Notes under the pieces: model-generated
Databases searched by the model: none
The model's input: only the letters and a program-made list of their open reading frames with translations
What the model was told of the DNA's origin: nothing
Made by a program: the position numbers and the translations under genes
Origin: Bacteroidota bacterium
Lineage (GTDB): Bacteria; Bacteroidota; Ignavibacteria; UBA10030; SZUA-254
Assembly: GCA_049515655.1 (NCBI GenBank)
Contig: JBEKTW010000012.1
Coordinates: forward strand, 8,904 to 72,903
DNA length: 64,000 bases
Reading direction: 5' to 3'
Part shown: piece by piece, positions 1 to 64,000 of the stretch
Position numbering within the stretch: position 1 is the stretch's first letter
Layout: each line of letters opens with the position of its first letter

Positions 1-283
1 TTCCAATTGTGCTGAAACGAATCCACGACGTGGTGTCCGCAGCCCATTTGAACCAAACTGCTTTTCCGTCCCCGCCCAGTCCGTTATTGCAGAGGATGAT
101 GGGGTCGGTGGAATCGGGCGTCGCAAGTCGCGTGTTCTCAGTGGTGTGATACGGCAGCGAAGGAATAACGGTTGCGCCCGCACATGAATCATTGGCAGGT
201 TGAGCAAGACTCAAAGACGAAACGCCAACAATGGCGACAAGAATGCATGATAGCCGTCCGAAAAGGGGTAGCAGACTTTTCAT
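1..283 (-). CDS. partial CDS (N-terminal about 94 aa) of a secreted protein, runs off the left edge
   Basis: Reverse-strand ATG at 283-281. The product begins MKSLLPLFGRLSCILVAIVGVSSLSLAQPANDSCAGA..., a signal-peptide-like N-terminus, and the frame stays open to position 1. Absent from the ORF track because it has no stop codon in the window. Confidence 0.35.
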   Translation of the reverse strand, partial: MKSLLPLFGRLSCILVAIVGVSSLSLAQPANDSCAGATVIPSLPYHTTENTRLATPDSTDPIILCNNGLGGDGKAVWFKWAADTTSWIRFSTIG

Positions 284-495
284 AAGAATTCTCCTGAGAA
301 TGATTGAACAATGGCTTTTTTCCCGGAATCCAACAACGCGGGGAGGACTATTCACAAAGGGAAACTGACATGAAATTATATCGAATTTTACCCTTAGTGT
401 CAAGCAAAATTTTAAAAAAACGGGAGGATTTGTGAAAATGCCACCCCGGTCTGCCAATGAGCCCAAACCGGATGACTTTTGCCGTCATTCTCCTA

Positions 496-3162
496 CTACT
501 TGATAAGGAGCATTTTCCTCGTATCTATGAGCCGTTTGCCCGAAAGGGAGCTGAGGTCGCGTGCCTCCACGGTATAGAAATACACCCCCGATGCAAGCTC
601 GCCAGCGTCGAATGTCGGGTGGTACGAACCCGCTGGTAACTCGCCATCCACAAGTGTCGCAACCTCCCGTCCGGCGACATCAAACACCCTCAGCCGGACG
701 TACGACCGCTGAGCAATGCTGAACGGAATGGTCGTCGTTGGGTTGAAGGGATTCGGATAGTTCTGCTGGAGAACGAACGCCGCAGGGATAGCGGGCGGAT
801 GTTCCTCCACCCCCATCGGAGCGGTTGTTTTGAACATCCCCCGACCGTGCGTTCCGGCAAAGAGATACCGGTCTGCACGCACAACAAGCTGCGCGACGGA
901 AACATTGGCCAGACCATTGTTTTGCTGGGACCAGTTGGTGCCGTTGTTGGAGGACGCAAAAACACCGAGGTCGGTTCCCACAACGATGTGGTTCGAATTC
1001 GCCGGGTCGATCACGATAGTATTCACAGGAATGTCCGGCAAATCGCCGCCTGCATTCGTCCATGAATTCCCACCATTCGTCGTGAGGAAAAGATGTCCGG
1101 GTGTTGACGGAGTATTTGCATTATAGCCGGAGAATGCCGCCAAGGCCCGGGACGCGTTTGTCGGGTCGATAGCGAACGCCGTCACCTGCCGTTCTGGCAG
1201 CGGAGATTTCGTGGCGTCGGTCCACGTATGACCCGTCGTGGCGGTTGTCGTCACCTGGATCTTGGCGGTCGCAGTCACGCTGCCGCTCGTGCCAATGTAG
1301 ATCGTGGCCGACGATGACGGCGCAACAGCGATCGCGGTAATCGTAGAGCCGGCCTGTCCGACCTGTCCCGTGCCGTCGCCGTCACCCGTGAGGTCACCAC
1401 TGATGCTTGCCCACGAGTTGCCGCCGTTGGTCGTGCGATAAATCTTGAACGTGCCCGCGACCAGCGTCTGTGAATTCGAAGGATCCATGGTGAACGGAGC
1501 GATGAACGAACACCGGTCGGAAGTGCCGGTGGAGGACGCGGCAGGAATGCCGTTCATGATGGAGTTCCATGTATTCCCGCCGTCCGTCGATTTGTACATC
1601 TGGAGGTAGACGTAAGAGCTGTACACTGTTGTTGGCGTGGTTGGGTCGACGAAACTCGGTCCCCCATCCCCGTCGACAACCTGAGCCCAATTCGTTCCGT
1701 CAAATCGCATGGTCCCGTTATCCTGTGTGCCGCCGTAGTATATGTCAAGCGTGGGATGAACGGCGATGGAATAGAATTGGACGGTCACCAGACTATTGTT
1801 GAGGGTCGAGAAACTCATCCCACCATTCGTCGACTTGAACACACCGCCGTCATTTCCAAAGAAAACCACATTCGCGTTTCCCGGCTGGAACACAATCGCA
1901 TGTTCGTCAACATGGACATAGGGAAGACCATTATACCCGTACCCGTCACTGATGGGATTCCAGTTGGTACCGCCGTCAAGCGATTTGAAAAGATTAATGC
2001 CGCCGGTATAGACGAAGTTCTCGTTAGTCGGATCCACCGCGATGACGTTGTCGTACCAACCCTGCCCGCCCAGGTGTGTCCCGGTGACCAGCGGGTCGTG
2101 GTCAAAGGGAGTGCCGACAGCAGACCACAAAGCCCCGCCGTTCGTCGACTTCTGAATGCTGTGCGTGTAGTCGTTGGAATCGGCAAGGCACGCGTAGATG
2201 ACACTTGTGTTGCTCGCCGCCACGGCCAGGCTGATACGATGATAATTCTGCGACACCGGAGGAAAACCGGTCGCTTGTTTGCTCCACGTGGTTCCGCCAT
2301 TCGTGGTTTTGTACACTCCATCGGGACTGTGAAGTCCGAACGCCGAGTACAGGATGCTGGCATTCGACGGATCCGCGACGAGATCCATGCAGGCGCGACT
2401 CGTGTACGGGACATTGAGTTTTCCCCAGCTCAAGCCTGCGTCCGTACTCTTCCAGATTCCGCCGATCATCCCGGCATAGAGAGTGCTGGAATTAGCGGAA
2501 CTGATAACGAGTTTATTGATATAGTAGTACCCGAAATCCGGATCGGGAGTAGCGAAGTTCGTCAGCGTGGTCCATGTTGAACCGCCGTCGGTCGTTTTCA
2601 AAACGCCGATGCCGCGCAGCGCATCTATCGGGAAACAACCTTCGCCGGTGCCCGCGTAGAGTATGCTCGAATTCTTCGGATCCATCACGAGGGTATTGAT
2701 AGCAAGGTTGGATGCGAAATCTGTCGCCGGAAACCAGGAGCTTCCCCCATTCGTCGTTTTCCAAACGCCGCCGCTCACCGAACCGCAGTACATGACGTTT
2801 GTATTTGTCGGGTCGACAACGATCGAGCGCGTACGACCGCTGATCGTGCCGGACCCCAGCGTTGTCCACGACAGGGTGTTCAGCACCGACGATTTCTGAA
2901 GATTATTCCGTTGGATGTGAGCAAGAGCTTTATCCCTCCAGTCCACGGGAATGGAACCCTTCGGATACGCTCGCTGGTCGTTGTACCATTTGAGCGCCTC
3001 GTAGGCGAATTTCTCTTCCTGCTGTTCGGAGATTCCCTCTCTCTCCCGCTCAAATGGGGAATGCGCATCGGGTTTCTTCACAATGATCAACCACACTGTG
3101 AGAACAAAAAGGATCACGGGGATCGACCATTGAACAGCGAGTCTCTTCATGGGGCTCTTCAT
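496..3162 (-). CDS. BNR/Asp-box repeat beta-propeller protein (sialidase/GH74-like) with T9SS C-terminal sorting domain
   Basis: 888 aa with an N-terminal signal/TM segment. Many S-x-D-x-G-x-T-W Asp-box repeats (STDGGSTW, TTNGGTTW, STNGGALW ...). C-terminus is QNYPNPFNPTTTIPF...GVYFYTVEARD...KMLLIK, a Por secretion tail (TIGR04183-like). Confidence 0.8.
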   Translation of the reverse strand: MKSPMKRLAVQWSIPVILFVLTVWLIIVKKPDAHSPFEREREGISEQQEEKFAYEALKWYNDQRAYPKGSIPVDWRDKALAHIQRNNLQKSSVLNTLSWTTLGSGTISGRTRSIVVDPTNTNVMYCGSVSGGVWKTTNGGSSWFPATDFASNLAINTLVMDPKNSSILYAGTGEGCFPIDALRGIGVLKTTDGGSTWTTLTNFATPDPDFGYYYINKLVISSANSSTLYAGMIGGIWKSTDAGLSWGKLNVPYTSRACMDLVADPSNASILYSAFGLHSPDGVYKTTNGGTTWSKQATGFPPVSQNYHRISLAVAASNTSVIYACLADSNDYTHSIQKSTNGGALWSAVGTPFDHDPLVTGTHLGGQGWYDNVIAVDPTNENFVYTGGINLFKSLDGGTNWNPISDGYGYNGLPYVHVDEHAIVFQPGNANVVFFGNDGGVFKSTNGGMSFSTLNNSLVTVQFYSIAVHPTLDIYYGGTQDNGTMRFDGTNWAQVVDGDGGPSFVDPTTPTTVYSSYVYLQMYKSTDGGNTWNSIMNGIPAASSTGTSDRCSFIAPFTMDPSNSQTLVAGTFKIYRTTNGGNSWASISGDLTGDGDGTGQVGQAGSTITAIAVAPSSSATIYIGTSGSVTATAKIQVTTTATTGHTWTDATKSPLPERQVTAFAIDPTNASRALAAFSGYNANTPSTPGHLFLTTNGGNSWTNAGGDLPDIPVNTIVIDPANSNHIVVGTDLGVFASSNNGTNWSQQNNGLANVSVAQLVVRADRYLFAGTHGRGMFKTTAPMGVEEHPPAIPAAFVLQQNYPNPFNPTTTIPFSIAQRSYVRLRVFDVAGREVATLVDGELPAGSYHPTFDAGELASGVYFYTVEARDLSSLSGKRLIDTRKMLLIK

Positions 3163-3166
3163 TCAG

Positions 3167-3631
3167 TTAACGATTATTTGATTCGACATCTACGATGACC
3201 CAGTTTCCCTTCGCGGTCAGAGAGATTTTTCCGATGAACATATCGCCGGACCTGGCGGTTCGTATCCCCAGGAGTCTCTTGTTCCGCTCAACGGTCGTGT
3301 CGACGAACCCGCTTCCACTGAGAAAGAACTGCGGGGCAGCAACAATTTGCTGACCCGGCTCGGCGAAGTTCTCCATCGAGCCTTCCGGTAGCGAGCTGTT
3401 TACCTGAATCGATACCTTATAGCGTAACGAATCGACAAGTTCCAGAGCAGTGATGATTCCACTTACCGATGAGGTATTGGGTTTGATGGCCGTCTGTTGT
3501 TTCACCATCGGTCGCCGAGCAGCGCTCGTACTATCCGCACCGGCTTGCCTGGATGTCTCCATGTGCCGACAACCGGTCACGATGACGAGAACCTGGATGA
3601 CAAAAAACAGGCGAATAGACTTCATATCCAT
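3167..3631 (-). CDS. hypothetical lipoprotein
   Basis: Internal ATG gives MDMKSIRLFFVIQVLVIVTGC..., a lipobox. The track's longer N-terminus (start 3739) is unlikely. No recognisable domain. Confidence 0.5.
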   Translation of the reverse strand: MDMKSIRLFFVIQVLVIVTGCRHMETSRQAGADSTSAARRPMVKQQTAIKPNTSSVSGIITALELVDSLRYKVSIQVNSSLPEGSMENFAEPGQQIVAAPQFFLSGSGFVDTTVERNKRLLGIRTARSGDMFIGKISLTAKGNWVIVDVESNNR

Positions 3632-3869
3632 CAATAATATGCGGAGAGTTTGAGTGAAAAGCAAGACTCTCTTGACTTTCCGAAGTGGATTCTTTAGATT
3701 TCTGGAAGAGAAACGCACCCCGGAGGTGACCCGGCGCACATTCCGGTCTTCTCCGGTGAAGCTACTGCGGGCACGATCCCGCGCTTGAGGGCAGGCGCAC
3801 CGGCCTGCAGATGTTCTTTCCGTAGCCGTAGCATGTTATCGAACTAACGAACATGAAGGCACTGGACAC

Positions 3870-4940
3870 ATGAGGGCATTGGTTGTTTCTGCAACATTGG
3901 TCATCCTGATGTGCTTTGATATTCAGGCATGCCGCGAGACTCCCCCGGCGCCTCCGCAACCCGGAACGCAGTGGGTCACCTTCAACAAATCCAACAGCGG
4001 ACTCCAGAACAATTACATCCATGCTATCCTCACAGACGCCGAAGGAATCATGTGGATTGCAACGGACAGCGGTGCGTATTCTTACAGCAGAAGGTCCTGG
4101 AACTGTATTTGGGATAGTCTGTCGTTCATGACGTACGGTACCGGCGGCGGCGGTCATCTGGTGAGTATCGTTACCTCGATCGCACTGGGCTCCGACCAAA
4201 GTCTCTGGTTCGGGTTGGCGGGAGGGGGAGTCGCCCGGTACAATCGACAGGGAGTCACAACAGTGTGGAAACGGTTCACCAGTGTCGACGGTCTCCCTTC
4301 AGACAATGTGCTCTCGATAACAGCCGACCGGAAGCTCGGGCAAATCTGGTGCTCTACCCTGGCCGGCGTAGGCCGATTCATACCGACGACAAATGAAGGA
4401 GGTGTGTGGGAAACGTTCACCAGTTCGAACAGCACGCTCTCTTCAAATATGGTCCGATGCGTGGCATACAACCCCATTGACTTTTCCATCTGGTTCGGGA
4501 CACAATACAACGGCGTGACCTATATCAACGGCGCGAATGAGTGGCAGCAGCCGATGCCTTTCCCCGGTCCGGTAAATTATCCGGTCGTCGCAATCGCATT
4601 CGATGTGAACACCACGTGGTTTGCCACCTGGGATGGGATTCTGAGCTTTGTTCCGAAAACCTACGTATGGCGCCAGTACAACTCTGATAACACGCATGGC
4701 ATTGTGCCGTTCGGGATTGTCAATGCGGTTACCACAGATTACCTGACGACGCGGTGGTTCGGGACGAATGCAGGAATGGTCAGACTGAGCGATGCGTCGT
4801 GGACGAAATTCAACCGTCAGAACACCCCGCAACTTCCGAGCGATACGGTTACGGCATTTGCATACGATATTCGGGGGAACCTGTGGATCGGGACGGTGAA
4901 CGGCGTGGCTGTGTATAATGAAAACGGAACAAAATTTTGA
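3870..4940 (+). CDS. two-component-regulator propeller (Reg_prop/Y_Y_Y-like) repeat lipoprotein, paralog 1
   Basis: Lipoprotein signal (LVILMCFDIQAC). Repeated about 45-aa units of the form NSGL..N.I..I..D..G.IWIGT..G (e.g. NSGLQNNYIHAILTDAEGIMWIATDSGAYSY, LPSDTVTAFAYDIRGNLWIGTVNGVAVYN). Confidence 0.7.
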   Translation: MRALVVSATLVILMCFDIQACRETPPAPPQPGTQWVTFNKSNSGLQNNYIHAILTDAEGIMWIATDSGAYSYSRRSWNCIWDSLSFMTYGTGGGGHLVSIVTSIALGSDQSLWFGLAGGGVARYNRQGVTTVWKRFTSVDGLPSDNVLSITADRKLGQIWCSTLAGVGRFIPTTNEGGVWETFTSSNSTLSSNMVRCVAYNPIDFSIWFGTQYNGVTYINGANEWQQPMPFPGPVNYPVVAIAFDVNTTWFATWDGILSFVPKTYVWRQYNSDNTHGIVPFGIVNAVTTDYLTTRWFGTNAGMVRLSDASWTKFNRQNTPQLPSDTVTAFAYDIRGNLWIGTVNGVAVYNENGTKF

Positions 4941-5005
4941 GCTGTTAAAGCCATTGAGCACGTATCGACTGCTCTTGAAGCCGAGAAGATATCGAGTCTG
5001 GAACC

Positions 5006-6067
5006 GTGCAAGCACAAGTCAAACTCATAATCGTTGTGTTTGTTTTCTGCCTTGAGCTCCAGGGTTGCAAAGGCAATCCTCCATTGGGTCCGTCGACTCT
5101 GTTACTGCCGAAATGGGTTGTTTTTAAAACGTCGAACAGCGGATTAGTGAACAATCATGTGAATGCCGTGTTATCCGATTTTGAAGGAGGGATATGGGTA
5201 GGTACCGATGGCGGCGTGTCGACCTATTCCGGAGGTTCCTGGAACTCTTTTGTTGACGAGTTCTTTTTTATGACTGACAAAGGGGTCAGAAGCATCATTA
5301 CCTCCATGACCGAGGATCCGAATCGCAACCTGTGGTTTGGCCTGGCTGGCGGCGGTGTTGTACGGTACAACGAACATGATACAACAGACGTGTGGTGGCG
5401 CTACACAATAGACGATGGCCTTCCTTACAACTATATCCTTTCTATCACAGCGGACTTGCAACACTCAGAAATCTGGTGTGCCACAATGCTTGGCGTGGCA
5501 CGGTTCGTTCCCGAAGGGAATGAAGGCGGTGTATGGCACACGTACGGTTTGTCCAACAGCACACTCCCGTCAAATATGGTCCGATGCGTGGTCTACAACC
5601 CCATTGATTCTTCCATCTGGTTTGGAACACAGTACTCAGGCGTCACCTATATCAGTGGCGACAGAAGATGGCAGGCGCCGATCGTGTTTCCGCAGCCGGG
5701 GACGTATCCCATTGACGCCATTGCGTTCGATGAGAACAGTACGTGGTTCGGTACGGAGGCTGGCATCTTGCAGTACGCGACGAATATATCCGTTTGGCGT
5801 CAGTACGACTCCTCGACGACGAACGGACTCGTGCCGTTCGGTCCCGTGCACGCCGTAACAACGAACTATACGACGACCCGGTGGTTTGGGACAAACGGGG
5901 GTTTGCTGAAACTGACCGACACACTATGGACTGTAATGAATCGTTATAATACGCTGGAGCTTCCAAGCGACACTGTGACAGCATTGGCGTACGACATCCG
6001 GGGGAACCTGTGGATCGGGACAGTGAACGGTGTGGCTGTGTATAATGAGGAAGGAACGAAATTTTGA
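5006..6067 (+). CDS. Reg_prop-like propeller lipoprotein, paralog 2 (tandem duplicate of 3870..4940)
   Basis: About 60% aa identity to the upstream paralog, with a near-identical C-terminal 30 aa and a shared downstream motif. GTG start. Lipobox CLELQGC. Confidence 0.7.
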   Translation: MQAQVKLIIVVFVFCLELQGCKGNPPLGPSTLLLPKWVVFKTSNSGLVNNHVNAVLSDFEGGIWVGTDGGVSTYSGGSWNSFVDEFFFMTDKGVRSIITSMTEDPNRNLWFGLAGGGVVRYNEHDTTDVWWRYTIDDGLPYNYILSITADLQHSEIWCATMLGVARFVPEGNEGGVWHTYGLSNSTLPSNMVRCVVYNPIDSSIWFGTQYSGVTYISGDRRWQAPIVFPQPGTYPIDAIAFDENSTWFGTEAGILQYATNISVWRQYDSSTTNGLVPFGPVHAVTTNYTTTRWFGTNGGLLKLTDTLWTVMNRYNTLELPSDTVTALAYDIRGNLWIGTVNGVAVYNEEGTKF

Positions 6068-6117
6068 ATTGTTAAAGCCATGTTGGGCTCAGATGTCAAT
6101 ATCTTGAAGAGAATCTT

Positions 6118-8238
6118 ATGAAGCGTAGATATCGATTTCTCGTTATGGTGTTGGTCATGGCGACTGTCACGGCCGTGGAGTCACAGGCGCAATGGGTTCA
6201 GTCCGACTGCCCTTACGGTGGGGCTTTCGACAACCTCGCCGTGAATGAAAAGTATGTTCTCGCAAACGGGTTCTTTTATTCGAGCGATATGGGGTCAACG
6301 TGGCAGGCTACCGGGTTTGGAAGATGGTCAAGATGCCTGGCCGTCGCCGATTCAAACGTGTTCGCGGGCGACTTGTGGGGGTCAGTCTACGTCTCGACCG
6401 ACTACGGGTTGACCTGGGCGACCGCCGGAACGGGGAAAAGTGGGTTACCGGCCAGTGTGATCTATTCGCTTGTCGCGATGCCCGGGTGGGCCGGGGGAAA
6501 TGTGATCGCCGGTACCGACAGCGGGGCGTACCGGTCGACGGATAGGGGCGCATCATGGAGCGCCGTTAATAACGGCATCGCCGCCTATGATCAGGTCGCC
6601 TCTCTGATGCTCGACGCAACGTACATCTTTGCCGGTACGCAGACCGGGGTGTACCTTTCCACGGACTTTGGAACGACATGGAAACTCGTCACCTACGCGG
6701 GCAGCAAAGTCTGCGCGTTCGCATCCGTCGCGTCCTATGTCTACGCCGGCACTGTGAGCAGCGGCGTCCTACGCTCGACGAATTATGGAAAAGACTGGCA
6801 GCCGGTCAACGGAGGACTTACAAGCAACAGTGTTCTCTGCATTGCGATCGGCCCCGCCATAACAGGTGGCTATAACGTGTACGCCGGTACGCCTGACGGC
6901 GTATTCGTCTCGGGAACCACGGGGTCCTCGTGGCAGGCTCTGGGCCTTTCGGGGTATACTATTCAATCGCTCGTCACCCTCGGTGTTGAGCCCCTCGCGG
7001 CCACGAAGTTTGGCATATTTAGGTCCACTGACCTGGGGTTGACGTGGCAACCTTCAAGCAACGGCATACCTGCACGTGTGTGGGCTCTCGGCTCTTATGG
7101 TTACAAGACGCTCTCTCTCAGTTCGGCAGGTTTTTGCGTGTCCATGGATGGGGGGCAAAGTTGGTCGCAATCGAATACGGGGCTGCCCGACAATAGCTTC
7201 AGCTCTCTCGCCATTAATTCATCGATGATCTTCGTCGGAAGCTCTGTCAACGGAGTCTACCGGGCGAGCGTCAGTAGGATGGTATGGGAGGCGGATACGA
7301 TCGGCATGGGGCCTCAGGCGCAGGTGGCGTCAATTGCGGCATCCGACGCCAGGATCTTTGCCGGGCTCAACTGGTGGGGCGGACTTTACGCGTCGTGCGA
7401 TAATGGAGGCCGGTGGAGCGCTGTGCAGTCAAACTCCCTCTGGAATAACCACCGCTCCGTCTATTCGATCGTATTGAGGGACTCGCTCGTCGTCGCCAAT
7501 ACCGACGGCGGGGTGTACGTTTCTTCCGACAACGGCGTAACATGGTTGGTGCGGGCGCTTGAGAAATACAGGGTGAATGCACTGGCTTTCGGTGGGCAGG
7601 TACTGTATGCCGGAACATCCAGCGCGGGGGTATTCACGTCCACCGACAACGGCGTGAGCTGGTCCGGCGGCGGAACGGCAAGTGGTCTGACGAACACCCA
7701 TGTGAATTGCTTCGCGACGAAAGGAACCAATGTTTTTGCGGGAACCAATCAGGGGATTTTCCTTTCGACCGATAGCGGGACGTCCTGGTCGTCAGTTACA
7801 GTAACGAACCCGGCTCTTGACTCCGGCGGCGTTTATTGCCTCGCAATTGTTAATTCCCAGCTTCTTGCGGTCGTGTCCGCCGGCGGGGTGTGGCGCAGGC
7901 CACTCTCGCAGATGATAACAGATGTTCCGCCCAGCCGGCGCAACATTCCCCTCACATACAATCTCGACCAGAATTATCCGAACCCGTTCAATCCCACGAC
8001 AACAGTGTCATTTGTTATTGGTCATTCGTCATTGGTGACACTCACGGTGTACGACATACTGGGACGGCAAGTCGCGACGCTGGTGAACGAGGTAAAGCCA
8101 CCGGGTGAGTATACGGTTCGGTGGAATGCAGACGGAGTGCCGAGCGGTGTTTACTTCTACCGTCTGACGGCCCGCCCAACAGACGGCGGGCAGGCCGGAA
8201 GGTTCAGTGATACAAAAAAACTATTGTTGATTAATTAG
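6118..8238 (+). CDS. BNR/Asp-box repeat protein with T9SS C-terminal sorting domain
   Basis: 706 aa with a signal peptide. At least 10 Asp-box repeats (STDYGLTW, STDRGASW, STDFGTTW, SSDNGVTW ...). C-terminus is NLDQNYPNPFNPTTTVSF...GVYFYRLTARP...KKLLLIN. Confidence 0.8.
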   Translation: MKRRYRFLVMVLVMATVTAVESQAQWVQSDCPYGGAFDNLAVNEKYVLANGFFYSSDMGSTWQATGFGRWSRCLAVADSNVFAGDLWGSVYVSTDYGLTWATAGTGKSGLPASVIYSLVAMPGWAGGNVIAGTDSGAYRSTDRGASWSAVNNGIAAYDQVASLMLDATYIFAGTQTGVYLSTDFGTTWKLVTYAGSKVCAFASVASYVYAGTVSSGVLRSTNYGKDWQPVNGGLTSNSVLCIAIGPAITGGYNVYAGTPDGVFVSGTTGSSWQALGLSGYTIQSLVTLGVEPLAATKFGIFRSTDLGLTWQPSSNGIPARVWALGSYGYKTLSLSSAGFCVSMDGGQSWSQSNTGLPDNSFSSLAINSSMIFVGSSVNGVYRASVSRMVWEADTIGMGPQAQVASIAASDARIFAGLNWWGGLYASCDNGGRWSAVQSNSLWNNHRSVYSIVLRDSLVVANTDGGVYVSSDNGVTWLVRALEKYRVNALAFGGQVLYAGTSSAGVFTSTDNGVSWSGGGTASGLTNTHVNCFATKGTNVFAGTNQGIFLSTDSGTSWSSVTVTNPALDSGGVYCLAIVNSQLLAVVSAGGVWRRPLSQMITDVPPSRRNIPLTYNLDQNYPNPFNPTTTVSFVIGHSSLVTLTVYDILGRQVATLVNEVKPPGEYTVRWNADGVPSGVYFYRLTARPTDGGQAGRFSDTKKLLLIN

Positions 8239-8369
8239 ATCAGAAGGAGGGTCTGAACCGTGATTTTTGGGATCATAGGATTACCATGATCAGAACAATC
8301 GAGGTAATCACATGAATCGAGCGAATCGCGGTTCAGACGGTGAAGATTGAGCGGTTTGTGATTCGCTCA

Positions 8370-8391
8370 GGGAGATTCATCTCCCTTTTTT
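8370..8391 (+). terminator. rho-independent terminator downstream of 6118..8238
   Basis: GGGAGA-TTCA-TCTCCC hairpin followed by TTTTTT. Confidence 0.55.
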
Positions 8392-8400
8392 CGATTCAGC

Positions 8401-8518
8401 ATAACCATTTATGGTTATGCGTGCATGACAGCATGAGCATCGCCATCAATGGCGACGCTCGTTTCGAATAAAGCACCATGAATGGTGCTACAAACCATTC
8501 ATTGTTGTGCGTGCGCTA
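8401..8518. promoter_or_regulatory. array of four CCAT-NN-ATGG dyad-symmetric sites (candidate operator array) upstream of the TPR gene
   Basis: ATAACCAT-TT-ATGGTTAT (8401-8418), CGCCAT-CA-ATGGCG (about 8442-8455), GCACCAT-GA-ATGGTGC (8473-8488), AACCAT-TC-ATTGTT (8494-8507). Sites 1 and 4 are each followed by TGCGTGC, forming a direct repeat about 25 nt long. Confidence 0.3.
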
Positions 8519-8586
8519 ATTGACAATTAGACCCCCACAACAGCGCCTGTTTGCACAACTCCCAAATAAACCCTATCTTTTGAGTG

Positions 8587-11500
8587 ATGAGATCTAAAAT
8601 TGCCCATCGTTGTTTTTCCGTAATTCTCTTCCTACTGCTTTCAGCCTGCTGCCTCACTGCTTACTCACAGGACAACAAGGAGAATTCGGATTTCAAGCTC
8701 GCCGTCAATCTATACAACGACGGCATGTACGACCTTGCCGCCGAGCAGTTCAAGAATTTCATCTCTGCCTACGCGTCCACGGCCAACGGCATCGAAGCCA
8801 GGTTCTACCTCGGCCTCACGCAGATGAAACTCAAACGCTACGAAGACGCCCGGATGACGTTCCAGAACTTCGCCCTCGCCTACGTCGACCACCCCAAATC
8901 AGCAGAAGCCTGGACAAAGGTCGCGGAGGCGTTTCTCGCGCTGAAGAATGACCGCGAAGCCGCCTCGGCGTACGAGCGTGTGAAAGTCTTCCACCCCGGA
9001 AGCCCGCTGGCGCCCGACGCTCTCCTCAGCGCTGCACGAATCTATCTCCGTCTGGGCGAACGGGAGAACGCGATAAGAATCTACCGCTCCATCGTTTCGG
9101 ATTATCCCTCGAGCCAGAGCACTCCTTCCGCCCGGCTCATCCTTGCGGAATTCAAGGCCGAAGATGGACAGACGGATCAGGCGGAACAGGAAGCGCAGCG
9201 TGTGAGCGAAAGCAACGCGCCGGCAGAAGTGCGTGCAGAGGCATTGTATCTCATAGGCACACTGAAAATGTCTGTCAGCTTGTTCGATGAAGCAGAAAAC
9301 ATTTTCCGCACTATCGCCGCACAGTATCAAGGCACAACGGGAGCAACCCGCGCCTCCCTCGCTCTCGGAGGGATTCTGAGAAGCGTCGGGAAAACCGGCG
9401 ACGCACTTCGCCAGTTCCTGGACGCGCTCGCCTCAAATCCCGCCGATTCGCTCAGAGCACAGGCACTCTATCAGCTCGGTCTCACCTACGCGAAGGAGGA
9501 GAATTACGATTCGGCAAGAACTTGCTACGACCAGATCATCAAGTCCCTCTCGAATTCCCCGGTGTATGAGCGTACATTGTTCGAAGCCGGCAACGCCGCA
9601 CTTCATCAGAAGGACTACAACGGCGCGGGGCAGTATTTCAGAACCATACTCTCGCTCCCATCGGATGGTCTCCGGAGTAAAGCCCTCGTCCGGTTGGCGG
9701 AATCCGCCGTCGCGGGCGGGCATTTCGAAGAGGCGGCAAAGTCGTATCAGGCGGACATTGATCAGTATCCGGACAACCCCTTCACTCCCCGGGTCGCCTA
9801 CGCCCTTGGCTCCCTCTACGAACAGCCCATCAACAACTACAGAAAAGCGATCGAAATATTCAACCATGTTGTGGATAAATTCCCGCAGTCGCCGTACGCC
9901 GCCGACGCCCTCGTGGAAATCGGCCGCTGCTACGAAAAGTTGGAGAGTTTTGAAGAAGCGACGCAGTCCTACAACGACGTCCTTGTCCGCTACCCTTCAC
10001 TCGCAGGAAATGAAGTCCTGCAGAAAAGGATAGAATTCCTCCGGAATCACCGCGTCAGGAACCGCGACGCGGGCATGGAGAAGCTCGCCCGGCTTGTCGG
10101 TGACATGCTGGTTCAGAAAGCAAAGGCGAATGTGGCGTTCCAGCTCGGCCAGGTCTATTTCTACGACCTCAAGGACTATCCGTCGGCAGCCCAGCAATTC
10201 ACGTTCGCCATAGAGAACGGCCTTGATGAAGATAAGCTCATCGAGGCGAATTTCCTCCGCGCGCGATCGTACGATATGTGGAGCGAAATCGATTCGACCG
10301 TTGCCGAGAAGGCAATCATCTACTATGGCGCGTTCCTCAAACAGTATCCTGCGGACAAATGGAGCGGAGATGCGGCGTACTACAGTTTTCAGTTGAGAGC
10401 CAGGAAGAAATCTCCGGAAGAAATTCTTTCGCTGGCGAAGGGACTTCTCGCGGCTCACCTGCGGCCTGAGTTCCGGGAGGAGGTGTTGTTCACCATCGGC
10501 ACGGCGAGTCTCGCGGCGGGTTTGGCTGCCGATACGCTCCAATTCTTCATGCAACTCGAACAGGAGTTCAGGAACTCATCGACCGCCCAGCACGGTCTCC
10601 TCGCTCTCGGATCGTGGTATGCCGGGCACAGCAAACCGGATAGCGCGATCATGTACTGGCAGCGCGCGATAACAAATGCGCCCAGCGGTTTCTCGAGCGC
10701 CGCGATTCTTCAACGGCTCGCGGTGCTCTACATCCAGCTCCATAATTACGGGGAAGCCATCTCCACGTACAAAAAAATCATCAGCGATTTCCCCTACACG
10801 CATGAAGCTGAGCAAACGCGCACAGTGCTGGCAAACGAGTATTTTGCCGGCGGGCAATATGAGCAGGCAATCACGGAACTCGAATCGTATTTGAAACAAC
10901 TGGAGATATCTCCCTTCAGCGCGCCATATCCATGGGACATCACCCTTCAGCTCGCGATGGCATACGAGCGAAAAGGAAATGGCCAGAAGGCGATGTCTTT
11001 GTACGGCGAGTACCTGCTCAATAACCGCACGAGCAAGAACGCCGGGGAAGTCTACTATGCTCTGGGCATCCTTGCACGCAACCAGGGACGCACGGACGAG
11101 GCGACGTATTATTTCAAACAAGCGGCCACTCTCGGCTCTGCGGGCTCCGCTTCGCAAGAAATCGCCGATTTATTGTTCGAGAACGGAGAATATCAGGAAG
11201 CTGCGAAACAATACGGGCGATTGGCGCAGGCGGAAACGAGCACCGTCAGGAATCAGCAATTTCGTTCAAGAATCATCGTCGCGACACTGCGCATGGACAA
11301 GCTCTCCGAAGGCCAAAAGCTCATTACGGACTTCGAAAAATCCTTCGGCATTGTGAAAACGTCCCGTGCAGAGTTCGAATACGAGAAGGCCATGATTCTT
11401 TACCGGAAACAGGACTACCCGAAAGCATCGAAAGCGTTCGGGAAAGTTGTTGACGACTACGAGGGCACGGCGTTCGCCCCGTGGGCTCAATACTACGTCG

Positions 11501-12216
11501 GGAAAATTCTCGAGGTTTCAAACAAACTTGAAGACGCCACGAAAATCTATAACGACATTCTCAAGAACTCTCCGAACTCGGACGTCATCCCCCACATCCT
11601 GCTCTCTCTCGGAAATATTCAGTACAACGCCGAGCACTACGACGAGGCGATCCGTTTCTATCAGCGGATTCTCGACCAATCCGACAAGGCGGGCGATATT
11701 CTTCCCTACGCGATAAACAATCTCATCGAAGCGTACGAATCGACGAAGCTGTACGATGCCGCGCTCAAGCTGACGCGTGAATTCATCGAACGGTACCCCT
11801 ACGATGAAACCATCATCGACAAGAAAATCAAAATCGGAACCCTGTACACGAAACTCGGCTACTTCGACCAGGCGGTATCGCATTTCCAGAACCTGCTGAA
11901 TGAATCCGGCAGTCTTATGGAAGCCGAGCTCCATTACGACGTCGGCGAAGCGTACTTCTATAAGGGAGATTACCAGCAGGCAATCCTGGAATTCCTGAAA
12001 GTCCCCTACCTCGTTTCGCGCCAGGGCAAGGTGAACTGGACGGCAACGTCGCTCTACATGGCCGGCCAGGCGTACGAAAAAATGTCGAAGTTCGACGAAG
12101 CGATCGGCATGTACCAACAGATCGTGGACCGCTCGGGCATCGACGCGACGTTCAAGGCGGCGGCCCGGAAGGAAATCGACCGCGTGAAATCCATCATTAA
12201 AAAGGATTCGAAATGA
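8587..12216 (+). CDS. large tetratricopeptide-repeat (TPR) protein, secreted/periplasmic
   Basis: About 1209 aa. Signal peptide (ILFLLLSACCLTAYSQ). TPR-like 34-aa helical repeats throughout (recurring A..Y.LG..Y....Y..A pattern). The track start at 8584 is a GTG; ATG at 8587. Confidence 0.85.
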   Translation: MRSKIAHRCFSVILFLLLSACCLTAYSQDNKENSDFKLAVNLYNDGMYDLAAEQFKNFISAYASTANGIEARFYLGLTQMKLKRYEDARMTFQNFALAYVDHPKSAEAWTKVAEAFLALKNDREAASAYERVKVFHPGSPLAPDALLSAARIYLRLGERENAIRIYRSIVSDYPSSQSTPSARLILAEFKAEDGQTDQAEQEAQRVSESNAPAEVRAEALYLIGTLKMSVSLFDEAENIFRTIAAQYQGTTGATRASLALGGILRSVGKTGDALRQFLDALASNPADSLRAQALYQLGLTYAKEENYDSARTCYDQIIKSLSNSPVYERTLFEAGNAALHQKDYNGAGQYFRTILSLPSDGLRSKALVRLAESAVAGGHFEEAAKSYQADIDQYPDNPFTPRVAYALGSLYEQPINNYRKAIEIFNHVVDKFPQSPYAADALVEIGRCYEKLESFEEATQSYNDVLVRYPSLAGNEVLQKRIEFLRNHRVRNRDAGMEKLARLVGDMLVQKAKANVAFQLGQVYFYDLKDYPSAAQQFTFAIENGLDEDKLIEANFLRARSYDMWSEIDSTVAEKAIIYYGAFLKQYPADKWSGDAAYYSFQLRARKKSPEEILSLAKGLLAAHLRPEFREEVLFTIGTASLAAGLAADTLQFFMQLEQEFRNSSTAQHGLLALGSWYAGHSKPDSAIMYWQRAITNAPSGFSSAAILQRLAVLYIQLHNYGEAISTYKKIISDFPYTHEAEQTRTVLANEYFAGGQYEQAITELESYLKQLEISPFSAPYPWDITLQLAMAYERKGNGQKAMSLYGEYLLNNRTSKNAGEVYYALGILARNQGRTDEATYYFKQAATLGSAGSASQEIADLLFENGEYQEAAKQYGRLAQAETSTVRNQQFRSRIIVATLRMDKLSEGQKLITDFEKSFGIVKTSRAEFEYEKAMILYRKQDYPKASKAFGKVVDDYEGTAFAPWAQYYVGKILEVSNKLEDATKIYNDILKNSPNSDVIPHILLSLGNIQYNAEHYDEAIRFYQRILDQSDKAGDILPYAINNLIEAYESTKLYDAALKLTREFIERYPYDETIIDKKIKIGTLYTKLGYFDQAVSHFQNLLNESGSLMEAELHYDVGEAYFYKGDYQQAILEFLKVPYLVSRQGKVNWTATSLYMAGQAYEKMSKFDEAIGMYQQIVDRSGIDATFKAAARKEIDRVKSIIKKDSK

Positions 12217-13340
12217 CTCTCTTCGAACATGAAACAGAGCAAATCGTCGCAACCGCGAAGCAGCGCACGATCGGCAATTCTCCCGGCATTGCAGTGAAGG
12301 ATCTCCTGGCCGCAGATATCCCACATCCGCTCAAGACGTACTTCCGCACCTACGTCCAGTCGTTGCTCGAAGAGGAACTACAACAACATCATTCCTCCAG
12401 CCGGTTCAAGTTCGACCATCACGAGGTTCAGAGTCTCCAGAAGCAAATCAACTCCATCCTTATCATGCAGTATGTCTTCGAGGAGCAGGAGTTCCTTCAA
12501 CAACTCGACGATGCGGTCCACCTCATCATCAATTATCTCGTCCGACCGCAGTGGACCCTCAGGAATTTCGCCTTCACGAAAGGGCAGGAAATCTCGTCTC
12601 TGACGCTCATTCCCATGCTCCGGTACTTCGGTCCTTTCGAATACCTCAAAGACCTGATTTATTCGTACGTACGGCAAAAGCACATTCCATCGTTCACCGA
12701 CAAGGAATTTTCCCATACCGTGTGGAAGCTTGACGGCGAATATATTCGCCGTAAGACGGGAGACGAACTCGCCCTTCTCCTAAAACCGATGTACGACTTT
12801 ATAAGCTTTCCCTCGAAAAACGAGGACTTCGCGCTGCCCGTCAAAAGCCTGGTGAAACATTATGAAGATAAGGGACTCAAAATGGTCGTGCGGCGGCTTG
12901 AGGAGGTGGAAGCCGGAAACAACCAGGACTTGACCTGGCCTGCGCTGGCAGAACTCCTGGAAAGTGTCCGCGCGGCCGCCGATGGCTTCAGCGTCGAGCC
13001 GACCTGGGTGGACGAACAACCGGTTCAACCCGACGTCGCACAGGAAGCGGCATCGCCCCAGCCGGAGCAGCAAACCGACGCTCAACCGAAACAGGAGGAA
13101 TTCATCTCCATCGAAGCGTACATGGATGAAAGTGATAGGAAGCGCTTCATCAAGAAAATATTCAGACAAAGCGAGAACGCGTTTCTTGAGGCGGTCGATA
13201 CACTCAACGGCATGCCCACCTGGAAACAGGCATCCGTCTACATCGATGAGATTTACATCCGGTACGGAGTCGACCCCTACTCAACCGAAGCCGAACGATT
13301 TCTTGAAGTTGTGCGACAGAGATTTTACTCGGATAAATAG
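12213..13340 (+). CDS. hypothetical acidic protein, translationally coupled to the TPR gene (ATGA overlap)
   Basis: 375 aa with a clean ORF and no recognisable motif. Gln/Glu-rich linker (PQPEQQTDAQPKQEE). Confidence 0.55.
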   Translation: MTLFEHETEQIVATAKQRTIGNSPGIAVKDLLAADIPHPLKTYFRTYVQSLLEEELQQHHSSSRFKFDHHEVQSLQKQINSILIMQYVFEEQEFLQQLDDAVHLIINYLVRPQWTLRNFAFTKGQEISSLTLIPMLRYFGPFEYLKDLIYSYVRQKHIPSFTDKEFSHTVWKLDGEYIRRKTGDELALLLKPMYDFISFPSKNEDFALPVKSLVKHYEDKGLKMVVRRLEEVEAGNNQDLTWPALAELLESVRAAADGFSVEPTWVDEQPVQPDVAQEAASPQPEQQTDAQPKQEEFISIEAYMDESDRKRFIKKIFRQSENAFLEAVDTLNGMPTWKQASVYIDEIYIRYGVDPYSTEAERFLEVVRQRFYSDK

Positions 13341-13369
13341 ATTTCTCCATTCGCGCGACGGCGGACTGA

Positions 13370-14422
<1,053 letters not shown>

Positions 14423-14476
14423 AACCAAGCCGCGCGTGATGCACATCATAGAAGGAAACATCACATTCAAAAAGGC

Positions 14477-14505
14477 TTGACTTTCCCTGAAACTTTAGTT
14501 ATTAT
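14477..14505 (+). promoter_or_regulatory. sigma70-type promoter (TTGACT-N17-TATTAT) in front of the TetR/efflux island
   Basis: TTGACT at 14477-14482, a 17-nt spacer, TATTAT at 14500-14505. It lies 28 nt upstream of the TetR start, inside the AT-rich island. Confidence 0.45.
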
Positions 14506-14532
14506 TAGACCGTAAAACGATTTGAGTCGAAA

Positions 14533-15114
14533 ATGCCAGGACTGAGTAAAGACGATATTGTAAGAGCTGAAATCTTAAAAGCTGCAGAGCGCGTTTTCCA
14601 ACGATGGGGAAGCAAAAAAACCACGATGGATGATATTGCGGGCGAAGCAGGTAAGGGAAAGAGCACACTCTATTACTATTTTCAGAGCAAAGAAGAAATA
14701 TTTGATGCCGTAGTAATTGTTGAATTGGAAAGGATCTTTCGAAAGGCAAAAGAATTAGCACAAGAAACTGAAAATGCGAAAGAAAGACTGATCAAGTATA
14801 TCGTTGAGTCAATCAATGAAATGAAAAGCAGGATCAGCACCTTTACTATTATGCGGGAAGAAATTAAGCAAAACCAAAAATTTATTAGAAAATTACGTGC
14901 TATGATTCAGCCAAAAGAAGAACAATACATCAAGGCAATCTTAAAATCTGGTTTGGAAAGAAAGGAATTCACGTTTATTAATGAACGCGAACTAACGACT
15001 GCGGCAAAAACAATTACAGGAATGATGCATGCGCTTGAGCTCTATTTATTAGTAGAAAATGATGATACCTCTCAGATTGATATAGCAGCGCGACTTATCG
15101 CAAACGGACTTTAA
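14533..15114 (+). CDS. TetR/AcrR-family transcriptional regulator
   Basis: N-terminal helix-turn-helix (TTMDDIAGEAGKGKSTLYYYFQSKEEIF), length 193 aa, and position upstream of an RND efflux operon. AT-rich codon usage. Confidence 0.85.
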   Translation: MPGLSKDDIVRAEILKAAERVFQRWGSKKTTMDDIAGEAGKGKSTLYYYFQSKEEIFDAVVIVELERIFRKAKELAQETENAKERLIKYIVESINEMKSRISTFTIMREEIKQNQKFIRKLRAMIQPKEEQYIKAILKSGLERKEFTFINERELTTAAKTITGMMHALELYLLVENDDTSQIDIAARLIANGL

Positions 15115-15176
15115 ATTTTTTTATCAATAATTCGACCACAATACCATATTCGTCTAATGATCCAAAGGACTAAATT

Positions 15177-16214
15177 ATGAAAAATAAAGAGAATGTACTT
15201 GTCATCTTCTTTATTGGAATCGCATTTTCAGTGTGGGGTTGTTCCGGTAATTCAGGCAATCAAAATAATGCGACTATTAATGTACAGATCGAAAAAGTAA
15301 AACCCACCGACGCAAGTCAAGAGCTTGCTTACAGCGGCACCATAGAAGAATCCGAAACGATTCCGCTTAGTTTTTCTTCGGCAGGAACTGTATCGAAAGT
15401 ATATGTGTCCGAAGGAGTGTTTGTGAAGAAAGGGCAATTGCTTGCAACGCTGGATGATACAACGCACCAAAATGCCTATGCGATAGCGCAAGCGGCCGAG
15501 CAACAGGCAGAAGATGCCTACAAACGTTTAACACCGATGCATAAAAATGGCAATCTGCCGGATGTAAAATATGTAGAAGTGGAAACCGGTTTGCAGAAAG
15601 CAACGGCGGCGGCAGCAATAGCAAAAAAGAATTTGGACGCCTGCAATTTATGTGCAACAACTGAGGGCTATATCGGCAAACGATCAATAGAGCTCGGAAT
15701 GACCGCTACGCCGAACCTTGCCGCGATCACGATTGTGAAAATCAACAAAGTGCTTGCGCGTGTATCGGTTTCAGAAAACGAAATTGCTCTTATTCACAAA
15801 GGACAAAAGGCAAATATCACAATTGGCGCATTGAGGTCCGCGCACTATGACGGTGTGGTGGAAGAAATCGGTGTGGTTGCGGACCCAATAGTGCATACCT
15901 ATAAGATTAAGATCGGAATAACAAACAAGGATTTGTCCATAAAGCCGGGAATGATCTGTTCTGCAACCATTGAGAGCCCAAGCACAGTGCATGGTATGGT
16001 TGTTCCGAGCAGATCCGTTATGGTAGATGAGTTAGGAAAGAATTTTGTGTATGTCGTTTCATCACAGAATAAAGCAATGCGTAAATATGTTGTAACCGGT
16101 CAGTTGCTGAACGACGGTATTGAAGTGCTGGAAGGATTACAAATAAACGATGCGGTCGTTGTGGCAGGCCAGCATAAACTGATAGATAATGCATCTGTAC
16201 AAATTGAAAATTAA
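15177..16214 (+). CDS. RND efflux membrane-fusion protein (periplasmic adaptor, HlyD/AcrA family)
   Basis: Lipoprotein signal (FSVWGCSG). Coiled-coil/lipoyl and beta-barrel pattern (VSEGVFVKKGQLLATLD ... IKPGMICSATI). Sits directly upstream of the AcrB-like gene. Confidence 0.85.
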   Translation: MKNKENVLVIFFIGIAFSVWGCSGNSGNQNNATINVQIEKVKPTDASQELAYSGTIEESETIPLSFSSAGTVSKVYVSEGVFVKKGQLLATLDDTTHQNAYAIAQAAEQQAEDAYKRLTPMHKNGNLPDVKYVEVETGLQKATAAAAIAKKNLDACNLCATTEGYIGKRSIELGMTATPNLAAITIVKINKVLARVSVSENEIALIHKGQKANITIGALRSAHYDGVVEEIGVVADPIVHTYKIKIGITNKDLSIKPGMICSATIESPSTVHGMVVPSRSVMVDELGKNFVYVVSSQNKAMRKYVVTGQLLNDGIEVLEGLQINDAVVVAGQHKLIDNASVQIEN

Positions 16215-19200
16215 TGGCAAGCAGAGAGTACATAAGTATGAGAAAGAATGTGACATTGCTCGGAATGCTTCTGCGATACAAGCAGGTGATCTATATTTTC
16301 ACTGTCATTGCTATTCTTGTAGGAGTAGTGGCTCTCTTCCAGATGCCGCGCGATGAATATCCGACATTTACAGTACCAACAGGTCTTATCGTTGGTGTGT
16401 TCCCTGGCGCCTCTTCTCATCAGGTGGAAGAACAATTGACAACGAAAGCGGAGAATTATCTGTTCCAGTATAAGTCGGTTGACCGCGCCAAGACCTATTC
16501 CGTCTCCAAAGAGAACGTCATGCTCATCTACGTTCAGGTCTCAGATGCTGAAAAGGATAAGGATGGATTTTGGTTGAAATTGCGTCATGGCTTAAATGAT
16601 TTGAAACCAGAACTGCCCGCCGGAGTGACTTCTTTGACAGCGGATAACGATTTCGGCAGTACATCCGCCATGCTGCTCGCCGTTCAATCTGAAACGAAGA
16701 CATATAAAGAGCTTGAGAATTATATCAAGTCATTCGAGGATGATGTTCGTAAAGTGCCGTCCGTCTCCAAAGTGAAACATTACGGTTTGCAGAAAGAACA
16801 AATCAGCATTTACATGGATGATGCCAGGCTTGCTAATTATGGCATAAAACCAATCCAGGTTCTTGCCGCTCTTAAGCCGCAAAGCACGGTGAACTATGTG
16901 GGGGAGATAAATGATGGCAAATCTGTTCATCCGATCCATATTTCCTCAAACCTTAAAACCGAACAGGATGTAGCCAGCCAAATTGTTTATTCCGATCCGC
17001 CTGGCAATGTTGTACGCGTTAAAGATATAGCAAAAGTTGTGCGCGAATACGACGATATGGATTCTTATATCCGGGTTAATGGAAAGAAGTGCCTGCTTGT
17101 CTCGCTGGAAATGAAATCAGGGGAGAATGTTGTCCATTTTGGCGATGCAGTACAAAAGGCCATCGACAAGTTCTCTGTCATGCTCCCGCCTGATGTAAAG
17201 ATCATCACTATTTCCAATATCCCCGATGTAGTGAAGAAAGCTATTGCAAATTTTCTCAAAGAATTTGCCGTTGCAATGATAGCGGTAATAATGGTTACTA
17301 TCCTTCTGCTTCCGGTGAGAGTTGCTCGAATTGCAGCAATGGCAATTCCAACTTCAATTTTAACGGCTATCGGAATCATGTGGGCAAGCGGAATGGAGCT
17401 GCAGACTGTTTCGCTTGCAGGTTTAATTATTGTCCTTGGTATAACTGTGGATGATGCTATCGTTATAGTCGATAATTATGTAGAGAAGCTGGATCAGGAT
17501 ATGACCCCGTTTGATGCAGGAACAAAAAGCGTGACTCAACTATTCAGCTCAGTGCTTTCCGCTACGCTTATCATCATAGCGTGTTTTATGCCGATGCCGT
17601 TATTTATGACCGGTCAAGGTGCCGAGTTTCTCCAGTCACTTCCGATGACCATTACGTATGCACTGCTCGTTTCATTGCTGCTTTCAGTCTCTGTAATACC
17701 GTTATTAAGCTACACATTCATTAAAACAGGTTTAAAAGACAATTCATCAAAAAAGGGGAAAACGACATTCCTCGATAAACTTCAAAAATTCTATAACGGA
17801 GTCCTGGAGGAAGCATTCAGATGGAAAAAAACGGTTGTCCTTGTAGGTTGTCTTTCGTTCATCGCAGGAATTGTATTGATTGCGATTACTCCGCAGCAGT
17901 CATTCCCAAAACTTGAAAGGAACCAGTTTGCAGTGGAAGTATTTCTGCCCACCGGAAGTTCCCTGCAGAAAACGGATTCGGTAATGACAGATCTTGAAGC
18001 AATACTCCAAAAAGACCCCCGCGTTCGGGATGTGACGTCATTTATTGGAACGAGCTCGCCTCGTTTTAATGCTCTCTATGCGCCCAATTTTCCTGCAAAG
18101 AATTATGGCCAAATGGTTGTAGTAACGGAATCAAACAAGGCTACTGTTGAGATTCTTGACGAGTACAGCAAGAAATTGGAAGGCAAGTATCCCCTCGCCA
18201 ATATAAAATGGAAGCAATTGGCGTTCGAAATATTCAAGGCTCCGATCGAGATCCGTATTTCGGGAGATAGCATCCAGACCATCAAACAGACGGCAAATCG
18301 TGTCTCTGATATTTTACGCCAATTCAAGGATGTCGAATTCATACGCACCGATTATGAACAGCCGCTGCAATTCGCCGATCTGGTCGTAAAGAGAGATGAA
18401 GCAGCCCGGCTTGGTTATTCGAATACGCTTTTGGCTTATTCGTTGATGGTTGGGACCAAAGGATTCCCGGTCTCGACCGTATGGGAAGGAGATTATCCCG
18501 TTGATGTGAAGTTGAAGATCAATAAAAAGACCAAATCCAGTCCCAGCGATATCATGAATCAATACGTGACTTCTCCGTTCATGGTTTCTTCTGTTCCGGT
18601 TCGTCAGTTGGCAACGATAAAGCCAGGTTGGACAGAAGGAGAAATCGTGCGGCGCAACGGGATACGCACCGTAACTGTTTTTGCAGAAATAAAAAGAGGA
18701 TTACTTCCTGCACCGATATTCAATAGAATCAGACCTCTTGTCGATAAAATGGATCTGCCTTCCAGCGTCTTCATAGAATACGGCGGCGACTATCAAATGA
18801 GCGATGAGAATATTACACCGTTCTACTATTCACTGCTTGTTTCCGTTACTATAATTTTCCTCATTTTGATGTTTCAGTACAAAAACATCAAAACGTCGCT
18901 TTTGATCATGGTGACGCTTCCGTTAAGTGTGTTCGGCGCCGCGTTTGGAGTGTTTGTAACAGGATATCCATTCGGAACAACGGCCTTCATCGGATTGATT
19001 GGTTTATTTGGAATCGTCGTCCGTAATGGTGTAATATTTGTCTCGTATGCAGAGGAACTTCGTCATGAACACGGACTCACGCCGGGAAAAGCAGCAATCT
19101 TGGCAGGTAGGAGAAGAATGCGTCCCATATTTCTTACGTCAGCCGCTGCCGCAGTTGGCGTTATCCCAATGATTGCAAGCCGTTCATCACTTTGGGGACC

Positions 19201-19327
19201 GCTTGGTACGGTCCTTTGTTTCGGTCTGCTCTTCGCACTTGTGTTGTCACTGCTGGTTCTCCCGGTGCTCTATTATTACTTCCATCGAAATGATTTTGAC
19301 AAAGTTGAAGAAGGTGAGACATTATGA
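16214..19327 (+). CDS. RND family efflux transporter (AcrB/HAE1-like inner-membrane pump)
   Basis: 1037 aa with 12 predicted TM segments and two large periplasmic loops. Typical RND motifs (GLIIVLGITVDDAIVIVDN..., LIGLFGIVVRNGVIFVSY). The ATG overlaps the stop of the membrane-fusion gene. Confidence 0.9.
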   Translation: MASREYISMRKNVTLLGMLLRYKQVIYIFTVIAILVGVVALFQMPRDEYPTFTVPTGLIVGVFPGASSHQVEEQLTTKAENYLFQYKSVDRAKTYSVSKENVMLIYVQVSDAEKDKDGFWLKLRHGLNDLKPELPAGVTSLTADNDFGSTSAMLLAVQSETKTYKELENYIKSFEDDVRKVPSVSKVKHYGLQKEQISIYMDDARLANYGIKPIQVLAALKPQSTVNYVGEINDGKSVHPIHISSNLKTEQDVASQIVYSDPPGNVVRVKDIAKVVREYDDMDSYIRVNGKKCLLVSLEMKSGENVVHFGDAVQKAIDKFSVMLPPDVKIITISNIPDVVKKAIANFLKEFAVAMIAVIMVTILLLPVRVARIAAMAIPTSILTAIGIMWASGMELQTVSLAGLIIVLGITVDDAIVIVDNYVEKLDQDMTPFDAGTKSVTQLFSSVLSATLIIIACFMPMPLFMTGQGAEFLQSLPMTITYALLVSLLLSVSVIPLLSYTFIKTGLKDNSSKKGKTTFLDKLQKFYNGVLEEAFRWKKTVVLVGCLSFIAGIVLIAITPQQSFPKLERNQFAVEVFLPTGSSLQKTDSVMTDLEAILQKDPRVRDVTSFIGTSSPRFNALYAPNFPAKNYGQMVVVTESNKATVEILDEYSKKLEGKYPLANIKWKQLAFEIFKAPIEIRISGDSIQTIKQTANRVSDILRQFKDVEFIRTDYEQPLQFADLVVKRDEAARLGYSNTLLAYSLMVGTKGFPVSTVWEGDYPVDVKLKINKKTKSSPSDIMNQYVTSPFMVSSVPVRQLATIKPGWTEGEIVRRNGIRTVTVFAEIKRGLLPAPIFNRIRPLVDKMDLPSSVFIEYGGDYQMSDENITPFYYSLLVSVTIIFLILMFQYKNIKTSLLIMVTLPLSVFGAAFGVFVTGYPFGTTAFIGLIGLFGIVVRNGVIFVSYAEELRHEHGLTPGKAAILAGRRRMRPIFLTSAAAAVGVIPMIASRSSLWGPLGTVLCFGLLFALVLSLLVLPVLYYYFHRNDFDKVEEGETL

Positions 19328-20664
19328 AAAAGTACATTGTAATTTGTTTTCTCTTGGTTGTCACACTTCCTGTCTGTGCACAGCAGGTGCTGACATTGGA
19401 TGAAAGTAAACAACTTGCGCTGCAAAATAACGCCAGGATAAAAAATTCTTCTTTGGAAATTGAAGCATCCCGGCAAACGCGGAAAGCGGCGGTGACAAAA
19501 TATTTTCCGTCGATTAGCGCAAGCGGGGCCATGTTTGAATCGCAGAAGGACCTGATGGAAATATCTACAAATGGTGGTAATCTTCCTGTTTATGACGGGA
19601 ATCCGGCGCACCTCTCAGCTGCGACAGAGTATGCGTATATGCCTGCATCAACAATGGGTTTGTTGAAATCCGGCACATTCGGCATGCTCACTGCCGTGCA
19701 GCCGATCTTTGCCGGAGGCAGGATATGGAACGGCAATCGCCTGGCGTCGCTGGGCGAAGATGTGAGCGAATACAAGAATCGGCTTTCTCAGAACGATGTA
19801 CTTCTGAAAACTGAAGAGCAATACTGGTTGGTTGTTTCTCTGAATGAAAAATTCAAGACCATCCAGCGGTACGAAGAGCTACTCAACAGTTTGCTGGCGC
19901 AGGTGGAAGATGCCTACCGGTCAGGCATAGTGATGAAGAACGATGTGCTCAAAGTAAGAGTGAAGCGAAGCGAGGTTTTGCTCAACAAATCAAAATTAGA
20001 AAACGGGCGAAAGCTGGCTACGATGGCATTTTGCCAGTATATCGGAATACCATACGATTCGACGCTGGCGCTCAGAGATTCCTTGTCGCTCGAAGGTTCT
20101 CCGGAATCGTATTATGTGGAACATACTGAAGCGCTGAAGAACAGATCGGAGTATCAATTGCTCCAGGCATCTGTAACATCAGAAGAATTGCAGAGCAAGA
20201 TGAAGCTCGGAGAATATCTTCCCCAGATCGGCGTAGGTGTCACAGGACTGTACATGAAATTGGATGAAAGCCAGGACAGAACGCTGGGAATGGTCTTTGG
20301 AACGGTTTCCATTCCGATATCCGGCTGGTGGGAAGCCTCGCATGTACTGGAAGAACGAAGTATAAAAGAACAGATTGCGGAAAACAACATGAAGGACAAC
20401 TCCGAACTGCTCTTGCTTCAAATGCAAAAAGCGTGGCAGGATTTCACTGATGCATACAAACAGGTACTGCTAAGTGAAGAAGCACAAACACAGGCAGAGG
20501 AAAATCTGAAAGTCAATCGAGACGGTTATGATAACGGCATGATCTCGGTTGCCGATTTGTTGGAAGCGCAGGCGCTGGAACAACAATCACAAGATGGGTT
20601 AATCGATGCGAAAGCAAATTACGTTACGAAAAAGACAACGTATCTGCAGGTCACGGGCAGATGA
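19324..20664 (+). CDS. TolC-like outer-membrane efflux protein (OMF)
   Basis: Signal peptide. Two coiled-coil repeat halves with outer-membrane-factor signatures (LTLDESKQLALQNNARIK; LLEAQALEQQSQDGLIDAKANY). 4-bp overlap with the RND gene. Confidence 0.85.
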   Translation: MKKYIVICFLLVVTLPVCAQQVLTLDESKQLALQNNARIKNSSLEIEASRQTRKAAVTKYFPSISASGAMFESQKDLMEISTNGGNLPVYDGNPAHLSAATEYAYMPASTMGLLKSGTFGMLTAVQPIFAGGRIWNGNRLASLGEDVSEYKNRLSQNDVLLKTEEQYWLVVSLNEKFKTIQRYEELLNSLLAQVEDAYRSGIVMKNDVLKVRVKRSEVLLNKSKLENGRKLATMAFCQYIGIPYDSTLALRDSLSLEGSPESYYVEHTEALKNRSEYQLLQASVTSEELQSKMKLGEYLPQIGVGVTGLYMKLDESQDRTLGMVFGTVSIPISGWWEASHVLEERSIKEQIAENNMKDNSELLLLQMQKAWQDFTDAYKQVLLSEEAQTQAEENLKVNRDGYDNGMISVADLLEAQALEQQSQDGLIDAKANYVTKKTTYLQVTGR

Positions 20665-20735
20665 CTGATAATCGGCATCGAACCGACAAAATGAAGAAAC
20701 ATGAAAGAAAGACTCGAGAAAAAGCGGAGACAAGT

Positions 20736-21593
20736 ATGAGACCGCTGTTTCTGAGTATTTGCAGCCTGATCATTCTATGTGTGCAAACTGCGGGCTCTTC
20801 TGTCATTCTTACCGATGTGCAAACCATAACGGGGGATTCCGATGACTGTCAGCGCACAATGATATGCCCGGGCGAAGAACTGATATACGAGGTAAGTTGG
20901 TTTGGGGTCGGATTGGGGCAGATCCGGCTTCAGACCCGGGAACCAACGTGGAATGATGGAGAACGGCGCCACCATGCCACAGCGGTCATAGATTCTTACA
21001 AGGGTCTGCCGTTTGTCAGTGTGCATGCCCGGGATTACACGGAGATGGATTCGAACTTTAGTTCCCGTCGGTGTCGGTCGTTTGAAAAAAATGATGGATA
21101 CTGGCTTGGTGAGAATTATTACTACCTCATCCCTGAAAAGATCCTCGTTGTCGAAAAAACCAAACATGAAACTCTCTCTTCTCCTCCTGCAGAACGAGCG
21201 ACATATGATACGTTGCGAATCACCGACTCGTGGTTTGAGGATGGGCTTTCGCTTGTCTACTTCGCCCGTGCGAATGTCCATCGTCGAGATACTCTCCGTG
21301 CACCGACGATCGTCTACGGGAAAGTGGGCGCGACAAACTTCTACTTCACTGCTCAGAACACAACCGAAGAGATTGGCGCTCTCAAGAATCCCGTAAGAGT
21401 TATCGAGTTTGCCGGTAAAGCGGAGTTTGCCGGGATCTTCGGTCTCACCGGTGATTTCAAGGGTTGGTTCAGCGACGATGAAGCAGCGGCGCCAATCAAA
21501 GCAGAGATGAAAGTGCTCATTGGAAACATAACAATCGAGTTGATACAGTGGAAACGTCATAACTGGAATCCACCTACAGTGCTCGAACGGTAA
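20736..21593 (+). CDS. secreted hypothetical protein, DUF3108-like
   Basis: Signal peptide from the internal ATG (MRPLFLSICSLIILCVQTAG). GEELIYEVSWFGVGLGQIRLQT is reminiscent of DUF3108. The track's N-terminal extension (start 20661) was rejected. Confidence 0.45.
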   Translation: MRPLFLSICSLIILCVQTAGSSVILTDVQTITGDSDDCQRTMICPGEELIYEVSWFGVGLGQIRLQTREPTWNDGERRHHATAVIDSYKGLPFVSVHARDYTEMDSNFSSRRCRSFEKNDGYWLGENYYYLIPEKILVVEKTKHETLSSPPAERATYDTLRITDSWFEDGLSLVYFARANVHRRDTLRAPTIVYGKVGATNFYFTAQNTTEEIGALKNPVRVIEFAGKAEFAGIFGLTGDFKGWFSDDEAAAPIKAEMKVLIGNITIELIQWKRHNWNPPTVLER

Positions 21594-21626
21594 CTGCAGT
21601 CTCCTCATGAGACGAAGTATCTGTGT

Positions 21627-22541
21627 ATGTCAGCGATAGAATCAACGCTTAAATCTCGCGAAACGGAAGAGACGCTCGATATCTATTTTTATCGTCCGTG
21701 CGGCTACGTTGTTGCTCTCGCAGCCCGATGGATTGGCTTGACTCCGAACATGCTGACCGTACTTGGTGCGCTGATCGGGATAACTGCCGGACACCTTTTC
21801 TTCTATAACGATCTGACTATCAATCTTGTCGGAATTGGTCTGTTGCTCTTTGCGGAGACGATAGACAGTGCGGATGGACAGCTGGCAAGAATGACACAGA
21901 ACTTGTCGAAGCAGGGACGAATTCTTGATGGTCTCGCCGACAGTCTAAAATTCATCAGCATCTATTTACACATCTGTGCGCGTATTGTTGTGGCAACACA
22001 ATGGTGGTGGATTATTCTGATTGCTGTCCTTGCCGGAGTGAGCCATTCATTTCAAAGCGCGATTGCAGATTATTATCGAACGGCATATCTCTATTTCGTT
22101 GTGAATCCAGCGCATAACGATCACGAAAGCTCTCACAGCATTCTACAAATGTACAATACTCTTTCATGGAAAAAAGAACTCTGGACGAAGCTCTGCACGC
22201 GCTTGTATCTCAACTATACGGTTCAACAGGAATCGCTGACCCGGAGTTTTCGTGCATTGGAAGAAAAAACTGCACAACAGTTCGGCAACGATATTCCGGC
22301 GTGGTTTCGAGAAGCATTCCGGAGGAAAAATAGACCGATGATCAAATATTACAACATCTTGACGACGAATACCCGGATGATAGTGTTGATTCTCGGCATA
22401 TTTATCGATCTGCCGTGGATCTATTTTGCATTTGAATTGATCGTGCTGAATTTGCTGTTGGCTGCCGTGCTGTTCTATCAAAATATCATCAACATGTCGT
22501 TGCTAACGCTGGTGCAGACGGAACATGGAGAAACCGAATGA
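21627..22541 (+). CDS. CDP-alcohol phosphatidyltransferase family membrane protein
   Basis: Signature D-G-x2-A-R-x8-G-x3-D-x3-D is present as DSADGQLARMTQNLSKQGRILDGLADSL. Multiple TM helices. Confidence 0.7.
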   Translation: MSAIESTLKSRETEETLDIYFYRPCGYVVALAARWIGLTPNMLTVLGALIGITAGHLFFYNDLTINLVGIGLLLFAETIDSADGQLARMTQNLSKQGRILDGLADSLKFISIYLHICARIVVATQWWWIILIAVLAGVSHSFQSAIADYYRTAYLYFVVNPAHNDHESSHSILQMYNTLSWKKELWTKLCTRLYLNYTVQQESLTRSFRALEEKTAQQFGNDIPAWFREAFRRKNRPMIKYYNILTTNTRMIVLILGIFIDLPWIYFAFELIVLNLLLAAVLFYQNIINMSLLTLVQTEHGETE

Positions 22542-22607
22542 AGCATCAGGATAATAACATGTCGAGTCACACTGCTGGCATTTAGGAACTGATGGGACCC
22601 AGCCTAG

Positions 22608-22838
22608 GGAACACCTGATGCTGGTGGGCAGCGGTTCCGCCAAAGGAGAATTCACTGCTCTGAGGCAAAGGAGAAATTCTACGTGAACATAGATCGTAGG
22701 GCAAATACCTCGGCAGCATCGATTCCTATTGCCATGGTTGATGCCCGGAACGAAGGCAGACTCAAGAACGGGGATATAGTTGTACTGGCAGGTTTTGGCG
22801 CTGGATTAACATGGGGCGGTGTCGCAATGAAGTTTTGA
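22608..22838 (+). pseudogene. fabH: 3'-terminal remnant of fabH (3-oxoacyl-ACP synthase III); the 5' part is absent
   Basis: Translates to ...FYVNIDRRANTSAASIPIAMVDARNEGRLKNGDIVVLAGFGAGLTWGGVAMKF*. This matches the conserved FabH C-terminus (..DRYGNTSAASIPLAL..G.IK.GD..LL.AFGGG.TWG), with YG degraded to RA. An in-frame stop lies at 22605 immediately upstream, and nothing encodes the N-terminal 270 aa. Confidence 0.55.
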
Positions 22839-23034
22839 CTAATGTTCAGATCCCATTGATAACGAAGCCAACCTTTGCCTCGTATATTAGGCCATCCCGT
22901 CTTTGAGACCCTCGTGCGTGCGCTTGTCCCCTCCCAAGTGCAAGCATAACTCAGACCCCTGTTAGCGGCATAAGTTGGACGGTTTGTTCGTTTGGATCAG
23001 ATTAGCATCGAAACCGGCTGCATCACCCCTCCGG

Positions 23035-23120
23035 CGCCCCTACCACCTACGACCTATCACCTGTAACCTACTACCCACACCCTATCACCCACAACCTACC
23101 TCCTGCCACCACTTCGCCGG
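23035..23120. repeat. strand-asymmetric C/A/T-rich degenerate tandem repeat (CCTAYCACC-like units)
   Basis: The stretch cctaccacctacgacctatcacctgtaacctactacccacaccctatcacccacaacctacctcctgccacc has almost no G on the top strand, so the complement is G-run rich. Confidence 0.4.
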
Positions 23121-23178
23121 GAACATTCCCTCCTTTCGAAGAGTAAAAGGAGTAAGCAAGTGACATTATGCAAAGGAT

Positions 23179-23325
23179 GTTCGATGTCCAAAATCCGAAG
23201 CACAAAATTCGAAATCATAAACAAAACCTAAGCTCGAAACCCTAAATTCAAAAAAGGCGGAATTGGGTATTTGGACATTCGGATTTAGGATTTGTTTAGA
23301 GTTTAGTTATTCGGATTTCGGATTT
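23179..23325. repeat. A-tract-phased repeat element (modules X and Y, AAATCCGAA / TTCGGATTT motifs), copy A
   Basis: Module X at 23179-23250 (gttcgatgtccaaaatccgaagcacaaaattcgaaatc...). Inverted module Y at 23277-23325 (attcggatttaggatttgtttagag...). X is homologous to the reverse complement of 31253-31327. Confidence 0.5.
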
Positions 23326-23428
23326 ACTTAAGTTTCACGTATTCGTATGTGGAATTTTTCACTAAAAACTATACCTCTGCGTAAGATCACTAAATGACTT
23401 TCATTCACTCTATCGAAAGGGTCCCGCG

Positions 23429-24775
23429 ATGAAATACTACCCGTTGTACGTACTGGTTGCAGCGTGCCTGTTTCTTTTCAACGAAACGGGCAGGGCAATG
23501 TCGTTTCCCCCAGGCGGTGTCATCACGCTCAACGGAACATTGAATACGGGCTGCATTCCCCATAACGGCGGAACAGTCTACCTGCAGATTGAGCTCGATG
23601 CCCGAAACTTTCCGATGACTGCCGTTTGCCGCCACCCGATGAATATTGCCGTCGTTCTTGACCGCAGCGGTTCCATGGCGGATGCGCGGAAGATCGACTA
23701 TGCGAAAAAAGCGATCAATTCCCTTGTCGACGGTCTCTCGAGTGAAGATTACCTCTCGATCGTCATTTATGACGACCGGATCGATGTTCTTCTGCCGGCG
23801 CAGAGAGTTGTGAACAAGGAACGGATTAAGCGCATGGTCCGGGAAATCTATCCCCGCGGCTCGACGAATCTGGGCGGAGGAATGGTGGAAGGATTCCAAC
23901 AGATCGAAAGGAACTTCAGGAATGATTTCGTCAACCGGGTCATCCTGCTTTCTGACGGCCTCGCCAACACCGGCATCACCGACCCGCGGGAGCTCGACCG
24001 CATCGCCAGGACGTATCGCGATAGATCAATATCCCTGACCACGATGGGTGTCGGGTTGGAGTACAACGAAAATCTCATGCTCGGTCTCGCCGAGAACGGG
24101 GGCGGCAACTACTACTTCCTCGAGAGCCCGCACCAGATGGCGTCGATCTTCGAGCGCGAGCTCAACGGCATCGCCCTCGTCGTCGCGCAGAACGCGCACA
24201 TCGAGCTCACTCTCGCCGACCGTGTGACGTTGAATGATGCGGTCGGATGTGAATGGACCCATGAAGGGAATTCATGGATTCTTCCGGTCGGAGATCTCTA
24301 CGCGAACGCCCGCCGCGAGTTCACCGTCGAGTTGAGCTTACCTGAAGGAAGCGGGACGCGCCGTATCACAACCGGTGTCCTGAGGTACAGGGAGAAGAAC
24401 GGGTGGTTTGAGAACTATCCCCGGTTCTCCGTGGATATCCGTTACACTGACAACGCAGCGGAGCTCGAGAAGGGCAAGAACTGGGACACTCAGGCAAAGG
24501 TTGATGTGGCTCTTTCGACGCGCACGGTTGAGCGGGCGATGCAGGCACTCGACACGGGCCGCCGTGACGAGGCCTGCAAACAGTTGGAGGATGCGAAGGC
24601 GAAGCTGCTCTCCTCCCCCGCCATGCTGAACAGCGCCGCGGGTGCGCCGGCGATGAACGATCAAATCAAGCAGCTCGAGGAATATTCCCGGGATATCACA
24701 AGCGCCGCAGGCGACCTTCGCCGGGCCAAGAAGTCCATCCAGTACAACAACCACAAAATGCAGAAAAGCAAGTGA
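23429..24775 (+). CDS. secreted von Willebrand factor A (VWA) domain protein
   Basis: Signal peptide. MIDAS motif DRSGSM...S...T with a VWA fold (IAVVLDRSGSMADARKIDYAKKAI..LSDGLANTG). C-terminal coiled-coil region. Confidence 0.85.
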   Translation: MKYYPLYVLVAACLFLFNETGRAMSFPPGGVITLNGTLNTGCIPHNGGTVYLQIELDARNFPMTAVCRHPMNIAVVLDRSGSMADARKIDYAKKAINSLVDGLSSEDYLSIVIYDDRIDVLLPAQRVVNKERIKRMVREIYPRGSTNLGGGMVEGFQQIERNFRNDFVNRVILLSDGLANTGITDPRELDRIARTYRDRSISLTTMGVGLEYNENLMLGLAENGGGNYYFLESPHQMASIFERELNGIALVVAQNAHIELTLADRVTLNDAVGCEWTHEGNSWILPVGDLYANARREFTVELSLPEGSGTRRITTGVLRYREKNGWFENYPRFSVDIRYTDNAAELEKGKNWDTQAKVDVALSTRTVERAMQALDTGRRDEACKQLEDAKAKLLSSPAMLNSAAGAPAMNDQIKQLEEYSRDITSAAGDLRRAKKSIQYNNHKMQKSK

Positions 24776-25014
24776 TTCTCGACGGATGCCGCGCGCGACG
24801 GACTGCGCGCGGCATCTTTTTCTTGCCTTCCGTTCAAATTTTCTGTACATTCATACCCATGTGTCAATAACAGCGAAGTTCTTTAAGAGCATTCTACCAC
24901 AGCCAGGAAGTTGACAATCAGAACACCTATGCCTCTCGTGAGCAAAACCCGGCTGCAGGAAACCACCCGACCACTCAGTACGTCTCCCCCAATTGCCGAC
25001 CTTTTCATCAAGAA

Positions 25015-25614
25015 ATGAAAACCACCAGTGGCAGCACGGTAGTGTATCGGCGGAGGTTAATCCGGGAAAAAGTCCTCCAGGTGCTGTATGCCTACGAGAT
25101 TTCCAAGGAACCCCTTATCTTTGTCGAGGAACAACAACTCGACGAACTGAAAACGCACCGGAGCGAATTCGAGTTCGCGAAAGATCTAATCAGCCATGTC
25201 GTCCAGCACGAAGCGGAATTAGATGCGATCATCAAATCGAAAGCCTTCCACTGGGAATTCGACCGCATCGCGGTCATCGACAAGATCCTCCTTCGCATGG
25301 GAATCTGTGAGCTGATCCATTTCCCCGATATTCCACCCAAGGTGACGATCAACGAAGCAATTGAGATAGCCAAAGAATACAGCACCACAAAGAGCGGCCC
25401 ATTCGTCAACGGCATCCTCGATGCCATTCACAACGAACTGAAAAACAGCAGTTCCCTGCACAAGACGGGCCGCGGGCTTCTCACAAAGAGCCTCTCACCC
25501 GGACCGCCACGCGCCGTTCATCAGCCGGCGCCAGCGGCCAGGAGAGCCACCGTATCAAGGAAACCCAGCTTGAAGAAAAAACATCTGCGCGTCAAGTTTC
25601 GAAAAGGCATCTGA
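25015..25614 (+). CDS. nusB: transcription antitermination factor NusB with an unusual approximately 55-aa basic C-terminal extension
   Basis: NusB core (RRRLIREKVLQVLYAYEIS ... DRIAVIDKILLRMGICEL ... INEAIEIAKEY) followed by ...PAARRATVSRKPSLKKKHLRVKFRKGI. Confidence 0.8.
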   Translation: MKTTSGSTVVYRRRLIREKVLQVLYAYEISKEPLIFVEEQQLDELKTHRSEFEFAKDLISHVVQHEAELDAIIKSKAFHWEFDRIAVIDKILLRMGICELIHFPDIPPKVTINEAIEIAKEYSTTKSGPFVNGILDAIHNELKNSSSLHKTGRGLLTKSLSPGPPRAVHQPAPAARRATVSRKPSLKKKHLRVKFRKGI

Positions 25615-26882
25615 TGACGGCGGGGGCGACGGGAACAGGCAAGCTTCAGATTTTCTCCTGGACTCTCTTCGATTTCGCTCGAACTGCGTTCTCCGTTATG
25701 ATCAAGACCGTCGGGTACGCGCTGTACTTCCGCGCGATTGTAACGTTGAACTCGCCAAACGGAGACCTCTACTGGGGAATCTCCGACAGCATATCCATGT
25801 TTGCCGCAGCAGTCCTCTCACCGGTTCTTGGAGCTGCCAGCGATTATGCACAGGGAAGAAAGCGGTTCCTGCTCGGCTTCACGCTTCTGTGCGTCGTCTT
25901 CACTGCGCTTCTCGTGACCGTCCGTCCCGGAATGATCTTCCTGGGGATGCTTTTCTTTATTTTCGCCAACATCGGATTCGAAGGCGGATACGCATTCTAT
26001 GACGCGTTCCTTCCCCGAATTACCACCGAAAAAAATTACGGCAGAGTTTCCGGGTACGGATTCGCAATGGGATATCTCGGCGCATTGACAATCCTCGCTC
26101 TTTCATTTCCACTCATCAAAGGTGGATTTGAGCCGTCCAATATATTCAACTTCAGGCTGAGCTTTGGTTTTGCCGCTGTTTTCTTCCTCGTCTTCTCGCT
26201 CCCGCTCTTCTTCATTCTCAAGGAACAACGCGTCCGTCTGGCGGGAAAGATACCCTACATCAGGCTCGGTTTTCGCCGGGCCCTCAAGACGCTCAAACAC
26301 ATCCGTTCCTATCGCAACATCGCCTGGTTCCTGCTGGCGTTCTTTCTCTACATCGACGCCGTGAATACCGTCATCTTTTTCGCGGCCATCTTCGCGCAGG
26401 TGACCCTGCACTTCACCGAAGTCGAGGTCATCATGTTCTTTCTCGTGACGCAGACGACCGCGATCCTGGGAGCAGTATTATTCGGCATCCTCGCCGACTA
26501 TATCGGTCCGAAGAAAACGATCAGCATCACGCTCATCATGTGGATTTGCGTGGTCATCGGTGCGTTCTTCGTTGAGTCAAAAATCGCCTTCTACGGCGTC
26601 GGATTACTCGCCGGTTTGTCAATAGGGTCGTCCCAATCTTCAAGCAGGAGTCTTATGGCGAAGCTGACGCCACCCGAGCACGCGGGGGAATTCTTCGGCT
26701 TCTATGACGGGATCTGCGGAAATGCTTCCGCAATTCTCGGTCCCTCGATCTTCGGATTGATCTCTGCGGCCACCGGCAGTCAGCGACTCGCAGTTCTCTC
26801 CATCGGCTTCTTCTTTATTACCGGGCTCTCTCTTCTGCAAAAGGTGAGGGAAGAACCCCCGGGCGCCGTGCTCCCTACGTGA
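25614..26882 (+). CDS. MFS transporter
   Basis: 422 aa, about 12 TM helices, MFS-like loop motifs. The start overlaps the nusB stop (ATGA). Confidence 0.8.
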   Translation: MTAGATGTGKLQIFSWTLFDFARTAFSVMIKTVGYALYFRAIVTLNSPNGDLYWGISDSISMFAAAVLSPVLGAASDYAQGRKRFLLGFTLLCVVFTALLVTVRPGMIFLGMLFFIFANIGFEGGYAFYDAFLPRITTEKNYGRVSGYGFAMGYLGALTILALSFPLIKGGFEPSNIFNFRLSFGFAAVFFLVFSLPLFFILKEQRVRLAGKIPYIRLGFRRALKTLKHIRSYRNIAWFLLAFFLYIDAVNTVIFFAAIFAQVTLHFTEVEVIMFFLVTQTTAILGAVLFGILADYIGPKKTISITLIMWICVVIGAFFVESKIAFYGVGLLAGLSIGSSQSSSRSLMAKLTPPEHAGEFFGFYDGICGNASAILGPSIFGLISAATGSQRLAVLSIGFFFITGLSLLQKVREEPPGAVLPT

Positions 26883-27229
26883 TGAAGAAACGTTCAGCCG
26901 CGGAATTTTGTTTAGTGAAGGAAACCCGGGGGTGGTGTCTCAGTTTGAAGTCGCTATGTCCACGTTCGACCCCCTCTTGTATTGAGGCTGTCCAGAAAGT
27001 CCCGGCGTCATGCTGAAGTGCTTTTGTTCAGCATCCATTCTGCGCGTGCCGAGTTCAGATTCCGAACAGAAGCATTTCGGAATGACGGATTGGCCTATTT
27101 CTTGGACAGCCTCGACGGAAGGTGGGGTGTGGGCGCAGCTCTGCGAAATAGGAATGATACACTACCAGCGGGGCCTGTGGTTTGCCTTTTTCTTGATTTC
27201 TTCGTAATTATGACCCTGAAGGATACTTT

Positions 27230-27673
27230 ATGAAATGCATTTTAGCTCTGTTTGCCTCCCTTGCCCTGTTGACCGGCAGCGCTTCTGCGTTCGGCGAGAA
27301 GCCGGACGAAAACGCCTCGGTCAGGTGCGAGGTCAGCATGAAACAAAAATCGATCAAAGCCGGGGCAACGGGTCAGATCCTTGTTTCGTTGCAGCCGAAG
27401 AAAGGAATCCACATCAATCTCGACCAGCCGATCCAGATAAGAATGGATAGCGCGGAAGTCATCGCTTCCGTCGGCAAACCGGAGATCCCCGTGATCGATA
27501 CATCGTATGACGCATCCAAACCCATCCGGCTGCGCGTCACCATCTCCAAAAACGCAAAACCGGGGAAATTCAGTCTCCGCGGGACGGTGATTTATTTCTA
27601 TTGCTCGGACACGGAGGGCTGGTGCAGCAGATTCAAGCAGCCGATTGACGTTCAATGCACGGTAACTAAGTAG
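27230..27673 (+). CDS. small secreted protein, possibly DsbD-alpha (N-terminal domain)-like
   Basis: Signal peptide. A C-x5-C pair inside FYCSDTEGWCSRF resembles the DsbD-alpha catalytic CysX5Cys. This assignment is tentative. Confidence 0.4.
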   Translation: MKCILALFASLALLTGSASAFGEKPDENASVRCEVSMKQKSIKAGATGQILVSLQPKKGIHINLDQPIQIRMDSAEVIASVGKPEIPVIDTSYDASKPIRLRVTISKNAKPGKFSLRGTVIYFYCSDTEGWCSRFKQPIDVQCTVTK

Positions 27674-27679
27674 CCGTTC

Positions 27680-28405
27680 ATGTCCAAGGTATATTTCATT
27701 TCCGATGCTCATCTGGGCCTCGGCCCGGAGGAAGAAGAACGGGGAAAAGAACGCCGCATCATAGCTTTTTTGGATTCCATCGCGAACGATGCAAACCAGC
27801 TCTTCATCGTCGGCGACCTCTTCGACGCCTGGTTTGAGTACCGGACGGTCATGCCAAAGGGGTATCACCGCCTGCTCACAAAACTCGAAGATCTGGTCCT
27901 CCGAGACATCAAGGTGCACTACCTCGTCGGCAATCACGATTTCTGGATCCGGAATTACTTTCATGACAGGCTGGGTATGACAGTCTACCGGCATGCATTC
28001 GAGACAACAATCGACGGCAAGAGATTTTTCATCCATCACGGCGATGGCCTGGCCAACAACGACACGGGATACAAGATACTCAAGAAGATTTTACGGAACC
28101 CTCTCGCCATGTGGCTGTACTCGTGGGTTCACCCCGACATCGGTGTCGCACTTGCCGGGTTCTCGTCAAAGAAGAGCCGGCAGTACACCGCCGAGAAGCA
28201 CTACGGGGAGGAGGACGGCATGGTGAAATTCGCCGCTGAAAAAATCAGACAGGGAATCGACGTCGTCATCATGGGCCATCGGCATCAGCCGGTAGTAAAA
28301 GAGATGGGGAAAGGACTGTACGTCAATCTCGGCGATTGGATTGAGCATAACACGTATGCTGAGGCAGCCAACGGCGTGGTGAGTCTCAAAACCTGGAAGC
28401 CATGA
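27680..28405 (+). CDS. lpxH: UDP-2,3-diacylglucosamine diphosphatase (LpxH-family calcineurin-like metallophosphoesterase)
   Basis: Motifs ISDAHLG, GDLFDAW, GNHDFW, HHGDG and GHRHQP lie in the order and spacing typical of LpxH. Confidence 0.7.
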   Translation: MSKVYFISDAHLGLGPEEEERGKERRIIAFLDSIANDANQLFIVGDLFDAWFEYRTVMPKGYHRLLTKLEDLVLRDIKVHYLVGNHDFWIRNYFHDRLGMTVYRHAFETTIDGKRFFIHHGDGLANNDTGYKILKKILRNPLAMWLYSWVHPDIGVALAGFSSKKSRQYTAEKHYGEEDGMVKFAAEKIRQGIDVVIMGHRHQPVVKEMGKGLYVNLGDWIEHNTYAEAANGVVSLKTWKP

Positions 28406-30633
28406 AGGCATTTACTTCAAAACCTAATTCCCTGAGGAATCGACGCAACGCGTATATTGCCGGAAGCATTATCGGAGCTCTCCTGCTGGTCGCGTATGGC
28501 ATTTACATCATGTCGGGCCTGCCTTCGCTCGAGCAGCTTGAGAATCCAAAATCGGAGCTTGCCACAAAAATTTATTCGACCGACGGAGAAGTTCTCGATC
28601 AGTTTTTCATCAAGAACCGGACACAGGTAACCCTCTCCGAACTGCCGCCCTATCTCGTCAACGCACTTATAGCGACGGAAGACAAGGATTTCTATCAGCA
28701 CTGGGGTGTGGACCTGCCGCGCATCGCCAGGGCGATGGTCAAAAATATCTTTACGCTCCGGCTGCGCGAAGGTGCAAGCACGATCACACAGCAACTTGCG
28801 CGCAATCTCTACGGCTTCAAAGGGGTCCACGAGTTGTTGCCGGCAAAGATCACGCGAAAAATCCGTGAGTTTATCACCGCGGTGCAGATCGAGCGCAACT
28901 ATACAAAAGAAGAGATTCTTGAGATGTACTTGAACGTCGCGTACTTCGGCAGGAGCGCCTACGGAATCGCCGCGGCTTCGCAAATCTATTTTGGCAAGAA
29001 TCCTTCAAACTTGACTCTGGGTGAAACAGCCATTCTCATTGCGATGTTAAAAGGCCCGGGAATCTACGACCCGTTCAAGCATCGTGAGGCCGCGCTCAAC
29101 CGGCGCAACACCGTCCTGAGCCAGATGACAAAATACGGTTACATTACGGAGGCAGAAGAAAAGGCCGCCAGACAGGAGCACTTGAGCCTCCGGCCGATCA
29201 ACGAACAACAGGCTGGCGGGATAGCGCCGCATTTCGTGGAGTGGATACGGCAGCAGCTTATCCAGAAAGCGGAAAAATATGGTTTCGATATCTATCGTGA
29301 CGGCCTGTCAGTGTACACGACGCTCGATAGTCGAATGCAGCGCTACGCGAACCGTGCCGCCAGAGAACACCTTGCCGACTACCAGAAGTCATTCAACGAA
29401 ACGTGGCAGTGGAAAGACCATCCCTCCGAATTAAGCAGAGCCGTGTCTCAGGCAATCTGGACATCCGATGCGTATCGCCAGGCGGAACCTCAGAAGCGCG
29501 ACAGCATCTACCGGGCACTTAGAAAGAACAGGGCTTTCGTCGATTCCGTGAGCAAGGACGCGAAGCATATCGAGGTCGGTTTCGTTGCGGTCGACCATCG
29601 AACCGGGTACATTCTCGCCATGGTGGGCGGATCTCCGTTCGAGAATTTCAAGTACGGATTGAATCACACGACGCAGATTCGCCGACAGCCCGGTTCCGCG
29701 TTCAAGCCGTTCGTGTACACCGTGGCCATCGACAACGGCTATCCCCCCTGCTACGAATTGCTGAACCAGCCTGTGACCATTATAATGGCAAATGGGCAAC
29801 GCTGGGCCCCGTCGAATTTTGACGGAAGGTTCGGGGGCAAGTTCACTCTCCGTGAAGGGATCAAACATTCCATCAACCTCATCGCCATCAGGGCAATCAT
29901 GGAAATCGCGCCCGTTGGCCAGGTCGTCAGCTATGCGCATCGCATGGGGATAAAATCCGACATTCCTCCGTATGAGTCGATCGCGATAGGAACTGCTGAA
30001 GTGCAGCCCCTGGAGATCACGGCCGCCTACGGCGTGTTCGCGAACGACGGCGTCTACGTTGAACCCATTTCTATTGTGAGAATTGAAGACAAGAATGGGA
30101 ATGTGATCGAAGATACCAAAGCGGATAAGCGTGAGGTGTTGAGCCCGGAAACGGCCTACCTGCTTACCAGCATGATGGAAGACAATGTCAACGGAGGAAC
30201 AGGCGGCCGCGTGAGGCTGTACTTTCACCTGCCAGCCGCAGGCAAAACCGGAACGACGCAGGAATTCGCCGACGCGTGGTTTATCGGGTTCACGCCGCAC
30301 ATCACTGCCGGCGTATGGGTGGGGTTCGACAACAAAACTGTACATTTTACAAACATCGACGGACAAGGCGGACACGCAGCTGCGCCCATCTGGGCCCGTT
30401 TCATGCAGTACGTCTATGATGACCCGGAAATCGGAATGCCCCTGGATTATTTCAATCAACCGGAAGGGGTCGAGCGGGACACGATTTGCTCCGAGACAAA
30501 AAAATTAGCAACTCCGTTCTGTCCCGAGCGGATGGAGGAAGTCTTCAACAAGAAATACCGGCCGCCTGCGTGCGACAAGCACACGAGCGCGCATTGGAAG
30601 GAAGAAGAGACTAAACCAACGACACGATTTTAA
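28402..30633 (+). CDS. mrcA: class A penicillin-binding protein 1A (bifunctional transglycosylase/transpeptidase)
   Basis: GT51 motifs (EDKDFYQHWGVD, RLREGASTITQQLARN). Transpeptidase motifs SAFKP (SxxK), KHSIN and AGKTGTT (KTG). N-terminal TM anchor. Confidence 0.9.
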   Translation: MKAFTSKPNSLRNRRNAYIAGSIIGALLLVAYGIYIMSGLPSLEQLENPKSELATKIYSTDGEVLDQFFIKNRTQVTLSELPPYLVNALIATEDKDFYQHWGVDLPRIARAMVKNIFTLRLREGASTITQQLARNLYGFKGVHELLPAKITRKIREFITAVQIERNYTKEEILEMYLNVAYFGRSAYGIAAASQIYFGKNPSNLTLGETAILIAMLKGPGIYDPFKHREAALNRRNTVLSQMTKYGYITEAEEKAARQEHLSLRPINEQQAGGIAPHFVEWIRQQLIQKAEKYGFDIYRDGLSVYTTLDSRMQRYANRAAREHLADYQKSFNETWQWKDHPSELSRAVSQAIWTSDAYRQAEPQKRDSIYRALRKNRAFVDSVSKDAKHIEVGFVAVDHRTGYILAMVGGSPFENFKYGLNHTTQIRRQPGSAFKPFVYTVAIDNGYPPCYELLNQPVTIIMANGQRWAPSNFDGRFGGKFTLREGIKHSINLIAIRAIMEIAPVGQVVSYAHRMGIKSDIPPYESIAIGTAEVQPLEITAAYGVFANDGVYVEPISIVRIEDKNGNVIEDTKADKREVLSPETAYLLTSMMEDNVNGGTGGRVRLYFHLPAAGKTGTTQEFADAWFIGFTPHITAGVWVGFDNKTVHFTNIDGQGGHAAAPIWARFMQYVYDDPEIGMPLDYFNQPEGVERDTICSETKKLATPFCPERMEEVFNKKYRPPACDKHTSAHWKEEETKPTTRF

Positions 30634-30681
30634 GAGATTGGAAAACCAGCGGCAGAAAAGCTCTACAGCAGCAACCACAAT

Positions 30682-30841
30682 TTACTGCAATAATTCTTCT
30701 GCGAAAATGTTTGAACTGTCGTCTTCCGTGGTTTCCACCTGATGGGCTCTCAGCTTGTTGAGGATGAACAGAAGCGGGACGGCCGCGAGCGCGGCGATTC
30801 CAATCCACTTTAGCAACTTCGTTATACTTTTCGATTCGTCC
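30682..30841 (-). CDS. possible small (53-aa) single-TM membrane protein
   Basis: ATG at 30841. Product MDESKSITKLLKWIGIAALAAVPLLFILNKLRAHQVETTEDDSSNIFAEELLQ*. It is below the track's size cutoff and preferred over the overlapping track ORF 30611..30808. Confidence 0.3.
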
Positions 30842-31036
30842 ATGACAAAGGGTTCCAGTAATCTAATATACGTTCTATCATAATATACGATTTTTTCTGA
30901 TAAGATACTTGACGAAGATCACATAGAACCTTTTTCCCAACGGGAAACCGGCAGCGGGAGAAGTGCTCTATACGGATTGTTTTGCCCATAATAATAAATC
31001 ATATTACGCAGAGCTATAATTCTAAATGAAAAATAG

Positions 31037-31327
31037 TAAATCCGAATACCGAAACCGTAAACAAATCCTAAATCCGAATATCTAAACTCTAAATTCCGCT
31101 TTTCAGAATCCCGCTCCCCAGCGGAATCCAGAAGCGGGACAATTCCTAAATCTTAATATCCAAATTCTAAACAAGCACCAAGTCCCAGCATCTAAACCAA
31201 GACATCCAAAGAATCAAAAAAGGTTGTCGTTCTGATCGGTGTTTCGATTTTTGCATTTAGAACTTAGATTTTATTTAGGATTTCGGATTTCGTGCTTCGA
31301 ATTTATCTATGATTTTGGACATCGAAC
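31037..31327. repeat. A-tract-phased repeat element, copy B (module Y 31037-31100, internal hairpins, inverted module X 31253-31327)
   Basis: Shares the exact 21-mer aaacaaatcctaaatccgaat and the 12-mer ctaaactctaaa with copy A. The reverse complement of 31253-31327 (gttcgatgtccaaaatc...cgaagcacgaaatccgaaatc) matches module X of copy A, including an identical 17-mer. A TCCCGCT...AGCGGGA inverted repeat lies at 31109-31139. Confidence 0.5.
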
Positions 31328-31366
31328 GTTGCTTTACGTAACGTCACTTAATAATTTCATAGAGAT

Positions 31367-33292
31367 TTGCCTGTGAATCAAACACATCCTGTGACGGAAA
31401 AAATATCCATCGTTCTTTCAATCTTACTGTGCGGCGCATTCCTGTGCTACGGCAAACCGCTCCGGACAACGCCGGCAGGTTCTTCACACCCCTCACTCGT
31501 TCTTATGTGCCTCTCCGCCCATCCCGACGATGAAGACGGCGCCGCGCTCGCATTCAACGGAATAGTACGCGGCCTCAAAACGTACAGTGTCCTTTTCACA
31601 CGAGGTGAGGGCGGACAGAATGAAACCGGTTCCGAACTCTACGAGGACCTCGGTGAACTACGAACAAATGAAACGCTCGAAGCGGCCAAGATTCTCGGCA
31701 CCGAGGCCTATTTCCTCGGCTTCCCTGATTTTGGATTTTCAAAAACGGCGAAGGAGACTTTCATTAAGTGGGGCGGCAAAGACAGCGTCCTCGCGCGGCT
31801 CGTGTACTTCATCCGGGCGCTCAAACCTGATGTTATCATCACAAATCATGACACCGTCACGGTCAAACCGAATCGCCAGCACGGCAACCATCAAGCAGTA
31901 GGTATTACGGCCTATGAAGCGTTCTCGAAAGCAGCCGACCCGCTGTACCATCCGGGACAATTGAACGACAGGGTCACGACGTGGCAGGTAAAAAAACTTT
32001 TCTTCCGCTCGTTCAGGGCGGACTCCACGGCAAAGAACAGGCAGTTCGTCGAGCTGGATACGCGCCAGCGTGACAGTACCGGCACACCCATCGAGCAAAT
32101 CGCCATTGCCGCTCTCCACAAGCACCGTTCGCAGGGCCTGGAACGAATCACGCTCGAAGGTATCCCGGATTTCTTCCGGCGCCATAGATATTACCTCGTT
32201 GAGAGTGACCGTCAATATCCGTTCGATAACCATGATCTCTTTTCGGGGATCACACCGTCAATAAGAACTCAGGGCTCCGTCACAAGCGCGGCTCTCCAGG
32301 CCGCTGCACCCGTGAAAATCGTGGTGTCGCCGGGGTTCGTACCGCTAAATCTATCGGGAGAATCGGGCAGTAGGGACATCAGCCGGACATTCGTTGTCAA
32401 TCTCATCAAGAACACTTCCGGGAAGGTCGATGCGAGGCTGAGCATTCACGCTGGAAAGGAAGGCCGGAGCCTCTTCTCAAAAAGGATTTCCCTGGACTCG
32501 CAGAAATATGCTGACACCGTGCGACTTACACTGGGCAGGGATGAAATCATGGCCGCAAAAGTCCTACATTTTAATGTGGAAGAAGCAAATATCGCTCACG
32601 CGATTCCGGCCAGCACAATTGTAACATTCCAGCCTGTTACCGCGAATTTCGAATCCGATGCGCTGGTGGGTATTGTCGCCACGTATGACAATTCATTGGA
32701 AGAAGTGCTGCACTCATTCCACGTCAACTATCGCCCCATCGACTCGAGCGCGTTAGCCACGGAGGATTTAGGGAAATACACGACGATCCTTCTCGACCTT
32801 CGGACGTTTGAATTCCGGAACGACGCCGTCAAGTACGCAAACCGGTTGATCGACTACTCCTATGGCGGCGGCAATCTGGTCTGTTTCTACCACAAATTGA
32901 ATGACTGGAACGGGAAAGGATTCTCGCCGTACCCCATCACGATCACGAATGAACGTGTAACGGAAGAGGACGCTGCCGTCGTTCCGCTCGTGCCCGACCA
33001 CCCTCTGCTAACAACACCAAACATGATCTTGCCCCAAGATTGGAACGGGTGGGTGCAGGAACGAAGCATTTACCTGCCGAGCGACGACACGCTGAAGACC
33101 TCTGCAAGATATGTCCGTATACTGGCGATGAGCGACGAGAATGAACATCAACCGCCGACGTCCCTCCTCTGGACCCGATACGGCAAAGGGACATACACTT
33201 ACGCATCGCTCGTTCTCTACCGGCAGCTGCGCATCCTCAACGACGGAGCCGTCAAGCTGTTGTTTAATCTCATTTCCCGGAAGAACCGCTGA
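31367..33292 (+). CDS. secreted PIG-L/LmbE-family N-acetylglucosaminyl deacetylase fused to an approximately 350-aa C-terminal domain of unknown function
   Basis: The N-terminal domain has the LmbE signature (LSAHPDDEDGAALAFNG...ITNHD...HGNHQA). TTG/GTG start. The C-terminal half has no recognisable motif. Confidence 0.7.
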   Translation: MPVNQTHPVTEKISIVLSILLCGAFLCYGKPLRTTPAGSSHPSLVLMCLSAHPDDEDGAALAFNGIVRGLKTYSVLFTRGEGGQNETGSELYEDLGELRTNETLEAAKILGTEAYFLGFPDFGFSKTAKETFIKWGGKDSVLARLVYFIRALKPDVIITNHDTVTVKPNRQHGNHQAVGITAYEAFSKAADPLYHPGQLNDRVTTWQVKKLFFRSFRADSTAKNRQFVELDTRQRDSTGTPIEQIAIAALHKHRSQGLERITLEGIPDFFRRHRYYLVESDRQYPFDNHDLFSGITPSIRTQGSVTSAALQAAAPVKIVVSPGFVPLNLSGESGSRDISRTFVVNLIKNTSGKVDARLSIHAGKEGRSLFSKRISLDSQKYADTVRLTLGRDEIMAAKVLHFNVEEANIAHAIPASTIVTFQPVTANFESDALVGIVATYDNSLEEVLHSFHVNYRPIDSSALATEDLGKYTTILLDLRTFEFRNDAVKYANRLIDYSYGGGNLVCFYHKLNDWNGKGFSPYPITITNERVTEEDAAVVPLVPDHPLLTTPNMILPQDWNGWVQERSIYLPSDDTLKTSARYVRILAMSDENEHQPPTSLLWTRYGKGTYTYASLVLYRQLRILNDGAVKLLFNLISRKNR

Positions 33293-34756
33293 GTGTCGTC
33301 CCCGGCACCACACGACCGCCCGGAGCTCATACGAGGGGTCGGCCTCACGGCCGCTACCTCTCTGAACATGATCGACATGATCGGTGTCGGTCCGTTCATC
33401 ACCATCCCGCTGATCGTCGCCGCCATGGGAGGTCCACAGGCAATCCTCGGATGGATCTTCGGCGCCGTGCTCGTCGCGTGTGACGGACTTGTGTGGGCAG
33501 AGCTCGGCGCGGCATTGCCGGGTTCGGGCGGGTCGTACCGGTATCTCAAGGAAATCTATAACCCCGCCGGGCTCGGGAAGTTGATGGCTTTCCTGTACGT
33601 CTGGCAACTCTCGTTCAGCGCCCCCCTTTCGATTGCATCGGGTTGTATCGGCCTCTCGCAGTACGCCGGCTATTTACTGCCGTCCCTCGGGAAAACGCTG
33701 CTGCACCAGGATCTTCATTTTGCGATCCCGTTCCTCGGCACGGTGGAGGCAAGCTCGCTCCTGACTGCCGGCACATTTGTCGCAATGGCGGCGTGCCTGG
33801 CGGCAGTGTTCCTGCTCTATCGAAACATTACCGTCATCGCACGGATTTCCCGCTACCTGTGGGTGGGAGTAATGCTGACGATCGGCTGGATCATCATTGC
33901 AGGAATCACACATTTCAACAGCGCGCGGGCTTTCAGTTTCCCACCCAACGCATTCTCCCTCTCGACGAATTTCTTCAACGGGATGGGCGCCGGAATGATT
34001 GTCGCGATTTATGATTACTGGGGATACTATAATGTGTGTTTCATCGGCGGCGAGGTGAAAAACCCCGGTCGCGTCATCCCGCGCGCCATTCTTTTTTCGA
34101 TTCTGTTTGTGGCGATCATTTATCTCACAATGAACGTCAGTATTCTCGGCGTGATCCCCTGGCAGGAGCTGAGTGAGACCGCAGCTTCCGACGCCCGGCA
34201 GTACATAGTTTCGGTGTTCATGCAAAGGATCTACGGAAATTGGGCAGGGCTACTTGCGACAGTTCTCATCATGTGGACGGCCTTTGCATCGATCTTCTCG
34301 CTTCTCCTCGGCTATTCACGGGTGCCGTATGCAGCCGCGCTGGAGAGGGATTATTTCAGGGTATTTTCGAACATCCACCCCAAACATCGCTTCCCGAATG
34401 TCTCATTACTCGCGCTGGGGTTCGTGGCAATCCTGTTTTGCTCCCTGCGGCTCTCGGACGTCATCGCGGCGCTGGTCGTCATTCGCATCATCGTACAATT
34501 TCTAGCGCAGACGGTCGGGATCGTCGTCCTGCGTATTCGCCGGCCGGAGATGCCCCGTCCTTTCCGCATGTGGCTGTATCCTCTCCCGGCAATGGTGGCC
34601 TTCGTCGGGTTTCTTTACGTTCTGATTATGCGGGAGAACTTCCTGAAGGAAATCCGTTACGCCGCCGTCATTATTGTCGTCGGACTTGTTCTTTACGTAC
34701 TTCGTGCGGTCCGAAACGGCGATTGGCCATTCTCCGTGGCGCGTACGAATGAGTAA
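33293..34756 (+). CDS. APC-superfamily amino acid/polyamine permease
   Basis: About 12 TM helices. APC signature region (NMIDMIGVGPFITIPLIVAAMGGPQAILGWIFGAVL...GAALPGSGGSYRYL). GTG start, position uncertain. Confidence 0.8.
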   Translation: MSSPAPHDRPELIRGVGLTAATSLNMIDMIGVGPFITIPLIVAAMGGPQAILGWIFGAVLVACDGLVWAELGAALPGSGGSYRYLKEIYNPAGLGKLMAFLYVWQLSFSAPLSIASGCIGLSQYAGYLLPSLGKTLLHQDLHFAIPFLGTVEASSLLTAGTFVAMAACLAAVFLLYRNITVIARISRYLWVGVMLTIGWIIIAGITHFNSARAFSFPPNAFSLSTNFFNGMGAGMIVAIYDYWGYYNVCFIGGEVKNPGRVIPRAILFSILFVAIIYLTMNVSILGVIPWQELSETAASDARQYIVSVFMQRIYGNWAGLLATVLIMWTAFASIFSLLLGYSRVPYAAALERDYFRVFSNIHPKHRFPNVSLLALGFVAILFCSLRLSDVIAALVVIRIIVQFLAQTVGIVVLRIRRPEMPRPFRMWLYPLPAMVAFVGFLYVLIMRENFLKEIRYAAVIIVVGLVLYVLRAVRNGDWPFSVARTNE

Positions 34757-35169
34757 TCGGTTGGCAGATGGGATTGGGGAACGACATGAAACCTTTGCGC
34801 TCTCGCGATTTGAAAAGCTTTACCACAAAGACACAAAGGACACAAGGAGAAAACTTCATAGCCATCTTCAACCTCTGGGTTCTATGCGAATCCTTTACGG
34901 TCTCTGCGTTCAAAAAAACTTTAAACGCAGAGGACGCAGAGAAAAGATACGCAGAGATCGCAAAGGGGATTGGTTGCTACAGGGATGCATTCCAACTTCC
35001 GAGCTAGTGTTGCAATGCACAATACGTGCGTCATCCGCGCCGTATCAGTGAAAATCAGCTGTAAGTTGATAACTTTGAGTAGATCGGTCAACTTAGGGAA
35101 GTTGAACAAATGCCGGTGTTGTACCCTCGAAGCTTATTTGAATTGCACGCCGCCAGACGGCCGATGATC

Positions 35170-35604
35170 TTACTTGCCGATATCCTCATTCCATAGCGCG
35201 GGATGTTCTTTGATGAAATGCTCCATCATCTTCACGCATTCATCCAAATCAAGGTCGATGACTTCCACCCCGTGTTCACGCATGAAGTCGCGCGAGCCGG
35301 AAAAGGTTCTCGATTCGCCGACGACAACTTTTCGGATATTGAATTGAACCACCGCCCCGCCGCACAGGTAACAGGGCATCAAGGTCGAATAAAGGGTTGT
35401 GTTTCGGTAGTCTCCTACCCGGCCGGCGTTGACGAGGCAATCGATTTCCGCGTGCAACATCGTATTTTTTTCCTGCACTCGTTTGTTGTGCCCGCGTCCG
35501 ATGATTGTCCCATCCCGAACAAGCACAGAGCCGATAGGAATCCCACCTTCGGAGAGTCCCTTTTTTGCCTCCTTTATCGCTTCAGACATGACCTTATCCA
35601 TCAT
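35170..35604 (-). CDS. CDA-fold zinc deaminase (yeast-type cytosine deaminase / guanine-deaminase-like)
   Basis: HAE...PCxxC zinc motif (HAEIDCLVNAG...TLMPCYLCGGAV). Overall architecture and length (144 aa) match FCY1-type cytosine deaminase and B. subtilis GuaD. Confidence 0.8.
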   Translation of the reverse strand: MMDKVMSEAIKEAKKGLSEGGIPIGSVLVRDGTIIGRGHNKRVQEKNTMLHAEIDCLVNAGRVGDYRNTTLYSTLMPCYLCGGAVVQFNIRKVVVGESRTFSGSRDFMREHGVEVIDLDLDECVKMMEHFIKEHPALWNEDIGK

Positions 35605-35633
35605 AGATCTCTCTTGACTCCCTCAAGAATTAT

Positions 35634-35675
35634 CAATTGCTAACAACCAATTGACAATTGTCGATTAGCAGTTGG
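35634..35675. promoter_or_regulatory. dyad-symmetric element between the deaminase and ThrC-like genes
   Basis: caattgctaa...ttagcagttg is an inverted repeat (9 of 10 bases match) enclosing two CAATTG palindromes. Confidence 0.25.
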
Positions 35676-35710
35676 CCATTCACCATTACCTTGAGATGAT
35701 CAAGCTCGTC

Positions 35711-36943
35711 TCAGGTGAATTTCAGCCGCCTGACTGCCTCGAGCGTCGGCTCGATCACCGTGCCTGCACCCGCAACTTTCATCGCGCTTGCGATATCTTT
35801 CAAGCCGTTGCCGGTCAGCACGCACACGACTGTCTCATCCGATTTGACGAGACCGCCTTTGACTGCCTTTTTTAATCCCGCGTACGCGGCCGAGGCCGCA
35901 GGTTCGGAGAAAATCGCTTCGCCGCGCGCGAGTTCCGGAATCGCCGCGAGAATCTCATCGTCGCTCACTGTAAGGTATGCCCCCCCGGTTTCGCGCACGG
36001 CACGCACAGCACGCACACCGTCGCGCGGCATATCCGCGCTGATAGAATCCGCAACGGTTTGCGCATTGACGGCAGTGATCTTTTCTGTTCCGGCTTTCCA
36101 CGCGTTGTAACAGGCGGCCGAGCCTTCCGCTTGAATGCCCATGAGTTTCGGCATCCTGTCAATCCAGCCCAGGGCGAGCAAATCACGCAAGCCCTTCCAC
36201 AAACCGCTGATGATATTACCGTCGCCGACCGAAACGAAAATGGAGTCGGGCGTTTTCCAGCCTAGTTGTTCACACATCTCAATGGACGCGGTCTTCTTTC
36301 CTTCCACCGTATACGGGTTGAATGCAGTATTGCGGCAATACCAGCCGAATTCTTTCGAGACCTCCAGGCACAGGTCAAAGGCCTGGTCGTACGTACCTTT
36401 GACAAGGATGATGCGCGCACCGAAAATCAGCAGTTGGGCAATTTTCGCCTTCGGGGCCGTCTGGGGGACAAAAATCACCGCGGGCATTTTCGCAGCAGCG
36501 GCGAGACCTGCGAGCGCGGCGCCCGCATTACCGGTGCTTGCGGTTGTGATGACTTCAACACCCAGCTCACGCGCCTTTGCTACAACGACTGCGCTCGCAC
36601 GGTCCTTAAACGACGCGGTCGGATTGCGACCGTCGTCCTTGAGATACAGATGGCGCAATCCCAATCGTGGACCAAGAGTCGTCGAACGATAGAGCGGCGT
36701 CCAACCGACGTGAATCGGCGGCGCGGATGTGCGTGCATCGTCGAGCGGCAGAAGCGCCGAGTATCGCCAGATGGAGTAGTCGCGCGAATCGGAGATCGCA
36801 CGCGGAGAAGTTGATTCGTTGATTCGTTTGTAATTGAAAATCGTATCGAGGATACCATCAGACCCATGGTTGGGACAAACATAACGCGTGGTCCGGGGGT
36901 CGTACTCCGAGCCACATAGGGTACATTTGAAATGATAGTTCAT
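35711..36943 (-). CDS. threonine-synthase-like PLP-dependent enzyme (fold type II) with N-terminal Zn-ribbon
   Basis: PLP-lysine motif PTASFKDRA. Glycine-rich loop TASTGNAGAALA. N-terminal C-x2-C...C-x-x-H ribbon (MNYHFKCTLCGSEY..YVCPNHG). Start moved to the internal ATG at 36943. Confidence 0.75.
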   Translation of the reverse strand: MNYHFKCTLCGSEYDPRTTRYVCPNHGSDGILDTIFNYKRINESTSPRAISDSRDYSIWRYSALLPLDDARTSAPPIHVGWTPLYRSTTLGPRLGLRHLYLKDDGRNPTASFKDRASAVVVAKARELGVEVITTASTGNAGAALAGLAAAAKMPAVIFVPQTAPKAKIAQLLIFGARIILVKGTYDQAFDLCLEVSKEFGWYCRNTAFNPYTVEGKKTASIEMCEQLGWKTPDSIFVSVGDGNIISGLWKGLRDLLALGWIDRMPKLMGIQAEGSAACYNAWKAGTEKITAVNAQTVADSISADMPRDGVRAVRAVRETGGAYLTVSDDEILAAIPELARGEAIFSEPAASAAYAGLKKAVKGGLVKSDETVVCVLTGNGLKDIASAMKVAGAGTVIEPTLEAVRRLKFT

Positions 36944-36968
36944 ATGGAGACAACCACCTTCGAGATCA

Positions 36969-37985
36969 TTACCGTGTGATGTGCGTTCCGGTTTCACCGC
37001 GCAAGGCGCGCCCGATGTTTTCGGGATTCGTGATTATCGCGTGCTTGCCGCCGGCTTCGAGGAACCAGATGATCGCTTCAATCTTGGGAGCCATAGAACC
37101 TCTGGCAAAATGCGTGCCTTCCGCAAGATACCGTTTCGCCTCTGCTAGCGTTATCTTATCGAGCCATTGCTGATTCGGTTTGCCAAAATTAATTGCCACT
37201 TTCTCGACCGCCGTCGCAATCAGAAATAAATCGGCTTTGACTTTACTCGCGAGAAGACTGCTTGCAAAGTCCTTGTCGATAACTGCCGCGGTGCCCCGAT
37301 ACTCGCCATCGCCGACATCAATAACCGGTATCCCGCCGCCGCCAACCGTGATGACAATGATGCCCTGGTTCAGAACGGCTTCGATGGTTGACAGCTCGAC
37401 GATTTCTGCGGGCATAGGTGACGGAACCACGCGCCGCCAGCCGCGACCCGCATCTTCGACGACGCTCCAGTCCATTTCAGTTTTACGCCGCATCGCTTCA
37501 GCTTGATCCATGAATCCGCCGATGGGCTTCGATGGATGCTGGAAAGCCGGGTCCTTTTGATCTACCAGCACCTGCGTGATAATCGTCGCACATTGTTTCT
37601 TAATACCGCGATGATACAACTCGTTCTGCAGCGCTTGCTGCAATTCGTACCCGATCGCGCCCTGCGTATCCGCGCCGCATACATCAAGAGGAACTTCGTG
37701 CATTCCTTCGACTTTGGCGGCTATTTCGGAGCGGCGCAGGATGAAACCGACCTGCGGTCCATTGCCATGCCCGATTGCAACATCCCAACGTTGCTCGATC
37801 ATATCGGCGACATGATGTGCAGTTTCGCGTAATGCGCTTTCCTGATCTTCGACCGACTGGTGCTTTGTATCTTTGATGAGCGAGTTGCCGCCAATGGCGA
37901 TCACCGCGAGTTTGCGTTTGGGAACGCCGGGCCTTCTCCTGACAATTTTCCTCACCCTCTTCATTGTCTTCTTTTTCTTTGCCAT
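36969..37985 (-). CDS. arcC: carbamate kinase with a Lys/Arg-rich N-terminal extension
   Basis: CK core (KLAVIAIGGNSL..., VAIGHGNGPQVG, VITVGGGGIPV, GSMAPKIEA) preceded by MAKKKKTMKRVRKIVRRRPGVPKR. The track's longer N-terminus (38054) translates a repeat array and is rejected. Confidence 0.85.
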   Translation of the reverse strand: MAKKKKTMKRVRKIVRRRPGVPKRKLAVIAIGGNSLIKDTKHQSVEDQESALRETAHHVADMIEQRWDVAIGHGNGPQVGFILRRSEIAAKVEGMHEVPLDVCGADTQGAIGYELQQALQNELYHRGIKKQCATIITQVLVDQKDPAFQHPSKPIGGFMDQAEAMRRKTEMDWSVVEDAGRGWRRVVPSPMPAEIVELSTIEAVLNQGIIVITVGGGGIPVIDVGDGEYRGTAAVIDKDFASSLLASKVKADLFLIATAVEKVAINFGKPNQQWLDKITLAEAKRYLAEGTHFARGSMAPKIEAIIWFLEAGGKHAIITNPENIGRALRGETGTHITR

Positions 37986-38034
37986 GATTATTGTCCTTTT
38001 TTTGCCTTCGATAACCAGGTAACTACTCAACCAA

Positions 38035-38098
38035 TCAACGATCCAACTACCCAACTATTCAACTACTCAACGATCCAACCACTCAACTATTCAACTAT
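38035..38098. repeat. 32-bp tandem direct repeat x2 (tcaacgatccaactacccaactattcaactac)
   Basis: Two adjacent units differ at 3 positions. Same CAACTA-type 8-mer family as the arrays around the 39.1-39.8 kb cassette. Confidence 0.6.
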
Positions 38099-38106
38099 CG
38101 CACTAT

Positions 38107-39087
38107 TTAACCCATCGTCAATGCCATCGCCGCTTTCTGGGCGTGCATCCGATTTTCAGCTTCATCGTACACAACCGAGTTGGGTCCATCCATTACGCCG
38201 TCGGTCACTTCGATGTTGCGGTCGGCGGGAAGCGGATGCATGTAAATTGCATCGGGTTTTGCCAGCTTTAGCCGTCGCTCGTCCATAATCCACGACGAGT
38301 ATTTGCCGATGATTTTTGCGCCTTCTTTTTCGTCCGCCGTGTGGACCATCGCGCCCCACGACTTAGCGTAGACGACGTCGGCGCCCTTCATCGCGGCATC
38401 CATATCGTTAACCACCTCGAAGCCTGCGCCAAATTTCTTCGCTTGCTCACGCGCTTGATCCATGATCTCCGGCATCAGTTTAAATTCCGGAGGATGCGCA
38501 AGGACGACATCCATTCCAAAGCGCGGCATTTGCAGGATGAGTGATTGCGGTACCGACATCGGTTTCTGGTACGAGGAGGCGTATGCCCATGACACGACGA
38601 TCTTCTTGCGGCGCAGATCGCGTCCCTTCTTTTCGACAATCGTCATCAGGTCGGCGAGTATCTGGTACGGGTGATAGACGTCGCACTGCATATTCAGGAC
38701 CGGCACCCGCGAGTGTTTTGCAACTTCATTGATGTATTTGTTGCCGACGCCCCAGTCCACATGGCGGATGGCGATGCCGTCGAAATACCGGCCAAAAATT
38801 TCTCCGATTTCCTTCGGCGTGTCGCCGTGCGCAATCTGCGTCGACCGCGACTCGATGAATGCCGCGTGCCCGCCGAGTTGTGCCATCCCTGCTTCAAAGG
38901 AACCGCGCGTACGCGTGCTGGAGAAAAAGAATAGCATGGCGAGGACTTTATCGCGCAGCACTGCCTGCGATTCATTCAACGCGCGTTTGCGTTTTAAATC
39001 AAAAGCAACGTCGAGGACAGTTTCAACTTCTTCTTTGCTGAAATCGAGATCGCCGATTAAATCACGGCCATGTAGGTATGTTTGCAT
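38107..39087 (-). CDS. transcarbamylase (ATCase/OTCase superfamily), substrate unknown (YgeW-context paralog 1)
   Basis: STRTR carbamoyl-phosphate motif (FFFSSTRTRGSFEAG), HPYQ and HPLP motifs. 326 aa. Adjacent to carbamate kinase. Confidence 0.8.
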   Translation of the reverse strand: MQTYLHGRDLIGDLDFSKEEVETVLDVAFDLKRKRALNESQAVLRDKVLAMLFFFSSTRTRGSFEAGMAQLGGHAAFIESRSTQIAHGDTPKEIGEIFGRYFDGIAIRHVDWGVGNKYINEVAKHSRVPVLNMQCDVYHPYQILADLMTIVEKKGRDLRRKKIVVSWAYASSYQKPMSVPQSLILQMPRFGMDVVLAHPPEFKLMPEIMDQAREQAKKFGAGFEVVNDMDAAMKGADVVYAKSWGAMVHTADEKEGAKIIGKYSSWIMDERRLKLAKPDAIYMHPLPADRNIEVTDGVMDGPNSVVYDEAENRMHAQKAAMALTMG

Positions 39088-39102
39088 GGGTTCTTCTTTC
39101 GT

Positions 39103-39174
39103 TTGATAGTTCGATAGTTAAATAGTTCAATAGTTAGATAGTTGGATAGTTCAATAGTTCGATAGTTGGATCGT
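39103..39174. repeat. 8-bp-period tandem array (NNATAGTT) of about 9-11 units
   Basis: tgatagtt cgatagtt aaatagtt caatagtt agatagtt ggatagtt caatagtt cgatagtt ... It continues degenerately into the 3' end of the adjacent four-helix-bundle gene. Confidence 0.7.
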
Positions 39175-39597
39175 TCAGTCGTTTGGTGGTTTCTTCGTTG
39201 GATCGTCGGAGCGTTGTTTGTTCGATGCTGAGCCGTGTTCGCGAAGATACGCGATGAATGCATTCATGAGTTGTTTCGCTTCAGTTGCCAAATTGTAAAC
39301 GGCATCCATTTGTTCTTGCGTGACGTACTTGCGATCAAGCGCGAGGTTCAATTCAGACTGTACTTCGCTGGCTGAGCGGCGCGCAATCTTTAGAAACCGG
39401 ATGAATTCCGGATTATAGCCAGAATCGAAGCCCTCTGCTATATTGTGCATCACTGATCCTGCCGCCGCCTGAATCTGATCCCGTAGCCTAAAGTCTTTCG
39501 CAAATCGTGTTCCTTCAGTGAGATCATAGATCGCGTTTGCCAATTTCCGCGCCTTATGCCAACACTCTAGATCTTCAAAGTGTCTGATTGTCCCCAT
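39175..39597 (-). CDS. four-helix-bundle protein (23S rRNA intervening-sequence protein family, TIGR02436/PF05635-like), copy 1
   Basis: MGTIRHFEDLECWHKARKLANAIYDL...RDQIQAAAGSVMHNIAEG...FLKIARRSASEVQSELNLA matches the family consensus. The gene is AT-richer than its flanks. The track start at 39612 is a TTG. Confidence 0.8.
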   Translation of the reverse strand: MGTIRHFEDLECWHKARKLANAIYDLTEGTRFAKDFRLRDQIQAAAGSVMHNIAEGFDSGYNPEFIRFLKIARRSASEVQSELNLALDRKYVTQEQMDAVYNLATEAKQLMNAFIAYLREHGSASNKQRSDDPTKKPPND

Positions 39598-39770
39598 AAA
39601 AATCCTCCCCAACTGTCGAACAATTGAACGACCAAACGATCCAACGATTCAACAACCGAACAATCCAACTACCCAACTACTTAACTACGCAACCACACAA
39701 CTGTACGTTATTCAACGCCCGAACGATCTAACGACCCAACTATTTAACTACTCAACTACGTAACTGTAAG
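39598..39770. repeat. 8-bp-period array (NAACNANN / CAACTAYN), about 20 units, inverted relative to the 39103-39174 array
   Basis: gaacgacc aaacgatc caacgatt caacaacc ... caactacc caactact taactacg. The reverse complement of 39103-39174 aligns with it (shared ccaaacga, gaacgatccaac, caactat). Confidence 0.65.
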
Positions 39771-40751
39771 TTATTCAACAGCACCCAAAACGAGCGAGAT
39801 CAACCCCATTTTCAGGACGACGCCGTAGAATGCTTCCTGCCAGTAGCGCGCCCAGCGGGTAATGTCGACGTCCGGAGGAATCTCATCCATGCGTGGAAGC
39901 GAGTGGAGTAATATCATATCACTCTTTGCCTTGCTCATCAATAGCTCGCGCGTGATCTTGAAATTCGCCGGCGTGAGCGGTCGATCCTTCGTGGCTTCCT
40001 GTCGCGACTGCGAATAATCGGCCTGGATCACCGGCTCGACCAGAATCACATCGGCGTTCGCGATCGCCTGCTCGACGTGCTCCGCTTCGCTAAAGTTAAG
40101 TCCGTACTTCTTGAAATCCGCCTTGTATTCTTCCGGCATTCGCATGTCGGGCGAGTTTGGGAAAAGCGCATTCGGGGCCGGGCCGACGAAAGTGATGGGA
40201 CAATCGAATTGTGTAAGCGCATATCCGAGCGAGTGCATCGTGCGCATTCGCATGTCCCCAACGGCAAGCCAGCGCAGACCGTCAATGCGTCCGCGTTCGC
40301 GGAGGACCGTATAGAGGTCGGTGAGAATCTGGGTCGGGTGTTCGCCCCAGCCGTCACCGCCGTTGATGATCGGTACAGACGACCATTTCGCGGCCTCGTG
40401 CGGCGCCCCTTTCTGAAAATGGCGCATTGCAATCACGTCACCGTAGAACTCGAGCATCTTCACGGTGTCTTTGATGCTCTCCTGATAGTAATCGCCGGCG
40501 CGCGTCATTTTGGCGTCGGCAAAACCAGTAACGTGTCCGCCGAGGCGGTGCATGGCGGCTTCGTGGGAAAGACGCGTGCGCGTGCTGGGCTGATAGAACG
40601 CAGTCACGAGCGTCTTACCCTTGAGCATATCACTGTTCTGGCGATTGCGGGCGATCGGCTCCAGACGTTCCGCAATTTCAAACACGCGGAGGAACTCGCT
40701 TCGTTCAAATTCTTTAAGCGACAGAATGTCGCGACCGATGAAACTACGCAT
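39771..40751 (-). CDS. transcarbamylase (ATCase/OTCase superfamily), paralog 2
   Basis: STRTR motif (FYQPSTRTRLSHEAA), HPTQ, and an HSLP variant of the HPLP/HCLP motif. 326 aa. Confidence 0.8.
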   Translation of the reverse strand: MRSFIGRDILSLKEFERSEFLRVFEIAERLEPIARNRQNSDMLKGKTLVTAFYQPSTRTRLSHEAAMHRLGGHVTGFADAKMTRAGDYYQESIKDTVKMLEFYGDVIAMRHFQKGAPHEAAKWSSVPIINGGDGWGEHPTQILTDLYTVLRERGRIDGLRWLAVGDMRMRTMHSLGYALTQFDCPITFVGPAPNALFPNSPDMRMPEEYKADFKKYGLNFSEAEHVEQAIANADVILVEPVIQADYSQSRQEATKDRPLTPANFKITRELLMSKAKSDMILLHSLPRMDEIPPDVDITRWARYWQEAFYGVVLKMGLISLVLGAVE

Positions 40752-40831
40752 TGTGAAATTCTCCTTTTGTTTTGATGATTACCATTTTCAAACACTCTAC
40801 TCAGGCTCTTGGCTGTTAGCCCTTGGATTAC

Positions 40832-41383
40832 TTACACAATTTCCGACAACAATTCCTTCCTTGGCTGCGGGATAACGACCTTATTGACGAGAAGTCCTTT
40901 CTCCGCAACGATCGCCGCACCCGCGTCGACTGCCGATTGGACGGCGGCGACTTCGCCCGTCAGCGTGAGAAAGGCCTTTCCCCCCAGCGCCATGGCAAGC
41001 CGGATTTCGATCAATTGCACGCGCGCGGCCTTGACGGCGGCGTCGGCGGCTTCGATGAGCGCTGCCACGGAAAATGACTCCACAATCCCCAATGCTTCGA
41101 GCAGGTCGACTTTACTCGTGCCGCCGATTGCGGGAAAAACCGCGGCGTGCACATTCGGGATGACGAACGTGTCAATCACCGAACCCTGTGCAGCGACGCA
41201 TCCCGCTTCGACACTCGAGGTCACTGCGGCGACATCTCCCCCGACAAGCACCATGTACTTGCCCGAGCAGATTGTCCGCGAAAGGATGATTTCCACTTCC
41301 GCTGCTTTGAGCATTGCATCGGCGGCCTGGTAACCCGCCGCAATGCTCGTGAGTTCGATGAGGCCGATGGAGGTCTTAGTCAT
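40832..41383 (-). CDS. pduT: tandem BMC-domain shell protein, PduT-like (BMC-T with the single conserved pore cysteine)
   Basis: Two BMC domains (IGLIELTSIAAGYQAADAMLKAAEVEIIL...GGDVAAVTSSVEAG and LGIVESFSVAALIEAADAAVKAARVQLIEI...TGEVAAVQSAVDAG). The TICSGK motif corresponds to the [4Fe-4S]-ligating Cys of PduT. 183 aa. Confidence 0.85.
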   Translation of the reverse strand: MTKTSIGLIELTSIAAGYQAADAMLKAAEVEIILSRTICSGKYMVLVGGDVAAVTSSVEAGCVAAQGSVIDTFVIPNVHAAVFPAIGGTSKVDLLEALGIVESFSVAALIEAADAAVKAARVQLIEIRLAMALGGKAFLTLTGEVAAVQSAVDAGAAIVAEKGLLVNKVVIPQPRKELLSEIV

Positions 41384-41453
41384 AAAAACGTTCCATGATT
41401 GACGATGGATGATTGATGTCGGCCTTTAGCCCTTGGCTTCTGGCCTTTGGCAT
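41384..41453. repeat. low-complexity repeat (gatgattga units plus ggcctttagcccttggcttctggcctttggc)
   Basis: The reverse complement of 41811-41847 is about 85% identical to 41421-41451. The two flank four-helix-bundle gene copy 2 as inverted repeats. Confidence 0.6.
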
Positions 41454-41810
41454 TTAACTCTTAGAGATTTTCGATATCAGGGCGTTCGTCATCTTTTGCT
41501 CTGACGTCAGTAATCCTGCAACTTTTTCCACTTTCTCGGCTGGGACAAGACAGAGCTCTTGAAGAATCTGTATTTGAGTCTCAAGTTCAAACGCAGAGCC
41601 CATTGATAGCTCCAAGAATCTTTTGAATTCAATCTCACTATTTCTGCTACAGCCTTCTGCGATATTGGACGGAATTGAAACTGCGGCCCTGCACATTTGA
41701 GCCTTCAATCCGTACTGTTCTTCTTTCGGAAGTAATTTCGCAAGATCATACACTTGCTTCACAATCTCAATTCCATCCCTCCAAATAGTCAATTTTCTGA
41801 AGTCTCTCAT
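41454..41810 (-). CDS. four-helix-bundle protein (23S rRNA IVS protein family), copy 2
   Basis: MRDFRKLTIWRDGIEIVKQVYDLAKLLPKEEQYGLKAQMCRAAVSIPSNIAEGCSRNS..FKRFLELSMGSAFELETQIQIL is a textbook family match. About 43% GC. Confidence 0.85.
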   Translation of the reverse strand: MRDFRKLTIWRDGIEIVKQVYDLAKLLPKEEQYGLKAQMCRAAVSIPSNIAEGCSRNSEIEFKRFLELSMGSAFELETQIQILQELCLVPAEKVEKVAGLLTSEQKMTNALISKISKS

Positions 41811-41847
41811 CTTGCCTCCCAAAAGCCAAGAGCCAATGGCTAATAGC
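41811..41847. repeat. inverted partner of repeat 41421-41451 (ccaaaagccaagagccaatggctaatagc)
   Basis: Contains the 15-mer ccaatggctaatagc, whose exact reverse complement gctattagccattgg occurs in the 45438-45543 repeat. Confidence 0.55.
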
Positions 41848-43192
41848 TTTCTATTGTCACACTCTTCCCCACACTCTTCACCACTCCGTCAATACTCGCA
41901 TGCACTCTCGCCCCGAGTTTTCCTTCGGGAATTTCTCCGATGCACTGGCCTTTCACGACCATGTCGCCGGGGCGGACGATCGCGAGCGCCGGAAATCCCA
42001 TGTGCTGGGAGAGCGGAATCTCGACCTTCGACACCGTGATGTGCTTTTTGATGAACTCCGAGGGATGGTCGTAGTCGGTCACACCGAGACGTTTCACGAG
42101 TTGCCTCAGCGGCGTTCGCCTCCCCTCATACATGGGATGAGGTTGAACGTCCATATTCCCCGACCATTTGATTCCCTGTTCCTTCAAATCGTGTTTTGCC
42201 TTGTCGCAAGCTTCTTTGGGAAACAGGCTTTCAGGACACGCGTACAACGTGCAGAGCCCGCACGAGCAGCAGAGCTCTGCGTACTGATTCCAGATATTCT
42301 CTCCGGTCGTTGTAAACGAGAGACTCCGCATCACTTTGTGCGGCTGGATGTCGTAGCCGAGGAGGTAGCGCGGACACAATTCCGTGCAGTACGTGCACTG
42401 GTCACATGCTGATTTCCCTATCCGGTGCATCGATTTTTCCGGTTGACGCTTCCGCTGCACAAGAGTATGCTCAATCGGAAGAACCACCAAACCCGCCACC
42501 GTCTTTGTGATGGGAAGGTCAAGATTAAACTCCAATCTCCCCATCATGACACCGCCGACGAAGACCGCGAATCCCTTCGAGCCGTCGTAGGAGAACCCGC
42601 CCGCCGCTTCAATCGCTTTCGCGAAACTCATACCGATCGGTGCGAGAAAGGAACCCGGGTTCCTGACGGCGCCTGCGACGGTGAGGAATTTTTCCGTGAC
42701 CGGGTGACCTTCCGCCGCACGGACGATATTGTAGAGAGTCTCGACATTGTTGACCACGACGCCGACGTCGAGCGGAATTCCTTTCGGAGGGATCAGGCGC
42801 TTCGTCGCCTCATACACGAGGATGTATTCATCGCCGGATGGATAGAAATCTCCCAACAGATGGAACTTGGGATTATGCTTGGGATTATTGGCATGATTGG
42901 GATTATTGGAACTTAAGGCCGTGGAGAGTGCGTCGATAGCGAGCTTGTTCTTCTGCTTGATTCCAATGATCCCGGAACCCGCTCCCGTCGATTCCATGAG
43001 GAGTTGCAATCCCCGGACGACTTCCCCCGGATAATGGAGCATCAGTTCATAGTCCTTATGAATCAACGGCTCGCATTCGGCTCCGTTGGCGATGACGCAC
43101 CCGACCTTCGCGGAGGCCTTGACGTGTGCCGGGAATCCGGCTCCGCCCGCGCCGACAACCCCGGCGTTGCGTATTTTCTCTGAAATGCTCAC
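41840..43192 (-). CDS. RnfC/NuoF-like Fe-S flavoprotein, PduS-like
   Basis: GAGGAGFP NADH/FMN-site motif near the N-terminus. Two 4Fe-4S ferredoxin motifs (CDQCTYCTELCP; CCSCGLCTLYACP). 450 aa, GTG start. Lies immediately upstream of the PduT-like gene, as pduS-pduT do in pdu operons. Confidence 0.75.
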   Translation of the reverse strand: MSISEKIRNAGVVGAGGAGFPAHVKASAKVGCVIANGAECEPLIHKDYELMLHYPGEVVRGLQLLMESTGAGSGIIGIKQKNKLAIDALSTALSSNNPNHANNPKHNPKFHLLGDFYPSGDEYILVYEATKRLIPPKGIPLDVGVVVNNVETLYNIVRAAEGHPVTEKFLTVAGAVRNPGSFLAPIGMSFAKAIEAAGGFSYDGSKGFAVFVGGVMMGRLEFNLDLPITKTVAGLVVLPIEHTLVQRKRQPEKSMHRIGKSACDQCTYCTELCPRYLLGYDIQPHKVMRSLSFTTTGENIWNQYAELCCSCGLCTLYACPESLFPKEACDKAKHDLKEQGIKWSGNMDVQPHPMYEGRRTPLRQLVKRLGVTDYDHPSEFIKKHITVSKVEIPLSQHMGFPALAIVRPGDMVVKGQCIGEIPEGKLGARVHASIDGVVKSVGKSVTIESY

Positions 43193-43248
43193 AGATGAAG
43201 ATTCAATTCAGAGGTTAAAATAAGAAACAATGCCGGAAGTTCCAAGAA

Positions 43249-44715
43249 TCAGCCCGCCCTGCCGACTTCGCCGTTGAACTCCTCAATCAGCTTGTCAAAA
43301 TAGGCGACTTCGTCCTCAAAGATTGCCCGCCAGTACCCGGGATCCCATTGTGCGTCCAGTTCTTCGGAAGACTTCCCCTGCTGTTCCACCCACGTGAAGT
43401 ACTTGAGATGGTGAATCGCCTTTCTTTCGTAGTACGTGAGCTCCTTGAAGAAATCGATGCCCTGGTGCAGAAGCGGTCCGGCATGGTCCTTTGCCGCATC
43501 GACGAGGGAATAGCTCCCACGTTCCTCACGAAGTTCTTTCAGCCGGGACCGGTACAATTCAACAGAGTCCGTGAAAATCGTGAAAACCACATCATTGCTC
43601 TTCAACTCGAAGTGCTTTGCCGTTTTTATTGCAGCAAGAAGATTTGAAATGCTCGAAATGCCCAACAGCGGCAGTCGTTCCAACTCGGCAGCCGATACTC
43701 CATTACCCCGAAGGTACTTCTTCCCGGCATCATCATTAAAGAGCCGCAGCACTCTCATGCAATCTTCATCGTCGATGGCAGCCACGGCGTCGGTATTCAG
43801 GACGTTATGAACCCACGGCACATGTTTATCGCCGATCCCTTCGATCCGGTGCGCACCGTATCCGTTCATGAACAGCGTGGGGCACTGCAATGCCTCTGAA
43901 GCAACGACCTTCAGATGCGGAAATTGTTTCTTGAGGTAATCTCCCGCGGCGATCGTTCCTGCTGAACCGGTCGCCGAGATGTACGCGGCAGCGTTTGCAT
44001 TTTTCATATTGAGGGAATGGAACGCTTCTTCTATTGCCGGTCCCGTAACGCTGTAGTGCCAGATCGGGTTGCCAAATTCTTCAAACTGATTGAAAATCAT
44101 GTTGACGGGATCGTTCTTCAGCTCCCAGCATTTGTCGTAAATTTCCTTCACGTTGGATTCGGTCCCGGGTGTCGCAATGACTTCAGCGCCGATCTCTTCC
44201 AGCCATTCGAATCGCTCCTTCGACATTCCCTCGGGCAGGATCGCGACGGCGGTGCAATCCAGCAGCGCGCAATCGAAAGCCCCACCCCGACAGAAATTAC
44301 CGGTCGACGGCCAGACGGCTTTGTGCTCTTCGGGGTCGAACTCACCGCTCACCAGTCGAGGCACGAGGCAGCCGAACGCCGCACCGACTTTGTGCGCTCC
44401 GGTCGGAAAGTATTTCCCGACCATTCCGATGATGCGCGCATCCACCCCCGTTATCGATTTCGGTATTTCGACATAGTTCACAGGTCCGAATGAACCGGTG
44501 CGAATATCATTCTTCCATGATATCCGGAAAAGGTTGAGAGGATTGACGTCCCACAGTCCGACCTTGGAGAGTTTCTTTTTAATCGACGCCGGAATTTTCG
44601 CCGGGTCTCTCATTTGCGCGAAGGTCGGAATCACGATTCCCCGCTTCTTGCATCGACGGGCAGTTTTCTTGATAACTTCCGGGGAAATGTTCTTTATAAT
44701 CTTCGATTTCTTCAT
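43249..44715 (-). CDS. PLP-dependent enzyme, fold type II (tryptophan-synthase-beta/cysteine-synthase superfamily), 488 aa
   Basis: Candidate PLP-lysine region FPTGAHKVGAAFG. Glycine-rich phosphate loop ISATGSAGTIAAG. Exact function unknown. Confidence 0.65.
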   Translation of the reverse strand: MKKSKIIKNISPEVIKKTARRCKKRGIVIPTFAQMRDPAKIPASIKKKLSKVGLWDVNPLNLFRISWKNDIRTGSFGPVNYVEIPKSITGVDARIIGMVGKYFPTGAHKVGAAFGCLVPRLVSGEFDPEEHKAVWPSTGNFCRGGAFDCALLDCTAVAILPEGMSKERFEWLEEIGAEVIATPGTESNVKEIYDKCWELKNDPVNMIFNQFEEFGNPIWHYSVTGPAIEEAFHSLNMKNANAAAYISATGSAGTIAAGDYLKKQFPHLKVVASEALQCPTLFMNGYGAHRIEGIGDKHVPWVHNVLNTDAVAAIDDEDCMRVLRLFNDDAGKKYLRGNGVSAAELERLPLLGISSISNLLAAIKTAKHFELKSNDVVFTIFTDSVELYRSRLKELREERGSYSLVDAAKDHAGPLLHQGIDFFKELTYYERKAIHHLKYFTWVEQQGKSSEELDAQWDPGYWRAIFEDEVAYFDKLIEEFNGEVGRAG

Positions 44716-44969
44716 TTTGATGTCCTCATTTACTATGGTTAATTGATATCAAGCTCTAAGGGGTTCTTCGTTCTTTGTCATTGGTTCTTAGTCATTGGTC
44801 ATTGCTCTCAGCTTTTGGCTCTTAGCTATTGGCTACCAGCTTCTGAATTCTGTCTTCTGTCTACTTGGTTCCTTGTTCTTTGTTATTGGTTCTTCGTTCT
44901 TTGTCATTCGTCACTGGTCATTAGTGCGTTGTTCCTGCTTCCGTCATCCATCTTCCATCATCCATCGTG
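44716..44969. repeat. modular low-complexity repeat (ttctttgtcattggtt..., ttttggctcttagctattggc, cagcttctgaattctgtcttctg)
   Basis: Same orientation and same modules as 45438-45543, making direct repeats that flank the CoA-binding gene. Confidence 0.6.
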
Positions 44970-45437
44970 TCAAATTCTCCCAAACATCCTCATAAGGAAT
45001 CGATGGAAACCGTGCGCTCCTTTCGGATCGACGAACATAAATAGACATCTGCCGGTTATTACCTCTGCGCCGGTGTCCTTTGCAATTTGAATGGATTTCT
45101 GGGTTTCCGACATCTGTTGAAACCAGATAATCTCGAAACGCCTGTTTGCCACTTGTTCCATCAAAGCGTCGGTGGCACGACGGGGAGTCGCCACAAAGAG
45201 ATTCCTTACAGTTTGTGGAATACCTGCAATACTGGGATTGCATGCCACGCCGTCGATTTGAGTCGCTTCGGGGTGAACCGGATGCACCGAATAGCCATGA
45301 GTTCGAAGATGTTCGAAAAGCTTGTATCCAAATTTCTTCTTATCTCTTGATACTCCTGCAATGGCAATGTCTCTGGCCGAGAGGAATTTTTGAATCAGCT
45401 CCGAAGAGGTCATCCGGTCAATCATGTTCTTTGTCAT
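44970..45437 (-). CDS. CoA-binding domain protein (YccU/YneT-like)
   Basis: IAIAGVSRDKKKFGYKLFEHLRTHGYSVHPVHP matches the CoA_binding-domain consensus (IAVVGAS..P.R.G..V...L...GY.V.PVNP). About 48% GC, lower than its flanks. Confidence 0.7.
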   Translation of the reverse strand: MTKNMIDRMTSSELIQKFLSARDIAIAGVSRDKKKFGYKLFEHLRTHGYSVHPVHPEATQIDGVACNPSIAGIPQTVRNLFVATPRRATDALMEQVANRRFEIIWFQQMSETQKSIQIAKDTGAEVITGRCLFMFVDPKGAHGFHRFLMRMFGRI

Positions 45438-45543
45438 TGGTCATTGGTTCTTGCTTTTGGCTTTTGGCTTTTGGCTATTAGCCATTGGCCTTGGGCTGCC
45501 GGCTTCTGAATTCTGTATTCTGACTACTGGGCTTCTAATTGAC
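45438..45543. repeat. modular low-complexity repeat, direct partner of 44716-44969
   Basis: catgttctttgtcattggtcattggttcttgcttttggcttttggcttttggctattagccattggcc...ccggcttctgaattctgtattctg. Confidence 0.6.
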
Positions 45544-46869
45544 TTACAGTCTCTTCCATAACTCCGCCGCACACTCGCGCGCCCGAGCGTTGATACGTTC
45601 TTCGTCGATATTGAGCATCAACCGGCGGCCTTCCATCAATACATTTCCGCTCACAATCGTCGTGTCTACGGCAAACTGCGACGCTCCGAACAACAGATGA
45701 CCGAAGACGTTTGTGCCGTCGATCGGCGTCGTGGCATCATAATCGATGATGGCAATATCGGCAGCACACCCTTCACGCAGCTCTCCCAGCGGGACACCGA
45801 AGATTTGCCCGCCAATCGCCGGATTGTTCACGAAGAGCGCGTTCGTCACCTCGGACCATCCAATCGACGGGTTGCTTCCGCGGAGGTGCTGCATCCAGAG
45901 CGCAACGCGCAATTCTTCAAGCATGTTCGTCGTCATCGCATCCGTTCCGAGCCCGACGCGTATGCCGCGTTTCTGCATGGCAATAATGTCGGCGATTCCC
46001 ACGGCATTGTTCCCGTTCGATTGCGGGTTGTGAACGACCGTTGTACCCGTGCTTGAAAGAATATCCATCTCTTTCTCATCACAGTGCACACAGTGCGCAG
46101 CGATCGTCTGCTGCCCCAGTACATCAAATTTCTTCAACCTTTCAACGACCCGCATGCCGAAATGCTGCTCGGCGTACTCTTCGTCGCTCGCCGCTTCGGC
46201 GACGTGGACGTGAAAACCGGTCTTGAGGTCGCGTCCCAGCCTCGAAGCCGCCTCCAGGGTGTTGTCCGACAAGGTAAACGACGCGTGAAGTCCGAACAGA
46301 GCAGACACCGTGTGATCATTTCGACCCGTGCACTCGCGAATAAACTCTGCATTTTCATCCAATCCCTCTCTCGCAATTCGATCACCATCTCTGTCCGAAA
46401 GTTCATAGCAGAGACAGGCTCGGAGCCCGGTTTCGCGGACCGCCCCCTCGATCGCCTTCAACGAACCGCGGACTGCCCCGGGGCTCGCATGATGGTCGAT
46501 AAGCGTCGTGGTGCCGTGCCGGATAGACTCAATCAGGGCGACGAGCGCGCTGTAGTAGCAGTCTTCGGTTGTGAGCGCGGAATCCAGGCGCCACCAGAGA
46601 TTTTTCAGAACACCGACAAAATCGCCGGCAGGTTTTGCCTTCGTCAGACCTCGTGCAAACGAGCTGTACAAATGCGTATGGGCATTGATGAAACCCGGCA
46701 CAACGAGCTTCCGGCGTGCATCGATTCGCTCGGCCCCCTTTCCAATCTTGTCACCTTCCGGGACAATCCTGCTGATCCGTCCATCCTCGACGAGAACGGA
46801 ATGACCGTGAAGAACCTCGGGCGACTTCCCGAGCGTAACCAACGTTCCATTTTCAATGATAAGTGACAT
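45544..46869 (-). CDS. ssnA: SsnA-family amidohydrolase (chlorohydrolase/aminohydrolase), paralog 1
   Basis: HxH metal motif (PGFINAHTHLY). SsnA-specific block LKNLWWRLDSALTTEDCYYSAL...TTLIDHHASPGAVRGSL. Start set at internal ATG 46869 (MSLIIENG), 5 nt after the upstream gene's stop. Confidence 0.8.
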   Translation of the reverse strand: MSLIIENGTLVTLGKSPEVLHGHSVLVEDGRISRIVPEGDKIGKGAERIDARRKLVVPGFINAHTHLYSSFARGLTKAKPAGDFVGVLKNLWWRLDSALTTEDCYYSALVALIESIRHGTTTLIDHHASPGAVRGSLKAIEGAVRETGLRACLCYELSDRDGDRIAREGLDENAEFIRECTGRNDHTVSALFGLHASFTLSDNTLEAASRLGRDLKTGFHVHVAEAASDEEYAEQHFGMRVVERLKKFDVLGQQTIAAHCVHCDEKEMDILSSTGTTVVHNPQSNGNNAVGIADIIAMQKRGIRVGLGTDAMTTNMLEELRVALWMQHLRGSNPSIGWSEVTNALFVNNPAIGGQIFGVPLGELREGCAADIAIIDYDATTPIDGTNVFGHLLFGASQFAVDTTIVSGNVLMEGRRLMLNIDEERINARARECAAELWKRL

Positions 46870-46873
46870 CGAT

Positions 46874-49372
46874 TCATCCTTCTTGTAAAAGTGAGAGTTC
46901 ACGCCTGGACCTGTCCCGCATGGAGATTGCACCGGAGAAGCATTTCTGGGCACATAATGAGCAGCCGACGCATCGGGCAGGATCGAACTGCGGAATCCTA
47001 TTCTTATCCAGTTCGATGGCCTCGTATGCGCACCGCGTGCAATTGCCGCAGTGCTGACACAATTCGTGCACAACCGTCGGGATCTTCTTTGTCGCAGTAA
47101 GCTCACCGAATCCTGTGATGGGATCGGGCAGCGCAGAACCGATCAGCGCTTCCACGGACCGGATTCCGCGTTCTTCCATCAGATAGCTCAGTCCGGAGTG
47201 CAGTTCGTCGACGATGCCGTAGCCGTACTTCATGGCGATCGTGCAGAACTGAACTGTCCGAACGCCGAGCGCGAGAAAATTAGCTGCCGACTTGTAGTCC
47301 ATTGGCCCACCGTTGCCGGAGACCGTGATCCCCATGCCCGAGACCTTGGCCAGCGTCAGATTGCTGATCGGCAGAACACCTTCACCCGACATACCAACGA
47401 CAACTCCTTCGTCCCACGTTCGCTTCTTCCCACGGCGGAATGCAAGCGATGGAAAACTGTTCGCCAGCGTGACACCCGCCTTCTTGCGTGGATACCGGGA
47501 AAAAACCTCCTTGATAGCGCTCACAATCGGATAAATGGCGGTGACGGCCGCCGTCAGTTTGAAGAGCTTCGGGACATCGGCGCTTCCGGCCTGCATCACC
47601 CAGTCGACGATCTTGGCAGTCAGTTCTGCGTCCTGGGAGACGATGTCGCCCTTGGTGCCGTCTCCGCCCTGCGGGCATGAAAGACTGTATTCGATCCCCA
47701 TGACACCGGCGGATTCAAGTTTCCGGGTGTTCGACTGCCATGCTGCGCTATCCTTCTCGTCATCACCTGTTACCGGCCCGCCGGTCGAGGCGGCAGTCAA
47801 CCGGTCGGGGAACTCACGTCGCAGACGTTCGACTTCACGCCGAACGCGGTCGAGCGCATGGCCCGATACATTGTCGCAATTCGCATATGTCGACCTTGAG
47901 AATGCAAACATATACTCGGACGGAATGTGAATCGGAACATTATCGAAAGCGGTCTTCATGATACCACCAGCCCAGCCCGACTCGTACGCTCTTTTCATTT
48001 GATTGTACCCGTCAGTGGGCGGGCCCGCAGAAAGCAGAAAAGGAGAAAGAATTTTACGACCGAAGAAATCAGCTGTCAGCGGAACCGGAATCATCAACCG
48101 ACCCGGCATGACGGTGCGGTTCTTGGTTGCCTTTTCAATCCGTTTGGCGGAGTGGCCGGACACGAAAGCGTCGAGTTCCAGAGCGGCGTTCTTGCCGGCA
48201 GCTACTGCTTCGACGACCGTCGTCGGACCGTTGACCATGTCGCCCGCATAAAAAACGCCTTTCGTATGCGACATCTGAAGGGAAGACCGTGCACCGGCGG
48301 CAATAATCACGAAGTCGACATCCGGGCGCGTTTGCTCGGTTCCTTTGAGATCGACGACGTTGCTCGGATGGAATTTCTTTCCCTTCGGCAGGGTAACCTT
48401 CTGCGTCCGCAAACCGGTGATGCGCCTTCCGCTCCTCAGGATTTCCAGCACCCTCACTCGTCCGCTGACCGCAATACCCGTTTCTGCAATTGCATGACGC
48501 TCCTTGGCCGTGAGGGGCATCTCAGACCATGTCTCGAGCGCAAACATCTCCACGAATGTTGCACCTCGTGCAAGCGCCTCCTCAGCGCAGTCGAGCGCCA
48601 CTGCTCCGCCTCCGATGACTGCCACGCGCTTTCCCTTCACCGTGAATCGGGACGGGTCGCGGAGATAGTCCATCCATTCGACGGCCACGCTGCTGTTCTC
48701 CATCTTCGGAGTAAAGGACTCATCGAGGCCCGTCGCTACCAGAATGGCATCGTATCCGTTTCTTGATGCAGGAGACCATTTGCCCTTCTTGAACGTAATA
48801 TCACCAAGCAACTTCAGGAAATCGATATCGGTTTTGAGAACTTCCGGCGACAATCTAGATTCCGGGATGAGACGACACATGCCGCCGGGCTGCTTTGTCG
48901 TGTCCATAACGTCGACAGCGTACCCCTTCTGTGCGAGCAATGACGCAGCGCCGAGACCCGCCGGACCGGCGCCGTAGACTCCGACCTTGTTTCCATTTGA
49001 ATCCGCCTTTTCAAACTCAGGCATGACGCCAAGCTGTTTTGCTTTTTCAATGATTGTTGCCTGGACGGCCGGAATATTCACCGCGGAGTCGAACGTCCGG
49101 TGAACGCAGGCCTTCATGCAATGCCGGTCGGGACAAACTGCGCCGCAAACACCGCCGAGAGGATTACTTCCCATGATGAGCGCGGCGGAGCGTTTGAAAT
49201 CGGAATGACTGCCTGCCTTCACGGCCATAATAAAGTCCGCGGGCGAACAATCGACAGGGCATGCCTCCTTGCACGGCTTCTCTTCGCAATACTCGCATTT
49301 CTCGACCTCGGCGCGGAGTTGAGCGTCAGTGAGAAATCCTGTAACGCAATTCGTTTTTTTTACCTTGGTCAT
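46874..49372 (-). CDS. YgfK-like Fe-S flavoprotein (dihydropyrimidine-dehydrogenase-like fusion: GltD-like FAD/NAD domain, DHOD-like TIM barrel, 2x[4Fe-4S])
   Basis: N-terminal Cys clusters. Dinucleotide fold VGVYGAGPAGLGAASLLAQKGYAVDVMD. C-terminal ferredoxin pair CQHCGNCTRCAYEAI...CVGCSLCAQKC. ATG at 49372; the track's 49411 is a TTG. Confidence 0.8.
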   Translation of the reverse strand: MTKVKKTNCVTGFLTDAQLRAEVEKCEYCEEKPCKEACPVDCSPADFIMAVKAGSHSDFKRSAALIMGSNPLGGVCGAVCPDRHCMKACVHRTFDSAVNIPAVQATIIEKAKQLGVMPEFEKADSNGNKVGVYGAGPAGLGAASLLAQKGYAVDVMDTTKQPGGMCRLIPESRLSPEVLKTDIDFLKLLGDITFKKGKWSPASRNGYDAILVATGLDESFTPKMENSSVAVEWMDYLRDPSRFTVKGKRVAVIGGGAVALDCAEEALARGATFVEMFALETWSEMPLTAKERHAIAETGIAVSGRVRVLEILRSGRRITGLRTQKVTLPKGKKFHPSNVVDLKGTEQTRPDVDFVIIAAGARSSLQMSHTKGVFYAGDMVNGPTTVVEAVAAGKNAALELDAFVSGHSAKRIEKATKNRTVMPGRLMIPVPLTADFFGRKILSPFLLSAGPPTDGYNQMKRAYESGWAGGIMKTAFDNVPIHIPSEYMFAFSRSTYANCDNVSGHALDRVRREVERLRREFPDRLTAASTGGPVTGDDEKDSAAWQSNTRKLESAGVMGIEYSLSCPQGGDGTKGDIVSQDAELTAKIVDWVMQAGSADVPKLFKLTAAVTAIYPIVSAIKEVFSRYPRKKAGVTLANSFPSLAFRRGKKRTWDEGVVVGMSGEGVLPISNLTLAKVSGMGITVSGNGGPMDYKSAANFLALGVRTVQFCTIAMKYGYGIVDELHSGLSYLMEERGIRSVEALIGSALPDPITGFGELTATKKIPTVVHELCQHCGNCTRCAYEAIELDKNRIPQFDPARCVGCSLCAQKCFSGAISMRDRSRRELSLLQEG

Positions 49373-49608
49373 CTGATCACCCTCTTTCTTTTGATCACGT
49401 GGAGTCTTCAATTACTCGACCTGAATTTCGATCTGCCGCTGGGAGTCATCGAGAGTTTGAATGGCTCTTGCGATCTGATCGTGTCCTGTCCAACGGCACA
49501 GATTACTGCTAATTGCGGTGTGCATATCGTTTCCCGTGTTTGTGAAGTGCGAGCGTAAGCGAACATTTGGGCGAGGGGATCAAACCACAAACACCGTGTT
49601 AGGCGAGG

Positions 49609-50010
49609 TCATTTGCTCTGCTCAATGTCATCTAAAAAATCCAAAAGATGATCCCGCACAACAACAAATGAAGGACCCCCTCCAAATTCAACCCCTATCG
49701 CCGCTGCCTCCAACACCTCATCCCTTGTAGCCCCAGCCAAAATCGCATTGTTTGCATGGTTGGCAAGGCAAGGGATACATCTTGTAGCTACCGCAGCCGT
49801 GACGGCCATTAGCTCTTTTTGTTTTCTATCTAAAGCACCATGCTTGTAGTAGTGTTTTACCAATTCATTGAAACCATTGTAAAGGTTGGGTGCCTCCTTT
49901 TCCAAACGCTCTCTGTTGGCTTTTCTCTTTTTCAAAATATCTTTCACATTATGCATGGATTTACCTTCTATTTTATCATTCTGGGCCATTACTGCCTTAC
50001 ACTTTACCAT
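49609..50010 (-). CDS. carboxymuconolactone-decarboxylase/AhpD-like family protein (AT-rich insertion)
   Basis: AhpD-like core with CxxC-type motif (AAVATRCIPCLANHAN). About 43% GC versus about 58% for neighbours. Confidence 0.7.
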   Translation of the reverse strand: MVKCKAVMAQNDKIEGKSMHNVKDILKKRKANRERLEKEAPNLYNGFNELVKHYYKHGALDRKQKELMAVTAAVATRCIPCLANHANNAILAGATRDEVLEAAAIGVEFGGGPSFVVVRDHLLDFLDDIEQSK

Positions 50011-51202
50011 TCAATGTCGCGACGAACGCTGCGTAAAACGCGGCTGCTCGGCTGAGCTGCTCGATTTGACACGCTTCGTTCGGGGCGTGCGCATACAGTT
50101 CATTCCCCGGACCGAGCAGGAAACACGGGATACCGTGCATTCCGGCAATCGCAGTTGCGTTGCTGCTAAACGTCCACATGTCGACGTGAGGATCTTTACC
50201 GAACACTCCAGCGTACACTTCGACGGCGCTCTTGAGAAACGGAGAGTTTGCGTCCAGCGACCACGTCGGATAGTATTTTTCGGTTGGATACACCTTCCCG
50301 GTATATGCAGCGTCCTCGAAAATGAGCACGCTAACCTTCGCATCCTCGTAACCTGCGCGTCTGGCTGCTTCGTACACTTCAGCCACGGTGGTTTCTTTCG
50401 ATTCGTCCTGGGTCAACCGCCGGTCGAGACGGATGCTCGCGCCGTCCGGCACGGCGCAGATTGATGGAGACATGGAGCCGGCTTCAGTGACTGTGATCGA
50501 CCCCTTTCCCAAGAACGGATCGCTCCGCAGCCGCTCATTAAGCCTTTCGATTTCCAGCGCAATGCGCGCGATTTTATAGATGGCATTATCGCCGCGCTCG
50601 GGCGCGGAGCTGTGGCAGCTTCGTCCTTTCACTTCAACGCGCATCTCCATCCGGCCGCGATGACCGCGGTAGATGTTCATGTTCGTCGGCTCCGTAATCA
50701 CCACGAGCTCGGGCCGAAGGTGATCTTCCCTGATGAGGTGCTGCCAGCAGAGTCCATCGCAATCTTCTTCCATCACCGTGCCGGTGAAGTAAAGAGTGAA
50801 CGCGTCATTCAGATTCAGTTCTTTGATGAGCCTGGCCGCGGACAGCATCGCCGCCAGCCCGCCTTTCTGGTCGACAGTTCCGCGTCCCCACACCTTGCCG
50901 TCTGCCACCTTCGGGTCGAATGGGTCGAAGCTCCACTGCCCCCGGTCGCCTGCCTTCACGGTATCAACGTGTCCATCGAAGGCAATAGTTCTTGTTCCAC
51001 TGCCGATGCGTCCGATGATGCTCCCGAGTCCGTCAATCCTGATTTCGTCAAAGCCCACCTTTTCCATCTCTCGTCGGACAACCTGGACCGCCTCTTTCTC
51101 TTTCGACGAGAAGGATGGTGTACGAACGAGATCCATCAGAATCCGGACGGTGTCGTTTTCGATTTCCTTCGCTCGATCGTAAATGGCCTGGTATAAATTC
51201 AT
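49997..51202 (-). CDS. M20-family metallopeptidase/amidohydrolase (YgeY-like)
   Basis: M20 motifs (AFDGHVDTV; GRGTVDQKGG; TGTVMEEDC). Start at ATG 51202 (MNLYQAIYDRAKE); the track extension was rejected. Confidence 0.85.
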   Translation of the reverse strand: MNLYQAIYDRAKEIENDTVRILMDLVRTPSFSSKEKEAVQVVRREMEKVGFDEIRIDGLGSIIGRIGSGTRTIAFDGHVDTVKAGDRGQWSFDPFDPKVADGKVWGRGTVDQKGGLAAMLSAARLIKELNLNDAFTLYFTGTVMEEDCDGLCWQHLIREDHLRPELVVITEPTNMNIYRGHRGRMEMRVEVKGRSCHSSAPERGDNAIYKIARIALEIERLNERLRSDPFLGKGSITVTEAGSMSPSICAVPDGASIRLDRRLTQDESKETTVAEVYEAARRAGYEDAKVSVLIFEDAAYTGKVYPTEKYYPTWSLDANSPFLKSAVEVYAGVFGKDPHVDMWTFSSNATAIAGMHGIPCFLLGPGNELYAHAPNEACQIEQLSRAAAFYAAFVATLNGKV

Positions 51203-51225
51203 TCTTCCCGGGTTACTCTTCCCTC

Positions 51226-51687
51226 TCACTTTGCCGCATCCTTGATCGCTTCGACAATCTGAACGTAACCGGTGCACCGGCAGAGATTGCCCGAGATAGC
51301 GATTCGAATGTCCTCTTCGGAAGGATGGCCGTTCTTATCCAGCAATGCTTTCGCACTCATTAACATTCCCGGTGTACAGAAGCCGCAATGTGCTGCATCG
51401 TGGTCCATGAAAGATTCTTGAAGCGGGTCGAGTCTACCGTCCGAGATCAAACCCTCCACCGTCAGGATTTTTTTGCCGTCAATCTGAGGCGCGAGCACAA
51501 GACACGAATTCACGGCTGCTCCGTCGAGCAGAACCGTGCAGGCGCCGCATTCCCCCACTTCGCAACCGCATTTCGTTCCGGTAAATCCGAGTTCATCCCG
51601 CAGAATCTCAAGCAGCGTTCTGTCGGGGAAAATCGAGAGCACATATTCCCGACCGTTGATGGTTGTATGGATTGGGACTTGGGGCAT
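51226..51687 (-). CDS. molybdenum hydroxylase [2Fe-2S] small subunit (XdhC/CoxS-like)
   Basis: Plant-type ferredoxin motif CGCEVGECGACTV. Second cluster motif CGFCTPGMLMS...NLCRCTGY. Confidence 0.9.
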   Translation of the reverse strand: MPQVPIHTTINGREYVLSIFPDRTLLEILRDELGFTGTKCGCEVGECGACTVLLDGAAVNSCLVLAPQIDGKKILTVEGLISDGRLDPLQESFMDHDAAHCGFCTPGMLMSAKALLDKNGHPSEEDIRIAISGNLCRCTGYVQIVEAIKDAAK

Positions 51688-51887
51688 CAACTTGAAGAAT
51701 TGGAATGATTGGAATGATTCCAGAGATTATTCCTTCCCTTTTCAAATTTGCGAAGGTATTTCATATTGTACTCAAATCCTTCGGCGATATTGCTGGAAAT
51801 CGACATCGCCGTGTATATGTCGACCGCAACCTGCATCGCTTTCCGCCAAACTTCTAAGTCTTCAATCTTTCCAATCTTCCTAATCAC
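51687..51887 (-). pseudogene. decayed four-helix-bundle (IVS-protein family) gene remnant, copy 3, exactly filling the FAD-subunit / 2Fe-2S gap
   Basis: 66 aa: KIEDLEVWRKAMQVAVDIYT...SISSNIAEGFEY retains the family N-terminus and the SNIAEG motif but has lost the middle and the C-terminal helices. Flanked by inverted repeats gaagaattggaatgattggaatga (51693-51716) and tcaatctttccaatcttcc (51856-51880). Confidence 0.45.
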
Positions 51888-52741
51888 AATCTACACCCCT
51901 CCAGCGCCCGCCTGACCAAAACACCAATGACCGGTTCTTTGTATTCGGTTGACCAGCGTCTGCCGGTTTCCGAAATCATCAACTCCGAGACCTTCTGCCC
52001 CGCGGCTGCGAACAGTTTTTCCGAAGGTTTTTCCCCTATCAGCATTTTTTCCGCCTCATCGGCTCTTCTCCACTTCGAAAATGCAGCTCCGGGAGCAATA
52101 CGGGCGTCGACGATTTTCCCCTGTTCATTCTGTTCAATCACGGCGGCCACGCTCAATCGCGCGATGGAGAGCGCGTTCCGACGACCGAGCTTAATGAAGG
52201 CACTCCGGGCTTTTTCAGAAAGTTTCTGGAATCGGATTTCCGTCAGGAGTTCGTCTGGCCGGGCGTTTGTTACATACGGCCTCACAATCAATTCATCAAT
52301 TCCCATTTGCCGGCTCCCGCGCTTCGATTTCAGCGTGACACGGGCGCCAAGGGCAATAAGCGGGGGTACGGTATCGGCACAGACGGCGGCGTTCATGATG
52401 TTGCCGCCGATCGTGCCGCGATTTCTGATCTGCGGGGAACCGATGAGGGAAGCGGCAGCTGCAAGTAATGGCGCGTACTGATGGAGGATGGAGGATTGGA
52501 GCAACAGCGTGTGTGTCGCGAGGGGTTTGATGCGGACAGACCCGTTCTCCAGATTGATCGTGCCAAACTCATCAAGGAATGAGATATCAATGACCGCTTT
52601 CGGCGGCTTGCCATCGGGCCGACGGAGCTCCAGGAGCACGTCCGTGCCGCCGGCAAGGATACGCGCATCAGGACCATATTCAGCGAGCACTGAACACGTT
52701 TCGTCGATTGAACCGGTCCGTATGTAATCGAATGCCCTCAT
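51884..52741 (-). CDS. molybdenum hydroxylase FAD-binding subunit (XdhB/CoxM/YgfM-like)
   Basis: ILAGGTDVLLELR FAD-binding signature and a CO-dehydrogenase-flavoprotein-like fold. ATGA overlap with the Mo subunit. Confidence 0.85.
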   Translation of the reverse strand: MRAFDYIRTGSIDETCSVLAEYGPDARILAGGTDVLLELRRPDGKPPKAVIDISFLDEFGTINLENGSVRIKPLATHTLLLQSSILHQYAPLLAAAASLIGSPQIRNRGTIGGNIMNAAVCADTVPPLIALGARVTLKSKRGSRQMGIDELIVRPYVTNARPDELLTEIRFQKLSEKARSAFIKLGRRNALSIARLSVAAVIEQNEQGKIVDARIAPGAAFSKWRRADEAEKMLIGEKPSEKLFAAAGQKVSELMISETGRRWSTEYKEPVIGVLVRRALEGCRL

Positions 52742-55143
52742 CTTTTCTTTGAGCTTCGTTTCCTACCCGGTGGCTTCTTTCTTGGCCGCAACGGACGCTG
52801 AGGTTTCTGTCTTGTTTTACTGCTGTCAAGATTGAACTCGTCCTTCTTCACCGACCCGCGTTCACCCTTCCTCGTGAGCTTATGACCGAGGAGGACTCTC
52901 TCAAGGTTCGCGGGTAACTCGTCTATCCGTTTGCCCGTTGCGTTGTAGATTGCATTGACGATCGCCGGCGCGGCAAGTTCGTTCGCCGGTTCACCGATCG
53001 ATTTCGCGCCAAACGGTCCCGCCGCATCCTCATTCTCTATGACGATCGGCGTTATCTTTGGAACGTCCATCGACGTAGGAATCAGGTACTCATCGAAGTT
53101 CAGTTGCTTGGGAATTCCACCTTCAATCTCGAATTCTTCCAGCAGTCCGTAACCGAGTCCCATGGCAACCCCGCCGTAGAACTGGCCGAGCACTGTCGAC
53201 CGATTGATCGCTTTGCCGACGTCATGAGCGGAAACAACATTGAGAACATCCACTTTACCAGTCTCCGTATCGACCTCGACTTCCGCAACGTTTGTCCCGT
53301 AGACGAAGGTGAAGTACGCTTCCCCGTGTCCGTCTTCTTCATGCCAGGTTGTTCGCGGCGACTTGTACCATCCGAAGCCGTACATCGGCTTGCCCTGGTT
53401 GAAACATGCAGCGGCAAGCTCGGAAAATGATGCGAGTCTCTGCGAGCTCTTTTTGTCGATGAGATAATTCCCGGCGAGGTCCAGATCCTGCGCATTGCGG
53501 CCGGTCATTTCCGCCCCGGCGCTTAGAAGAGTCGCGCGGACTATCTCCGCCGCATGCTTTGCTGCCGAACCGCCCATGATGGTTCCGCGGGATGCCACTG
53601 TCGGACCGGAATCCGGAACCCTGCTTGTGTTCGTGTTGAGGAACAGAATACGCTCCATCGAAATGCCGAGAACCTCAGCCGCGATCTGCGACATTTGCGT
53701 TTGCGCGCCCTGTCCCATGTCCGTTATGCCGGAAGAAACAATGACACTGCCGTCGGTCTGCACGGATACGATTGTCCCGGCGGCATCCGCTCCTTCCGCT
53801 CCGAGTGAAACACCGCGGTAGCTGCAGGCAAGACCGATTCCCCTGCGTTTCGGGGCTCTTGGAGCAGTCCGGTACTCCTTCCACTTCTTCAGGAAATCCG
53901 ACGCCTCCGCCGCTTTGGTCAGAGCTTCCTTAAGACTCACAATATGGTCCAGCTTTTGACCCGTGGCCGTCACGGCCCCGCGCTCAAATCCATTCTGAAG
54001 ACGGATCTCGAGCGGATTCTTGCCGACCCGCTCCCCGAGTTCATCCATCATCGATTCAATCGCGAAGTTCACCTGCGGTGAGCCGAAGCCGCGCATGGCG
54101 CCGGTGTAATTGTTGTTCGTGTAGACCGCGTACACATCGGTCTTGACATTCTCGCAGTAGTACGGCCCGGTTGCCTGAACAACGGACCGCCACGTCACGA
54201 ACGGACTCATGGAGGCGTACGCACCGCCGTCAGCGATGACGCGGGCTTCCATCGCCGTGATCGAGCCGCCGTTCTTCGCTCCCCACTTGTAGTACATCGT
54301 GTAGGGGTGGCGTTTATAACTTTCAAGCATCGACTCTTCACGGGAATTTACCATTTTCACCGGCTTCCCGGTCTTCAGGCACAGCAACGCCGCCCGGCAG
54401 CACATCGACGTCATCACCTCATCCTTGCCGCCGAAGGAGCCGCCGAGAGTCGCCTGGATGATCTGAACTCTATTCAGGTCGAGATTCAACGCGGCGGCGA
54501 CCGACCTCCGGCTCGAGAAGAGATTCTGCACCGAGCCGACAATTCTCACGCCGCCATGCTCGGCGGGTTCGGCCAGAACCGCCTCCGGCTCGATGTAGGA
54601 ATGTTCGACGAATTGTGTCTTGAATTTCTTCTCGATAACGAAATCCGCTTCGGCGAATCCCTTTCCGGTGTCGCCCTTGCGAACCTTGTGATGAACAAAA
54701 GTATTATCTTCCCCGTGGATCCTGGGAGCATCCGCGGTCATCGCAAGCTCCGGGTCGGAAACGACGGGCAGTTCTTCGTATTTCACTTCAATGAGAGTCA
54801 GCGCGCGGGCCGCGATCTTTTCACTTTTCGCCGCAACCAACGCAATGCCGTCGCCTAAATAACGAACTTTCTCCCGGGCGAGTATCGCCTGGTTCTTCAC
54901 GACGATTCCAAACGCTCTTTCGCCCGGAATGTCCTTTGCGGTGAGAATGGCCTCCACGCCCTCGAGCTTCTCGGCCTTCGAAACATCGACAGACAGGATC
55001 TTCGCGTGCGGATGCTTTGCACGAAGGACTTTCCCATACAGTTGGTGCCCGGCATTATAGTCAGCGGCAAATTTTGCTTTGCCGGTGACCTTTCCGAGAG
55101 CGTCCACTCTGCGTTCAGGTTTTCCGATGATCCTGTTTGCCAT
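52738..55143 (-). CDS. molybdopterin-binding large subunit of a xanthine-dehydrogenase-family hydroxylase (XdhA/XdhD-like) with a Lys/Arg-rich C-terminal tail
   Basis: 801 aa. Ald_Xan_dh_C N-terminal region (GKPERRVDALGKVTGKAKFAAD...) and Mo-cofactor domains. The last about 45 aa are ...RKGERGSVKKDEFNLDSSKTRQKPQRPLRPRKKPPGRKRSSKKR. Confidence 0.9.
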   Translation of the reverse strand: MANRIIGKPERRVDALGKVTGKAKFAADYNAGHQLYGKVLRAKHPHAKILSVDVSKAEKLEGVEAILTAKDIPGERAFGIVVKNQAILAREKVRYLGDGIALVAAKSEKIAARALTLIEVKYEELPVVSDPELAMTADAPRIHGEDNTFVHHKVRKGDTGKGFAEADFVIEKKFKTQFVEHSYIEPEAVLAEPAEHGGVRIVGSVQNLFSSRRSVAAALNLDLNRVQIIQATLGGSFGGKDEVMTSMCCRAALLCLKTGKPVKMVNSREESMLESYKRHPYTMYYKWGAKNGGSITAMEARVIADGGAYASMSPFVTWRSVVQATGPYYCENVKTDVYAVYTNNNYTGAMRGFGSPQVNFAIESMMDELGERVGKNPLEIRLQNGFERGAVTATGQKLDHIVSLKEALTKAAEASDFLKKWKEYRTAPRAPKRRGIGLACSYRGVSLGAEGADAAGTIVSVQTDGSVIVSSGITDMGQGAQTQMSQIAAEVLGISMERILFLNTNTSRVPDSGPTVASRGTIMGGSAAKHAAEIVRATLLSAGAEMTGRNAQDLDLAGNYLIDKKSSQRLASFSELAAACFNQGKPMYGFGWYKSPRTTWHEEDGHGEAYFTFVYGTNVAEVEVDTETGKVDVLNVVSAHDVGKAINRSTVLGQFYGGVAMGLGYGLLEEFEIEGGIPKQLNFDEYLIPTSMDVPKITPIVIENEDAAGPFGAKSIGEPANELAAPAIVNAIYNATGKRIDELPANLERVLLGHKLTRKGERGSVKKDEFNLDSSKTRQKPQRPLRPRKKPPGRKRSSKKR

Positions 55144-55177
55144 ACTTGTTATTCATTGATTTGCCGGGCGTCATGAA

Positions 55178-56509
55178 TCAGATTCTTGCCCACAGTTTCT
55201 TGGCAGCATTCCGGGCCTTTTCATAGATAGACGGCACATCCTGCCCGACGATCTCGCGACCCTGTACAACCCACTTCCCGCCTACCATCACCGATTCAAC
55301 CATCGACGACTGCATGCCGAAGAGGAAATGACCCGGAAGATTCGCCCCGTTCAGAGGACTAGGGGATTCATACTCCATCACAACCAGGTCTGCGACCGAA
55401 CCCTTTTCCAGCGTTCCGAACTTCTGTGAAAAAATCTCCGACACCATTTCCTGATTGCTTTGAAGAAAAGAAGTGATTGGCTTAGCGGATTGAGAAATCC
55501 CGGATATTCTCCCGCCTCGTGCTTCTTTCTTCTTGTCTCTTTCTTCTTGATTCCAGAAAAAACCAACCCTGGCCTCTTCCAGCATGTCGGCCGGAAAACC
55601 GTCGGTACCCAGGCAGGCGCGATCACCGAAAAGACGCAGCGGGGCATGTCCGACACGGTTGTTCATGTTCGACCTCGGGTTGTGCACCAACCAGCATCGC
55701 GATTCCCGGAGTTTCAAGAAATCCCGTACTCCCACGTGAATGCAATGCGCAAGAATCGATTTGTCTCTCAAGATCCCGCACTCCGAGAGACGGCCGACGA
55801 CACTGCACTCGTAGTTTTCCTCCGCGTCGACACTATCGCACGTGTCTTCAGCGACATGGATATGAACACCCATTTTATTTTCAGACGCCATATCGCCGCA
55901 CAGGCGGAGAGAATCATTGCTCAAGGTGAACGAGGCATGAGCTCCGACCATGCCGCGGAACCGGGGATGTTTCCTGTTCGCCCGAATAAAGCGTTCGTTT
56001 TCTTTCAGTCCCTGGTCGCGCTCTTTCTTGCCGCCCCTGTCCGTCACTTCATAACAAAGAACGCCGCGAAGCCCGGCTTCTTCCACGGCCTGTTTAATAA
56101 TGTCGAGTGAACCACCGATGGCACTGGGTGATGCATGGTGGTCCACGAGCGTCGTCGTGCCGCAGCGCGCAGCTTCAACGGCACCGACGAGCGCACTGTA
56201 ATATATCGACTCGTCGTCGAGAGCCCGGTCGAGTTTCCACCATACCTTTTGGAGAATTTCGAGAAAGTTCGCTGGCTGAACCTTCGGCCCCGGCATGCCG
56301 CGGGAGAGTGCGGAGTAAAGATGCGTGTGCGCGTTCACCAAACCGGGGAGAACGATCCTGCCTCTGAGGTCAAGTCTCTCCTCATCATGGACCTGGGGCA
56401 GGTGCTTCCCCCGTTCCGTGATGATTCCATTCCGAATGCGAAGGTCGGTCGCTTCGATTGAGGGAGGATTCAGGACAGCGCTTCTGGCGTTCTTTATGAG
56501 AAGGTTCAA
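55178..56509 (-). CDS. ssnA: SsnA-family amidohydrolase, paralog 2 (closest to E. coli SsnA)
   Basis: LPGLVNAHTHLYS, LQKVWWKLDRALDDESIYYSALVGAVEAARCGTTTLVDHHASPSAIGGSL and HNPRSNMNN line up block by block with SsnA. TTG start. Confidence 0.85.
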   Translation of the reverse strand: MNLLIKNARSAVLNPPSIEATDLRIRNGIITERGKHLPQVHDEERLDLRGRIVLPGLVNAHTHLYSALSRGMPGPKVQPANFLEILQKVWWKLDRALDDESIYYSALVGAVEAARCGTTTLVDHHASPSAIGGSLDIIKQAVEEAGLRGVLCYEVTDRGGKKERDQGLKENERFIRANRKHPRFRGMVGAHASFTLSNDSLRLCGDMASENKMGVHIHVAEDTCDSVDAEENYECSVVGRLSECGILRDKSILAHCIHVGVRDFLKLRESRCWLVHNPRSNMNNRVGHAPLRLFGDRACLGTDGFPADMLEEARVGFFWNQEERDKKKEARGGRISGISQSAKPITSFLQSNQEMVSEIFSQKFGTLEKGSVADLVVMEYESPSPLNGANLPGHFLFGMQSSMVESVMVGGKWVVQGREIVGQDVPSIYEKARNAAKKLWARI

Positions 56510-56930
56510 GTGGATTATCTAGTTGTCGATAAGGGCTTGCTTCCGAACAACTTTCGGTAGTCATGCGATGAACCGCAAACAAAATGAATCAGACCGGTGC
56601 CGTACGGGTCGGTGGAGCTCTCGATCTTCATAACCCATTGTACTGACAAGCTTTGTACCACCGATTTCCCGGCCCGATGAAGAGAAAATGCCTTTTCGAC
56701 GAGGCAGACGGCGATTTTAGTCGCGCTGAAGGGATTCGATCACCGCCCGGAGCTATTGGCTATCAGTTTTGATATGGGACAAAAAAGACTTTTTCAGTTG
56801 TGATAACGCAGGATCAAGAGAATTGATGGGAGGTCCCTCTTCTCCTCTTGAAACTCCGAACGTGTTCCAAGTTCCGTCGTGCTCTCGCTCTTTGGTTCGT
56901 CGGTTCCCGACTGACCGACGTTCGCTGCTC

Positions 56931-58079
56931 TTATTGAACCGTAAAAGGAATCGATGCCTCTGTCTTTTCCCATTTGAGGCTGAGAGTTCCGTGGGAGCCA
57001 TCGGCAGTTATGCTGATCGTGAACCGCTCTGTGAAATCGTCAACATGTTTTACGTCGAGCGGAAGTCGTGCAAGGTCCTTCGACTGGTCGTAATCTGTTC
57101 CCCACTGACCGTGCTGATGATTGATGATCAGTTTCCAGCCGTCCTGTGAGGGGAGCACGAACAACGAATAGGTTCCGGCAGGTACCACGGTTGTACCAAA
57201 CGCCAGGTCTTTGCCGATGATGAGCTGGGTTGCGGCATTCGCACCGGTACGCCAGACGACATTCCACGGAACCACCTGACCGAAAATCGTACGTCCCCGC
57301 GCGGAAGGACGTCCGTAGTCGACAATAACGCTGGCTCCGTTGACCATAGCCCGCGTGGAATCTCTTGGAGAGAGAGGTCCGAGGGCACCTCCGGAACGCT
57401 CACGATCGGCGAAAGTCTTCGCGACCTCTTTGACATCAATATTGGCGGCACGCGTGGCAACGAATTTGTCCGTCGTTTCCGTCATATCGAATTTTTCAAG
57501 GAGGGCGTCCTTTCCGACGACGGCATGGAGCGGACCGAAGTCTCCGCCCGGGTTCAGAAGTTCCACCTTGCCCGGGAAACTTCCTTGAATGTCATAGTGC
57601 ATAACCTGCCTGCCGCCGAGTATTCCGAATCCCTTTTTCTTATCCATCATCAATGCATGCTGGATGGCGGCCTGCCAGCCGCCGAAAATATCGCCAAAGA
57701 ACGGAAAAGGACGGTCGGATGCAGCGACGGCGTATTTTGTCGTGACGGTGTCCTGTCTTGACACGATGTGAACGCTGTCATTTCCATACGTATAATCGCG
57801 TTCCGAAAAAATGGGATTGCCATAGCGTTGGGATGCCACATGAAAGCGCATGAGGCCGCCATCGGGTCCAAAAGTCCCCGAGTACTCGCGAATGGTGGTC
57901 TTCGGTGCGCGTACGACACTCGTCCCGTGCAACCCCCCACCATCCATAAAGAATTCTTCAACGGCGATCGTGTCCCGGCCAAGTGTGACCACGAAAAAAC
58001 CGTGCTGTTTCGGCTGTCCGATTGCAGCAATGGTCGAGAAGCCGGCAACGACTGCGAACAAGATGAATAAACGATTCAT
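56931..58079 (-). CDS. secreted protein with C-terminal DUF2911-like domain
   Basis: Signal peptide from the internal ATG (MNRLFILFAVVAGFSTIAAIG). C-terminal VVPWNVVWRTGANAATQLIIGKDLAFGTTVVPAGTYSLFVLPSQDGWKLIINHQ resembles DUF2911. Confidence 0.55.
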   Translation of the reverse strand: MNRLFILFAVVAGFSTIAAIGQPKQHGFFVVTLGRDTIAVEEFFMDGGGLHGTSVVRAPKTTIREYSGTFGPDGGLMRFHVASQRYGNPIFSERDYTYGNDSVHIVSRQDTVTTKYAVAASDRPFPFFGDIFGGWQAAIQHALMMDKKKGFGILGGRQVMHYDIQGSFPGKVELLNPGGDFGPLHAVVGKDALLEKFDMTETTDKFVATRAANIDVKEVAKTFADRERSGGALGPLSPRDSTRAMVNGASVIVDYGRPSARGRTIFGQVVPWNVVWRTGANAATQLIIGKDLAFGTTVVPAGTYSLFVLPSQDGWKLIINHQHGQWGTDYDQSKDLARLPLDVKHVDDFTERFTISITADGSHGTLSLKWEKTEASIPFTVQ

Positions 58080-58398
58080 ACTATTACCTTTCTTAAGGAT
58101 GCAAGAATGATTTAGGACATAATATATCGATAATTTGGTCAAAATGTAACACCTGGAGCGCTCGAAAAGATTCCGGCATTCCCCTCCCGGTTCCGGCAGG
58201 GTTTCGGAGGAATCTGGCCCTTCGGGGAAGAATGGCAAATTGATTCTTGCAGCATTTTCACCTTGTAAGGAAGGAGATTTTTTGTTACATTTGTATCGCA
58301 TCGAGATCACCGATCGAGATCTCGATCTGCTGTAGTAATATGGAGGGCTTCTCGTGGGGGTTTTGCTACCCGGAGGTCCTCAAACCACGGAGAAGATA

Positions 58399-58436
58399 GC
58401 CCGGATGGCGGAATTGGCAGACGCGCTAGATTCAGG
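58399..58436 (+). pseudogene. tRNA-Leu(CAG)-like 5' half (acceptor stem, D-arm, anticodon stem-loop) lacking a 3' half
   Basis: GCCCGGA-UG-GCGG-AAUUGGCAGA-CGC-G-CUAGA-UUCAGGG matches E. coli tRNA-Leu(CAG) up to about position 38. No complementary anticodon-stem strand, variable arm, T-arm or 3' acceptor (UCCGGGC) follows within 1.7 kb. Confidence 0.45.
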
Positions 58437-58962
58437 GATGAAACCTCCTCCGCGAAAACCTTTCAAGCTAACTCACCTTCCAAGAAGTTTCACGTTCGCA
58501 TCTCCATCCGTTCCTAAAATGGGACTAGCGGACCTGGCATTCGTGTCATGGAATGTGTCCAAATTCGGGAATCCCACTCTAACATATTCGGAGCGACCCG
58601 AATTGTAAAACCAAAACTTGCATTTCACATGCGACATTTCGCGTCCGAGATGAATATTGACGTATTCTTTTACCATTCGTATCGAATCCGCCCTATCATG
58701 AGCAAATGGGTTTCCGCCTACGGTTCCCTTATAGGAATCATCTGCGAGACACCTGAATGAAACAATGAGAATTGAAAATAGAATTCTACTAGTCATTGCA
58801 TCTCCTACAAGAAGTTTCCATCTCAATGATAAATACGAAACTATATTTTGTCTAAATGGATTGATCAGTACTGCTACTCCGGAGGTGTTGGTGGTTTCGG
58901 TTCGATGCTTGCACGTCAGGTTGGGCACCTGGTTAGGTGGCCATCTAAAAGCCATCGTTTGA

Positions 58963-59529
58963 TTACCTACTGACTGATTCATATTCAGATCCGACCATTA
59001 GATCCATTGGATCCATCGAGACCTTGACGCAAAGGATTTGGAATATCGCCTTAGCATCCTCGAGGTAAATTTTCGCATTCCGGAAGTTTATCTCCTTTTC
59101 CCAATTGGTCATAGGCATTTGGGGGCACTCACCTTCTCGAAGAAACTGAGTACTCTCTGCTGTCATAGATTCCGTTTTGCCATGAGCAAGCGCATCGCGG
59201 AGTCGAAACATACGCTTAAAAGTTTGAAACGGTCTTTTACTAAAATCAATCTTTAGGCCAAATAGGTTGGCTAATAAGTCGAGCTTATCTGGAGGAGACA
59301 ATTTACGTTCAACGGAAGACCAAAACGTAGTTCTATTGGCTCCGACGTGATTGAGAAAAGCCTCGACAGTAAATGCAGAGAAGACCATGGAAGCGGAGAG
59401 CATGAGAGTGCTACCCGCATCTGTCTCCTTAGCTCGTTCATAACATTCGTAACTGACGGTTCGTAAGCGCGCGAAAGTATATACCGTCCTACGTGCACTC
59501 GTATGAACGCGTCTTTTATTAGTTTTCAT
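58963..59529 (-). CDS. hypothetical protein in an AT-rich islet, possible HEPN-like (R-x4-H) nuclease
   Basis: Internal ATG gives MKTNKRRVHTS...FKRMFRLRDALAHGKTES..., which contains an R-x4-H-G motif. AT-rich promoter-like sequence upstream. Function speculative. Confidence 0.35.
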   Translation of the reverse strand: MKTNKRRVHTSARRTVYTFARLRTVSYECYERAKETDAGSTLMLSASMVFSAFTVEAFLNHVGANRTTFWSSVERKLSPPDKLDLLANLFGLKIDFSKRPFQTFKRMFRLRDALAHGKTESMTAESTQFLREGECPQMPMTNWEKEINFRNAKIYLEDAKAIFQILCVKVSMDPMDLMVGSEYESVSR

Positions 59530-59648
59530 TATTGATACTTGATTACGTAAAATAATGGTTGTGGCCGCCGAACGAACCGGAGCTATGCTGCAACGAATTT
59601 GCCGACAGATATTTCCGTCTCGCTTGCGCCGCTGGTTTGGCAGCCCCA

Positions 59649-59981
59649 TTATTTATATAATGAAATATTCCATGGTGATTTATAATCTGTTCGCGTTGCC
59701 TTCCACCCACGTTTTAATTGCCCAAGTTGGATTATACTACTATCGAAAGCAACAAGATCTCTCAAACTCGATTCGACCGCTAGATCGATCCCTAACATCT
59801 CATTGGATAGAAATTGCCAATCTCCTTCTTGATCATGAAGTACGAAAAGAATAGGTCTTTTTTTATCGATAACTGATTGTTGTGTCACAACTATTGTTGA
59901 TGGCGGATCTTGGAATGACCATTCTGAAGTACTGGCACAACCAATGAGCAATGTTATCAAGAGTAACAGTCGTCGTTTCAT
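59649..59981 (-). CDS. small lipoprotein, immunity-protein-like
   Basis: Lipobox LLITLLIGCAS. The ILFVLHDQEGDWQFLSNE motif is reminiscent of DUF2185/Imm-type immunity proteins. About 43% GC. Confidence 0.45.
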   Translation of the reverse strand: MKRRLLLLITLLIGCASTSEWSFQDPPSTIVVTQQSVIDKKRPILFVLHDQEGDWQFLSNEMLGIDLAVESSLRDLVAFDSSIIQLGQLKRGWKATRTDYKSPWNISLYK

Positions 59982-60149
59982 TCGTTCTCCATTCTAAGCT
60001 TACTTAATGGACCGGAGCTAAGCTGCGATAACGGCCCATAGCGGTGACAACTGATTCGGCATCATAGATCGCTTGATGCATCGGGAGTTCTTTTTGCTCC
60101 TGACTTTTTCCTTTTTAAAGTGGTTAGGCAGCAGTGCCCGCGTCTTTCT

Positions 60150-60956
60150 CTAAGGTACAAGAAAACTGACGGTATTGCTCGGTATTGTTCCTATGTTTGG
60201 ATAGATTGTTTTTCCCGTAGCTGGGTCGGAATAACCTGTATCGAGAAAGTTGGTTCCATCATCGAAGTAAGTGCTGTTCGCGGAAGCATAAGCTATCAAG
60301 TATACGGTCGACCCACTGGAAATTCCGGCGCGATTAAATGTGCTGGAAGTAATGCTCGTTGAAATCGCAGTGGTTGATGTACCGGAACTCAAATAGGAAA
60401 AAAGAAACGTCGTAGGGTTAGAGGAGACCGAACTGCTCGTTCCAATGAAGAAGCGCACGTAATGGACATAACCTGCAGAAGGAGCTGAAGAAATTGAGCC
60501 AGAGATTGTTACGCTGCTTGTTGTGGGAGTTGCGACGAGACTGGATACTGTGAACGCCGGAATTGCCATTAAGAATTGACTGCGCCCATAAAACAGATCC
60601 CCGCCGCCAGTAAATCCCAATCCGATTCGTTTGTAAACCCCAAAGCCAGTTTTTGAGAAAGTGAGTGTGTAAGATCCAGTTGCGAGTTCCGTGATTGTCC
60701 ATTTCCCGCTAATGTCGCTCGTTGTTGCTTTGTCCGAGTTCTCCACGGTAATCGTAACAGTAGAATTGTCAGGTAACTTACGACCGTAATCGTCATACAG
60801 TGTAACATAGCCGATAAGATTGCCCGTCAACTTCGGACCAGCCGGACCCGTATCTCCCTTGAATTTGTCGCAAGAAGAAGAGCAAATAGAGAAAAACAAT
60901 AATACTAGCGACATCGCCGCTGGTGTGCCGAGCAGTCGTTGAACTGTGTGTTTCAT
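60150..60956 (-). CDS. Ser/Thr-rich lipoprotein with a short collagen-like G-x-y stretch
   Basis: Start at internal ATG (MKHTVQRLLGTPAAMSLVLLFFSICSSSC). GDTGPAGPK triplets. Long S/T-rich low-complexity regions. Confidence 0.5.
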   Translation of the reverse strand: MKHTVQRLLGTPAAMSLVLLFFSICSSSCDKFKGDTGPAGPKLTGNLIGYVTLYDDYGRKLPDNSTVTITVENSDKATTSDISGKWTITELATGSYTLTFSKTGFGVYKRIGLGFTGGGDLFYGRSQFLMAIPAFTVSSLVATPTTSSVTISGSISSAPSAGYVHYVRFFIGTSSSVSSNPTTFLFSYLSSGTSTTAISTSITSSTFNRAGISSGSTVYLIAYASANSTYFDDGTNFLDTGYSDPATGKTIYPNIGTIPSNTVSFLVP

Positions 60957-61075
60957 AGGAACCTTCCTTTCTTTGTGGAATGCGATGATCAAGGCACTGC
61001 TGCCTAACGGATGGCGGCTCAACTGCCCTACTGCGCATGCCCTATAGCATGTCGCTGTGTTGGGATGTGCTGCAC

Positions 61076-62923
61076 TCACTTCAATAGCAACATTTTCTTA
61101 ATGTCTGTGAACTTCCCTGCCTGCAATCTGTAGAAATATATCCCGGATGGAACATTCGATGCGTCCCAGGTTACTGATTTGAAACCGGGCTCTAGCACAC
61201 CATTCACTAGCGTCGCAACTTGCTGACCAAGTAGATTGTAGATATTAAGAGTCACGGCACTCGTTGTCGACAACTGGTAACGAATCGTAGTCGAAGGGTT
61301 AAATGGCTCAGGATAGTTCTGTTCAAGCGAAAAGACTTTCGGCAGGTTGGCTGCCACCTTTTCATCGGGCGCAGGAGGCGGCATTTCGCTGGTAGACAAT
61401 ATCTTTATTCGATTCGTCTTCAGCATTAATGTGGATGACAAAGAGAGTATCAGTCTACCACTTTGATTAACTTTGACCCAATATCCTTTGCCTGGCTGGA
61501 TCGTGTCAACAGAATGGTATCCAGAACTGTAACCGAAGAACTCTGACGTGATCAATCCACTAGGGCTGCTGGCGATATTTGCAACTCGCATAGGAGAACC
61601 GATTGAACCAACTAAATTCCATCCGGTAACCACGGAGATTGACTCGCTCTCGGCAGGTAACCCCGGCGGAAAGGTCACGGTTTGTGGTGCACCGAACTTC
61701 AACCAATATCCGATACCGCCAGATAACGTATCCTTCGCCGCATAGCCATTGCTATACTCGTAAGCCTTTCCGACCGATGAAGGGAAAACAATATTCGCGC
61801 GATAGTCTCGCAGCGACTCAGGAACAGACACAAGGTTCCAACGAGTTTGGTAGGATGTAGAAAGAGGTTTCTGACCATAAATATAAATACCTGACGCACT
61901 GCGGTCCGAATTTACACCGATGTACACTCTGTCGTACATCGTATCGATAACAATCGAAGTTACCATACCTGAATCCGGCAAGCCATTGCTGAAATCATCC
62001 CAATGGGCAGCACCATCAGTGGTGCGAAAGAGCATCTTGCTTCCAACGGTATAGTTCGAGGTGCCAAGAAACATCTCATCGGGATTTCTTGGATTCATTG
62101 CAAATGCCCAAACATCCAGATTTCCCGGCCCGAGACCGTTGTTCATCGAAACCCATGTTTCTCCACCATCAGTCGATCCTGTCACGCCGCAGCCGGCAGA
62201 AGCCATGTATACATGACCACTATTCCTTGGGTCCACAAAAATTGTGCCGCCCCATCCCTGACATTCTGAAGGTTGTCGAGTCCACGTCGTTCCCAAGTCT
62301 GTACTCTTGAAAATCAATCCATTTGAGTCCGCAATTCCAAAGAGGAAGCTCCCCTGTGCCGCATACAAAATACTATCATCACTCGGGAAAATGGTCATAG
62401 ACATTATGCCGATATCAAAGGTTTGTGTCCAGTGGAGTCCTCGATCTATTGTCCGATATAGTAAAGGCCATACCTCCATGTAAACGACGCTCGTGTTTTT
62501 CGGATCTATTTCAATTGACACCCCGGATGCGTATCCTTCCCAGGAGAACAGGGTCTGCCAGCTTTGCCCTCCGTCTGTCGTCATCAACGATGTGTTACAG
62601 GGAGGGTCGCAAGTGGGGTCAGTTGTTTTTACGTATAGGATTTTGGAGTTCCCAGGATCAATCTTGAAATTCGTGACAAGGACGGATCCGAAGACTGACA
62701 CATTGGACCAGCTTTCGCCCCAGTTCGTGCTCAAAAGAAACATCGATTGACCAGATTCGGCATCCTCGCAACTGGCGAACAGCGTATCAGGATGTTTGCG
62801 ATATACATCCATTGGCCACGGCCAGACGCCTTCTGTCCCCCCTGCCCGTCTCCAAGACTGTTCCTGCGAGATAGCCATGCTGCAAACGAGCAATAAAGTC
62901 CAAAGTATTAGCAAGCGTTTCAT
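61076..62923 (-). CDS. BNR/Asp-box repeat protein with T9SS C-terminal sorting domain
   Basis: Signal peptide. Asp-boxes (TTDGGQSW, STDLGTTW, STDGGETW, TTDGAAHW). C-terminus FSLEQNYPEPFNPSTTIRYQ...GIYFYRLQAGKFTDIKKMLLLK. Confidence 0.8.
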   Translation of the reverse strand: MKRLLILWTLLLVCSMAISQEQSWRRAGGTEGVWPWPMDVYRKHPDTLFASCEDAESGQSMFLLSTNWGESWSNVSVFGSVLVTNFKIDPGNSKILYVKTTDPTCDPPCNTSLMTTDGGQSWQTLFSWEGYASGVSIEIDPKNTSVVYMEVWPLLYRTIDRGLHWTQTFDIGIMSMTIFPSDDSILYAAQGSFLFGIADSNGLIFKSTDLGTTWTRQPSECQGWGGTIFVDPRNSGHVYMASAGCGVTGSTDGGETWVSMNNGLGPGNLDVWAFAMNPRNPDEMFLGTSNYTVGSKMLFRTTDGAAHWDDFSNGLPDSGMVTSIVIDTMYDRVYIGVNSDRSASGIYIYGQKPLSTSYQTRWNLVSVPESLRDYRANIVFPSSVGKAYEYSNGYAAKDTLSGGIGYWLKFGAPQTVTFPPGLPAESESISVVTGWNLVGSIGSPMRVANIASSPSGLITSEFFGYSSGYHSVDTIQPGKGYWVKVNQSGRLILSLSSTLMLKTNRIKILSTSEMPPPAPDEKVAANLPKVFSLEQNYPEPFNPSTTIRYQLSTTSAVTLNIYNLLGQQVATLVNGVLEPGFKSVTWDASNVPSGIYFYRLQAGKFTDIKKMLLLK

Positions 62924-62953
62924 TGCATCATCTATTCTCCGTGCTGTGGATGA

Positions 62954-63880
62954 TCACTTCAGAAGCACCATCTTCTTAATATCCGTGAATCGGCGTCCTG
63001 AGCTTGCCGAAGGATTGCCTGCCTGCAATCTGTAGAAGTAAACTCCACTCGGTAGATCACTCGCGTCGACTATTCGAGAGTAATTTCCTGGTTCTTGCTC
63101 TCCGTTTACGAGAGTTCGCACTTCCCTTCCCAGCAGATCGCACAGCTTCAAGGTAACGAATGACTTTTGTGGAAGAGAGTATGAGATTGTGGATGTTGGA
63201 TTAAATGGGTTGGGGTAGTTTTGAGCGATTGAAAACTTTTCAGGCATCATGAATCGATTTTGTTCAACACCAACTATCCCATAGCTCACGCCGTTGATCC
63301 TCGCTCCCCTCAGTTGATAGTTGAATGCCTCGAGTGAGCCATACCCAATCATTCCAATACTGTCTGCAAATGCTACGGTTGTGAACCAGTTGTGGATGTT
63401 TGTAAATGTGCAACAAATACGGCTTCTCGAATACAAGGTGTCCTCCATACACCCATCGTGTATCCATTCCCCGGCAGTATCTCCGGGCGAAGATGCAAAA
63501 TCAAAAATAGCGTTCTCCATCCGGCTGGATGTATCATAACCCAGGAATTGTCCATGCTCTTCTCGAAAATACCCGCAGGAAAAGAACGGAAACACGTCAG
63601 CACAATTTGACGAGAACACAGAATAGGTCTTACCATTCGCCATCGTAGTATCCCGAAGGATTTCGACCTGGAGAATAATGTCCGGGCGCATGTATTCTAC
63701 GTACTGCCAAAGATTCCCGGGTTGAAAAGGATATTCAAGAACCTGTGAATTCGAAGTTCCTTGACCAATGAGCCAGCAAGCGAGCACTCCGAAGATAAAC
63801 CTCAGAACCCCTCCTCCCACACCAATTGGAATCGTCCCTGCAACTGCCCATTGCAGCGCAAGTATCATCAACCGCTTCAT
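62954..63880 (-). CDS. secreted protein with T9SS C-terminal sorting domain
   Basis: Signal peptide/TM. C-terminus FSIAQNYPNPFNPTSTISYS...GVYFYRLQAGNPSASSGRRFTDIKKMVLLK. Confidence 0.75.
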   Translation of the reverse strand: MKRLMILALQWAVAGTIPIGVGGGVLRFIFGVLACWLIGQGTSNSQVLEYPFQPGNLWQYVEYMRPDIILQVEILRDTTMANGKTYSVFSSNCADVFPFFSCGYFREEHGQFLGYDTSSRMENAIFDFASSPGDTAGEWIHDGCMEDTLYSRSRICCTFTNIHNWFTTVAFADSIGMIGYGSLEAFNYQLRGARINGVSYGIVGVEQNRFMMPEKFSIAQNYPNPFNPTSTISYSLPQKSFVTLKLCDLLGREVRTLVNGEQEPGNYSRIVDASDLPSGVYFYRLQAGNPSASSGRRFTDIKKMVLLK

Positions 63881-64000
63881 CTCTTTGCCAAGGTTGTGAA
63901 CGCCCCGATCGAAAAAGCCATAAGACTACCGCGACCTCTAGTTGAACGACAAAACCCGCCGTGCCATATACTTCAGCACAAGCGGGTTCTTTTTCGAACT

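Follow-up and report, generated by a model that had tools for sequence, protein, structure and literature searches.

Tripartite efflux systems made of a periplasmic adaptor, an RND permease with 12 transmembrane segments and a TolC-like channel, with a TetR-family gene next to them, are known as AcrR/AcrAB-TolC, TtgR/TtgABC, MexJK and TriABC (Pseudomonas). The cassette described here has the same components. It differs from these TetR-regulated HAE1 RND operons by having four co-directional genes behind one promoter with the regulator in first position, and by its host, an uncultured Ignavibacteria-type organism. Horizontal movement of a regulator and a tripartite RND pump as one unit out of their chromosomal home, which the cassette also displays, is found for tnfxB-tmexCD-toprJ, carried on plasmids or ICEs of Klebsiella and Pseudomonas, where adjacent site-specific integrases are the suspected movers (PMC7064769). 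In contrast, no plasmid or viral relatives of the cassette were found and no integrase is adjacent to it; its transfer takes place within one environmental class, its regulator is of the TetR type and it has no link to clinical resistance. CIMEs, defined by the retention of attL and attR after loss of the integration and transfer genes (PMC6323972), and tRNA-targeted islands resemble the cassette in three genomes (L003, L005 and L012), in which att-like repeats that include a tRNA 3′ end flank it without an integrase in between. The locus under study differs from them in the absence of repeats, the lack of an identified partner ICE or integrase, and the small size of the unit (6.4 kb, the pump operon only). 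Classical low-GC islands that are not yet ameliorated share with the present one the step in GC and GC3, the absence from relatives and an accessory cargo with a decaying gene. The island borders studied here, however, carry no tRNA and neither an integrase nor significant flanking direct repeats, two traces which the earlier note had suggested looking for, and the island is old, being present in three related genomes, yet still exchanges alleles with its donor pool.

The window (the whole 64,000-nt stretch of DNA that was analysed) belongs to an organism that, judged by its Obg sequence, is of Ignavibacteria type. A low-GC insert composed of modules A and B and of trailing non-coding DNA (14423..23428, + strand), delimited by comparison with the ancestral obg-VWA adjacency and by the GC profile, separates obg, coding for the GTPase ObgE (13427..14422, +; Pfam GTP1_OBG and MMR_HSR1; GC3 0.70), from the gene of a VWA-domain protein (23429..24775, +; Pfam VWA; GC3 0.73). 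Windowed GC is 0.55-0.57 before the step at about 14.45 kb (obg 0.565) and 0.38-0.45 after it; GC and GC3 climb back at 23.43 kb, the right island border. The abrupt drop reported in the earlier note is confirmed by this profile and by the GC3 of the individual island genes (tetR 0.34, MFP 0.42, RND 0.46, OMP 0.52, DUF3108 0.52, CDP-OH 0.52), to be compared with 0.60-0.73 in the flanking genes. The gene identities given there (Obg, TetR_N, HlyD-type MFP, ACR_tran, two OEP repeats, DUF3108 and CDP-OH_P_transf) are also correct, whereas its host background of ~60% GC was measured as about 55%, and the low GC does not end at 22,541 but persists to about 23.4 kb, next to the VWA start at 23429.

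A clean empty site exists in the relative L099: its obg-VWA gap has just 140 bp in a gene order (TPR-hyp-obg-140 bp-VWA...NusB...PBP) syntenic with the window. The slot holds other cargo in L015 (a lipoprotein-like gene and an AbiEi gene) and in L106 (a UPF0150 gene). Obg is 93% identical to its L094 counterpart, 75% to L099 and 72% to L015; for VWA the values are 92% (L094) and 66% (L099). The layout of the window recurs in one related genome available as three assemblies, L094 (ENA), L095 (JGI) and L096 (Logan), with flanks 92-94% and island genes 83-93% identical to L094. L104 has OMP, module B and VWA, the same site being evident at least on the VWA side, and the obg-tetR junction was seen again in the independent Logan assembly L002. 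Given this recurrence in independent assemblies, the contig junction cannot be put down to misassembly. Since the island is common to at least two related genomes (L094 and L104/L105), its acquisition was not recent; the flank dS among the three island-bearing relatives is 0.26-0.42. An island of ~9 kb would have entered the obg/VWA gap in the ancestor of a small clade with ~55% GC, of which the window, L094 and L104/L105 would have it by descent. We assign a probability of about 0.85 to the reading, taken as a whole, of this locus as such an island combining a mobile pump cassette with a lipid module.

Module A is the 6.2-kb TetR-MFP-RND-OMP cassette (14.47-20.66 kb), with all genes on the + strand. 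The TetR-family regulator (14533..15114; 193 aa; Pfam TetR_N, E 7.9e-16) shares 93% identity with that of L094 and 75-81% with the low-GC copies. It is followed by the RND periplasmic adaptor or MFP (15177..16214; 345 aa; TIGR01730, 189.8 bits for a cut-off of 94.9; Pfam HlyD_D23), which has 83% identity to L094 but 89% to L005. The RND inner-membrane permease (16214..19327; 1037 aa; full-length Pfam ACR_tran, E 5e-170) is 81-88% identical across 11 GTDB species. Its closest solved structures are TriC (6VEJ) and MexK (E about 1e-120), and its score of 455 lies far under the curated cut-off of 1250 for the named NCBIfam multidrug subfamilies. If translation began at 16238 instead, the permease would have 1029 aa. 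The TolC-like outer-membrane factor (19324..20664; 446 aa; two Pfam OEP repeats), with 85% identity to its L094 and 96% to its L104 counterpart, terminates at a stop codon that is also the limit of homology with the other cassette copies. Purifying selection is evident (dN/dS 0.13-0.26), and the GC3 gradient from tetR to OMP is also present in donor copies, being thus intrinsic to the cassette.

The putative cassette promoter, TTGACT-N17-TATTAT (14477..14505, +; −35 at 14477-14482 and −10 at 14500-14505), matches 10/12 positions of the σ70 consensus; upstream from tetR, 11/11 aligned copies retain the −35 hexamer and the greater part of the −10. The motif described in the earlier note as a textbook σ70 promoter is present, but it is not statistically unusual alone: 18 σ70-like matches occur between 12 and 26 kb for 15.9 expected, five of them with 10/12 positions. 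Its conservation in every cassette copy deprives it of information on a different transcription system, and the proposal of a donor with another promoter type is not supported, as the close copies are all in the host's own class and the promoter is cassette-borne everywhere. The Bacteroidota-type leaders which the earlier note ascribed to the other operons found no confirmation: host upstream regions of at least 70 nt contain no TAnnTTTG motif. Two candidate TetR operators were identified: O1, TTAGAC-N15-GTCGAA (14505..14531, +), which abuts the −10 hexamer, and O2, the same motif reversed in the tetR-MFP spacer (15131..15157, −). They are the only two matches to the motif in the whole 64 kb (0.34 expected). 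The O1 half-sites are invariant in all copies, as is the O2 sequence TTCGAC...GTCTAA in 11/11 copies. TetR dimers would bind both sites, O1 at the −10 of the tetR promoter and O2 ahead of the pump genes.

The four-gene cassette was found with 75-89% amino acid identity in 11 GTDB species in unrelated contexts, L108 being a further one; at least 12 other Ignavibacteria-type genomes and at least 8 contexts carry it. Most of these genomes have 40-44% GC, and the cassette GC there equals that of its flanks. The close relatives are all from MAGs whose label is Ignavibacteriota or Bacteroidota (Chitinophagaceae in one case). Identity to the low-GC copies at four-fold-type sites is 68-84% for MFP, 59-70% for RND, 50-60% for tetR and 42-47% for OMP, versus a saturated 25-33% for obg, VWA and PBP compared with L099. 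The corresponding dS values are 0.32-0.76 for MFP and RND, 0.68-1.14 for tetR and 1.7-4.4, near saturation, for OMP; housekeeping dS relative to L099 is saturated. The tetranucleotide signature of the cassette correlates better with low-GC Ignavibacteria flanks (r 0.89) than with the host (0.79). The empty site, the GC match in 40-44% genomes and the synonymous identity support the view, expressed in the earlier note, of a foreign block that the host lineage acquired from donors of lower GC. Branching of the RND genes with the host lineage, raised there as an argument to the contrary, is found loosely, the donors being of the same class and the branching with the host's own group at class level, but not with the host's close relatives. 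The host-donor distance in the species tree was inferred from genome GC, non-synteny and the Obg hit list, in which none of the matches above 76% identity is NCBI-labelled, though 11/11 cassette MAGs are NCBI records. Genome GC is uneven within the clade (L099 and L106 about 44%; L015 and L107 52-54%), so part of the contrast between island and host reflects increased GC in the lineage of the host.

Recombination has made a mosaic of the cassette. Sliding windows of 300 nt and a breakpoint test identified a segment (15524..16318, +) nearer to L005, a 42%-GC genome, than to the related L094. The 300-nt windows within it are 88-94% identical to L005 versus 79-83% to L094, 103 of the 130 informative sites join the window with L005 (chi-square 121 versus a permutation maximum of 22.3), and for MFP the dS to L005, 0.32, is lower than that to L094, 0.52. 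Homologous recombination with outside alleles after arrival of the island would have generated this mosaic.

How the cassette travels is less certain. It may be a CIME-like unit flanked by att sites and devoid of an integrase, targeting the tRNA-Met 3′ end and mobilized in trans, whose copy in the window was trimmed at its ends, although this seems less likely than not. The L005 cassette lies between two direct copies of a 69-nt repeat (78% identical; 6,392 bp apart), an arrangement found again in L012 with a spacing of 6,394 bp. L003 has, downstream, an intact tRNA-Met(CAT) gene that faces the cassette and whose 3′ end forms the repeat copy; upstream lies a partial duplicate. This repeat R, which starts with 16-17 nt from the 3′ end of tRNA-Met, occurs nowhere but at the ends of cassettes in the 1.26 Mb of loci examined; its copies enclose the four cassette genes alone, with no recombinase among the neighbouring genes, an anatomy that fits the published definition (PMC6323972). 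The cassettes of L003 and L012 have 96-97% protein identity in unrelated flanks. Nevertheless, repeat R has no copy in the window and the repeats are missing from L094, L006, L007, L008, L009, L011 and L108, the downstream repeat of L005 and L012 is not a tRNA, and the independent contexts are just three. Furthermore, neither a cognate integrase nor a circular form nor an ICE partner was observed, and homologous recombination or natural transformation could explain the movement equally well.

Module B (20.7-22.84 kb) comprises genes for DUF3108, CDP-alcohol phosphatidyltransferase and FabH, with an intermediate GC3 of about 0.5. The DUF3108 protein (20736..21593, +; 31.7 bits in Pfam DUF3108 for a cut-off of 26) is 87% identical to that of L094 and no homolog of the 276-aa protein encoded in the canonical lipid cluster. 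The CDP-alcohol phosphatidyltransferase (21627..22541, +; 304 aa; Pfam CDP-OH_P_transf) has homologs at 90, 88, 84 and 72% identity, followed by others at about 50%; those at 72% or less reside in an inositol-type lipid cluster. Module B would have an origin of its own, as an accessory unit for lipid synthesis. That both modules arrived as one fragment, from a donor with the cassette beside a CDP-alcohol-transferase lipid cluster, appears improbable. L108 does carry a cassette (RND 85%) ~7 kb from the closest outgroup (72%) of the window CDP-alcohol phosphatidyltransferase, and both modules are missing from L099, L015 and L106. Order and orientation differ in L108, though, where the divergent lipid cluster has neither DUF3108 nor FabH; the identity of 72% is below the 80-85% of the cassette proteins, and the GC3 of module B exceeds that of module A. 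No genome was found with one module alone at the site.

The third gene of module B is a fabH pseudogene (22538..22838, +), characterized by tblastn and blastn relative to L094, that keeps codons 1-15, 188-221 and 279-335 of 335. The start and first 15 codons (22538-22582) overlap the stop of the CDP-alcohol phosphatidyltransferase gene and a C-terminal remnant is found at about 22,600-22,838. What the earlier note called a decapitated fabH beside the island is thus a gene with such a remnant, as stated, but with its 5′ end preserved and internal pieces missing. Two pieces of about 514 and 178 bp were lost by microhomology-mediated internal deletions, whose junctions lie at the 6-nt sequences GCTGGC (22574-22579) and CAAAGG (22666-22671). 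In L094 fabH is intact (335 aa), translationally coupled to the CDP-alcohol phosphatidyltransferase gene and has an island-like GC3 of 0.44; in L104 it is broken by three deletions different from those of the window; and no fabH lies between obg and VWA in the island-free L099, L015 and L106. The gene is therefore decaying island cargo, disappearing by small deletions, and not a host gene destroyed by the insertion or deletion event. The island is completed by a non-coding region (22839..23428) with CCTAYCACC-type repeats at 23039-23108; a further ~235 bp of this region (23156-23390), rich in hairpins and repeats, are missing from L094.

These data make it very unlikely that the island was acquired recently, from a foreign donor of lower GC with σ70 promoters unlike those of the host, by an insertion that truncated a host fabH. 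Low GC, the promoter-like motif and the fabH fragment adjoining the island suggested this, but the donors are of the class to which the host itself belongs, the promoter is part of the cassette in all its copies while such matches occur at chance frequency, the island is older than the split of the three relatives, and fabH, besides its island-like composition and preserved 5′ end, decayed independently in L104. A native operon inherited vertically, with a low GC imposed by gene-specific constraints (membrane proteins, low expression), would accommodate the RND homologs at 63-70% identity that are widespread in Ignavibacteria, the stable inheritance under purifying selection in three related genomes and the cassette-intrinsic GC3 gradient, but it is effectively refuted by the empty or otherwise occupied slots of L099, L015 and L106 and by synonymous sites, at which GC3 is 0.2-0.35 below that of neighbours including the membrane-associated PBP, and at which MFP/RND identity to 40-42% GC genomes reaches 60-84% where vertical genes are saturated, as well as by the at least eight genomic contexts.

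The island is genuine and well supported as an instance of gene transfer, though a rather ordinary one, and its source lies in members of the host's class with lower GC. The cassette would be compositionally at home in Ignavibacteria of 40-44% GC and would move among lineages of that class as a self-contained unit with its own promoter, TetR-family repressor, adaptor, TriC/MexK-like HAE1 RND permease and TolC-like channel. A hydrophobic or amphiphilic ligand may free TetR from its operators, upon which the tripartite pump, driven by the proton gradient, would export such compounds over both membranes.

GC content is 0.52–0.59 across most of the window in a 1-kb sliding profile, drops to 0.38–0.45 starting at ~14.5 kb, continues at 0.45–0.49 up to ~23.5 kb and is 0.57 beyond. 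GC3 is 0.70 in obg on the left flank, 0.34 in tetR, 0.42 in the adaptor gene MFP, 0.46 in the RND permease gene, 0.52 in the outer-membrane factor gene (OMP), in the DUF3108 gene and in the CDP-alcohol phosphatidyltransferase gene (CDP-OH), and 0.73 in the VWA-domain gene on the right flank. The composition of this island (14,423–23,428) departs from that of the host (GC3 of 0.34–0.52 versus 0.60–0.73; a tetranucleotide comparison was also made). The earlier note had described an abrupt GC drop, which is borne out by the sliding profile and by the GC3 of individual genes, against a background of 60%, which is ~55% when measured. It had ended the island at 22,541 but the low GC persists up to position 23,429, where the VWA gene begins. 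The gene identities that it gave for the island and obg agree with Pfam and NCBIfam. Its central proposal, a horizontally acquired low-GC island, is real while its statements on donor, age, extent and fabH need correction. The obg-tetR junction and the whole layout are not assembly artefacts because the former was seen again on an independent contig from Logan and the latter in three independent assemblies of one related genome. Purifying selection acts on every island gene (dN/dS 0.13–0.26).

The best relatives of the window Obg protein are 95%, 81%, 80% and 79% identical to it and the next are at most 76% identical; the best 120 matches all have at least 68% identity. The labels of its named relatives are nearly all Ignavibacteriae, Ignavibacteria or Bacteroidota MAGs, and T9SS sorting tails are found on several of the proteins encoded in the window; the host is thus a bacterium of the Ignavibacteria type within the FCB group. 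A relative whose Obg is 75% identical (L099, GCA_016209795.1) is syntenic with the window on both flanks, as seen for the TPR (53% identity), hyp375 (46%), VWA (66%), NusB (64%) and PBP (73%) proteins. Its obg and VWA genes are separated by 140 bp only, an adjacency that is a clean empty site. The slot is occupied by a lipoprotein-like gene and an AbiEi antitoxin gene (3339–4855) in L015 (Obg 72%, 54% GC), and a UPF0150/HicB-like gene (1382–1654) follows obg in L106 (Obg 81%). The obg-VWA spacer is therefore a variable, recurrent cargo slot and the whole 9-kb block is, judged from these comparisons of gene order, an insertion relative to the ancestral arrangement.

Gene order in the related genomes L094, L095 and L096 is TPR, hyp375, obg, TetR, MFP, RND, OMP, DUF3108, CDP-OH, FabH, VWA. 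Amino acid identity between L094 and the window is 94% for hyp375, 93% for obg and 92% for VWA, and within the island 93% for tetR, 83% for MFP, 89% for RND, 85% for OMP, 87% for DUF3108 and 90% for CDP-OH; the GC3 dip over the island is also seen in L094. OMP, DUF3108, CDP-OH, a fabH remnant and VWA are present in a third relative (L104 and L105). The acquisition is therefore older than the split of these lineages, among which flank dS is 0.26–0.42, and the island is absent from relatives with an Obg identity of 81% or less. A segment of ~165 bp that follows the OMP stop codon in L094 (8871–9030) is missing from the window (20664–20736), so that the upstream region of DUF3108 abuts the OMP stop codon there and generates a spurious long DUF3108 ORF from 20661.

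The first four island genes are predicted from their protein families to code a TetR-regulated HAE1-type tripartite RND efflux system. The regulator has a TetR-type HTH at its N-terminus (PF00440, residues 14–60, E 7.9e-16). The RND permease is full-length (PF00873, residues 24–1024 matching model positions 10–1021 of 1021, E 5e-170) and matches TriC, MexK, AcrB and MexB over its full length in a PDB search, TriC and MexK being its nearest solved relatives. It lies far below the curated cut-offs of the named NCBIfam multidrug subfamilies (RND_permease_1/_2, AcrB, MdtB/C etc.), the best match being NF033617 with 455.6 bits against a cut-off of 1250, and it is therefore placed at the superfamily (HAE1-like) level only. 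The adaptor matches TIGR01730 (RND_mfp; 189.8 bits against a cut-off of 94.9) and its gene ends where the RND gene starts. The outer-membrane factor is TolC-like (PF02321 OEP in two stretches, E 4.5e-45).

Upstream of tetR is found the sequence TTGACT-N17-TATTAT (14477–14505). Matches to sigma-70-like promoters are not enriched in the region (18 versus 15.9 expected), so that the credibility of this promoter rests on conservation and not on the match itself. The tetR upstream regions of all cassette copies align from the −35 hexamer onward. The −35 TTGA, most of the −10 hexamer and the directly following TTAGAC-N15-GTCGAA are invariant or nearly so in all of them. The latter motif is found again, in opposite strand orientation, in the tetR-MFP spacer, where it is invariant across 11 copies and accompanied by an AAGG ribosome-binding site. 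Its two occurrences at 14505–14531 (O1) and 15131–15157 (O2) are the only ones in the 64-kb window, where 0.34 would be expected by chance. We infer that O1 and O2 are candidate TetR operators, O1 probably serving autoregulation and O2 the control of the pump. The promoter had been taken as a sign of a donor that uses −35/−10 promoters; the motif is present but the donors belong to the host's own class, and for this reason it says nothing of a different donor transcription apparatus. The Bacteroidota −7 motif TAnnTTTG was sought upstream of the host operons in the window and none was found.

When GTDB species representatives were searched with the RND protein, 11 loci with an RND identity of 81–88% were identified. 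Every locus of sufficient length also has the three remaining cassette genes, with identities of TetR, MFP and OMP to the window of 55–89%, and none of the 11 loci has obg upstream or the DUF3108/CDP-OH/FabH module downstream. In genomes of 40–44% GC the cassette GC (0.40–0.42) is close to that of its flanks (0.40–0.45); in L011, whose flanks have 51–54% GC, the cassette dips to 0.46, like in the window. Comparison of flanks distinguished at least seven cassette contexts and an eighth is found in L108, where the cassette adjoins a lipid gene cluster. The cassettes of L003, from the complete chromosome OY969585.1, and of L012 are 96–97% identical in protein while their flanks are unrelated. A large protein search showed that the RND clade at 80% identity or above is discrete and holds about 23 clusters, below which lies a broad Ignavibacteria-wide family at 63–70% identity. 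One RND homolog with 69% identity (P0274) carries the label of a deltaproteobacterial MAG, Smithellaceae; the wider pump family may extend across phyla too, unless the P0274 contig is mis-binned.

Vertical descent of the cassette was weighed using four-fold-type sites compared between the window and other genomes. Housekeeping genes are 78–81% identical at these sites between the window and L094, and 25–33% identical, thus saturated, between the window and L099. Relative to low-GC copies of the cassette the values are 59–70% for RND, 68–84% for MFP, 50–60% for tetR and 42–47% for OMP, to be read against L099 as housekeeping baseline, the housekeeping distance to the donor MAGs being inferred. 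The MFP dS is 0.32 between the window and the cassette of L005 versus 0.52 between the window and L094, the former value being similar to the dS of the flanks in the latter pair. Such a dS would be incompatible with vertical descent between 55%-GC and 40–42%-GC genomes. Together, the synonymous identities and an MFP nearer to L005 than to L094 argue for cassette gene relations that are discordant with the organism phylogeny.

In 300-nt windows, identity of the cassette to L094 is 90–97% over tetR and the MFP 5′ end; at ~15.45–16.35 kb it is 79–83%, versus 88–94% to L005, and a second discordant stretch is found at 18.9–19.6 kb. A maximum-chi-square scan gave 15,524–16,318 as the best recombinant segment, in which the window sides with L005 at 103 of 130 informative sites (chi-square of 121 versus a permutation maximum of 22.3). 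The OMP of L104 is 96% identical to that of the window and the one of L094 85%. This contrast and the mosaic imply that the cassette kept exchanging segments with outside alleles after its acquisition. Two observations concern other copies. In the two higher-GC cassette genomes L007 (1381–1959) and L011 (8306–8884), TetR is only 55–57% identical to the others and its GC3 is 0.63–0.65, while MFP, RND and OMP are still 77–82% identical to the window with a GC3 of 0.47–0.54; this suggests that TetR was replaced, or that it has been resident for much longer. The RND gene of L011 (10001–13094) and the OMP gene of L012 (13111–14452) are each matched by two overlapping or adjacent tblastn segments, possibly frameshifts due to pseudogenisation or to MAG assembly errors.

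The ends of some copies carry a hint on how the cassette moves. A direct repeat of 69 nt (78% identical) is found on both sides of the cassette in L005, 6,392 bp apart, and the same arrangement with a spacing of 6,394 bp is found in L012. In L003 an intact tRNA-Met(CAT) gene (14565–14639, minus strand) provides the downstream copy with its 3′ end, which points toward the cassette, and the upstream copy is a partial duplicate. The repeat starts with the 16–17 terminal nucleotides of tRNA-Met and occurs only at cassette ends across 1.26 Mb of fetched DNA. These att-like repeats are thus known from three independent contexts and are absent from the window and from seven other copies; none was found in the window, L094 or L108 even when 3–4 mismatches were allowed, and the window has no tRNA genes. 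The inspection of flanks for direct repeats or integrase remnants, as suggested in the earlier note, yielded only short direct or inverted matches of chance quality at the island borders and no recombinase inside or beside any copy. Between the repeats lie only tetR, MFP, RND and OMP, with no genes for integration or transfer. Neither integrases nor transposases adjoin the cassette copies, whose neighbours are ordinary chromosomal genes (coding a T9SS cargo protein, MsrAB, DUF116, aldo-keto reductases, an endonuclease, Fic, Omp85, patatin). No relative of the RND protein was found among the viral contigs of IMG/VR and a blastn search of PLSDB plasmids with the whole cassette gave no match. The window cassette has precisely trimmed ends, beginning ~10 nt ahead of the −35 hexamer and ending with the OMP stop codon.

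Elements that have attL and attR without integration genes are defined as CIMEs (PMC6323972), a definition that the cassette of L003, L005 and L012 fits by its flanking att-like repeats and its lack of an integrase. We tentatively propose, with a probability of roughly 30%, that the cassette is a free-standing, integrase-less mobile unit of 6.4 kb with ~70-nt repeats derived from the tRNA-Met 3′ end at its termini. Its insertion and excision would occur in trans at tRNA-Met or repeat sites and it would spread in this way through wetland and soil Ignavibacteria. Its copies would form a shared allele pool that goes on recombining after integration, and the window island would be a trimmed and domesticated copy. 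If true, this would be a type of mobile element so far undescribed for efflux pumps. Among mobile units its closest counterpart is tnfxB-tmexCD-toprJ, a cluster that passed from the chromosomes of Pseudomonas to plasmids, apparently via adjacent integrases (PMC7064769). Unlike it, the cassette has no plasmid or viral relatives in PLSDB and IMG/VR and no integrases among its neighbour genes. A literature search on Ignavibacteria, RND and HGT retrieved nothing specific.

The downstream part of the island probably has a different history. Homologs of its CDP-OH protein are 90%, 88%, 84% and 72% identical, then ~50%, and those at 72% or below lie in a conserved Ignavibacteria-type lipid cluster (L097 3547–15042; L098; L102; L103; L108 1–7519). 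This cluster codes, in this order, an NTP-transferase, (MlaEFD), a short CDP-OH transferase, a hypothetical 276-aa protein, a class-III aminotransferase, a long CDP-OH transferase, a GFO/IDH/MocA oxidoreductase, LPG_synthase_TM, a HAD phosphatase and, in some cases, inositol-1-phosphate synthase, a content that suggests an aminated inositol phospholipid pathway. CDP-OH is paired with DUF3108 and FabH only in the clade of the window. The DUF3108 protein was considered as a counterpart of the 276-aa protein, with which it has no similarity, and this was rejected.

The fabH gene was previously taken for a host gene truncated by the insertion or deletion event. An empty site was indeed found in L099 but without fabH, which is missing at this site from the island-free relatives, and the L094 copy is intact (335 aa; KAS III model NF006829, 419 bits against a cut-off of 249). 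The L094 gene starts in overlap with the stop codon of CDP-OH and has a GC3 of 0.44. In the window fabH is a pseudogene that retains codons 1–15, 188–221 and 279–335 (~106 of 335) and is not a full-length KAS III; it lost ~514 and ~178 bp, with joins at the 6-nt microhomologies GCTGGC (22574–22579) and CAAAGG (22666–22671). L104 has three different, smaller deletions. The intact L094 copy, the separate deletions of L104 and the lack of fabH in island-free relatives identify this gene as accessory cargo, not as a host gene cut short by the insertion, and it has decayed independently in two lineages. The window has no second fabH. Further downstream, a stretch of ~235 bp (23156–23390) that is missing from the otherwise collinear L094 has an imperfect long hairpin (arms 23187–23215 and 23262–23290) and TTCGGATTT repeats, and may be a small MITE-like insertion.

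Degenerate periodic repeats of 7–14 nt are found in many host intergenic regions of the window (23039–23108, 23187–23335, ~31250–31330, ~39100–39200, ~40760–40830, ~41400–41500, ~44720–44800, ~45440–45540), each region having its own unit (for example CCTAYCACC, TTCGGATTT, AACTATC, GCCAAAAG). These repeats explain the small GC dips at 30.5–31.5, 39–40 and 44.5–45.5 kb. A second long low-GC block (58400–64000, minus strand; GC 0.43–0.49, GC3 0.41–0.50) codes T9SS-tailed secreted proteins (Sortilin/BNR with Por_Secre_tail; CarboxypepD_reg-like) and two ORFs without family match. This block, too, may have been acquired.

These findings do not overturn current understanding. They provide a clean and well-controlled case of horizontal transfer within one class, seen in a lineage that is uncultured, and rest on the empty site, the copies in relatives, a donor pool whose composition is native and a recombination mosaic that has statistical support. 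Their interest comes chiefly from the nomadic, mosaic behaviour of the cassette and from the tRNA-Met-derived repeats in donors, which may mark a new small mobile unit. Two further leads are the conserved two-operator motif for an uncharacterised TetR and the accessory DUF3108/CDP-alcohol transferase/FabH lipid module caught mid-decay. They show that a tripartite RND pump, complete with its regulator, can pass as one unit between environmental Ignavibacteria in the absence of plasmids and of visible recombinases, which bears on the spread of efflux capacity outside clinical settings.

Follow-up and report, generated by a model that had tools for sequence, protein, structure and literature searches.

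Within the window, the whole 64,000-nt stretch of DNA that was analysed, two A-rich loci resemble each other in inverted orientation, one upstream of a VWA gene (copy A) and the other in the divergent spacer between a small TM gene and a PIG-L gene (copy B). What kind of sequence are they, and does the 8-kb block that they bracket owe them anything? The earlier note on this DNA had described both loci as assemblies of two modules, X and Y, in opposite orders. When A was aligned with the reverse complement of B, the two proved to be colinear from end to end, non-repetitive ends included (75% identity over 258 aligned columns; local alignment score 89, as against 19.6 ± 2.5 for shuffles). The inverted likeness is thus stronger than had been claimed, whereas the opposite module order is not found: A and B are a single element in two orientations and not shuffled modules. 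Module Y at 23253-23325 pairs with 31031-31103 (81% complementary), and module X shows about 73% identity over 107 nt, close to the 75% over about 70 bp reported previously. The 17-mer GTTCGATGTCCAAAATC, already noticed as identical in the X modules, is present at two places in the window and no others, 23179-23195 (+) and 31311-31327 (-). The two loci are therefore real, but their limits had been drawn too narrowly, since with the non-repetitive termini A spans 23160-23390 and B spans 30998-31347. Relative to A, B carries four extra segments (11, 50, 11, and 46 nt). Our conclusion, which we regard as very probable, is that A and B were inserted separately and belong to one foldback element, MITE-like and non-autonomous, of a clade of uncultured Ignavibacteriota. 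The features of both copies, with terminal inverted repeats (TIRs) and target-site duplications, are as follows.

23160..23390, + strand: copy A, complete, 231 nt (aligns over its full length with B, reverse-complemented, and with the four remaining copies; nhmmer end models, E ~1e-14)
23160..23175, + strand: A left TIR, GTGACATTATGCAAAG (pairs with 23375-23390; regex matches)
23375..23390, + strand: A right TIR, CTCTGCGTAAGATCAC (terminal helix; regex matches)
23153..23159, no strand: A target duplication, left, TAAGCAA (single TAAATAA at the L030 empty junction)
23391..23397, no strand: A target duplication, right, TAAATGA (L030 empty site; matches the left copy at 4/7)
23179..23195, + strand: A subterminal 17-mer GTTCGATGTCCAAAATC, more highly conserved than any other block in the family
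23196..23345, + strand: A interior, an A-rich degenerate heptamer array, a short centre (~23250-23262), and a T-rich mirror array
30998..31347, - strand: copy B, 350 nt (alignment with A and the others; nhmmer end models)
30998..31013, - strand: B right TIR, + strand sequence ATCATATTACGCAGAG, degenerate, with a 1-nt deletion
31332..31347, - strand: B left TIR, + strand sequence CTTTACGTAACGTCAC
30991..30997, no strand: B target duplication, low-coordinate, ATAATAA (6/7 match with 31348-31354)
31348..31354, no strand: B target duplication, high-coordinate, TTAATAA
31096..31140, no strand: B nested GC-rich hairpin, absent from A (predicted fold -18.7 / -24.7 kcal/mol, z about -3.1 to -3.2)
31196..31250, - strand: B central non-periodic segment, element strand AACGACAACCTTTTTTGATT..GATGTCTTGG (common to L020a and L020c, missing in A)
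31311..31327, - strand: B subterminal 17-mer

Copies of the element were found beyond these two. The matches listed comprised six distinct copies, which occupy five sites in two to three genomes or more, the source being a metagenome contig. Another metagenome contig (L020) holds three of them (L020a, L020b, and L020c) in a pectin-utilisation cluster next to KduI, DUF4861, and pectinesterase genes, i.e., beside unrelated genes, and a further one lies in L007. The earlier note had left room for the similarity being a chance matter of A-rich sequence, with no more copies to be found; further copies exist. All six align end to end with 68-82% mutual identity, which argues that they are old, and they occur in both orientations relative to the adjoining genes. 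Their sizes range from 145 to 367 nt, and since they are overlapped only by short open reading frames (up to ~45 aa), the element is non-coding. The 17-mer is identical in A, B, L007, and L020b and has 2-4 changes in L020a and L020c; the conserved subterminal blocks measure 40-60 nt. The segment that forms the nested GC-rich hairpin of B is present once in the window, and L020b has the same segment in the same position. A scan of a metagenome collection that does not include the source metagenome was done with ANGTTCGATGTCCAAAATC and listed 17 matches, 15 of which were chance occurrences in unrelated sequence, while those in L007 and L020 were real. No copy was present in L024, the left extension of the source contig; blastn against plasmids and phages gave no match, and the degenerate end pattern was not found in viral contigs. 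With Rfam 15, the window had no hits at gathering thresholds and both loci had none at E <= 1; a tRNA search found none.

The ends of the copies are imperfect TIRs of about 16 nt with the pattern [GC]TGAYNTTAYGYARAG (in L020c, ACTGACGGTACGCAAAA versus the reverse complement ACTGACGTTACGCAGAG), and in the consensus fold of the six copies the sole helix is a terminal one of 13 pairs, present in 6/6. The element lies within a duplicated 7-bp AT-rich target resembling TAAATAA or TTATTAA. This length was set by aligning all right ends (6 nt after GCGTAA) together with the L030 empty site. The two duplication copies match at 7/7 positions in L020c (TAAATAA), at 6/7 in both L020b and B, at 5/7 in L007, and at 4/7 in A, where the duplication is degraded; at least 6/7 is expected by chance at about 0.002 per site. 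The targets are situated at gene boundaries, either at stop codons or in the last 20-40 nt before start codons.

Close relatives provided the corresponding empty sites. Copy A ends 31 nt, plus the target duplication, upstream of the VWA start codon (23429), and in L030/L032, whose VWA protein is 92% identical at the amino acid level, the site is exactly empty (...GGAG TAAATAA CTCTCATTCAC...), with good flank identity up to both junctions. Copy B lies between the small TM gene (30682-30843, -) and PIG-L, the real start of which is at 31373. This site is empty in L025/L026 (...gcccata CTAACGA tttcagag...) and in L003, is occupied by a 145-nt version in L007/L027/L028, and contains the long version in L029, a short-read contig that starts inside the element. 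The interior thus differs between lineages by a contraction from 350 nt to 145 nt. Since trees built from the flanks on either side of site B are discordant, gain and precise loss are indistinguishable there.

We read A and B as a MITE because their size, TIRs, target duplications, empty sites, and predicted folding fit the definition of bacterial MITEs given by Delihas (2011, PMC3184786). The family is shorter than ~400 bp, free of transposase, and bounded by TIRs and a target duplication, and its copies are dispersed and polymorphic for insertion. Like the MITEs described there (PMC3184786), the 145-367-bp copies are intergenic and close to genes, fold back over the whole length as RNA or DNA, and are present or absent among close relatives. 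Unlike them, the family has no parent insertion sequence in the 405 kb searched and few copies so far, and its arms consist of degenerate heptamer units, which are unusual in descriptions of MITE interiors. A search for an autonomous partner or a transposase with matching ends (regex and nhmmer, the same 405 kb) yielded nothing beyond the known copies, and our literature search found no paper on MITEs in Ignavibacteria. The family is new, but its kind, MITE-like and non-autonomous, is well known, and it is an ordinary bacterial "junk" repeat. The earlier note had offered a MITE-like element as one of its readings, and TIRs in 6/6 copies, 7-bp duplications, exact empty sites, and copies beside unrelated genes bear this out.

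Other known repeats resemble the element in part. The Correia (NEMIS) elements of Neisseria are likewise small palindromes found beside genes and inside transcription units, with long and short variants arising through internal deletion; they could serve as an analogy only, should A and B have outward promoters or hairpins sensitive to RNase III. In Correia elements the inverted repeats are 26 bp long, the duplication is TA, and an IHF site is present; to our knowledge they are confined to Neisseria (see also PMC3184786). An assignment of A and B to this family was rejected on account of their different, ~16-nt inverted repeats, the 7-bp duplication, and the Ignavibacteriota host. REPs are GC-rich imperfect palindromes of 20-40 nt tied to a Y1 transposase. 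REP and BIME sequences share with our element an extragenic, palindromic, hairpin-forming, and co-transcribable nature, but the element is 5-10 times longer, AT-rich, and equipped with TIRs and a duplication, and its only REP-sized part is the nested 46-nt GC hairpin of B. The cyanobacterial STRR sequences are intergenic arrays of heptamer repeats. TAACTGA and other heptamer repeats have been described in Beggiatoaceae, Cyanobacteria, and Bacteroidetes (MacGregor 2015, PMC4679880). The TAACTGA/STRR arrays have in common with A and B the 7-nt period, an intergenic position, and occurrence in the Bacteroidota-related (FCB) group, and they too are absent where close relatives have the corresponding spacer. 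However, they are direct tandem runs of a single, nearly perfect unit, whereas A and B have degenerate units in mirror arms within a discrete element that has inverted ends and is flanked by a target duplication.

The interior of the element is made of degenerate heptamers, A-rich in one arm and T-rich in the other. The self-identity of A and B is highest at a lag of 7 (0.5-0.6) and falls to its minimum at 10-11 (0.14-0.28). Owing to these two arms, the long copies are near-palindromic and are predicted to fold as long hairpins with z between -4.2 and -5.6 (A, -67.8 kcal/mol, z -5.6; B, -77.5 kcal/mol, z -4.2), in agreement with the previous description of each locus as a long imperfect palindrome. 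The short L007 copy did not fold better than its shuffles (z -0.5), which indicates that the hairpin is unnecessary for persistence, and the six-copy consensus fold gave no covariation support for a conserved internal RNA structure.

The other reading offered in the earlier note was that of curved-DNA or UP-element-like promoter modules, with A-tracts phased at roughly 10-11 bp and predicted to bend the DNA; such modules would have been duplicated as regulatory cassettes. Both window copies, which that note had placed in promoter regions, do closely precede start codons, their sequence is A/T-rich, the local bend predicted near 23362 belongs to the window's top 0.02%, and one sigma-70-like match is directed outward at the right end of B (31026 to 30998). 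Nevertheless, we hold this explanation to be very unlikely. The actual period is 7 nt, with the minimum of self-identity exactly where helical phasing was supposed, and in a wedge-model estimate a control sequence phased at 7 bp was straight, while phased A6 gave 41. The predicted curvature maxima, 33 degrees for A (25 ± 5 in composition-matched shuffles) and 25.8 for B (26.6 ± 3.4), do not exceed those of the shuffles. Furthermore, scans for promoters and terminators around both loci stayed at chance level, sigma-70-like matches included; the ends of L020b and L020c abut the stop codons of the upstream genes; and close relatives with intact genes lack the element in the same promoter regions. 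The 7-nt periodicity itself would rather suggest heptamer arrays grown in place by replication slippage, A and B being alike only through a common unit. Many further 7/8-nt arrays are present in the window, the array at site B varies in length by lineage (350 versus 145 nt), and there is a precedent for intergenic heptamer arrays that close relatives lack at the corresponding spacer (MacGregor 2015, PMC4679880). For A and B this idea is largely refuted and, in our estimation, highly improbable, since the order of the degenerate units is common to copies at unrelated loci, conserved non-repetitive ends with inverted-repeat symmetry enclose the arrays, and the empty sites miss the whole unit, including its ends and one copy of the 7-bp duplication.

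Two further explanations look to neighbouring genes. The loci might be ORF-less remnants of array-flanked cassettes of PF05635 (23S rRNA intervening-sequence protein), with the stem left behind after loss of the gene. PF05635 genes of the window do sit between short-period arrays, those at ~39217-39600 being inverted, and L025 has such a gene where the window keeps a solo repeat only. We give this origin very little credence, however, because neither a PF05635 gene nor part of one is present in any of the six copies, the flavours of the units differ, the L025 cassette is flanked by direct rather than inverted repeats, and the cassettes examined lack the discrete inverted ends and 7-bp duplications of A and B. 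Finally, homologous copies inverted at a distance of ~7.6 kb could be the working ends of an 8-kb segment that moves or inverts, that is, a composite transposon or an inversion switch. The earlier note had considered the former unlikely and the latter conceivable. None of the eight genes that A and B enclose codes for a transposase or recombinase, so the doubt about a composite transposon was justified, and inversion of the block was seen in no relative examined. The order nusB, MFS, 147-aa, LpxH-like, PBP1A, small TM gene, PIG-L is kept, with unchanged orientation, in L003, L007, and L025, from which A, B, or both are absent. In the lineage L030/L007, sites A and B are ~18 kb apart, because the window has lost ~9.8 kb, and 75% identity makes a poor substrate for homologous recombination. 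The proposal is already contradicted by these data and we regard it as extremely improbable; the 8-kb block has no special status, and the copies landed in opposite orientations at nearby sites.

For the MITE-like element, we propose that a transposase encoded elsewhere in the genome would recognise its ends and move it; mobilisation in trans is inferred, since no transposase with matching ends was present in the 405 kb searched. The heptamer arms may have arisen by slippage once, in an ancestral copy, and been inherited since, with later deletions between heptamer units. At their present sites, A and B would separate VWA and PIG-L from whatever preceded their original leaders, so that transcription of these genes would require either read-through, so that the 5' leader would contain a long RNA hairpin, or a start inside the element ends, as occurs in the Correia elements of Neisseria.

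In annotation, both loci call for masking as members of a mobile repeat family and not for labelling as regulatory modules, and the 8-kb housekeeping block should not be treated as a segment that moves or inverts. Short-read assemblies break at the family, as seen from L029, which begins within the element, and the family also marks recent structural change between closely related Ignavibacteriota populations. Since copies lie 18-31 nt from the PIG-L and VWA start codons and, at other genes, right on the stop codon, their positions form a natural experiment on how a hairpin-forming insertion of 150-350 nt affects expression, in a phylum without a genetic system.

More curious, as a side observation, is that heptamer/octamer arrays occur across the window and are associated with PF05635 genes. 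Their co-occurrence with the element hints at a lineage-wide repeat biology, of which we found no description in the literature searched, nor did we find a paper linking PF05635 genes to short-period arrays. It is conceivable, if unlikely, that A and B are a non-coding member of a wider, undescribed Ignavibacteriota/FCB system, in which degenerate 7-8-nt arrays would act as substrates of recombination or RNA processing and bracket genes for the PF05635 four-helix bundle, and would allow small cassettes to move into and out of intergenic spacers and operons. If so, the heptamer arms would be functional and not a slippage fossil. Arrays from distant phyla (in L004 and L006) were checked for flanked PF05635 genes, and none was obvious. 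In L025, a PF05635 cassette occupies the place that corresponds to a solo repeat at 35605-35710 of the window.

The earlier note had described two related repeat loci (23179-23325 and 31037-31327), and we found both, with the 17-mer GTTCGATGTCCAAAATC shared in opposite strands as its only two exact occurrences in the window, at 23179-23195 (+) and 31311-31327 (-). The stretch 31031-31103 is 81% complementary to 23253-23325, and local alignment of copy A with the reverse complement of copy B scored 89, compared with 19.6 ± 2.5 for shuffled sequences. Global alignment showed A to be colinear with reverse-complemented B from end to end, including the non-repetitive termini (AAGTGACRTTAYGYAAAG...GTTCGATGTCCAAAATC at one side and ATTTTTCA..TATANCTCTGCGTAAKAT at the other), with B merely containing four extra internal segments of 11, 50, 11, and 46 nt. 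This makes A and B a single element present in two orientations, rather than modules X and Y combined in different orders, as had been proposed. Alignment of six distinct copies set the boundaries as follows:

23160-23390, copy A, followed by the VWA gene
30998-31347, copy B, inverted relative to A, followed by the PIG-L gene

All six copies start with [GC]TGAY and end six bases past GCGTAA, and their consensus fold contains only one helix, of 13 pairs, joining both termini in 6/6. The inverted ends are best kept in L020c, one of three copies on the metagenome locus L020 (ACTGACGGTACGCAAAA versus the reverse complement ACTGACGTTACGCAGAG). The long copies are near-palindromes, with fold energies of -67.8 kcal/mol (z -5.6) for A and -77.5 kcal/mol (z -4.2) for B. 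The 7 nt flanking the element at each side form direct repeats; given the local base composition, 6/7 or more positions would match by chance with a probability of about 0.002 per site.

Target duplications flanking the copies (matching positions)
L020c, TAAATAA/TAAATAA, 7/7
L020b, TTATTTA/TTACTTA, 6/7
B, 6/7
L007 (site B in a relative), 5/7
A, 4/7

The window belongs to the 90.9-kb JGI metagenome contig Ga0427939_0000371, and its region was also found in a Logan assembly. The nearest genome in the GTDB-representative collection was an Ignavibacteriota MAG (locus L003, PIG-L identity 85%), and protein look-ups yielded further close relatives: L025/L026, L027/L028, and L029 (PIG-L identity 91, 90, and 98%, respectively) and L030-L032 (VWA identity 92%). 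The insertion site of A is empty in L030/L032 (...AAAGGAG TAAATAA CTCTCATTCAC...ATG), which share the upstream CCTAYCA array and leader with the window, where it reads ...AAAGGAG TAAGCAA (231-nt element) TAAATGA CTTTCATTCAC...ATG. Site B, filled in the window (...gcccata ATAATAA (350-nt element) TTAATAA tttcatagag...), is empty in L025/L026 (...gcccata CTAACGA tttcagag...) and also in L003, whose spacer measures 177 bp versus 523 bp in the window; the long version is found in L029, and a 145-nt version with two intact ends and the arrays mostly gone in L007/L027/L028. Trees of the site B flanks were discordant, placing either empty L025 or filled L027 closer to the window, and fit both an original absence of the element from L025 and its precise loss there. 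The L029 sequence (1-190; Logan short-read contig SRR12951266) starts inside B, an assembly break within the repeat, and the L020 stretch starts one base ahead of an element end.

The A/B element is a real, non-chance repeat and constitutes a new MITE-like family of a well-known kind. It matches bacterial MITEs, as defined by Delihas 2011 (PMC3184786), in being small and non-coding and in having terminal inverted repeats, target duplication, dispersed copies, and filled and empty orthologous sites; these six features support the MITE-like option raised earlier. No autonomous partner was found in the 405 kb examined, and mobilization would occur in trans. Because different loci share the order of the degenerate units, the heptamer arms were inherited with the element and did not grow locally at each insertion; they can also be lost, site B having gone from 350 nt to 145 nt. 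A precedes the VWA start by 31 nt plus the duplication, and B precedes the real PIG-L start at 31373 (GTG in the window, ATG in relatives) by 18 nt. Because both genes are intact, their transcription would cross the element or begin in its ends, as an analogy with Correia elements (PMC3184786) suggests; around A and B, matches to consensus promoters were at chance level.

The alternative of a curved-DNA promoter or UP-like module presupposed A-tracts phased at 10-11 bp. Self-identity in every arm was, however, highest at lag 7 (0.5-0.6) and lowest at lags 10-11 (0.14-0.28), and Tandem Repeats Finder also returned 7-nt units. A rough wedge-model estimate gave a maximum bend of 33 degrees for A and 25.8 degrees for B (composition-matched shuffles, 25 ± 5 and 26.6 ± 3.4, respectively); in the same model, an A6 control phased at 10 bp reached 41 degrees and a control phased at 7 bp 3.7 degrees. 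This estimate lends no support to intrinsically bent, helically phased DNA, and the promoter reading is left unsupported. As to the segment between the copies, none of its eight genes encodes a transposase, and the order nusB, MFS, 147-aa, LpxH-like, PBP1A, small TM gene, PIG-L is the same in L003, L007, and L025, from which A, B, or both are absent. The synteny contradicts a composite transposon, rightly judged unlikely before, and equally the suggested 8-kb inversion through the inverted pair, of which the relatives compared show none. The "8-kb block" is a by-product of an unrelated deletion, since about 9.8 kb between VWA and nusB, present in the L030/L007 lineage, is missing from the window. 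By synteny, the breakpoint (~24815) falls between the VWA stop (24775) and nusB (25015), and the missing stretch encodes a sigma-54 activator, four small ORFs, a 446-aa protein, and a 1509-aa Trypsin_2 protein.

When metagenomes were scanned with the conserved 17-mer, the matches listed comprised 15 chance ones and two real ones, namely L020 and the short form at site B in L007. The three L020 copies, located with end models, fall inside 5 kb and are interspersed with genes for pectinesterase, a 93-aa ORF (unannotated, no Pfam match), SDR, DUF4861, and KduI. In L020b and L020c the upstream gene's stop codon lies inside the duplicated target; in L020c, the far duplication comes to an end 16 nt ahead of the next start codon. 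Copies are found both along and against the direction of transcription, and their pairwise identity of 68-82% indicates that the family is old. No source of A was seen among the copies found, no other copies or longer element with the same ends in the 405 kb examined, and no similar sequence in viral contigs, plasmids, or phages. B contains a nested GC-rich 46-nt hairpin (31096-31140), present at the same position in L020b (L020 1509-1553) and missing from A, L007, L020a, and L020c; L020b has a second, different GC hairpin at 1318-1352. These hairpins could have entered as small secondary insertions or could belong to the ancestral element.

Many degenerate tandem arrays, with several types of 7- or 8-nt unit (GTCATTG, CCTAYCA, CAACTAYC, GGCCTTT, GCTTTTG, and others), occupy intergenic spacers throughout the window, and among them lie three PF05635 genes (23S rRNA intervening-sequence protein/four-helix-bundle):

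8007-8036, array
23030-23110, array
38007-38112, array
39083-39216, array
39217-39600 (-), PF05635 gene
39603-39780, array
40810-40831, array
41421-41455, array
41457-41822 (-), PF05635 gene
44759-44972, array
45417-45543, array
51690-51887 (-), PF05635 gene
51699-51719, array

Relatives share some of these arrays (CCTAYCA in a longer form in L030, and the 8-nt arrays in L003), and similar ones were noted in the loci L004 and L006, from Rhodothermales and Gemmatimonadaceae. Self-identity at lag 7/8 reached at least 0.66 in 6/8 flanks of four PF05635 genes versus 1.2% of background windows. The arrays around the gene at 39217-39600 are inverted, so in a transcript the ORF could be enclosed by a long stem. 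In L025 (7990-8560), a PF05635 gene lies between dCMP deaminase and PALP genes with direct repeats of ~85 nt on each side, and the window has one solo copy of this repeat (35605-35710) and no PF05635 gene, consistent with loss by recombination between repeats. This context is the basis for reading the A/B element as a non-coding part of a wider array system that also brackets PF05635 genes, to which we assign a low probability. For Bacteroidetes, MacGregor 2015 (PMC4679880) described intergenic heptamer arrays that close relatives lack; our literature search found no paper tying such arrays to PF05635 genes.

Elsewhere in the window, fabH is reduced to its last 51 codons (22683-22838; ACP_syn_III_C) after a CDP-alcohol phosphatidyltransferase gene; in L030, fabH is intact at this position (335 aa), and the remnant results from a deletion of ~0.7 kb. 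Adjacent tandem paralogues of ~355 aa each (3870-4940 and 5006-6067) share a 300-nt stretch that is 70% identical, at a spacing of 1127. Finally, two aspartate/ornithine carbamoyltransferase paralogues and a tandem BMC-domain shell protein gene (38107-39087, 39771-40751, and 40832-41383) form an unusual neighbourhood.

Follow-up and report, generated by a model that had tools for sequence, protein, structure and literature searches.

A 21-kb gene run in an uncultured Ignavibacteria-like bacterium that likely encodes a variant of the reductive urate/purine pathway

The analyzed window, a 64-kb stretch of Bacteroidota DNA, carries 19 co-directional open reading frames (ORFs) on its minus strand at 35170–56509, a run of about 21 kb to which all of the genes described below belong unless stated otherwise. 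The initial annotation had assigned 17 of these genes to essentially the right families but had overlooked two four-helix-bundle genes. It had also described the junctions as tiny or overlapping, and although the co-directional run is real, its spacing varies from −4 to 254 nt, with seven junctions of more than 100 nt (196, 197, 106, 254, 173, 121, and 106 nt). No convincing internal terminator was found in the run, which contains 14 terminator-like sites compared to 22 ± 6 in shuffled sequences. At its downstream end, the run is convergent with an amino-acid permease gene (33293–34756, plus strand), and at its upstream end it is set apart by a non-coding gap of about 420 nt from a DUF2911 gene on the same strand (56931–58310). 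Transcarbamylases and SsnA are each present twice, as had been reported, but the term “duplicated” does not fit the two transcarbamylases (TC1 and TC2), which are 28% identical and derive from different transcarbamylase subfamilies; the SsnA copies are 37% identical to one another. As a whole, the run gives the impression of a mosaic, its modules being found separately elsewhere.

The first gene encodes SsnA-2 (55178–56509, 443 amino acids (aa)), an SsnA-family amidohydrolase that is 39% identical to E. coli SsnA and scores 458.9 bits with NF005540 (cut-off 444), while falling short with TIGR03314 (436 vs. 455.5). Orthologs of SsnA-2 (52–61% identity) adjoin the molybdenum (Mo) enzyme in related Ignavibacteria-type clusters. 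In the window it is followed by the three subunits of a xanthine dehydrogenase (XDH)-family hydroxylase. The Mo-binding subunit (52738–55143, 801 aa; Pfam Ald_Xan_dh_C, MoCoBD_1, and MoCoBD_2) falls below every NCBIfam equivalog cut-off, has 4-hydroxybenzoyl-CoA reductase as its top PDB match (375 bits), and ends in a unique K/R/P-rich tail of about 50 aa. Equivalents of the bovine residues R880, F914, and E1261 are retained, including the catalytic Glu, and the E802 and F1009 positions are occupied by Asp and Leu, respectively. Placement with CO dehydrogenase or the aldehyde oxidoreductases had been named in the initial annotation as the result that would speak against a purine role; the subunit resembles neither, and it keeps the catalytic Glu together with the Arg880 equivalent. 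The gene of the FAD-binding subunit (51884–52741, 285 aa; FAD_binding_5 and CO_deh_flav_C) overlaps the Mo gene by 4 nt, and its product is 31% identical to E. coli XdhB, which it matches better than YgfM. The [2Fe-2S] subunit (51226–51687, 153 aa; Fer2 and Fer2_2) is 46% identical to E. coli XdhC. The Mo clade found in the operon is distinct from both canonical XDH and E. coli XdhD, and 10 related loci carry canonical XDH as a second enzyme, much as XDH and DOPDH are paired in C. sporogenes and E. coli.

Next in the run are a YgeY-family M20 hydrolase (49997–51202, 401 aa), which is 49% identical to E. coli YgeY and scores 515 bits with NF009555 (cut-off 321), and a small AhpD/CMD-family protein with a CxxC motif (CIPC; 49609–49989, 126 aa; Pfam CMD E = 1e−16). 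The AhpD-like gene was not found in any of the related loci scanned by tblastn, and its product is a lineage-specific accessory. They are followed by a reductase (46874–49411; probable ATG start at 49372, giving 832 aa) in which a PreT-like Fe-S/FAD/NAD(P)H module (Fer4_20 and Pyr_redox_2 in the N-terminal half) is fused to a PreA-like module with FMN and two [4Fe-4S] clusters. This is the architecture of dihydropyrimidine dehydrogenase (DPD), and the “YgfK-like” label given to the protein earlier has to be abandoned, as the YgfK model yields 142 bits against a cut-off of 835. The same reductase is split into PreT and PreA in related loci; the JGI gene call of the window protein (747 aa) drops the Fer4_20 domain. 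SsnA-1 (45544–46869, 441 aa; 34% identical to E. coli SsnA) starts 4 nt downstream of the reductase gene and exceeds the cut-offs of both NF005540 (528.5 vs. 444) and TIGR03314 (503 vs. 455.5). The adjacency of the reductase and SsnA-1 matches the published coupling of YgfK with SsnA.

Because both SsnA proteins, YgeY, and the carbamate kinase described below pass NCBIfam equivalog cut-offs, and because related loci carry YgeW, UacT, and 8-oxoguanine deaminase, the evidence supports a purine/urate reading and upholds the assignment to the ygeW-ygeY-yqeA-ygfK-ssnA-xdhD cluster type. The true PreT + PreA architecture of the reductase could instead point to a reductive degradation of pyrimidines, in which the whole operon, or the DPD-type reductase, SsnA-1, and YgeY together with the terminal deaminase, would convert cytosine via uracil and dihydrouracil to N-carbamoyl-β-alanine, from which a transcarbamylase and carbamate kinase would harvest the ureido group. 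M20 enzymes include β-ureidopropionases, and the last gene of the run (35170–35604, 144 aa), which had been listed as a CDA-fold deaminase, can be narrowed down to a yeast-type (Fcy1-like) cytosine deaminase homolog that matches PDB 1UAQ over its full length (123 bits), including the C-terminal WxEDIG tail. This deaminase, however, is kept only in the closest relatives, such as locus L094, where an 80% identical copy occupies the same position. Residues 445–836 of the reductase reach only 196.6 bits with the NCBIfam PreA model (cut-off 335), and the equivalogs passed by both amidohydrolases and the M20 enzyme are those of SsnA and YgeY rather than those of dihydropyrimidinase and β-ureidopropionase. 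Moreover, uracil degradation has no role for a Mo hydroxylase, two transcarbamylases, and two α-amino-acid PLP enzymes, and the purine genes of the relatives are not accounted for. The published urate pathway has itself been described as analogous to PydA/PydB, a resemblance that favors the pyrimidine alternative, which we nevertheless consider very improbable.

In the preferred purine reading, energy conservation would be associated with the two transcarbamylases and the carbamate kinase (CK). TC1 (38107–39087, 326 aa) is a short relative of YgeW, being 36% identical to the E. coli protein and sharing with it the second-substrate motifs WAYxxSYxKPxSVPQ and KSW(G/A), but it is without the three YgeW insertions and has lost the DxxxSMG motif of ornithine carbamoyltransferase (OTC). 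An OTC assignment was rejected, as TC1 has KSWGAM and HPLP in place of DxxxSMG and HCLP and scores 262 against 281; neither TC1 nor TC2 can be called YgeW itself (203 and 37 bits vs. a cut-off of 453). TC2 (39771–40751, 326 aa) is derived from aspartate carbamoyltransferase (ATCase, PyrB) and only just reaches the TIGR00670 cut-off (237.2 vs. 236.95). Its carbamoyl-phosphate site is intact, with STRTR, R105, H134, and Q137 retained, and all carbamoyl-phosphate residues that were checked are preserved throughout its clade. The second-substrate site is altered: when K84, R167, R229, Q231, and HPLP were checked against ATCase, R167 was retained, while K84 is replaced by Tyr, R229 by Pro, and HPLP by HSLP in all six clade members. 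These replacements led to the rejection of TC2 as an aspartate carbamoyltransferase, and, unlike PyrB, TC2 is encoded in catabolic clusters across phyla. The carbamate kinase (36969–37985, with its ATG at residue 24 of an ORF that reaches 38054) is 49% identical to E. coli YqeA and scores above both NF009007 (427.6 vs. 266) and TIGR00746 (379 vs. 358); its N-terminus is extended by about 25 aa rich in K/R, and basic N-terminal extensions are also present in L010, L018, and L019. TC2, TC1, and CK form a near-invariant triad: of the 32 metagenome loci that reach 9 kb or more, 30 have the three genes side by side, interrupted at most by inserted four-helix-bundle genes. Loci found with TC2 harbor an 8-oxoguanine deaminase equivalog (711 vs. 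532), and in them a gene for a YgeY-family protein immediately precedes the triad.

The two overlooked genes both encode 23S_rRNA_IVP/four-helix-bundle proteins. IVP-1 (39175–39597, 140 aa; Pfam E = 4e−32) lies between TC2 and TC1 and is bracketed by inverted arrays of an 8-nt periodic repeat (39085–39780), which pair as a stem some 130 nt long (minimum free energy −232 vs. −187 ± 7 in shuffles, z = −6.6). This array-IVP-1-array architecture is like that of rRNA intervening sequences, and the cassette is found again between TC2 and TC1 in L133 and L114. A third 8-nt repeat array is found at 38021–38099. A stem of about 20 bp surrounds IVP-2 (41454–41810, 118 aa; Pfam E = 1e−32), and the RNA fold of 41384–41845, in which the terminal arms pair, has a z-score of −3.3.

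Two fold-type-II PLP enzymes accompany the triad. PLP-488 (43249–44715, 488 aa) is a CysK/CBS-like protein with N- and C-terminal extensions that matches CysK only below threshold (107 vs. 351 bits), but retains the Lys, the Asn-loop, the Gln, the Gly-rich loop, and H(K/R)I(Q/E)GIG, all motifs of CysK/CBS β-replacement enzymes. It represents an uncurated, highly conserved family, newly noted here, with homologs of 63–80% identity in at least 580 GTDB species from many phyla. PLP-488 usually sits beside YgeW in environmental phyla, with a YgeW ortholog directly upstream in 32 of 68 loci, and loci found with it carry true YgeW (667 vs. 453 bits), UacT (57% identical to the E. coli protein), SsnA, YgeY, and Mo enzymes. 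Since the gene stands alone among housekeeping genes in Elusimicrobiales, PLP-488 may have a more general role. Adjacent to it in the window is a small CoA_binding_2 protein (44970–45437, 155 aa; Pfam E = 1e−24), and this arrangement had been taken as a hint of CoA-dependent C-C cleavage. That proposal finds no support, as none of about 110 related loci searched by tblastn has a CoA-binding gene beside the PLP-488 homolog, and PLP-488 keeps its β-replacement motifs; the CoA-binding protein, missing from every related locus scanned, is an accessory that is not conserved with the cluster.

The second PLP enzyme (35711–36943, 410 aa) is ThrC-like, has an N-terminal Cys-rich segment resembling a Zn-ribbon, and just exceeds NF006050 (307 vs. 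303). Homologs are found in 41 of 80 PLP-488 loci. It keeps the cofactor site of threonine synthase, but when compared to the Aquifex enzyme, all 42 cluster-embedded homologs are without the Arg of NPYRIEGQKT (replaced by Thr, Leu, or Cys) and the second Asn of GNAGN (replaced by Ile, Val, Thr, or Ser), residues that we take from the T. thermophilus structure literature to be the phosphate ligands of threonine synthase. Judged by its sequence, the protein belongs to a cluster-specific clade, encoded, unlike ThrC, in catabolic clusters across phyla. YgeX is absent from the 64-kb window. Over 203 aa, the ThrC-like enzyme shares 24% identity with YgeX, and neither PLP enzyme matched the DAP ammonia-lyase models at E ≤ 0.001 (for the ThrC-like protein, among the best 25 of 42 families). 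In L048, a true diaminopropionate ammonia-lyase (305 vs. 276 bits) accompanies YgeW-PLP-488, and no ThrC-like gene is present.

The distribution of these genes raises the question of whether the operon consists of independent modules instead of encoding a single linear route. In that case, TC2-TC1-CK-ThrC, with or without PLP-488, would be a self-contained ATP-yielding block for another ureido or diureido compound, such as an allantoate-derived compound or a different N-carbamoyl amino acid, and it would simply have been joined to two further modules, Mo-hydroxylase/SsnA and DPD/SsnA/YgeY. In Terriglobia metagenome-assembled genomes, PLP-488-TC2-TC1-CK-ThrC occurs alone among the housekeeping genes LpxC, GDH, UvrC, and LpxD, with 84–94% protein identity to the window, although in such stand-alone cases, the remaining genes may lie elsewhere in the genome. 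The three blocks are combined differently among phyla, SsnA-1 has its match in the single SsnA of one cluster type and SsnA-2 in that of another, and the GC content is heterogeneous across the window. On the other hand, the triad directly adjoins YgeY-family, 8-oxoguanine deaminase, SsnA, and YgfK-type genes in many loci, the substrate-site motifs of TC1 are those of YgeW, and a purine core gives exactly two ureido groups, corresponding to two transcarbamylases. Taken together, a composite of this kind appears unlikely.

Between PLP-488 and TC2 lie a PduS/RnfC-like oxidoreductase (41840–43192, 450 aa; Pfam Complex1_51K, SLBB, Fer4_17, and RnfC_N) with flavin and two [4Fe-4S] clusters, and a PduT-like protein with tandem BMC domains (40832–41383, 183 aa; Pfam BMC twice; TIGR02526 122 vs. 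a cut-off of 250). The pair has the domain architectures, pore Cys, and gene adjacency of PduS-PduT from the 1,2-propanediol microcompartment, and the pore-loop Cys39 (motif LSRTICSGKY) is kept in all five contexts examined. Unlike the 1,2-propanediol pair, it is accompanied neither by other shell genes nor by a B12 enzyme, and it is always found beside XDH-family or purine genes, adjoining them in the window and in L012, L090, L091, L092, and L094–L096. The flavoprotein and the [4Fe-4S] PduT-like protein may form an electron-transfer module for the Mo enzyme or the reductase. Alternatively, the PduT-like protein, with its tandem BMC domains and pore Cys, might be a true tile in the shell of a FRAG-type (fragmented) microcompartment, with the remaining shell genes located in other parts of the genome; part of the pathway would then be encapsulated, and PduS/PduT would move electrons across the shell. 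The unusual terminal extensions of the carbamate kinase and the Mo subunit could be seen in this light, but encapsulation peptides are typically amphipathic helices, and these extensions are K/R-rich tails. A scan of the larger ORFs over most of the 64 kb turned up no other BMC-domain gene, BMC-H/BMC-P genes being absent within the 64 kb here and within 20 kb in L090–L092, and the L090 pair accompanies canonical XDH only. FRAG microcompartments, which have no known function and shell genes dispersed over as many as six loci, have been reported in Ignavibacteriae and related phyla (PMC8217296), and Firmicutes have been predicted to possess a microcompartment for using xanthine anaerobically (PMC6620236); even so, a shell role here seems quite improbable.

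The operon likely provides an uncultured Bacteroidota/Ignavibacteria-like anaerobe with a variant of the reductive (2,8-dioxopurine) pathway of urate/purine catabolism. The initial annotation had described the steps of this route as incompletely resolved, a view that is largely outdated because the canonical route, including the YgeW substrate, was solved in 2025 (Li et al., bioRxiv 10.1101/2025.05.19.654654; Liu et al., 10.1101/2025.04.24.650524); it still holds for the sequence in which the ureido groups are cleaved, for the electron donors, and for the stereochemistry. This work places the SsnA, YgeY, and carbamate kinase families in urate degradation and demonstrated the coupling of YgfK with SsnA and ATP formation by YgeW and YqeA, experiments with which the proposed substrate-level phosphorylation by transcarbamylase and carbamate kinase is in accord. 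The published SsnA network does not name the host phylum of the window. With the E. coli ygeW-ygeX-ygeY-hyuA-yqeA...ygfK-ssnA-ygfM-xdhD cluster, the window has in common SsnA, YgeY, and carbamate kinase at the equivalog level, a hydroxylase with Mo, FAD, and Fe-S components, a flavin/Fe-S reductase encoded immediately before SsnA, and the transcarbamylase-carbamate kinase logic of ATP formation. It differs in having a three-subunit XdhABC-like Mo clade instead of XdhD/YgfM, a DPD-type reductase instead of YgfK, two SsnA proteins, two non-YgeW transcarbamylases, and two different PLP enzymes, and in the addition of the PduS/PduT, AhpD-like, CoA-binding, and cytosine deaminase-like genes. Missing from the 64-kb window are HyuA, YgeX, YgeW, YgeV, MocA, the selenium-cofactor genes YqeB and YqeC, and permeases for nucleobases and urate. 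The reported lack of a HyuA-type hydantoinase was borne out across the window by tblastn with E. coli HyuA, which matched only the N-terminus of SsnA-2 (65 aa, 37.7 bits).

From the family memberships, motif losses, and synteny observed at these loci, substrates, an order of steps, and an ATP yield can be predicted. Gene context suggests that the Mo/FAD/[2Fe-2S] hydroxylase would reductively remove the 6-oxo group of urate. By analogy to YgfK-SsnA, the fused DPD-type reductase would then dearomatize the product, and SsnA-1 would open the pyrimidine ring. A second cyclic-amide hydrolysis would yield 2,3-diureidopropionate, for which SsnA-2 is the sole candidate in the operon and perhaps a replacement for HyuA, a tentative idea that is weakened by the existence of related single-SsnA clusters without HyuA. 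Removal of the ureido groups would fall to TC1, the relative of YgeW, and to TC2, the ATCase derivative that no longer has the β-carboxylate-binding residues, and carbamate kinase would convert the carbamoyl phosphate to ATP, potentially yielding two ATP per urate. YgeY may provide an irreversible hydrolytic alternative; with YgeY and both transcarbamylases there are three ureido-cleaving enzymes for two ureido groups, and consequently, a yield of two ATP is not compelled. Finally, 2,3-diaminopropionate would be converted to pyruvate and ammonia by PLP enzymes other than YgeX, the threonine synthase-derived enzyme being the likelier ammonia-lyase and the CysK-like PLP-488 having a putative role in additional β-elimination or β-replacement on C3 amino-acid intermediates.

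Phosphorolysis of a ureido group to carbamoyl phosphate, followed by ATP formation through carbamate kinase, is also found in the arginine deiminase and oxalurate routes, from which the window differs by its presumed purine-derived diureido acid, its two unrelated transcarbamylases, and the TC2-TC1-CK triad. Another known variant is that of C. difficile, which uses a PydA-type reductase (UacX) and a D-aminoacylase-type hydrolase (UacY). In terms of protein family, both systems have a PydA/DPD-family FMN reductase in place of YgfK, fused in the window to a PreT-like FAD/NAD(P)H module, and the hydrolysis by UacY contrasts with the phosphorolysis of the ureido group that is predicted here. As YgfK is replaced by such a reductase in both the C. 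difficile variant and the window, the pathway appears to tolerate module replacement. The operon would thus represent a rearranged form of the gut-bacterial urate pathway, in which several steps are carried out by different, so far unstudied enzymes.

The minus-strand ORFs between 35170 and 56509 form an unbroken run of 19 genes, whose families were assigned with Pfam and NCBIfam scans. In the order of transcription, these encode SsnA-2, the Mo, FAD and [2Fe-2S] subunits of a Mo hydroxylase, a YgeY-family M20 hydrolase, an AhpD/CMD protein, a fused PreT/PreA-type reductase, SsnA-1, a CoA_binding_2 protein, a CysK-like PLP enzyme of 488 aa (PLP-488), a PduS-like protein, a 23S_rRNA_IVP four-helix-bundle protein (IVP-2), a PduT-like protein, the transcarbamylase TC2, a second IVP protein (IVP-1), the transcarbamylase TC1, carbamate kinase, a ThrC-like PLP enzyme and a CDA-fold deaminase. 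The initial annotation listed 17 genes, with families that are essentially right, and overlooked the two IVP genes. Its reading of the operon as a purine/urate cluster is right in kind, as both SsnA copies, YgeY and carbamate kinase pass NCBIfam equivalog cut-offs: SsnA-1 and SsnA-2 score 528.5 and 458.9 bits against 444, YgeY scores 515 against 321, and carbamate kinase passes two models (427.6 against 266 and 379 against 358). In BLASTP against the E. coli K-12 region, carbamate kinase is 49% identical to YqeA, the hydrolase 49% identical to YgeY, and SsnA-2 and SsnA-1 are 39% and 34% identical to SsnA. The observation stands, and so does the core of its interpretation, but the pathway to which the operon belongs is already known.

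Two studies worked out this reductive urate pathway in gut Proteobacteria and Firmicutes (Li et al. 2025, 10.1101/2025.05.19.654654; Liu et al. 2025, 10.1101/2025.04.24.650524). In the canonical route, XdhD/YgfM or XdhAC reduces urate to 2,8-dioxopurine, which YgfK or the PydA-like UacX dearomatises. SsnA opens the pyrimidine ring to yield ureidomethyl-hydantoin, HyuA produces 2,3-diureidopropionate, YgeW (with YqeA, forming ATP) and YgeY remove the two ureido groups, and YgeX converts 2,3-diaminopropionate to pyruvate. These two studies render the earlier remark that substrates and order of steps are unresolved largely outdated. A commentary (PMC12990295) still lists three open points: which enzyme cleaves which ureido group and in what order, what supplies the Mo enzyme with electrons, and the stereochemistry. 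The published SsnA network does not name Bacteroidota, Acidobacteriota or Verrucomicrobiota, and the emphasis of the published MAG survey is on Bacillota and host-associated habitats.

The reductase had been described as YgfK-like, which the YgfK model contradicts (142 against 835 bits). It is PreT-like in the N-terminal half (Fer4_20, Pyr_redox_2) and PreA-like in the C-terminal half (196.6 bits), which has a 2x[4Fe-4S] tail. This is a dihydropyrimidine-dehydrogenase (DPD) architecture that, going by the authors' description of YgfK and UacX, would be functionally comparable to both. Only 4 nt separate its stop codon from the start of SsnA-1, mirroring the reported coupling of YgfK and SsnA. 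That the second copy, SsnA-2, stands in for HyuA is retained as no more than a weak suggestion, because clusters with one SsnA and without HyuA occur.

The three-subunit Mo enzyme is nearer to E. coli XdhABC than to XdhD/YgfM by BLASTP and stays under every NCBIfam equivalog cut-off. The best solved relative of its Mo subunit is 4-hydroxybenzoyl-CoA reductase, a reductive dehydroxylase (375 bits). In an alignment to bovine xanthine oxidase, the Mo subunit retains R880, F914 and catalytic E1261 at the corresponding positions, with Asp-Glu at E802 and Leu at F1009. A second Mo enzyme, found in ten related loci, carries the exact bovine-type motifs GGGFGGKET, TAFRGFGGPQ, FGISFT and KAVGEPP, which are never present in the in-operon Mo clade. 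This two-enzyme pattern parallels the XDH and DOPDH pair of C. sporogenes, and this context makes the Mo enzyme of the window a candidate urate reductase. A K/R/P-rich tail of about 50 aa (52738-52890; …KTRQKPQRPLRPRKKPPGRKRSSKKR) forms the C-terminus of the Mo subunit; eight close homologues (74-81% identical) are without this tail and have a short D/E-SCK motif at their ends instead.

The transcarbamylases were thought to be duplicates, but TC1 and TC2 share only 28% identity. TC1 is 36% identical to YgeW, with which it has the WAYxxSYxKPxSVPQ and KSW(G/A) segments in common; it is without three YgeW insertions, and its C-terminus is OTC-like, with the ornithine motif DxxxSMG lost. TC2 only just clears the cut-off of the ATCase model (237.2 against 236.95 bits). 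Comparison of six members of the TC2 clade, with four phylum-level labels, to E. coli PyrB shows that S52-R54-T55, R105, H134, Q137 and R167 are kept, whereas the 80s loop is remodelled (K84 to Tyr), R229 is replaced by Pro, and HPLP has become HSLP. In ATCase, K84 and R229 contact the carboxylates of aspartate. The loss of these two residues with retention of R167 would fit an alpha-N-carbamoyl acid without a beta-carboxylate as the TC2 substrate, and 2-ureido-3-(ureido/amino)propionate is a compound of the type that fits such a site. Carbamate kinase has a K/R-rich N-terminal extension of about 25 aa (37911-37985), e.g., MAKKKKTMKRVRKIVRRRPGVPKRK, the composition but not the sequence of which is kept in the related loci L010, L018 and L019 (two phylum labels); the extension is missing from carbamate kinases of other cluster types. 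In another cluster type (L014, L016, L021 and L026), carbamate kinase is followed by an ATCase-like protein that shares about 40% identity with E. coli PyrB. The carbamoyl-phosphate motif of this protein is degenerate, STRTR having become S(T/S/L)LT(R/L), with R54 replaced by Leu, and HPLP no longer has its His; the protein may be a pseudo-enzyme or perform a different chemistry.

A GTDB-wide scan with a PLP-488 alignment matched at least 580 species, with 63-80% identity among the matches listed, in phyla that include Bacteroidota/Ignavibacteria, Acidobacteriota, Verrucomicrobiota, Myxococcota, Elusimicrobiota and Cloacimonadota. Within 10 kb on either side of PLP-488 in the best 80 loci, ThrC-like genes are found in 41, YgeW orthologues in 40, the Mo subunit in 40, SsnA in 39, YgeY in 38, HyuA-like genes in 18 and YgeX-like genes in 2. 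The YgeW orthologues are 58-68% identical to the E. coli protein over the full BLASTP alignment, one that was checked on the model scored 667 against 453 bits, and in 32/68 loci fewer than 400 nt lie between the end of YgeW and a downstream PLP-488. Some Acidobacteriota loci also encode UacT, 56-57% identical to that of E. coli. In a metagenome scan with TC2, 30 of the 32 loci that were 9 kb or longer have TC2, TC1 and carbamate kinase (the TC2-TC1-CK triad) contiguous, inserted IVP genes aside. A ThrC-like and a PLP-488-like gene usually come next, and several loci have, ahead of the triad, a YgeY-family hydrolase (456 against 321 bits) together with an 8-oxoguanine deaminase equivalog (711 against 532). 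In the Terriglobia MAGs L018 and L019, the PLP-488-TC2-TC1-CK-ThrC block stands alone among LpxC, GDH, UvrC and LpxD. Its five proteins are 77-94% identical to those of window positions 35711-44715, and this identity amid unrelated housekeeping genes implies either recent inter-phylum transfer or mis-binning. The operon looks like a mosaic of three modules that are found separately elsewhere: SsnA-2 with the Mo, FAD and Fe-S subunits; YgeY and the DPD-type reductase with SsnA-1; and PLP-488 through TC2-TC1-CK to the ThrC-like gene.

The operon encodes no YgeX, and two other PLP enzymes are present. The ThrC-like protein is narrowly above one threonine synthase model (307 against 303 bits). In all 42 cluster-embedded homologues, other residues stand in place of the NPYRIEGQKT Arg and the second GNAGN Asn, both of which Aquifex threonine synthase has; in threonine synthase, these two residues are the phosphate ligands. 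PLP-488 has only sub-threshold matches to CysK, and it keeps the Schiff-base Lys, Asn-loop, Gln, Gly-rich loop and H(K/R)I(Q/E)GIG of beta-replacement enzymes. Its AlphaFold2 model (19-sequence alignment) was too poor for a fold search (mean pLDDT 50). An identical protein is on record in a Bacteroidota bacterium MAG and in JGI metagenomes. The idea that PLP-488 directly replaces YgeX is weakened by locus L048, which encodes a true diaminopropionate ammonia-lyase (305 against 276 bits) alongside YgeW-PLP-488 and is without a ThrC-like gene. This gene set suggests that it is the ThrC-like enzyme that takes the place of YgeX, and that PLP-488 has a further function. The role of PLP-488 may be more general, since it is found alone amid housekeeping genes in Elusimicrobiales. 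Several TC2-TC1-CK loci (L094, L096, L107, L108 and L111) have a second PLP-488 paralogue, divergent at 42-46% identity, immediately after the ThrC-like gene, and a ThrC-like gene also adjoins a PLP-488-like gene in Elusimicrobia (L069) and Bacteriovoracaceae (L083). This recurrent adjacency indicates that the two families may work as a pair.

The PduT-like protein combines two BMC domains with a pore-loop Cys, in the motif LSRTICSGKY, that is kept in all homologues examined; close homologues number in the thousands. In every context inspected (the window, L012, L090, L091, L092 and L094-L096), PduT follows a PduS-like gene beside Mo-hydroxylase/purine genes, and no other shell genes are found; in L090, a canonical XDH is the only companion of the pair. 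Encapsulation in a microcompartment is a minority alternative: FRAG-type microcompartments with scattered shell genes have been reported in Ignavibacteriae (PMC8217296), and a xanthine-utilisation microcompartment has been predicted in Firmicutes, for a different pathway (PMC6620236). The simplest reading of the shell-less pair is a soluble or scaffolded Fe-S electron module. No earlier description of PduS/PduT with xanthine dehydrogenase was found in the literature searched.

The CoA-binding and AhpD-like genes are absent from all related loci scanned, leaving no basis for the earlier hint that PLP-488 and the CoA-binding protein perform a CoA-dependent C-C cleavage. Yeast cytosine deaminase aligns with the entire terminal deaminase, down to the WxEDIG tail at the C-terminus (123 bits). 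In L094, the closest relative, the gene in that position encodes a protein 80% identical to this deaminase. As its best matches are yeast cytosine deaminases, with no GuaD-type or NE0047-type structures among the structure matches listed, a GuaD-type guanine deaminase was rejected; cytosine or a cytosine-like aminopurine such as isoguanine are candidate substrates.

Neighbouring genes in the operon are separated by -4 to 254 nt, with seven of the gaps longer than 100 nt. A terminator scan gave no outstanding internal terminators, with counts no better than in shuffled sequences, as were those of a sigma-70 promoter scan, a model that is ill-suited to Bacteroidota promoters. No purine, xanthine or Moco riboswitch was found in an Rfam scan of 33000-60000 (E <= 1), which gave only two chance matches to miRNA models, both on a strong hairpin (34872-34967) between the convergent permease and deaminase genes. 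This hairpin is probably a bidirectional terminator, the 3' end of the operon converging on an amino-acid permease gene. Upstream, a 420-nt spacer separates the operon from a DUF2911 gene, and type-IX-secretion C-terminal domains are encoded in the remainder of the window. The 254-nt spacer between the CoA-binding and PLP-488 genes is filled with short-period tandem repeats (at 44762-44966), and further ones lie at 23039-23110 and 42866-42909, with periods overall of 7, 9, 12, 14 and 21 nt. Periodic repeats between genes thus seem to be a general trait of this genome.

Both IVP genes occupy spacers between operon genes, and each has terminal inverted repeats around it. For IVP-1 (39175-39597), these are inverted arrays, at 39085-39780, of a repeat with an 8-nt period, (GTTnGATA)n, whose pairing gives a stem of about 130 nt (MFE z = -6.6); for IVP-2 (41384-41845 including the stem), the enclosing stem is about 20 bp long (z = -3.3). 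A third array in the TC1-to-CK spacer (38021-38099) means that TC1 itself is bracketed by complementary arrays. The repeat search covered three IVP spacer loci; two independent metagenome loci, L133 (10948-11476) and L114 (11020-11958), have a like cassette between TC2 and TC1 with the unit TAGTCGnG. Other loci have IVP genes between TC1 and carbamate kinase. The architecture is that of an rRNA intervening sequence, but inside an mRNA, and the unit may be both a mobile cassette and an RNase III processing site.

The analysis establishes family memberships, active-site substitutions and synteny statistics; every substrate, the ATP yield, the TC1 and TC2 regiospecificities and what PLP-488, SsnA-2 and PduS/PduT do are inferred. 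In the proposed route, the Mo enzyme would reduce urate to 2,8-dioxopurine, the DPD-type reductase would yield the dihydro form, and SsnA-1, possibly with SsnA-2, would open the rings, the product of the ring openings being 2,3-diureidopropionate. TC1 and TC2 would then carry out phosphorolysis, with YgeY as a hydrolytic bypass, carbamate kinase would convert carbamoyl phosphate to ATP, and the PLP enzymes would convert 2,3-diaminopropionate to pyruvate and ammonia. The main weaknesses of this route are the missing HyuA, the presence of three ureido-cleaving enzymes for two ureido groups, and the mosaic nature of the operon. A joint reading, which we put forward tentatively and consider rather doubtful as a whole, is that environmental anaerobes (Ignavibacteria/Bacteroidota, Acidobacteriota, Verrucomicrobiota and others) use a higher-yield reductive urate pathway, in which TC2-TC1-CK would phosphorolyse both ureido groups for 2 ATP per purine, the ThrC-derived and PLP-488 enzymes would replace YgeX and add a step that E. 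coli is without, and the shell-less PduS/PduT would be the missing physiological electron partner of the Mo hydroxylase.

The value of the operon lies in uncharacterised variant features that recur across many environmental phyla, namely TC2-TC1-CK, the threonine-synthase-derived enzyme with PLP-488, and the association of PduS/PduT with a Mo hydroxylase, which make three open pathway questions directly testable. The operon and its relatives bear on all three points of the commentary (PMC12990295): they offer a natural dissection into separate transcarbamylases with contrasting sites, alpha-N-carbamoyl-type (ATCase-derived) and YgeW-type, a candidate Fe-S electron module in PduS/PduT, and two non-YgeX PLP enzymes. 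They also provide alternative enzymes for uricolytic-probiotic engineering, among them DPD-type reductases linked to NAD(P)H and Mo enzymes that may be independent of Se. The relatives carry the pathway into abundant soil, sediment and freshwater phyla, which matters for nitrogen and purine turnover beyond animal guts.
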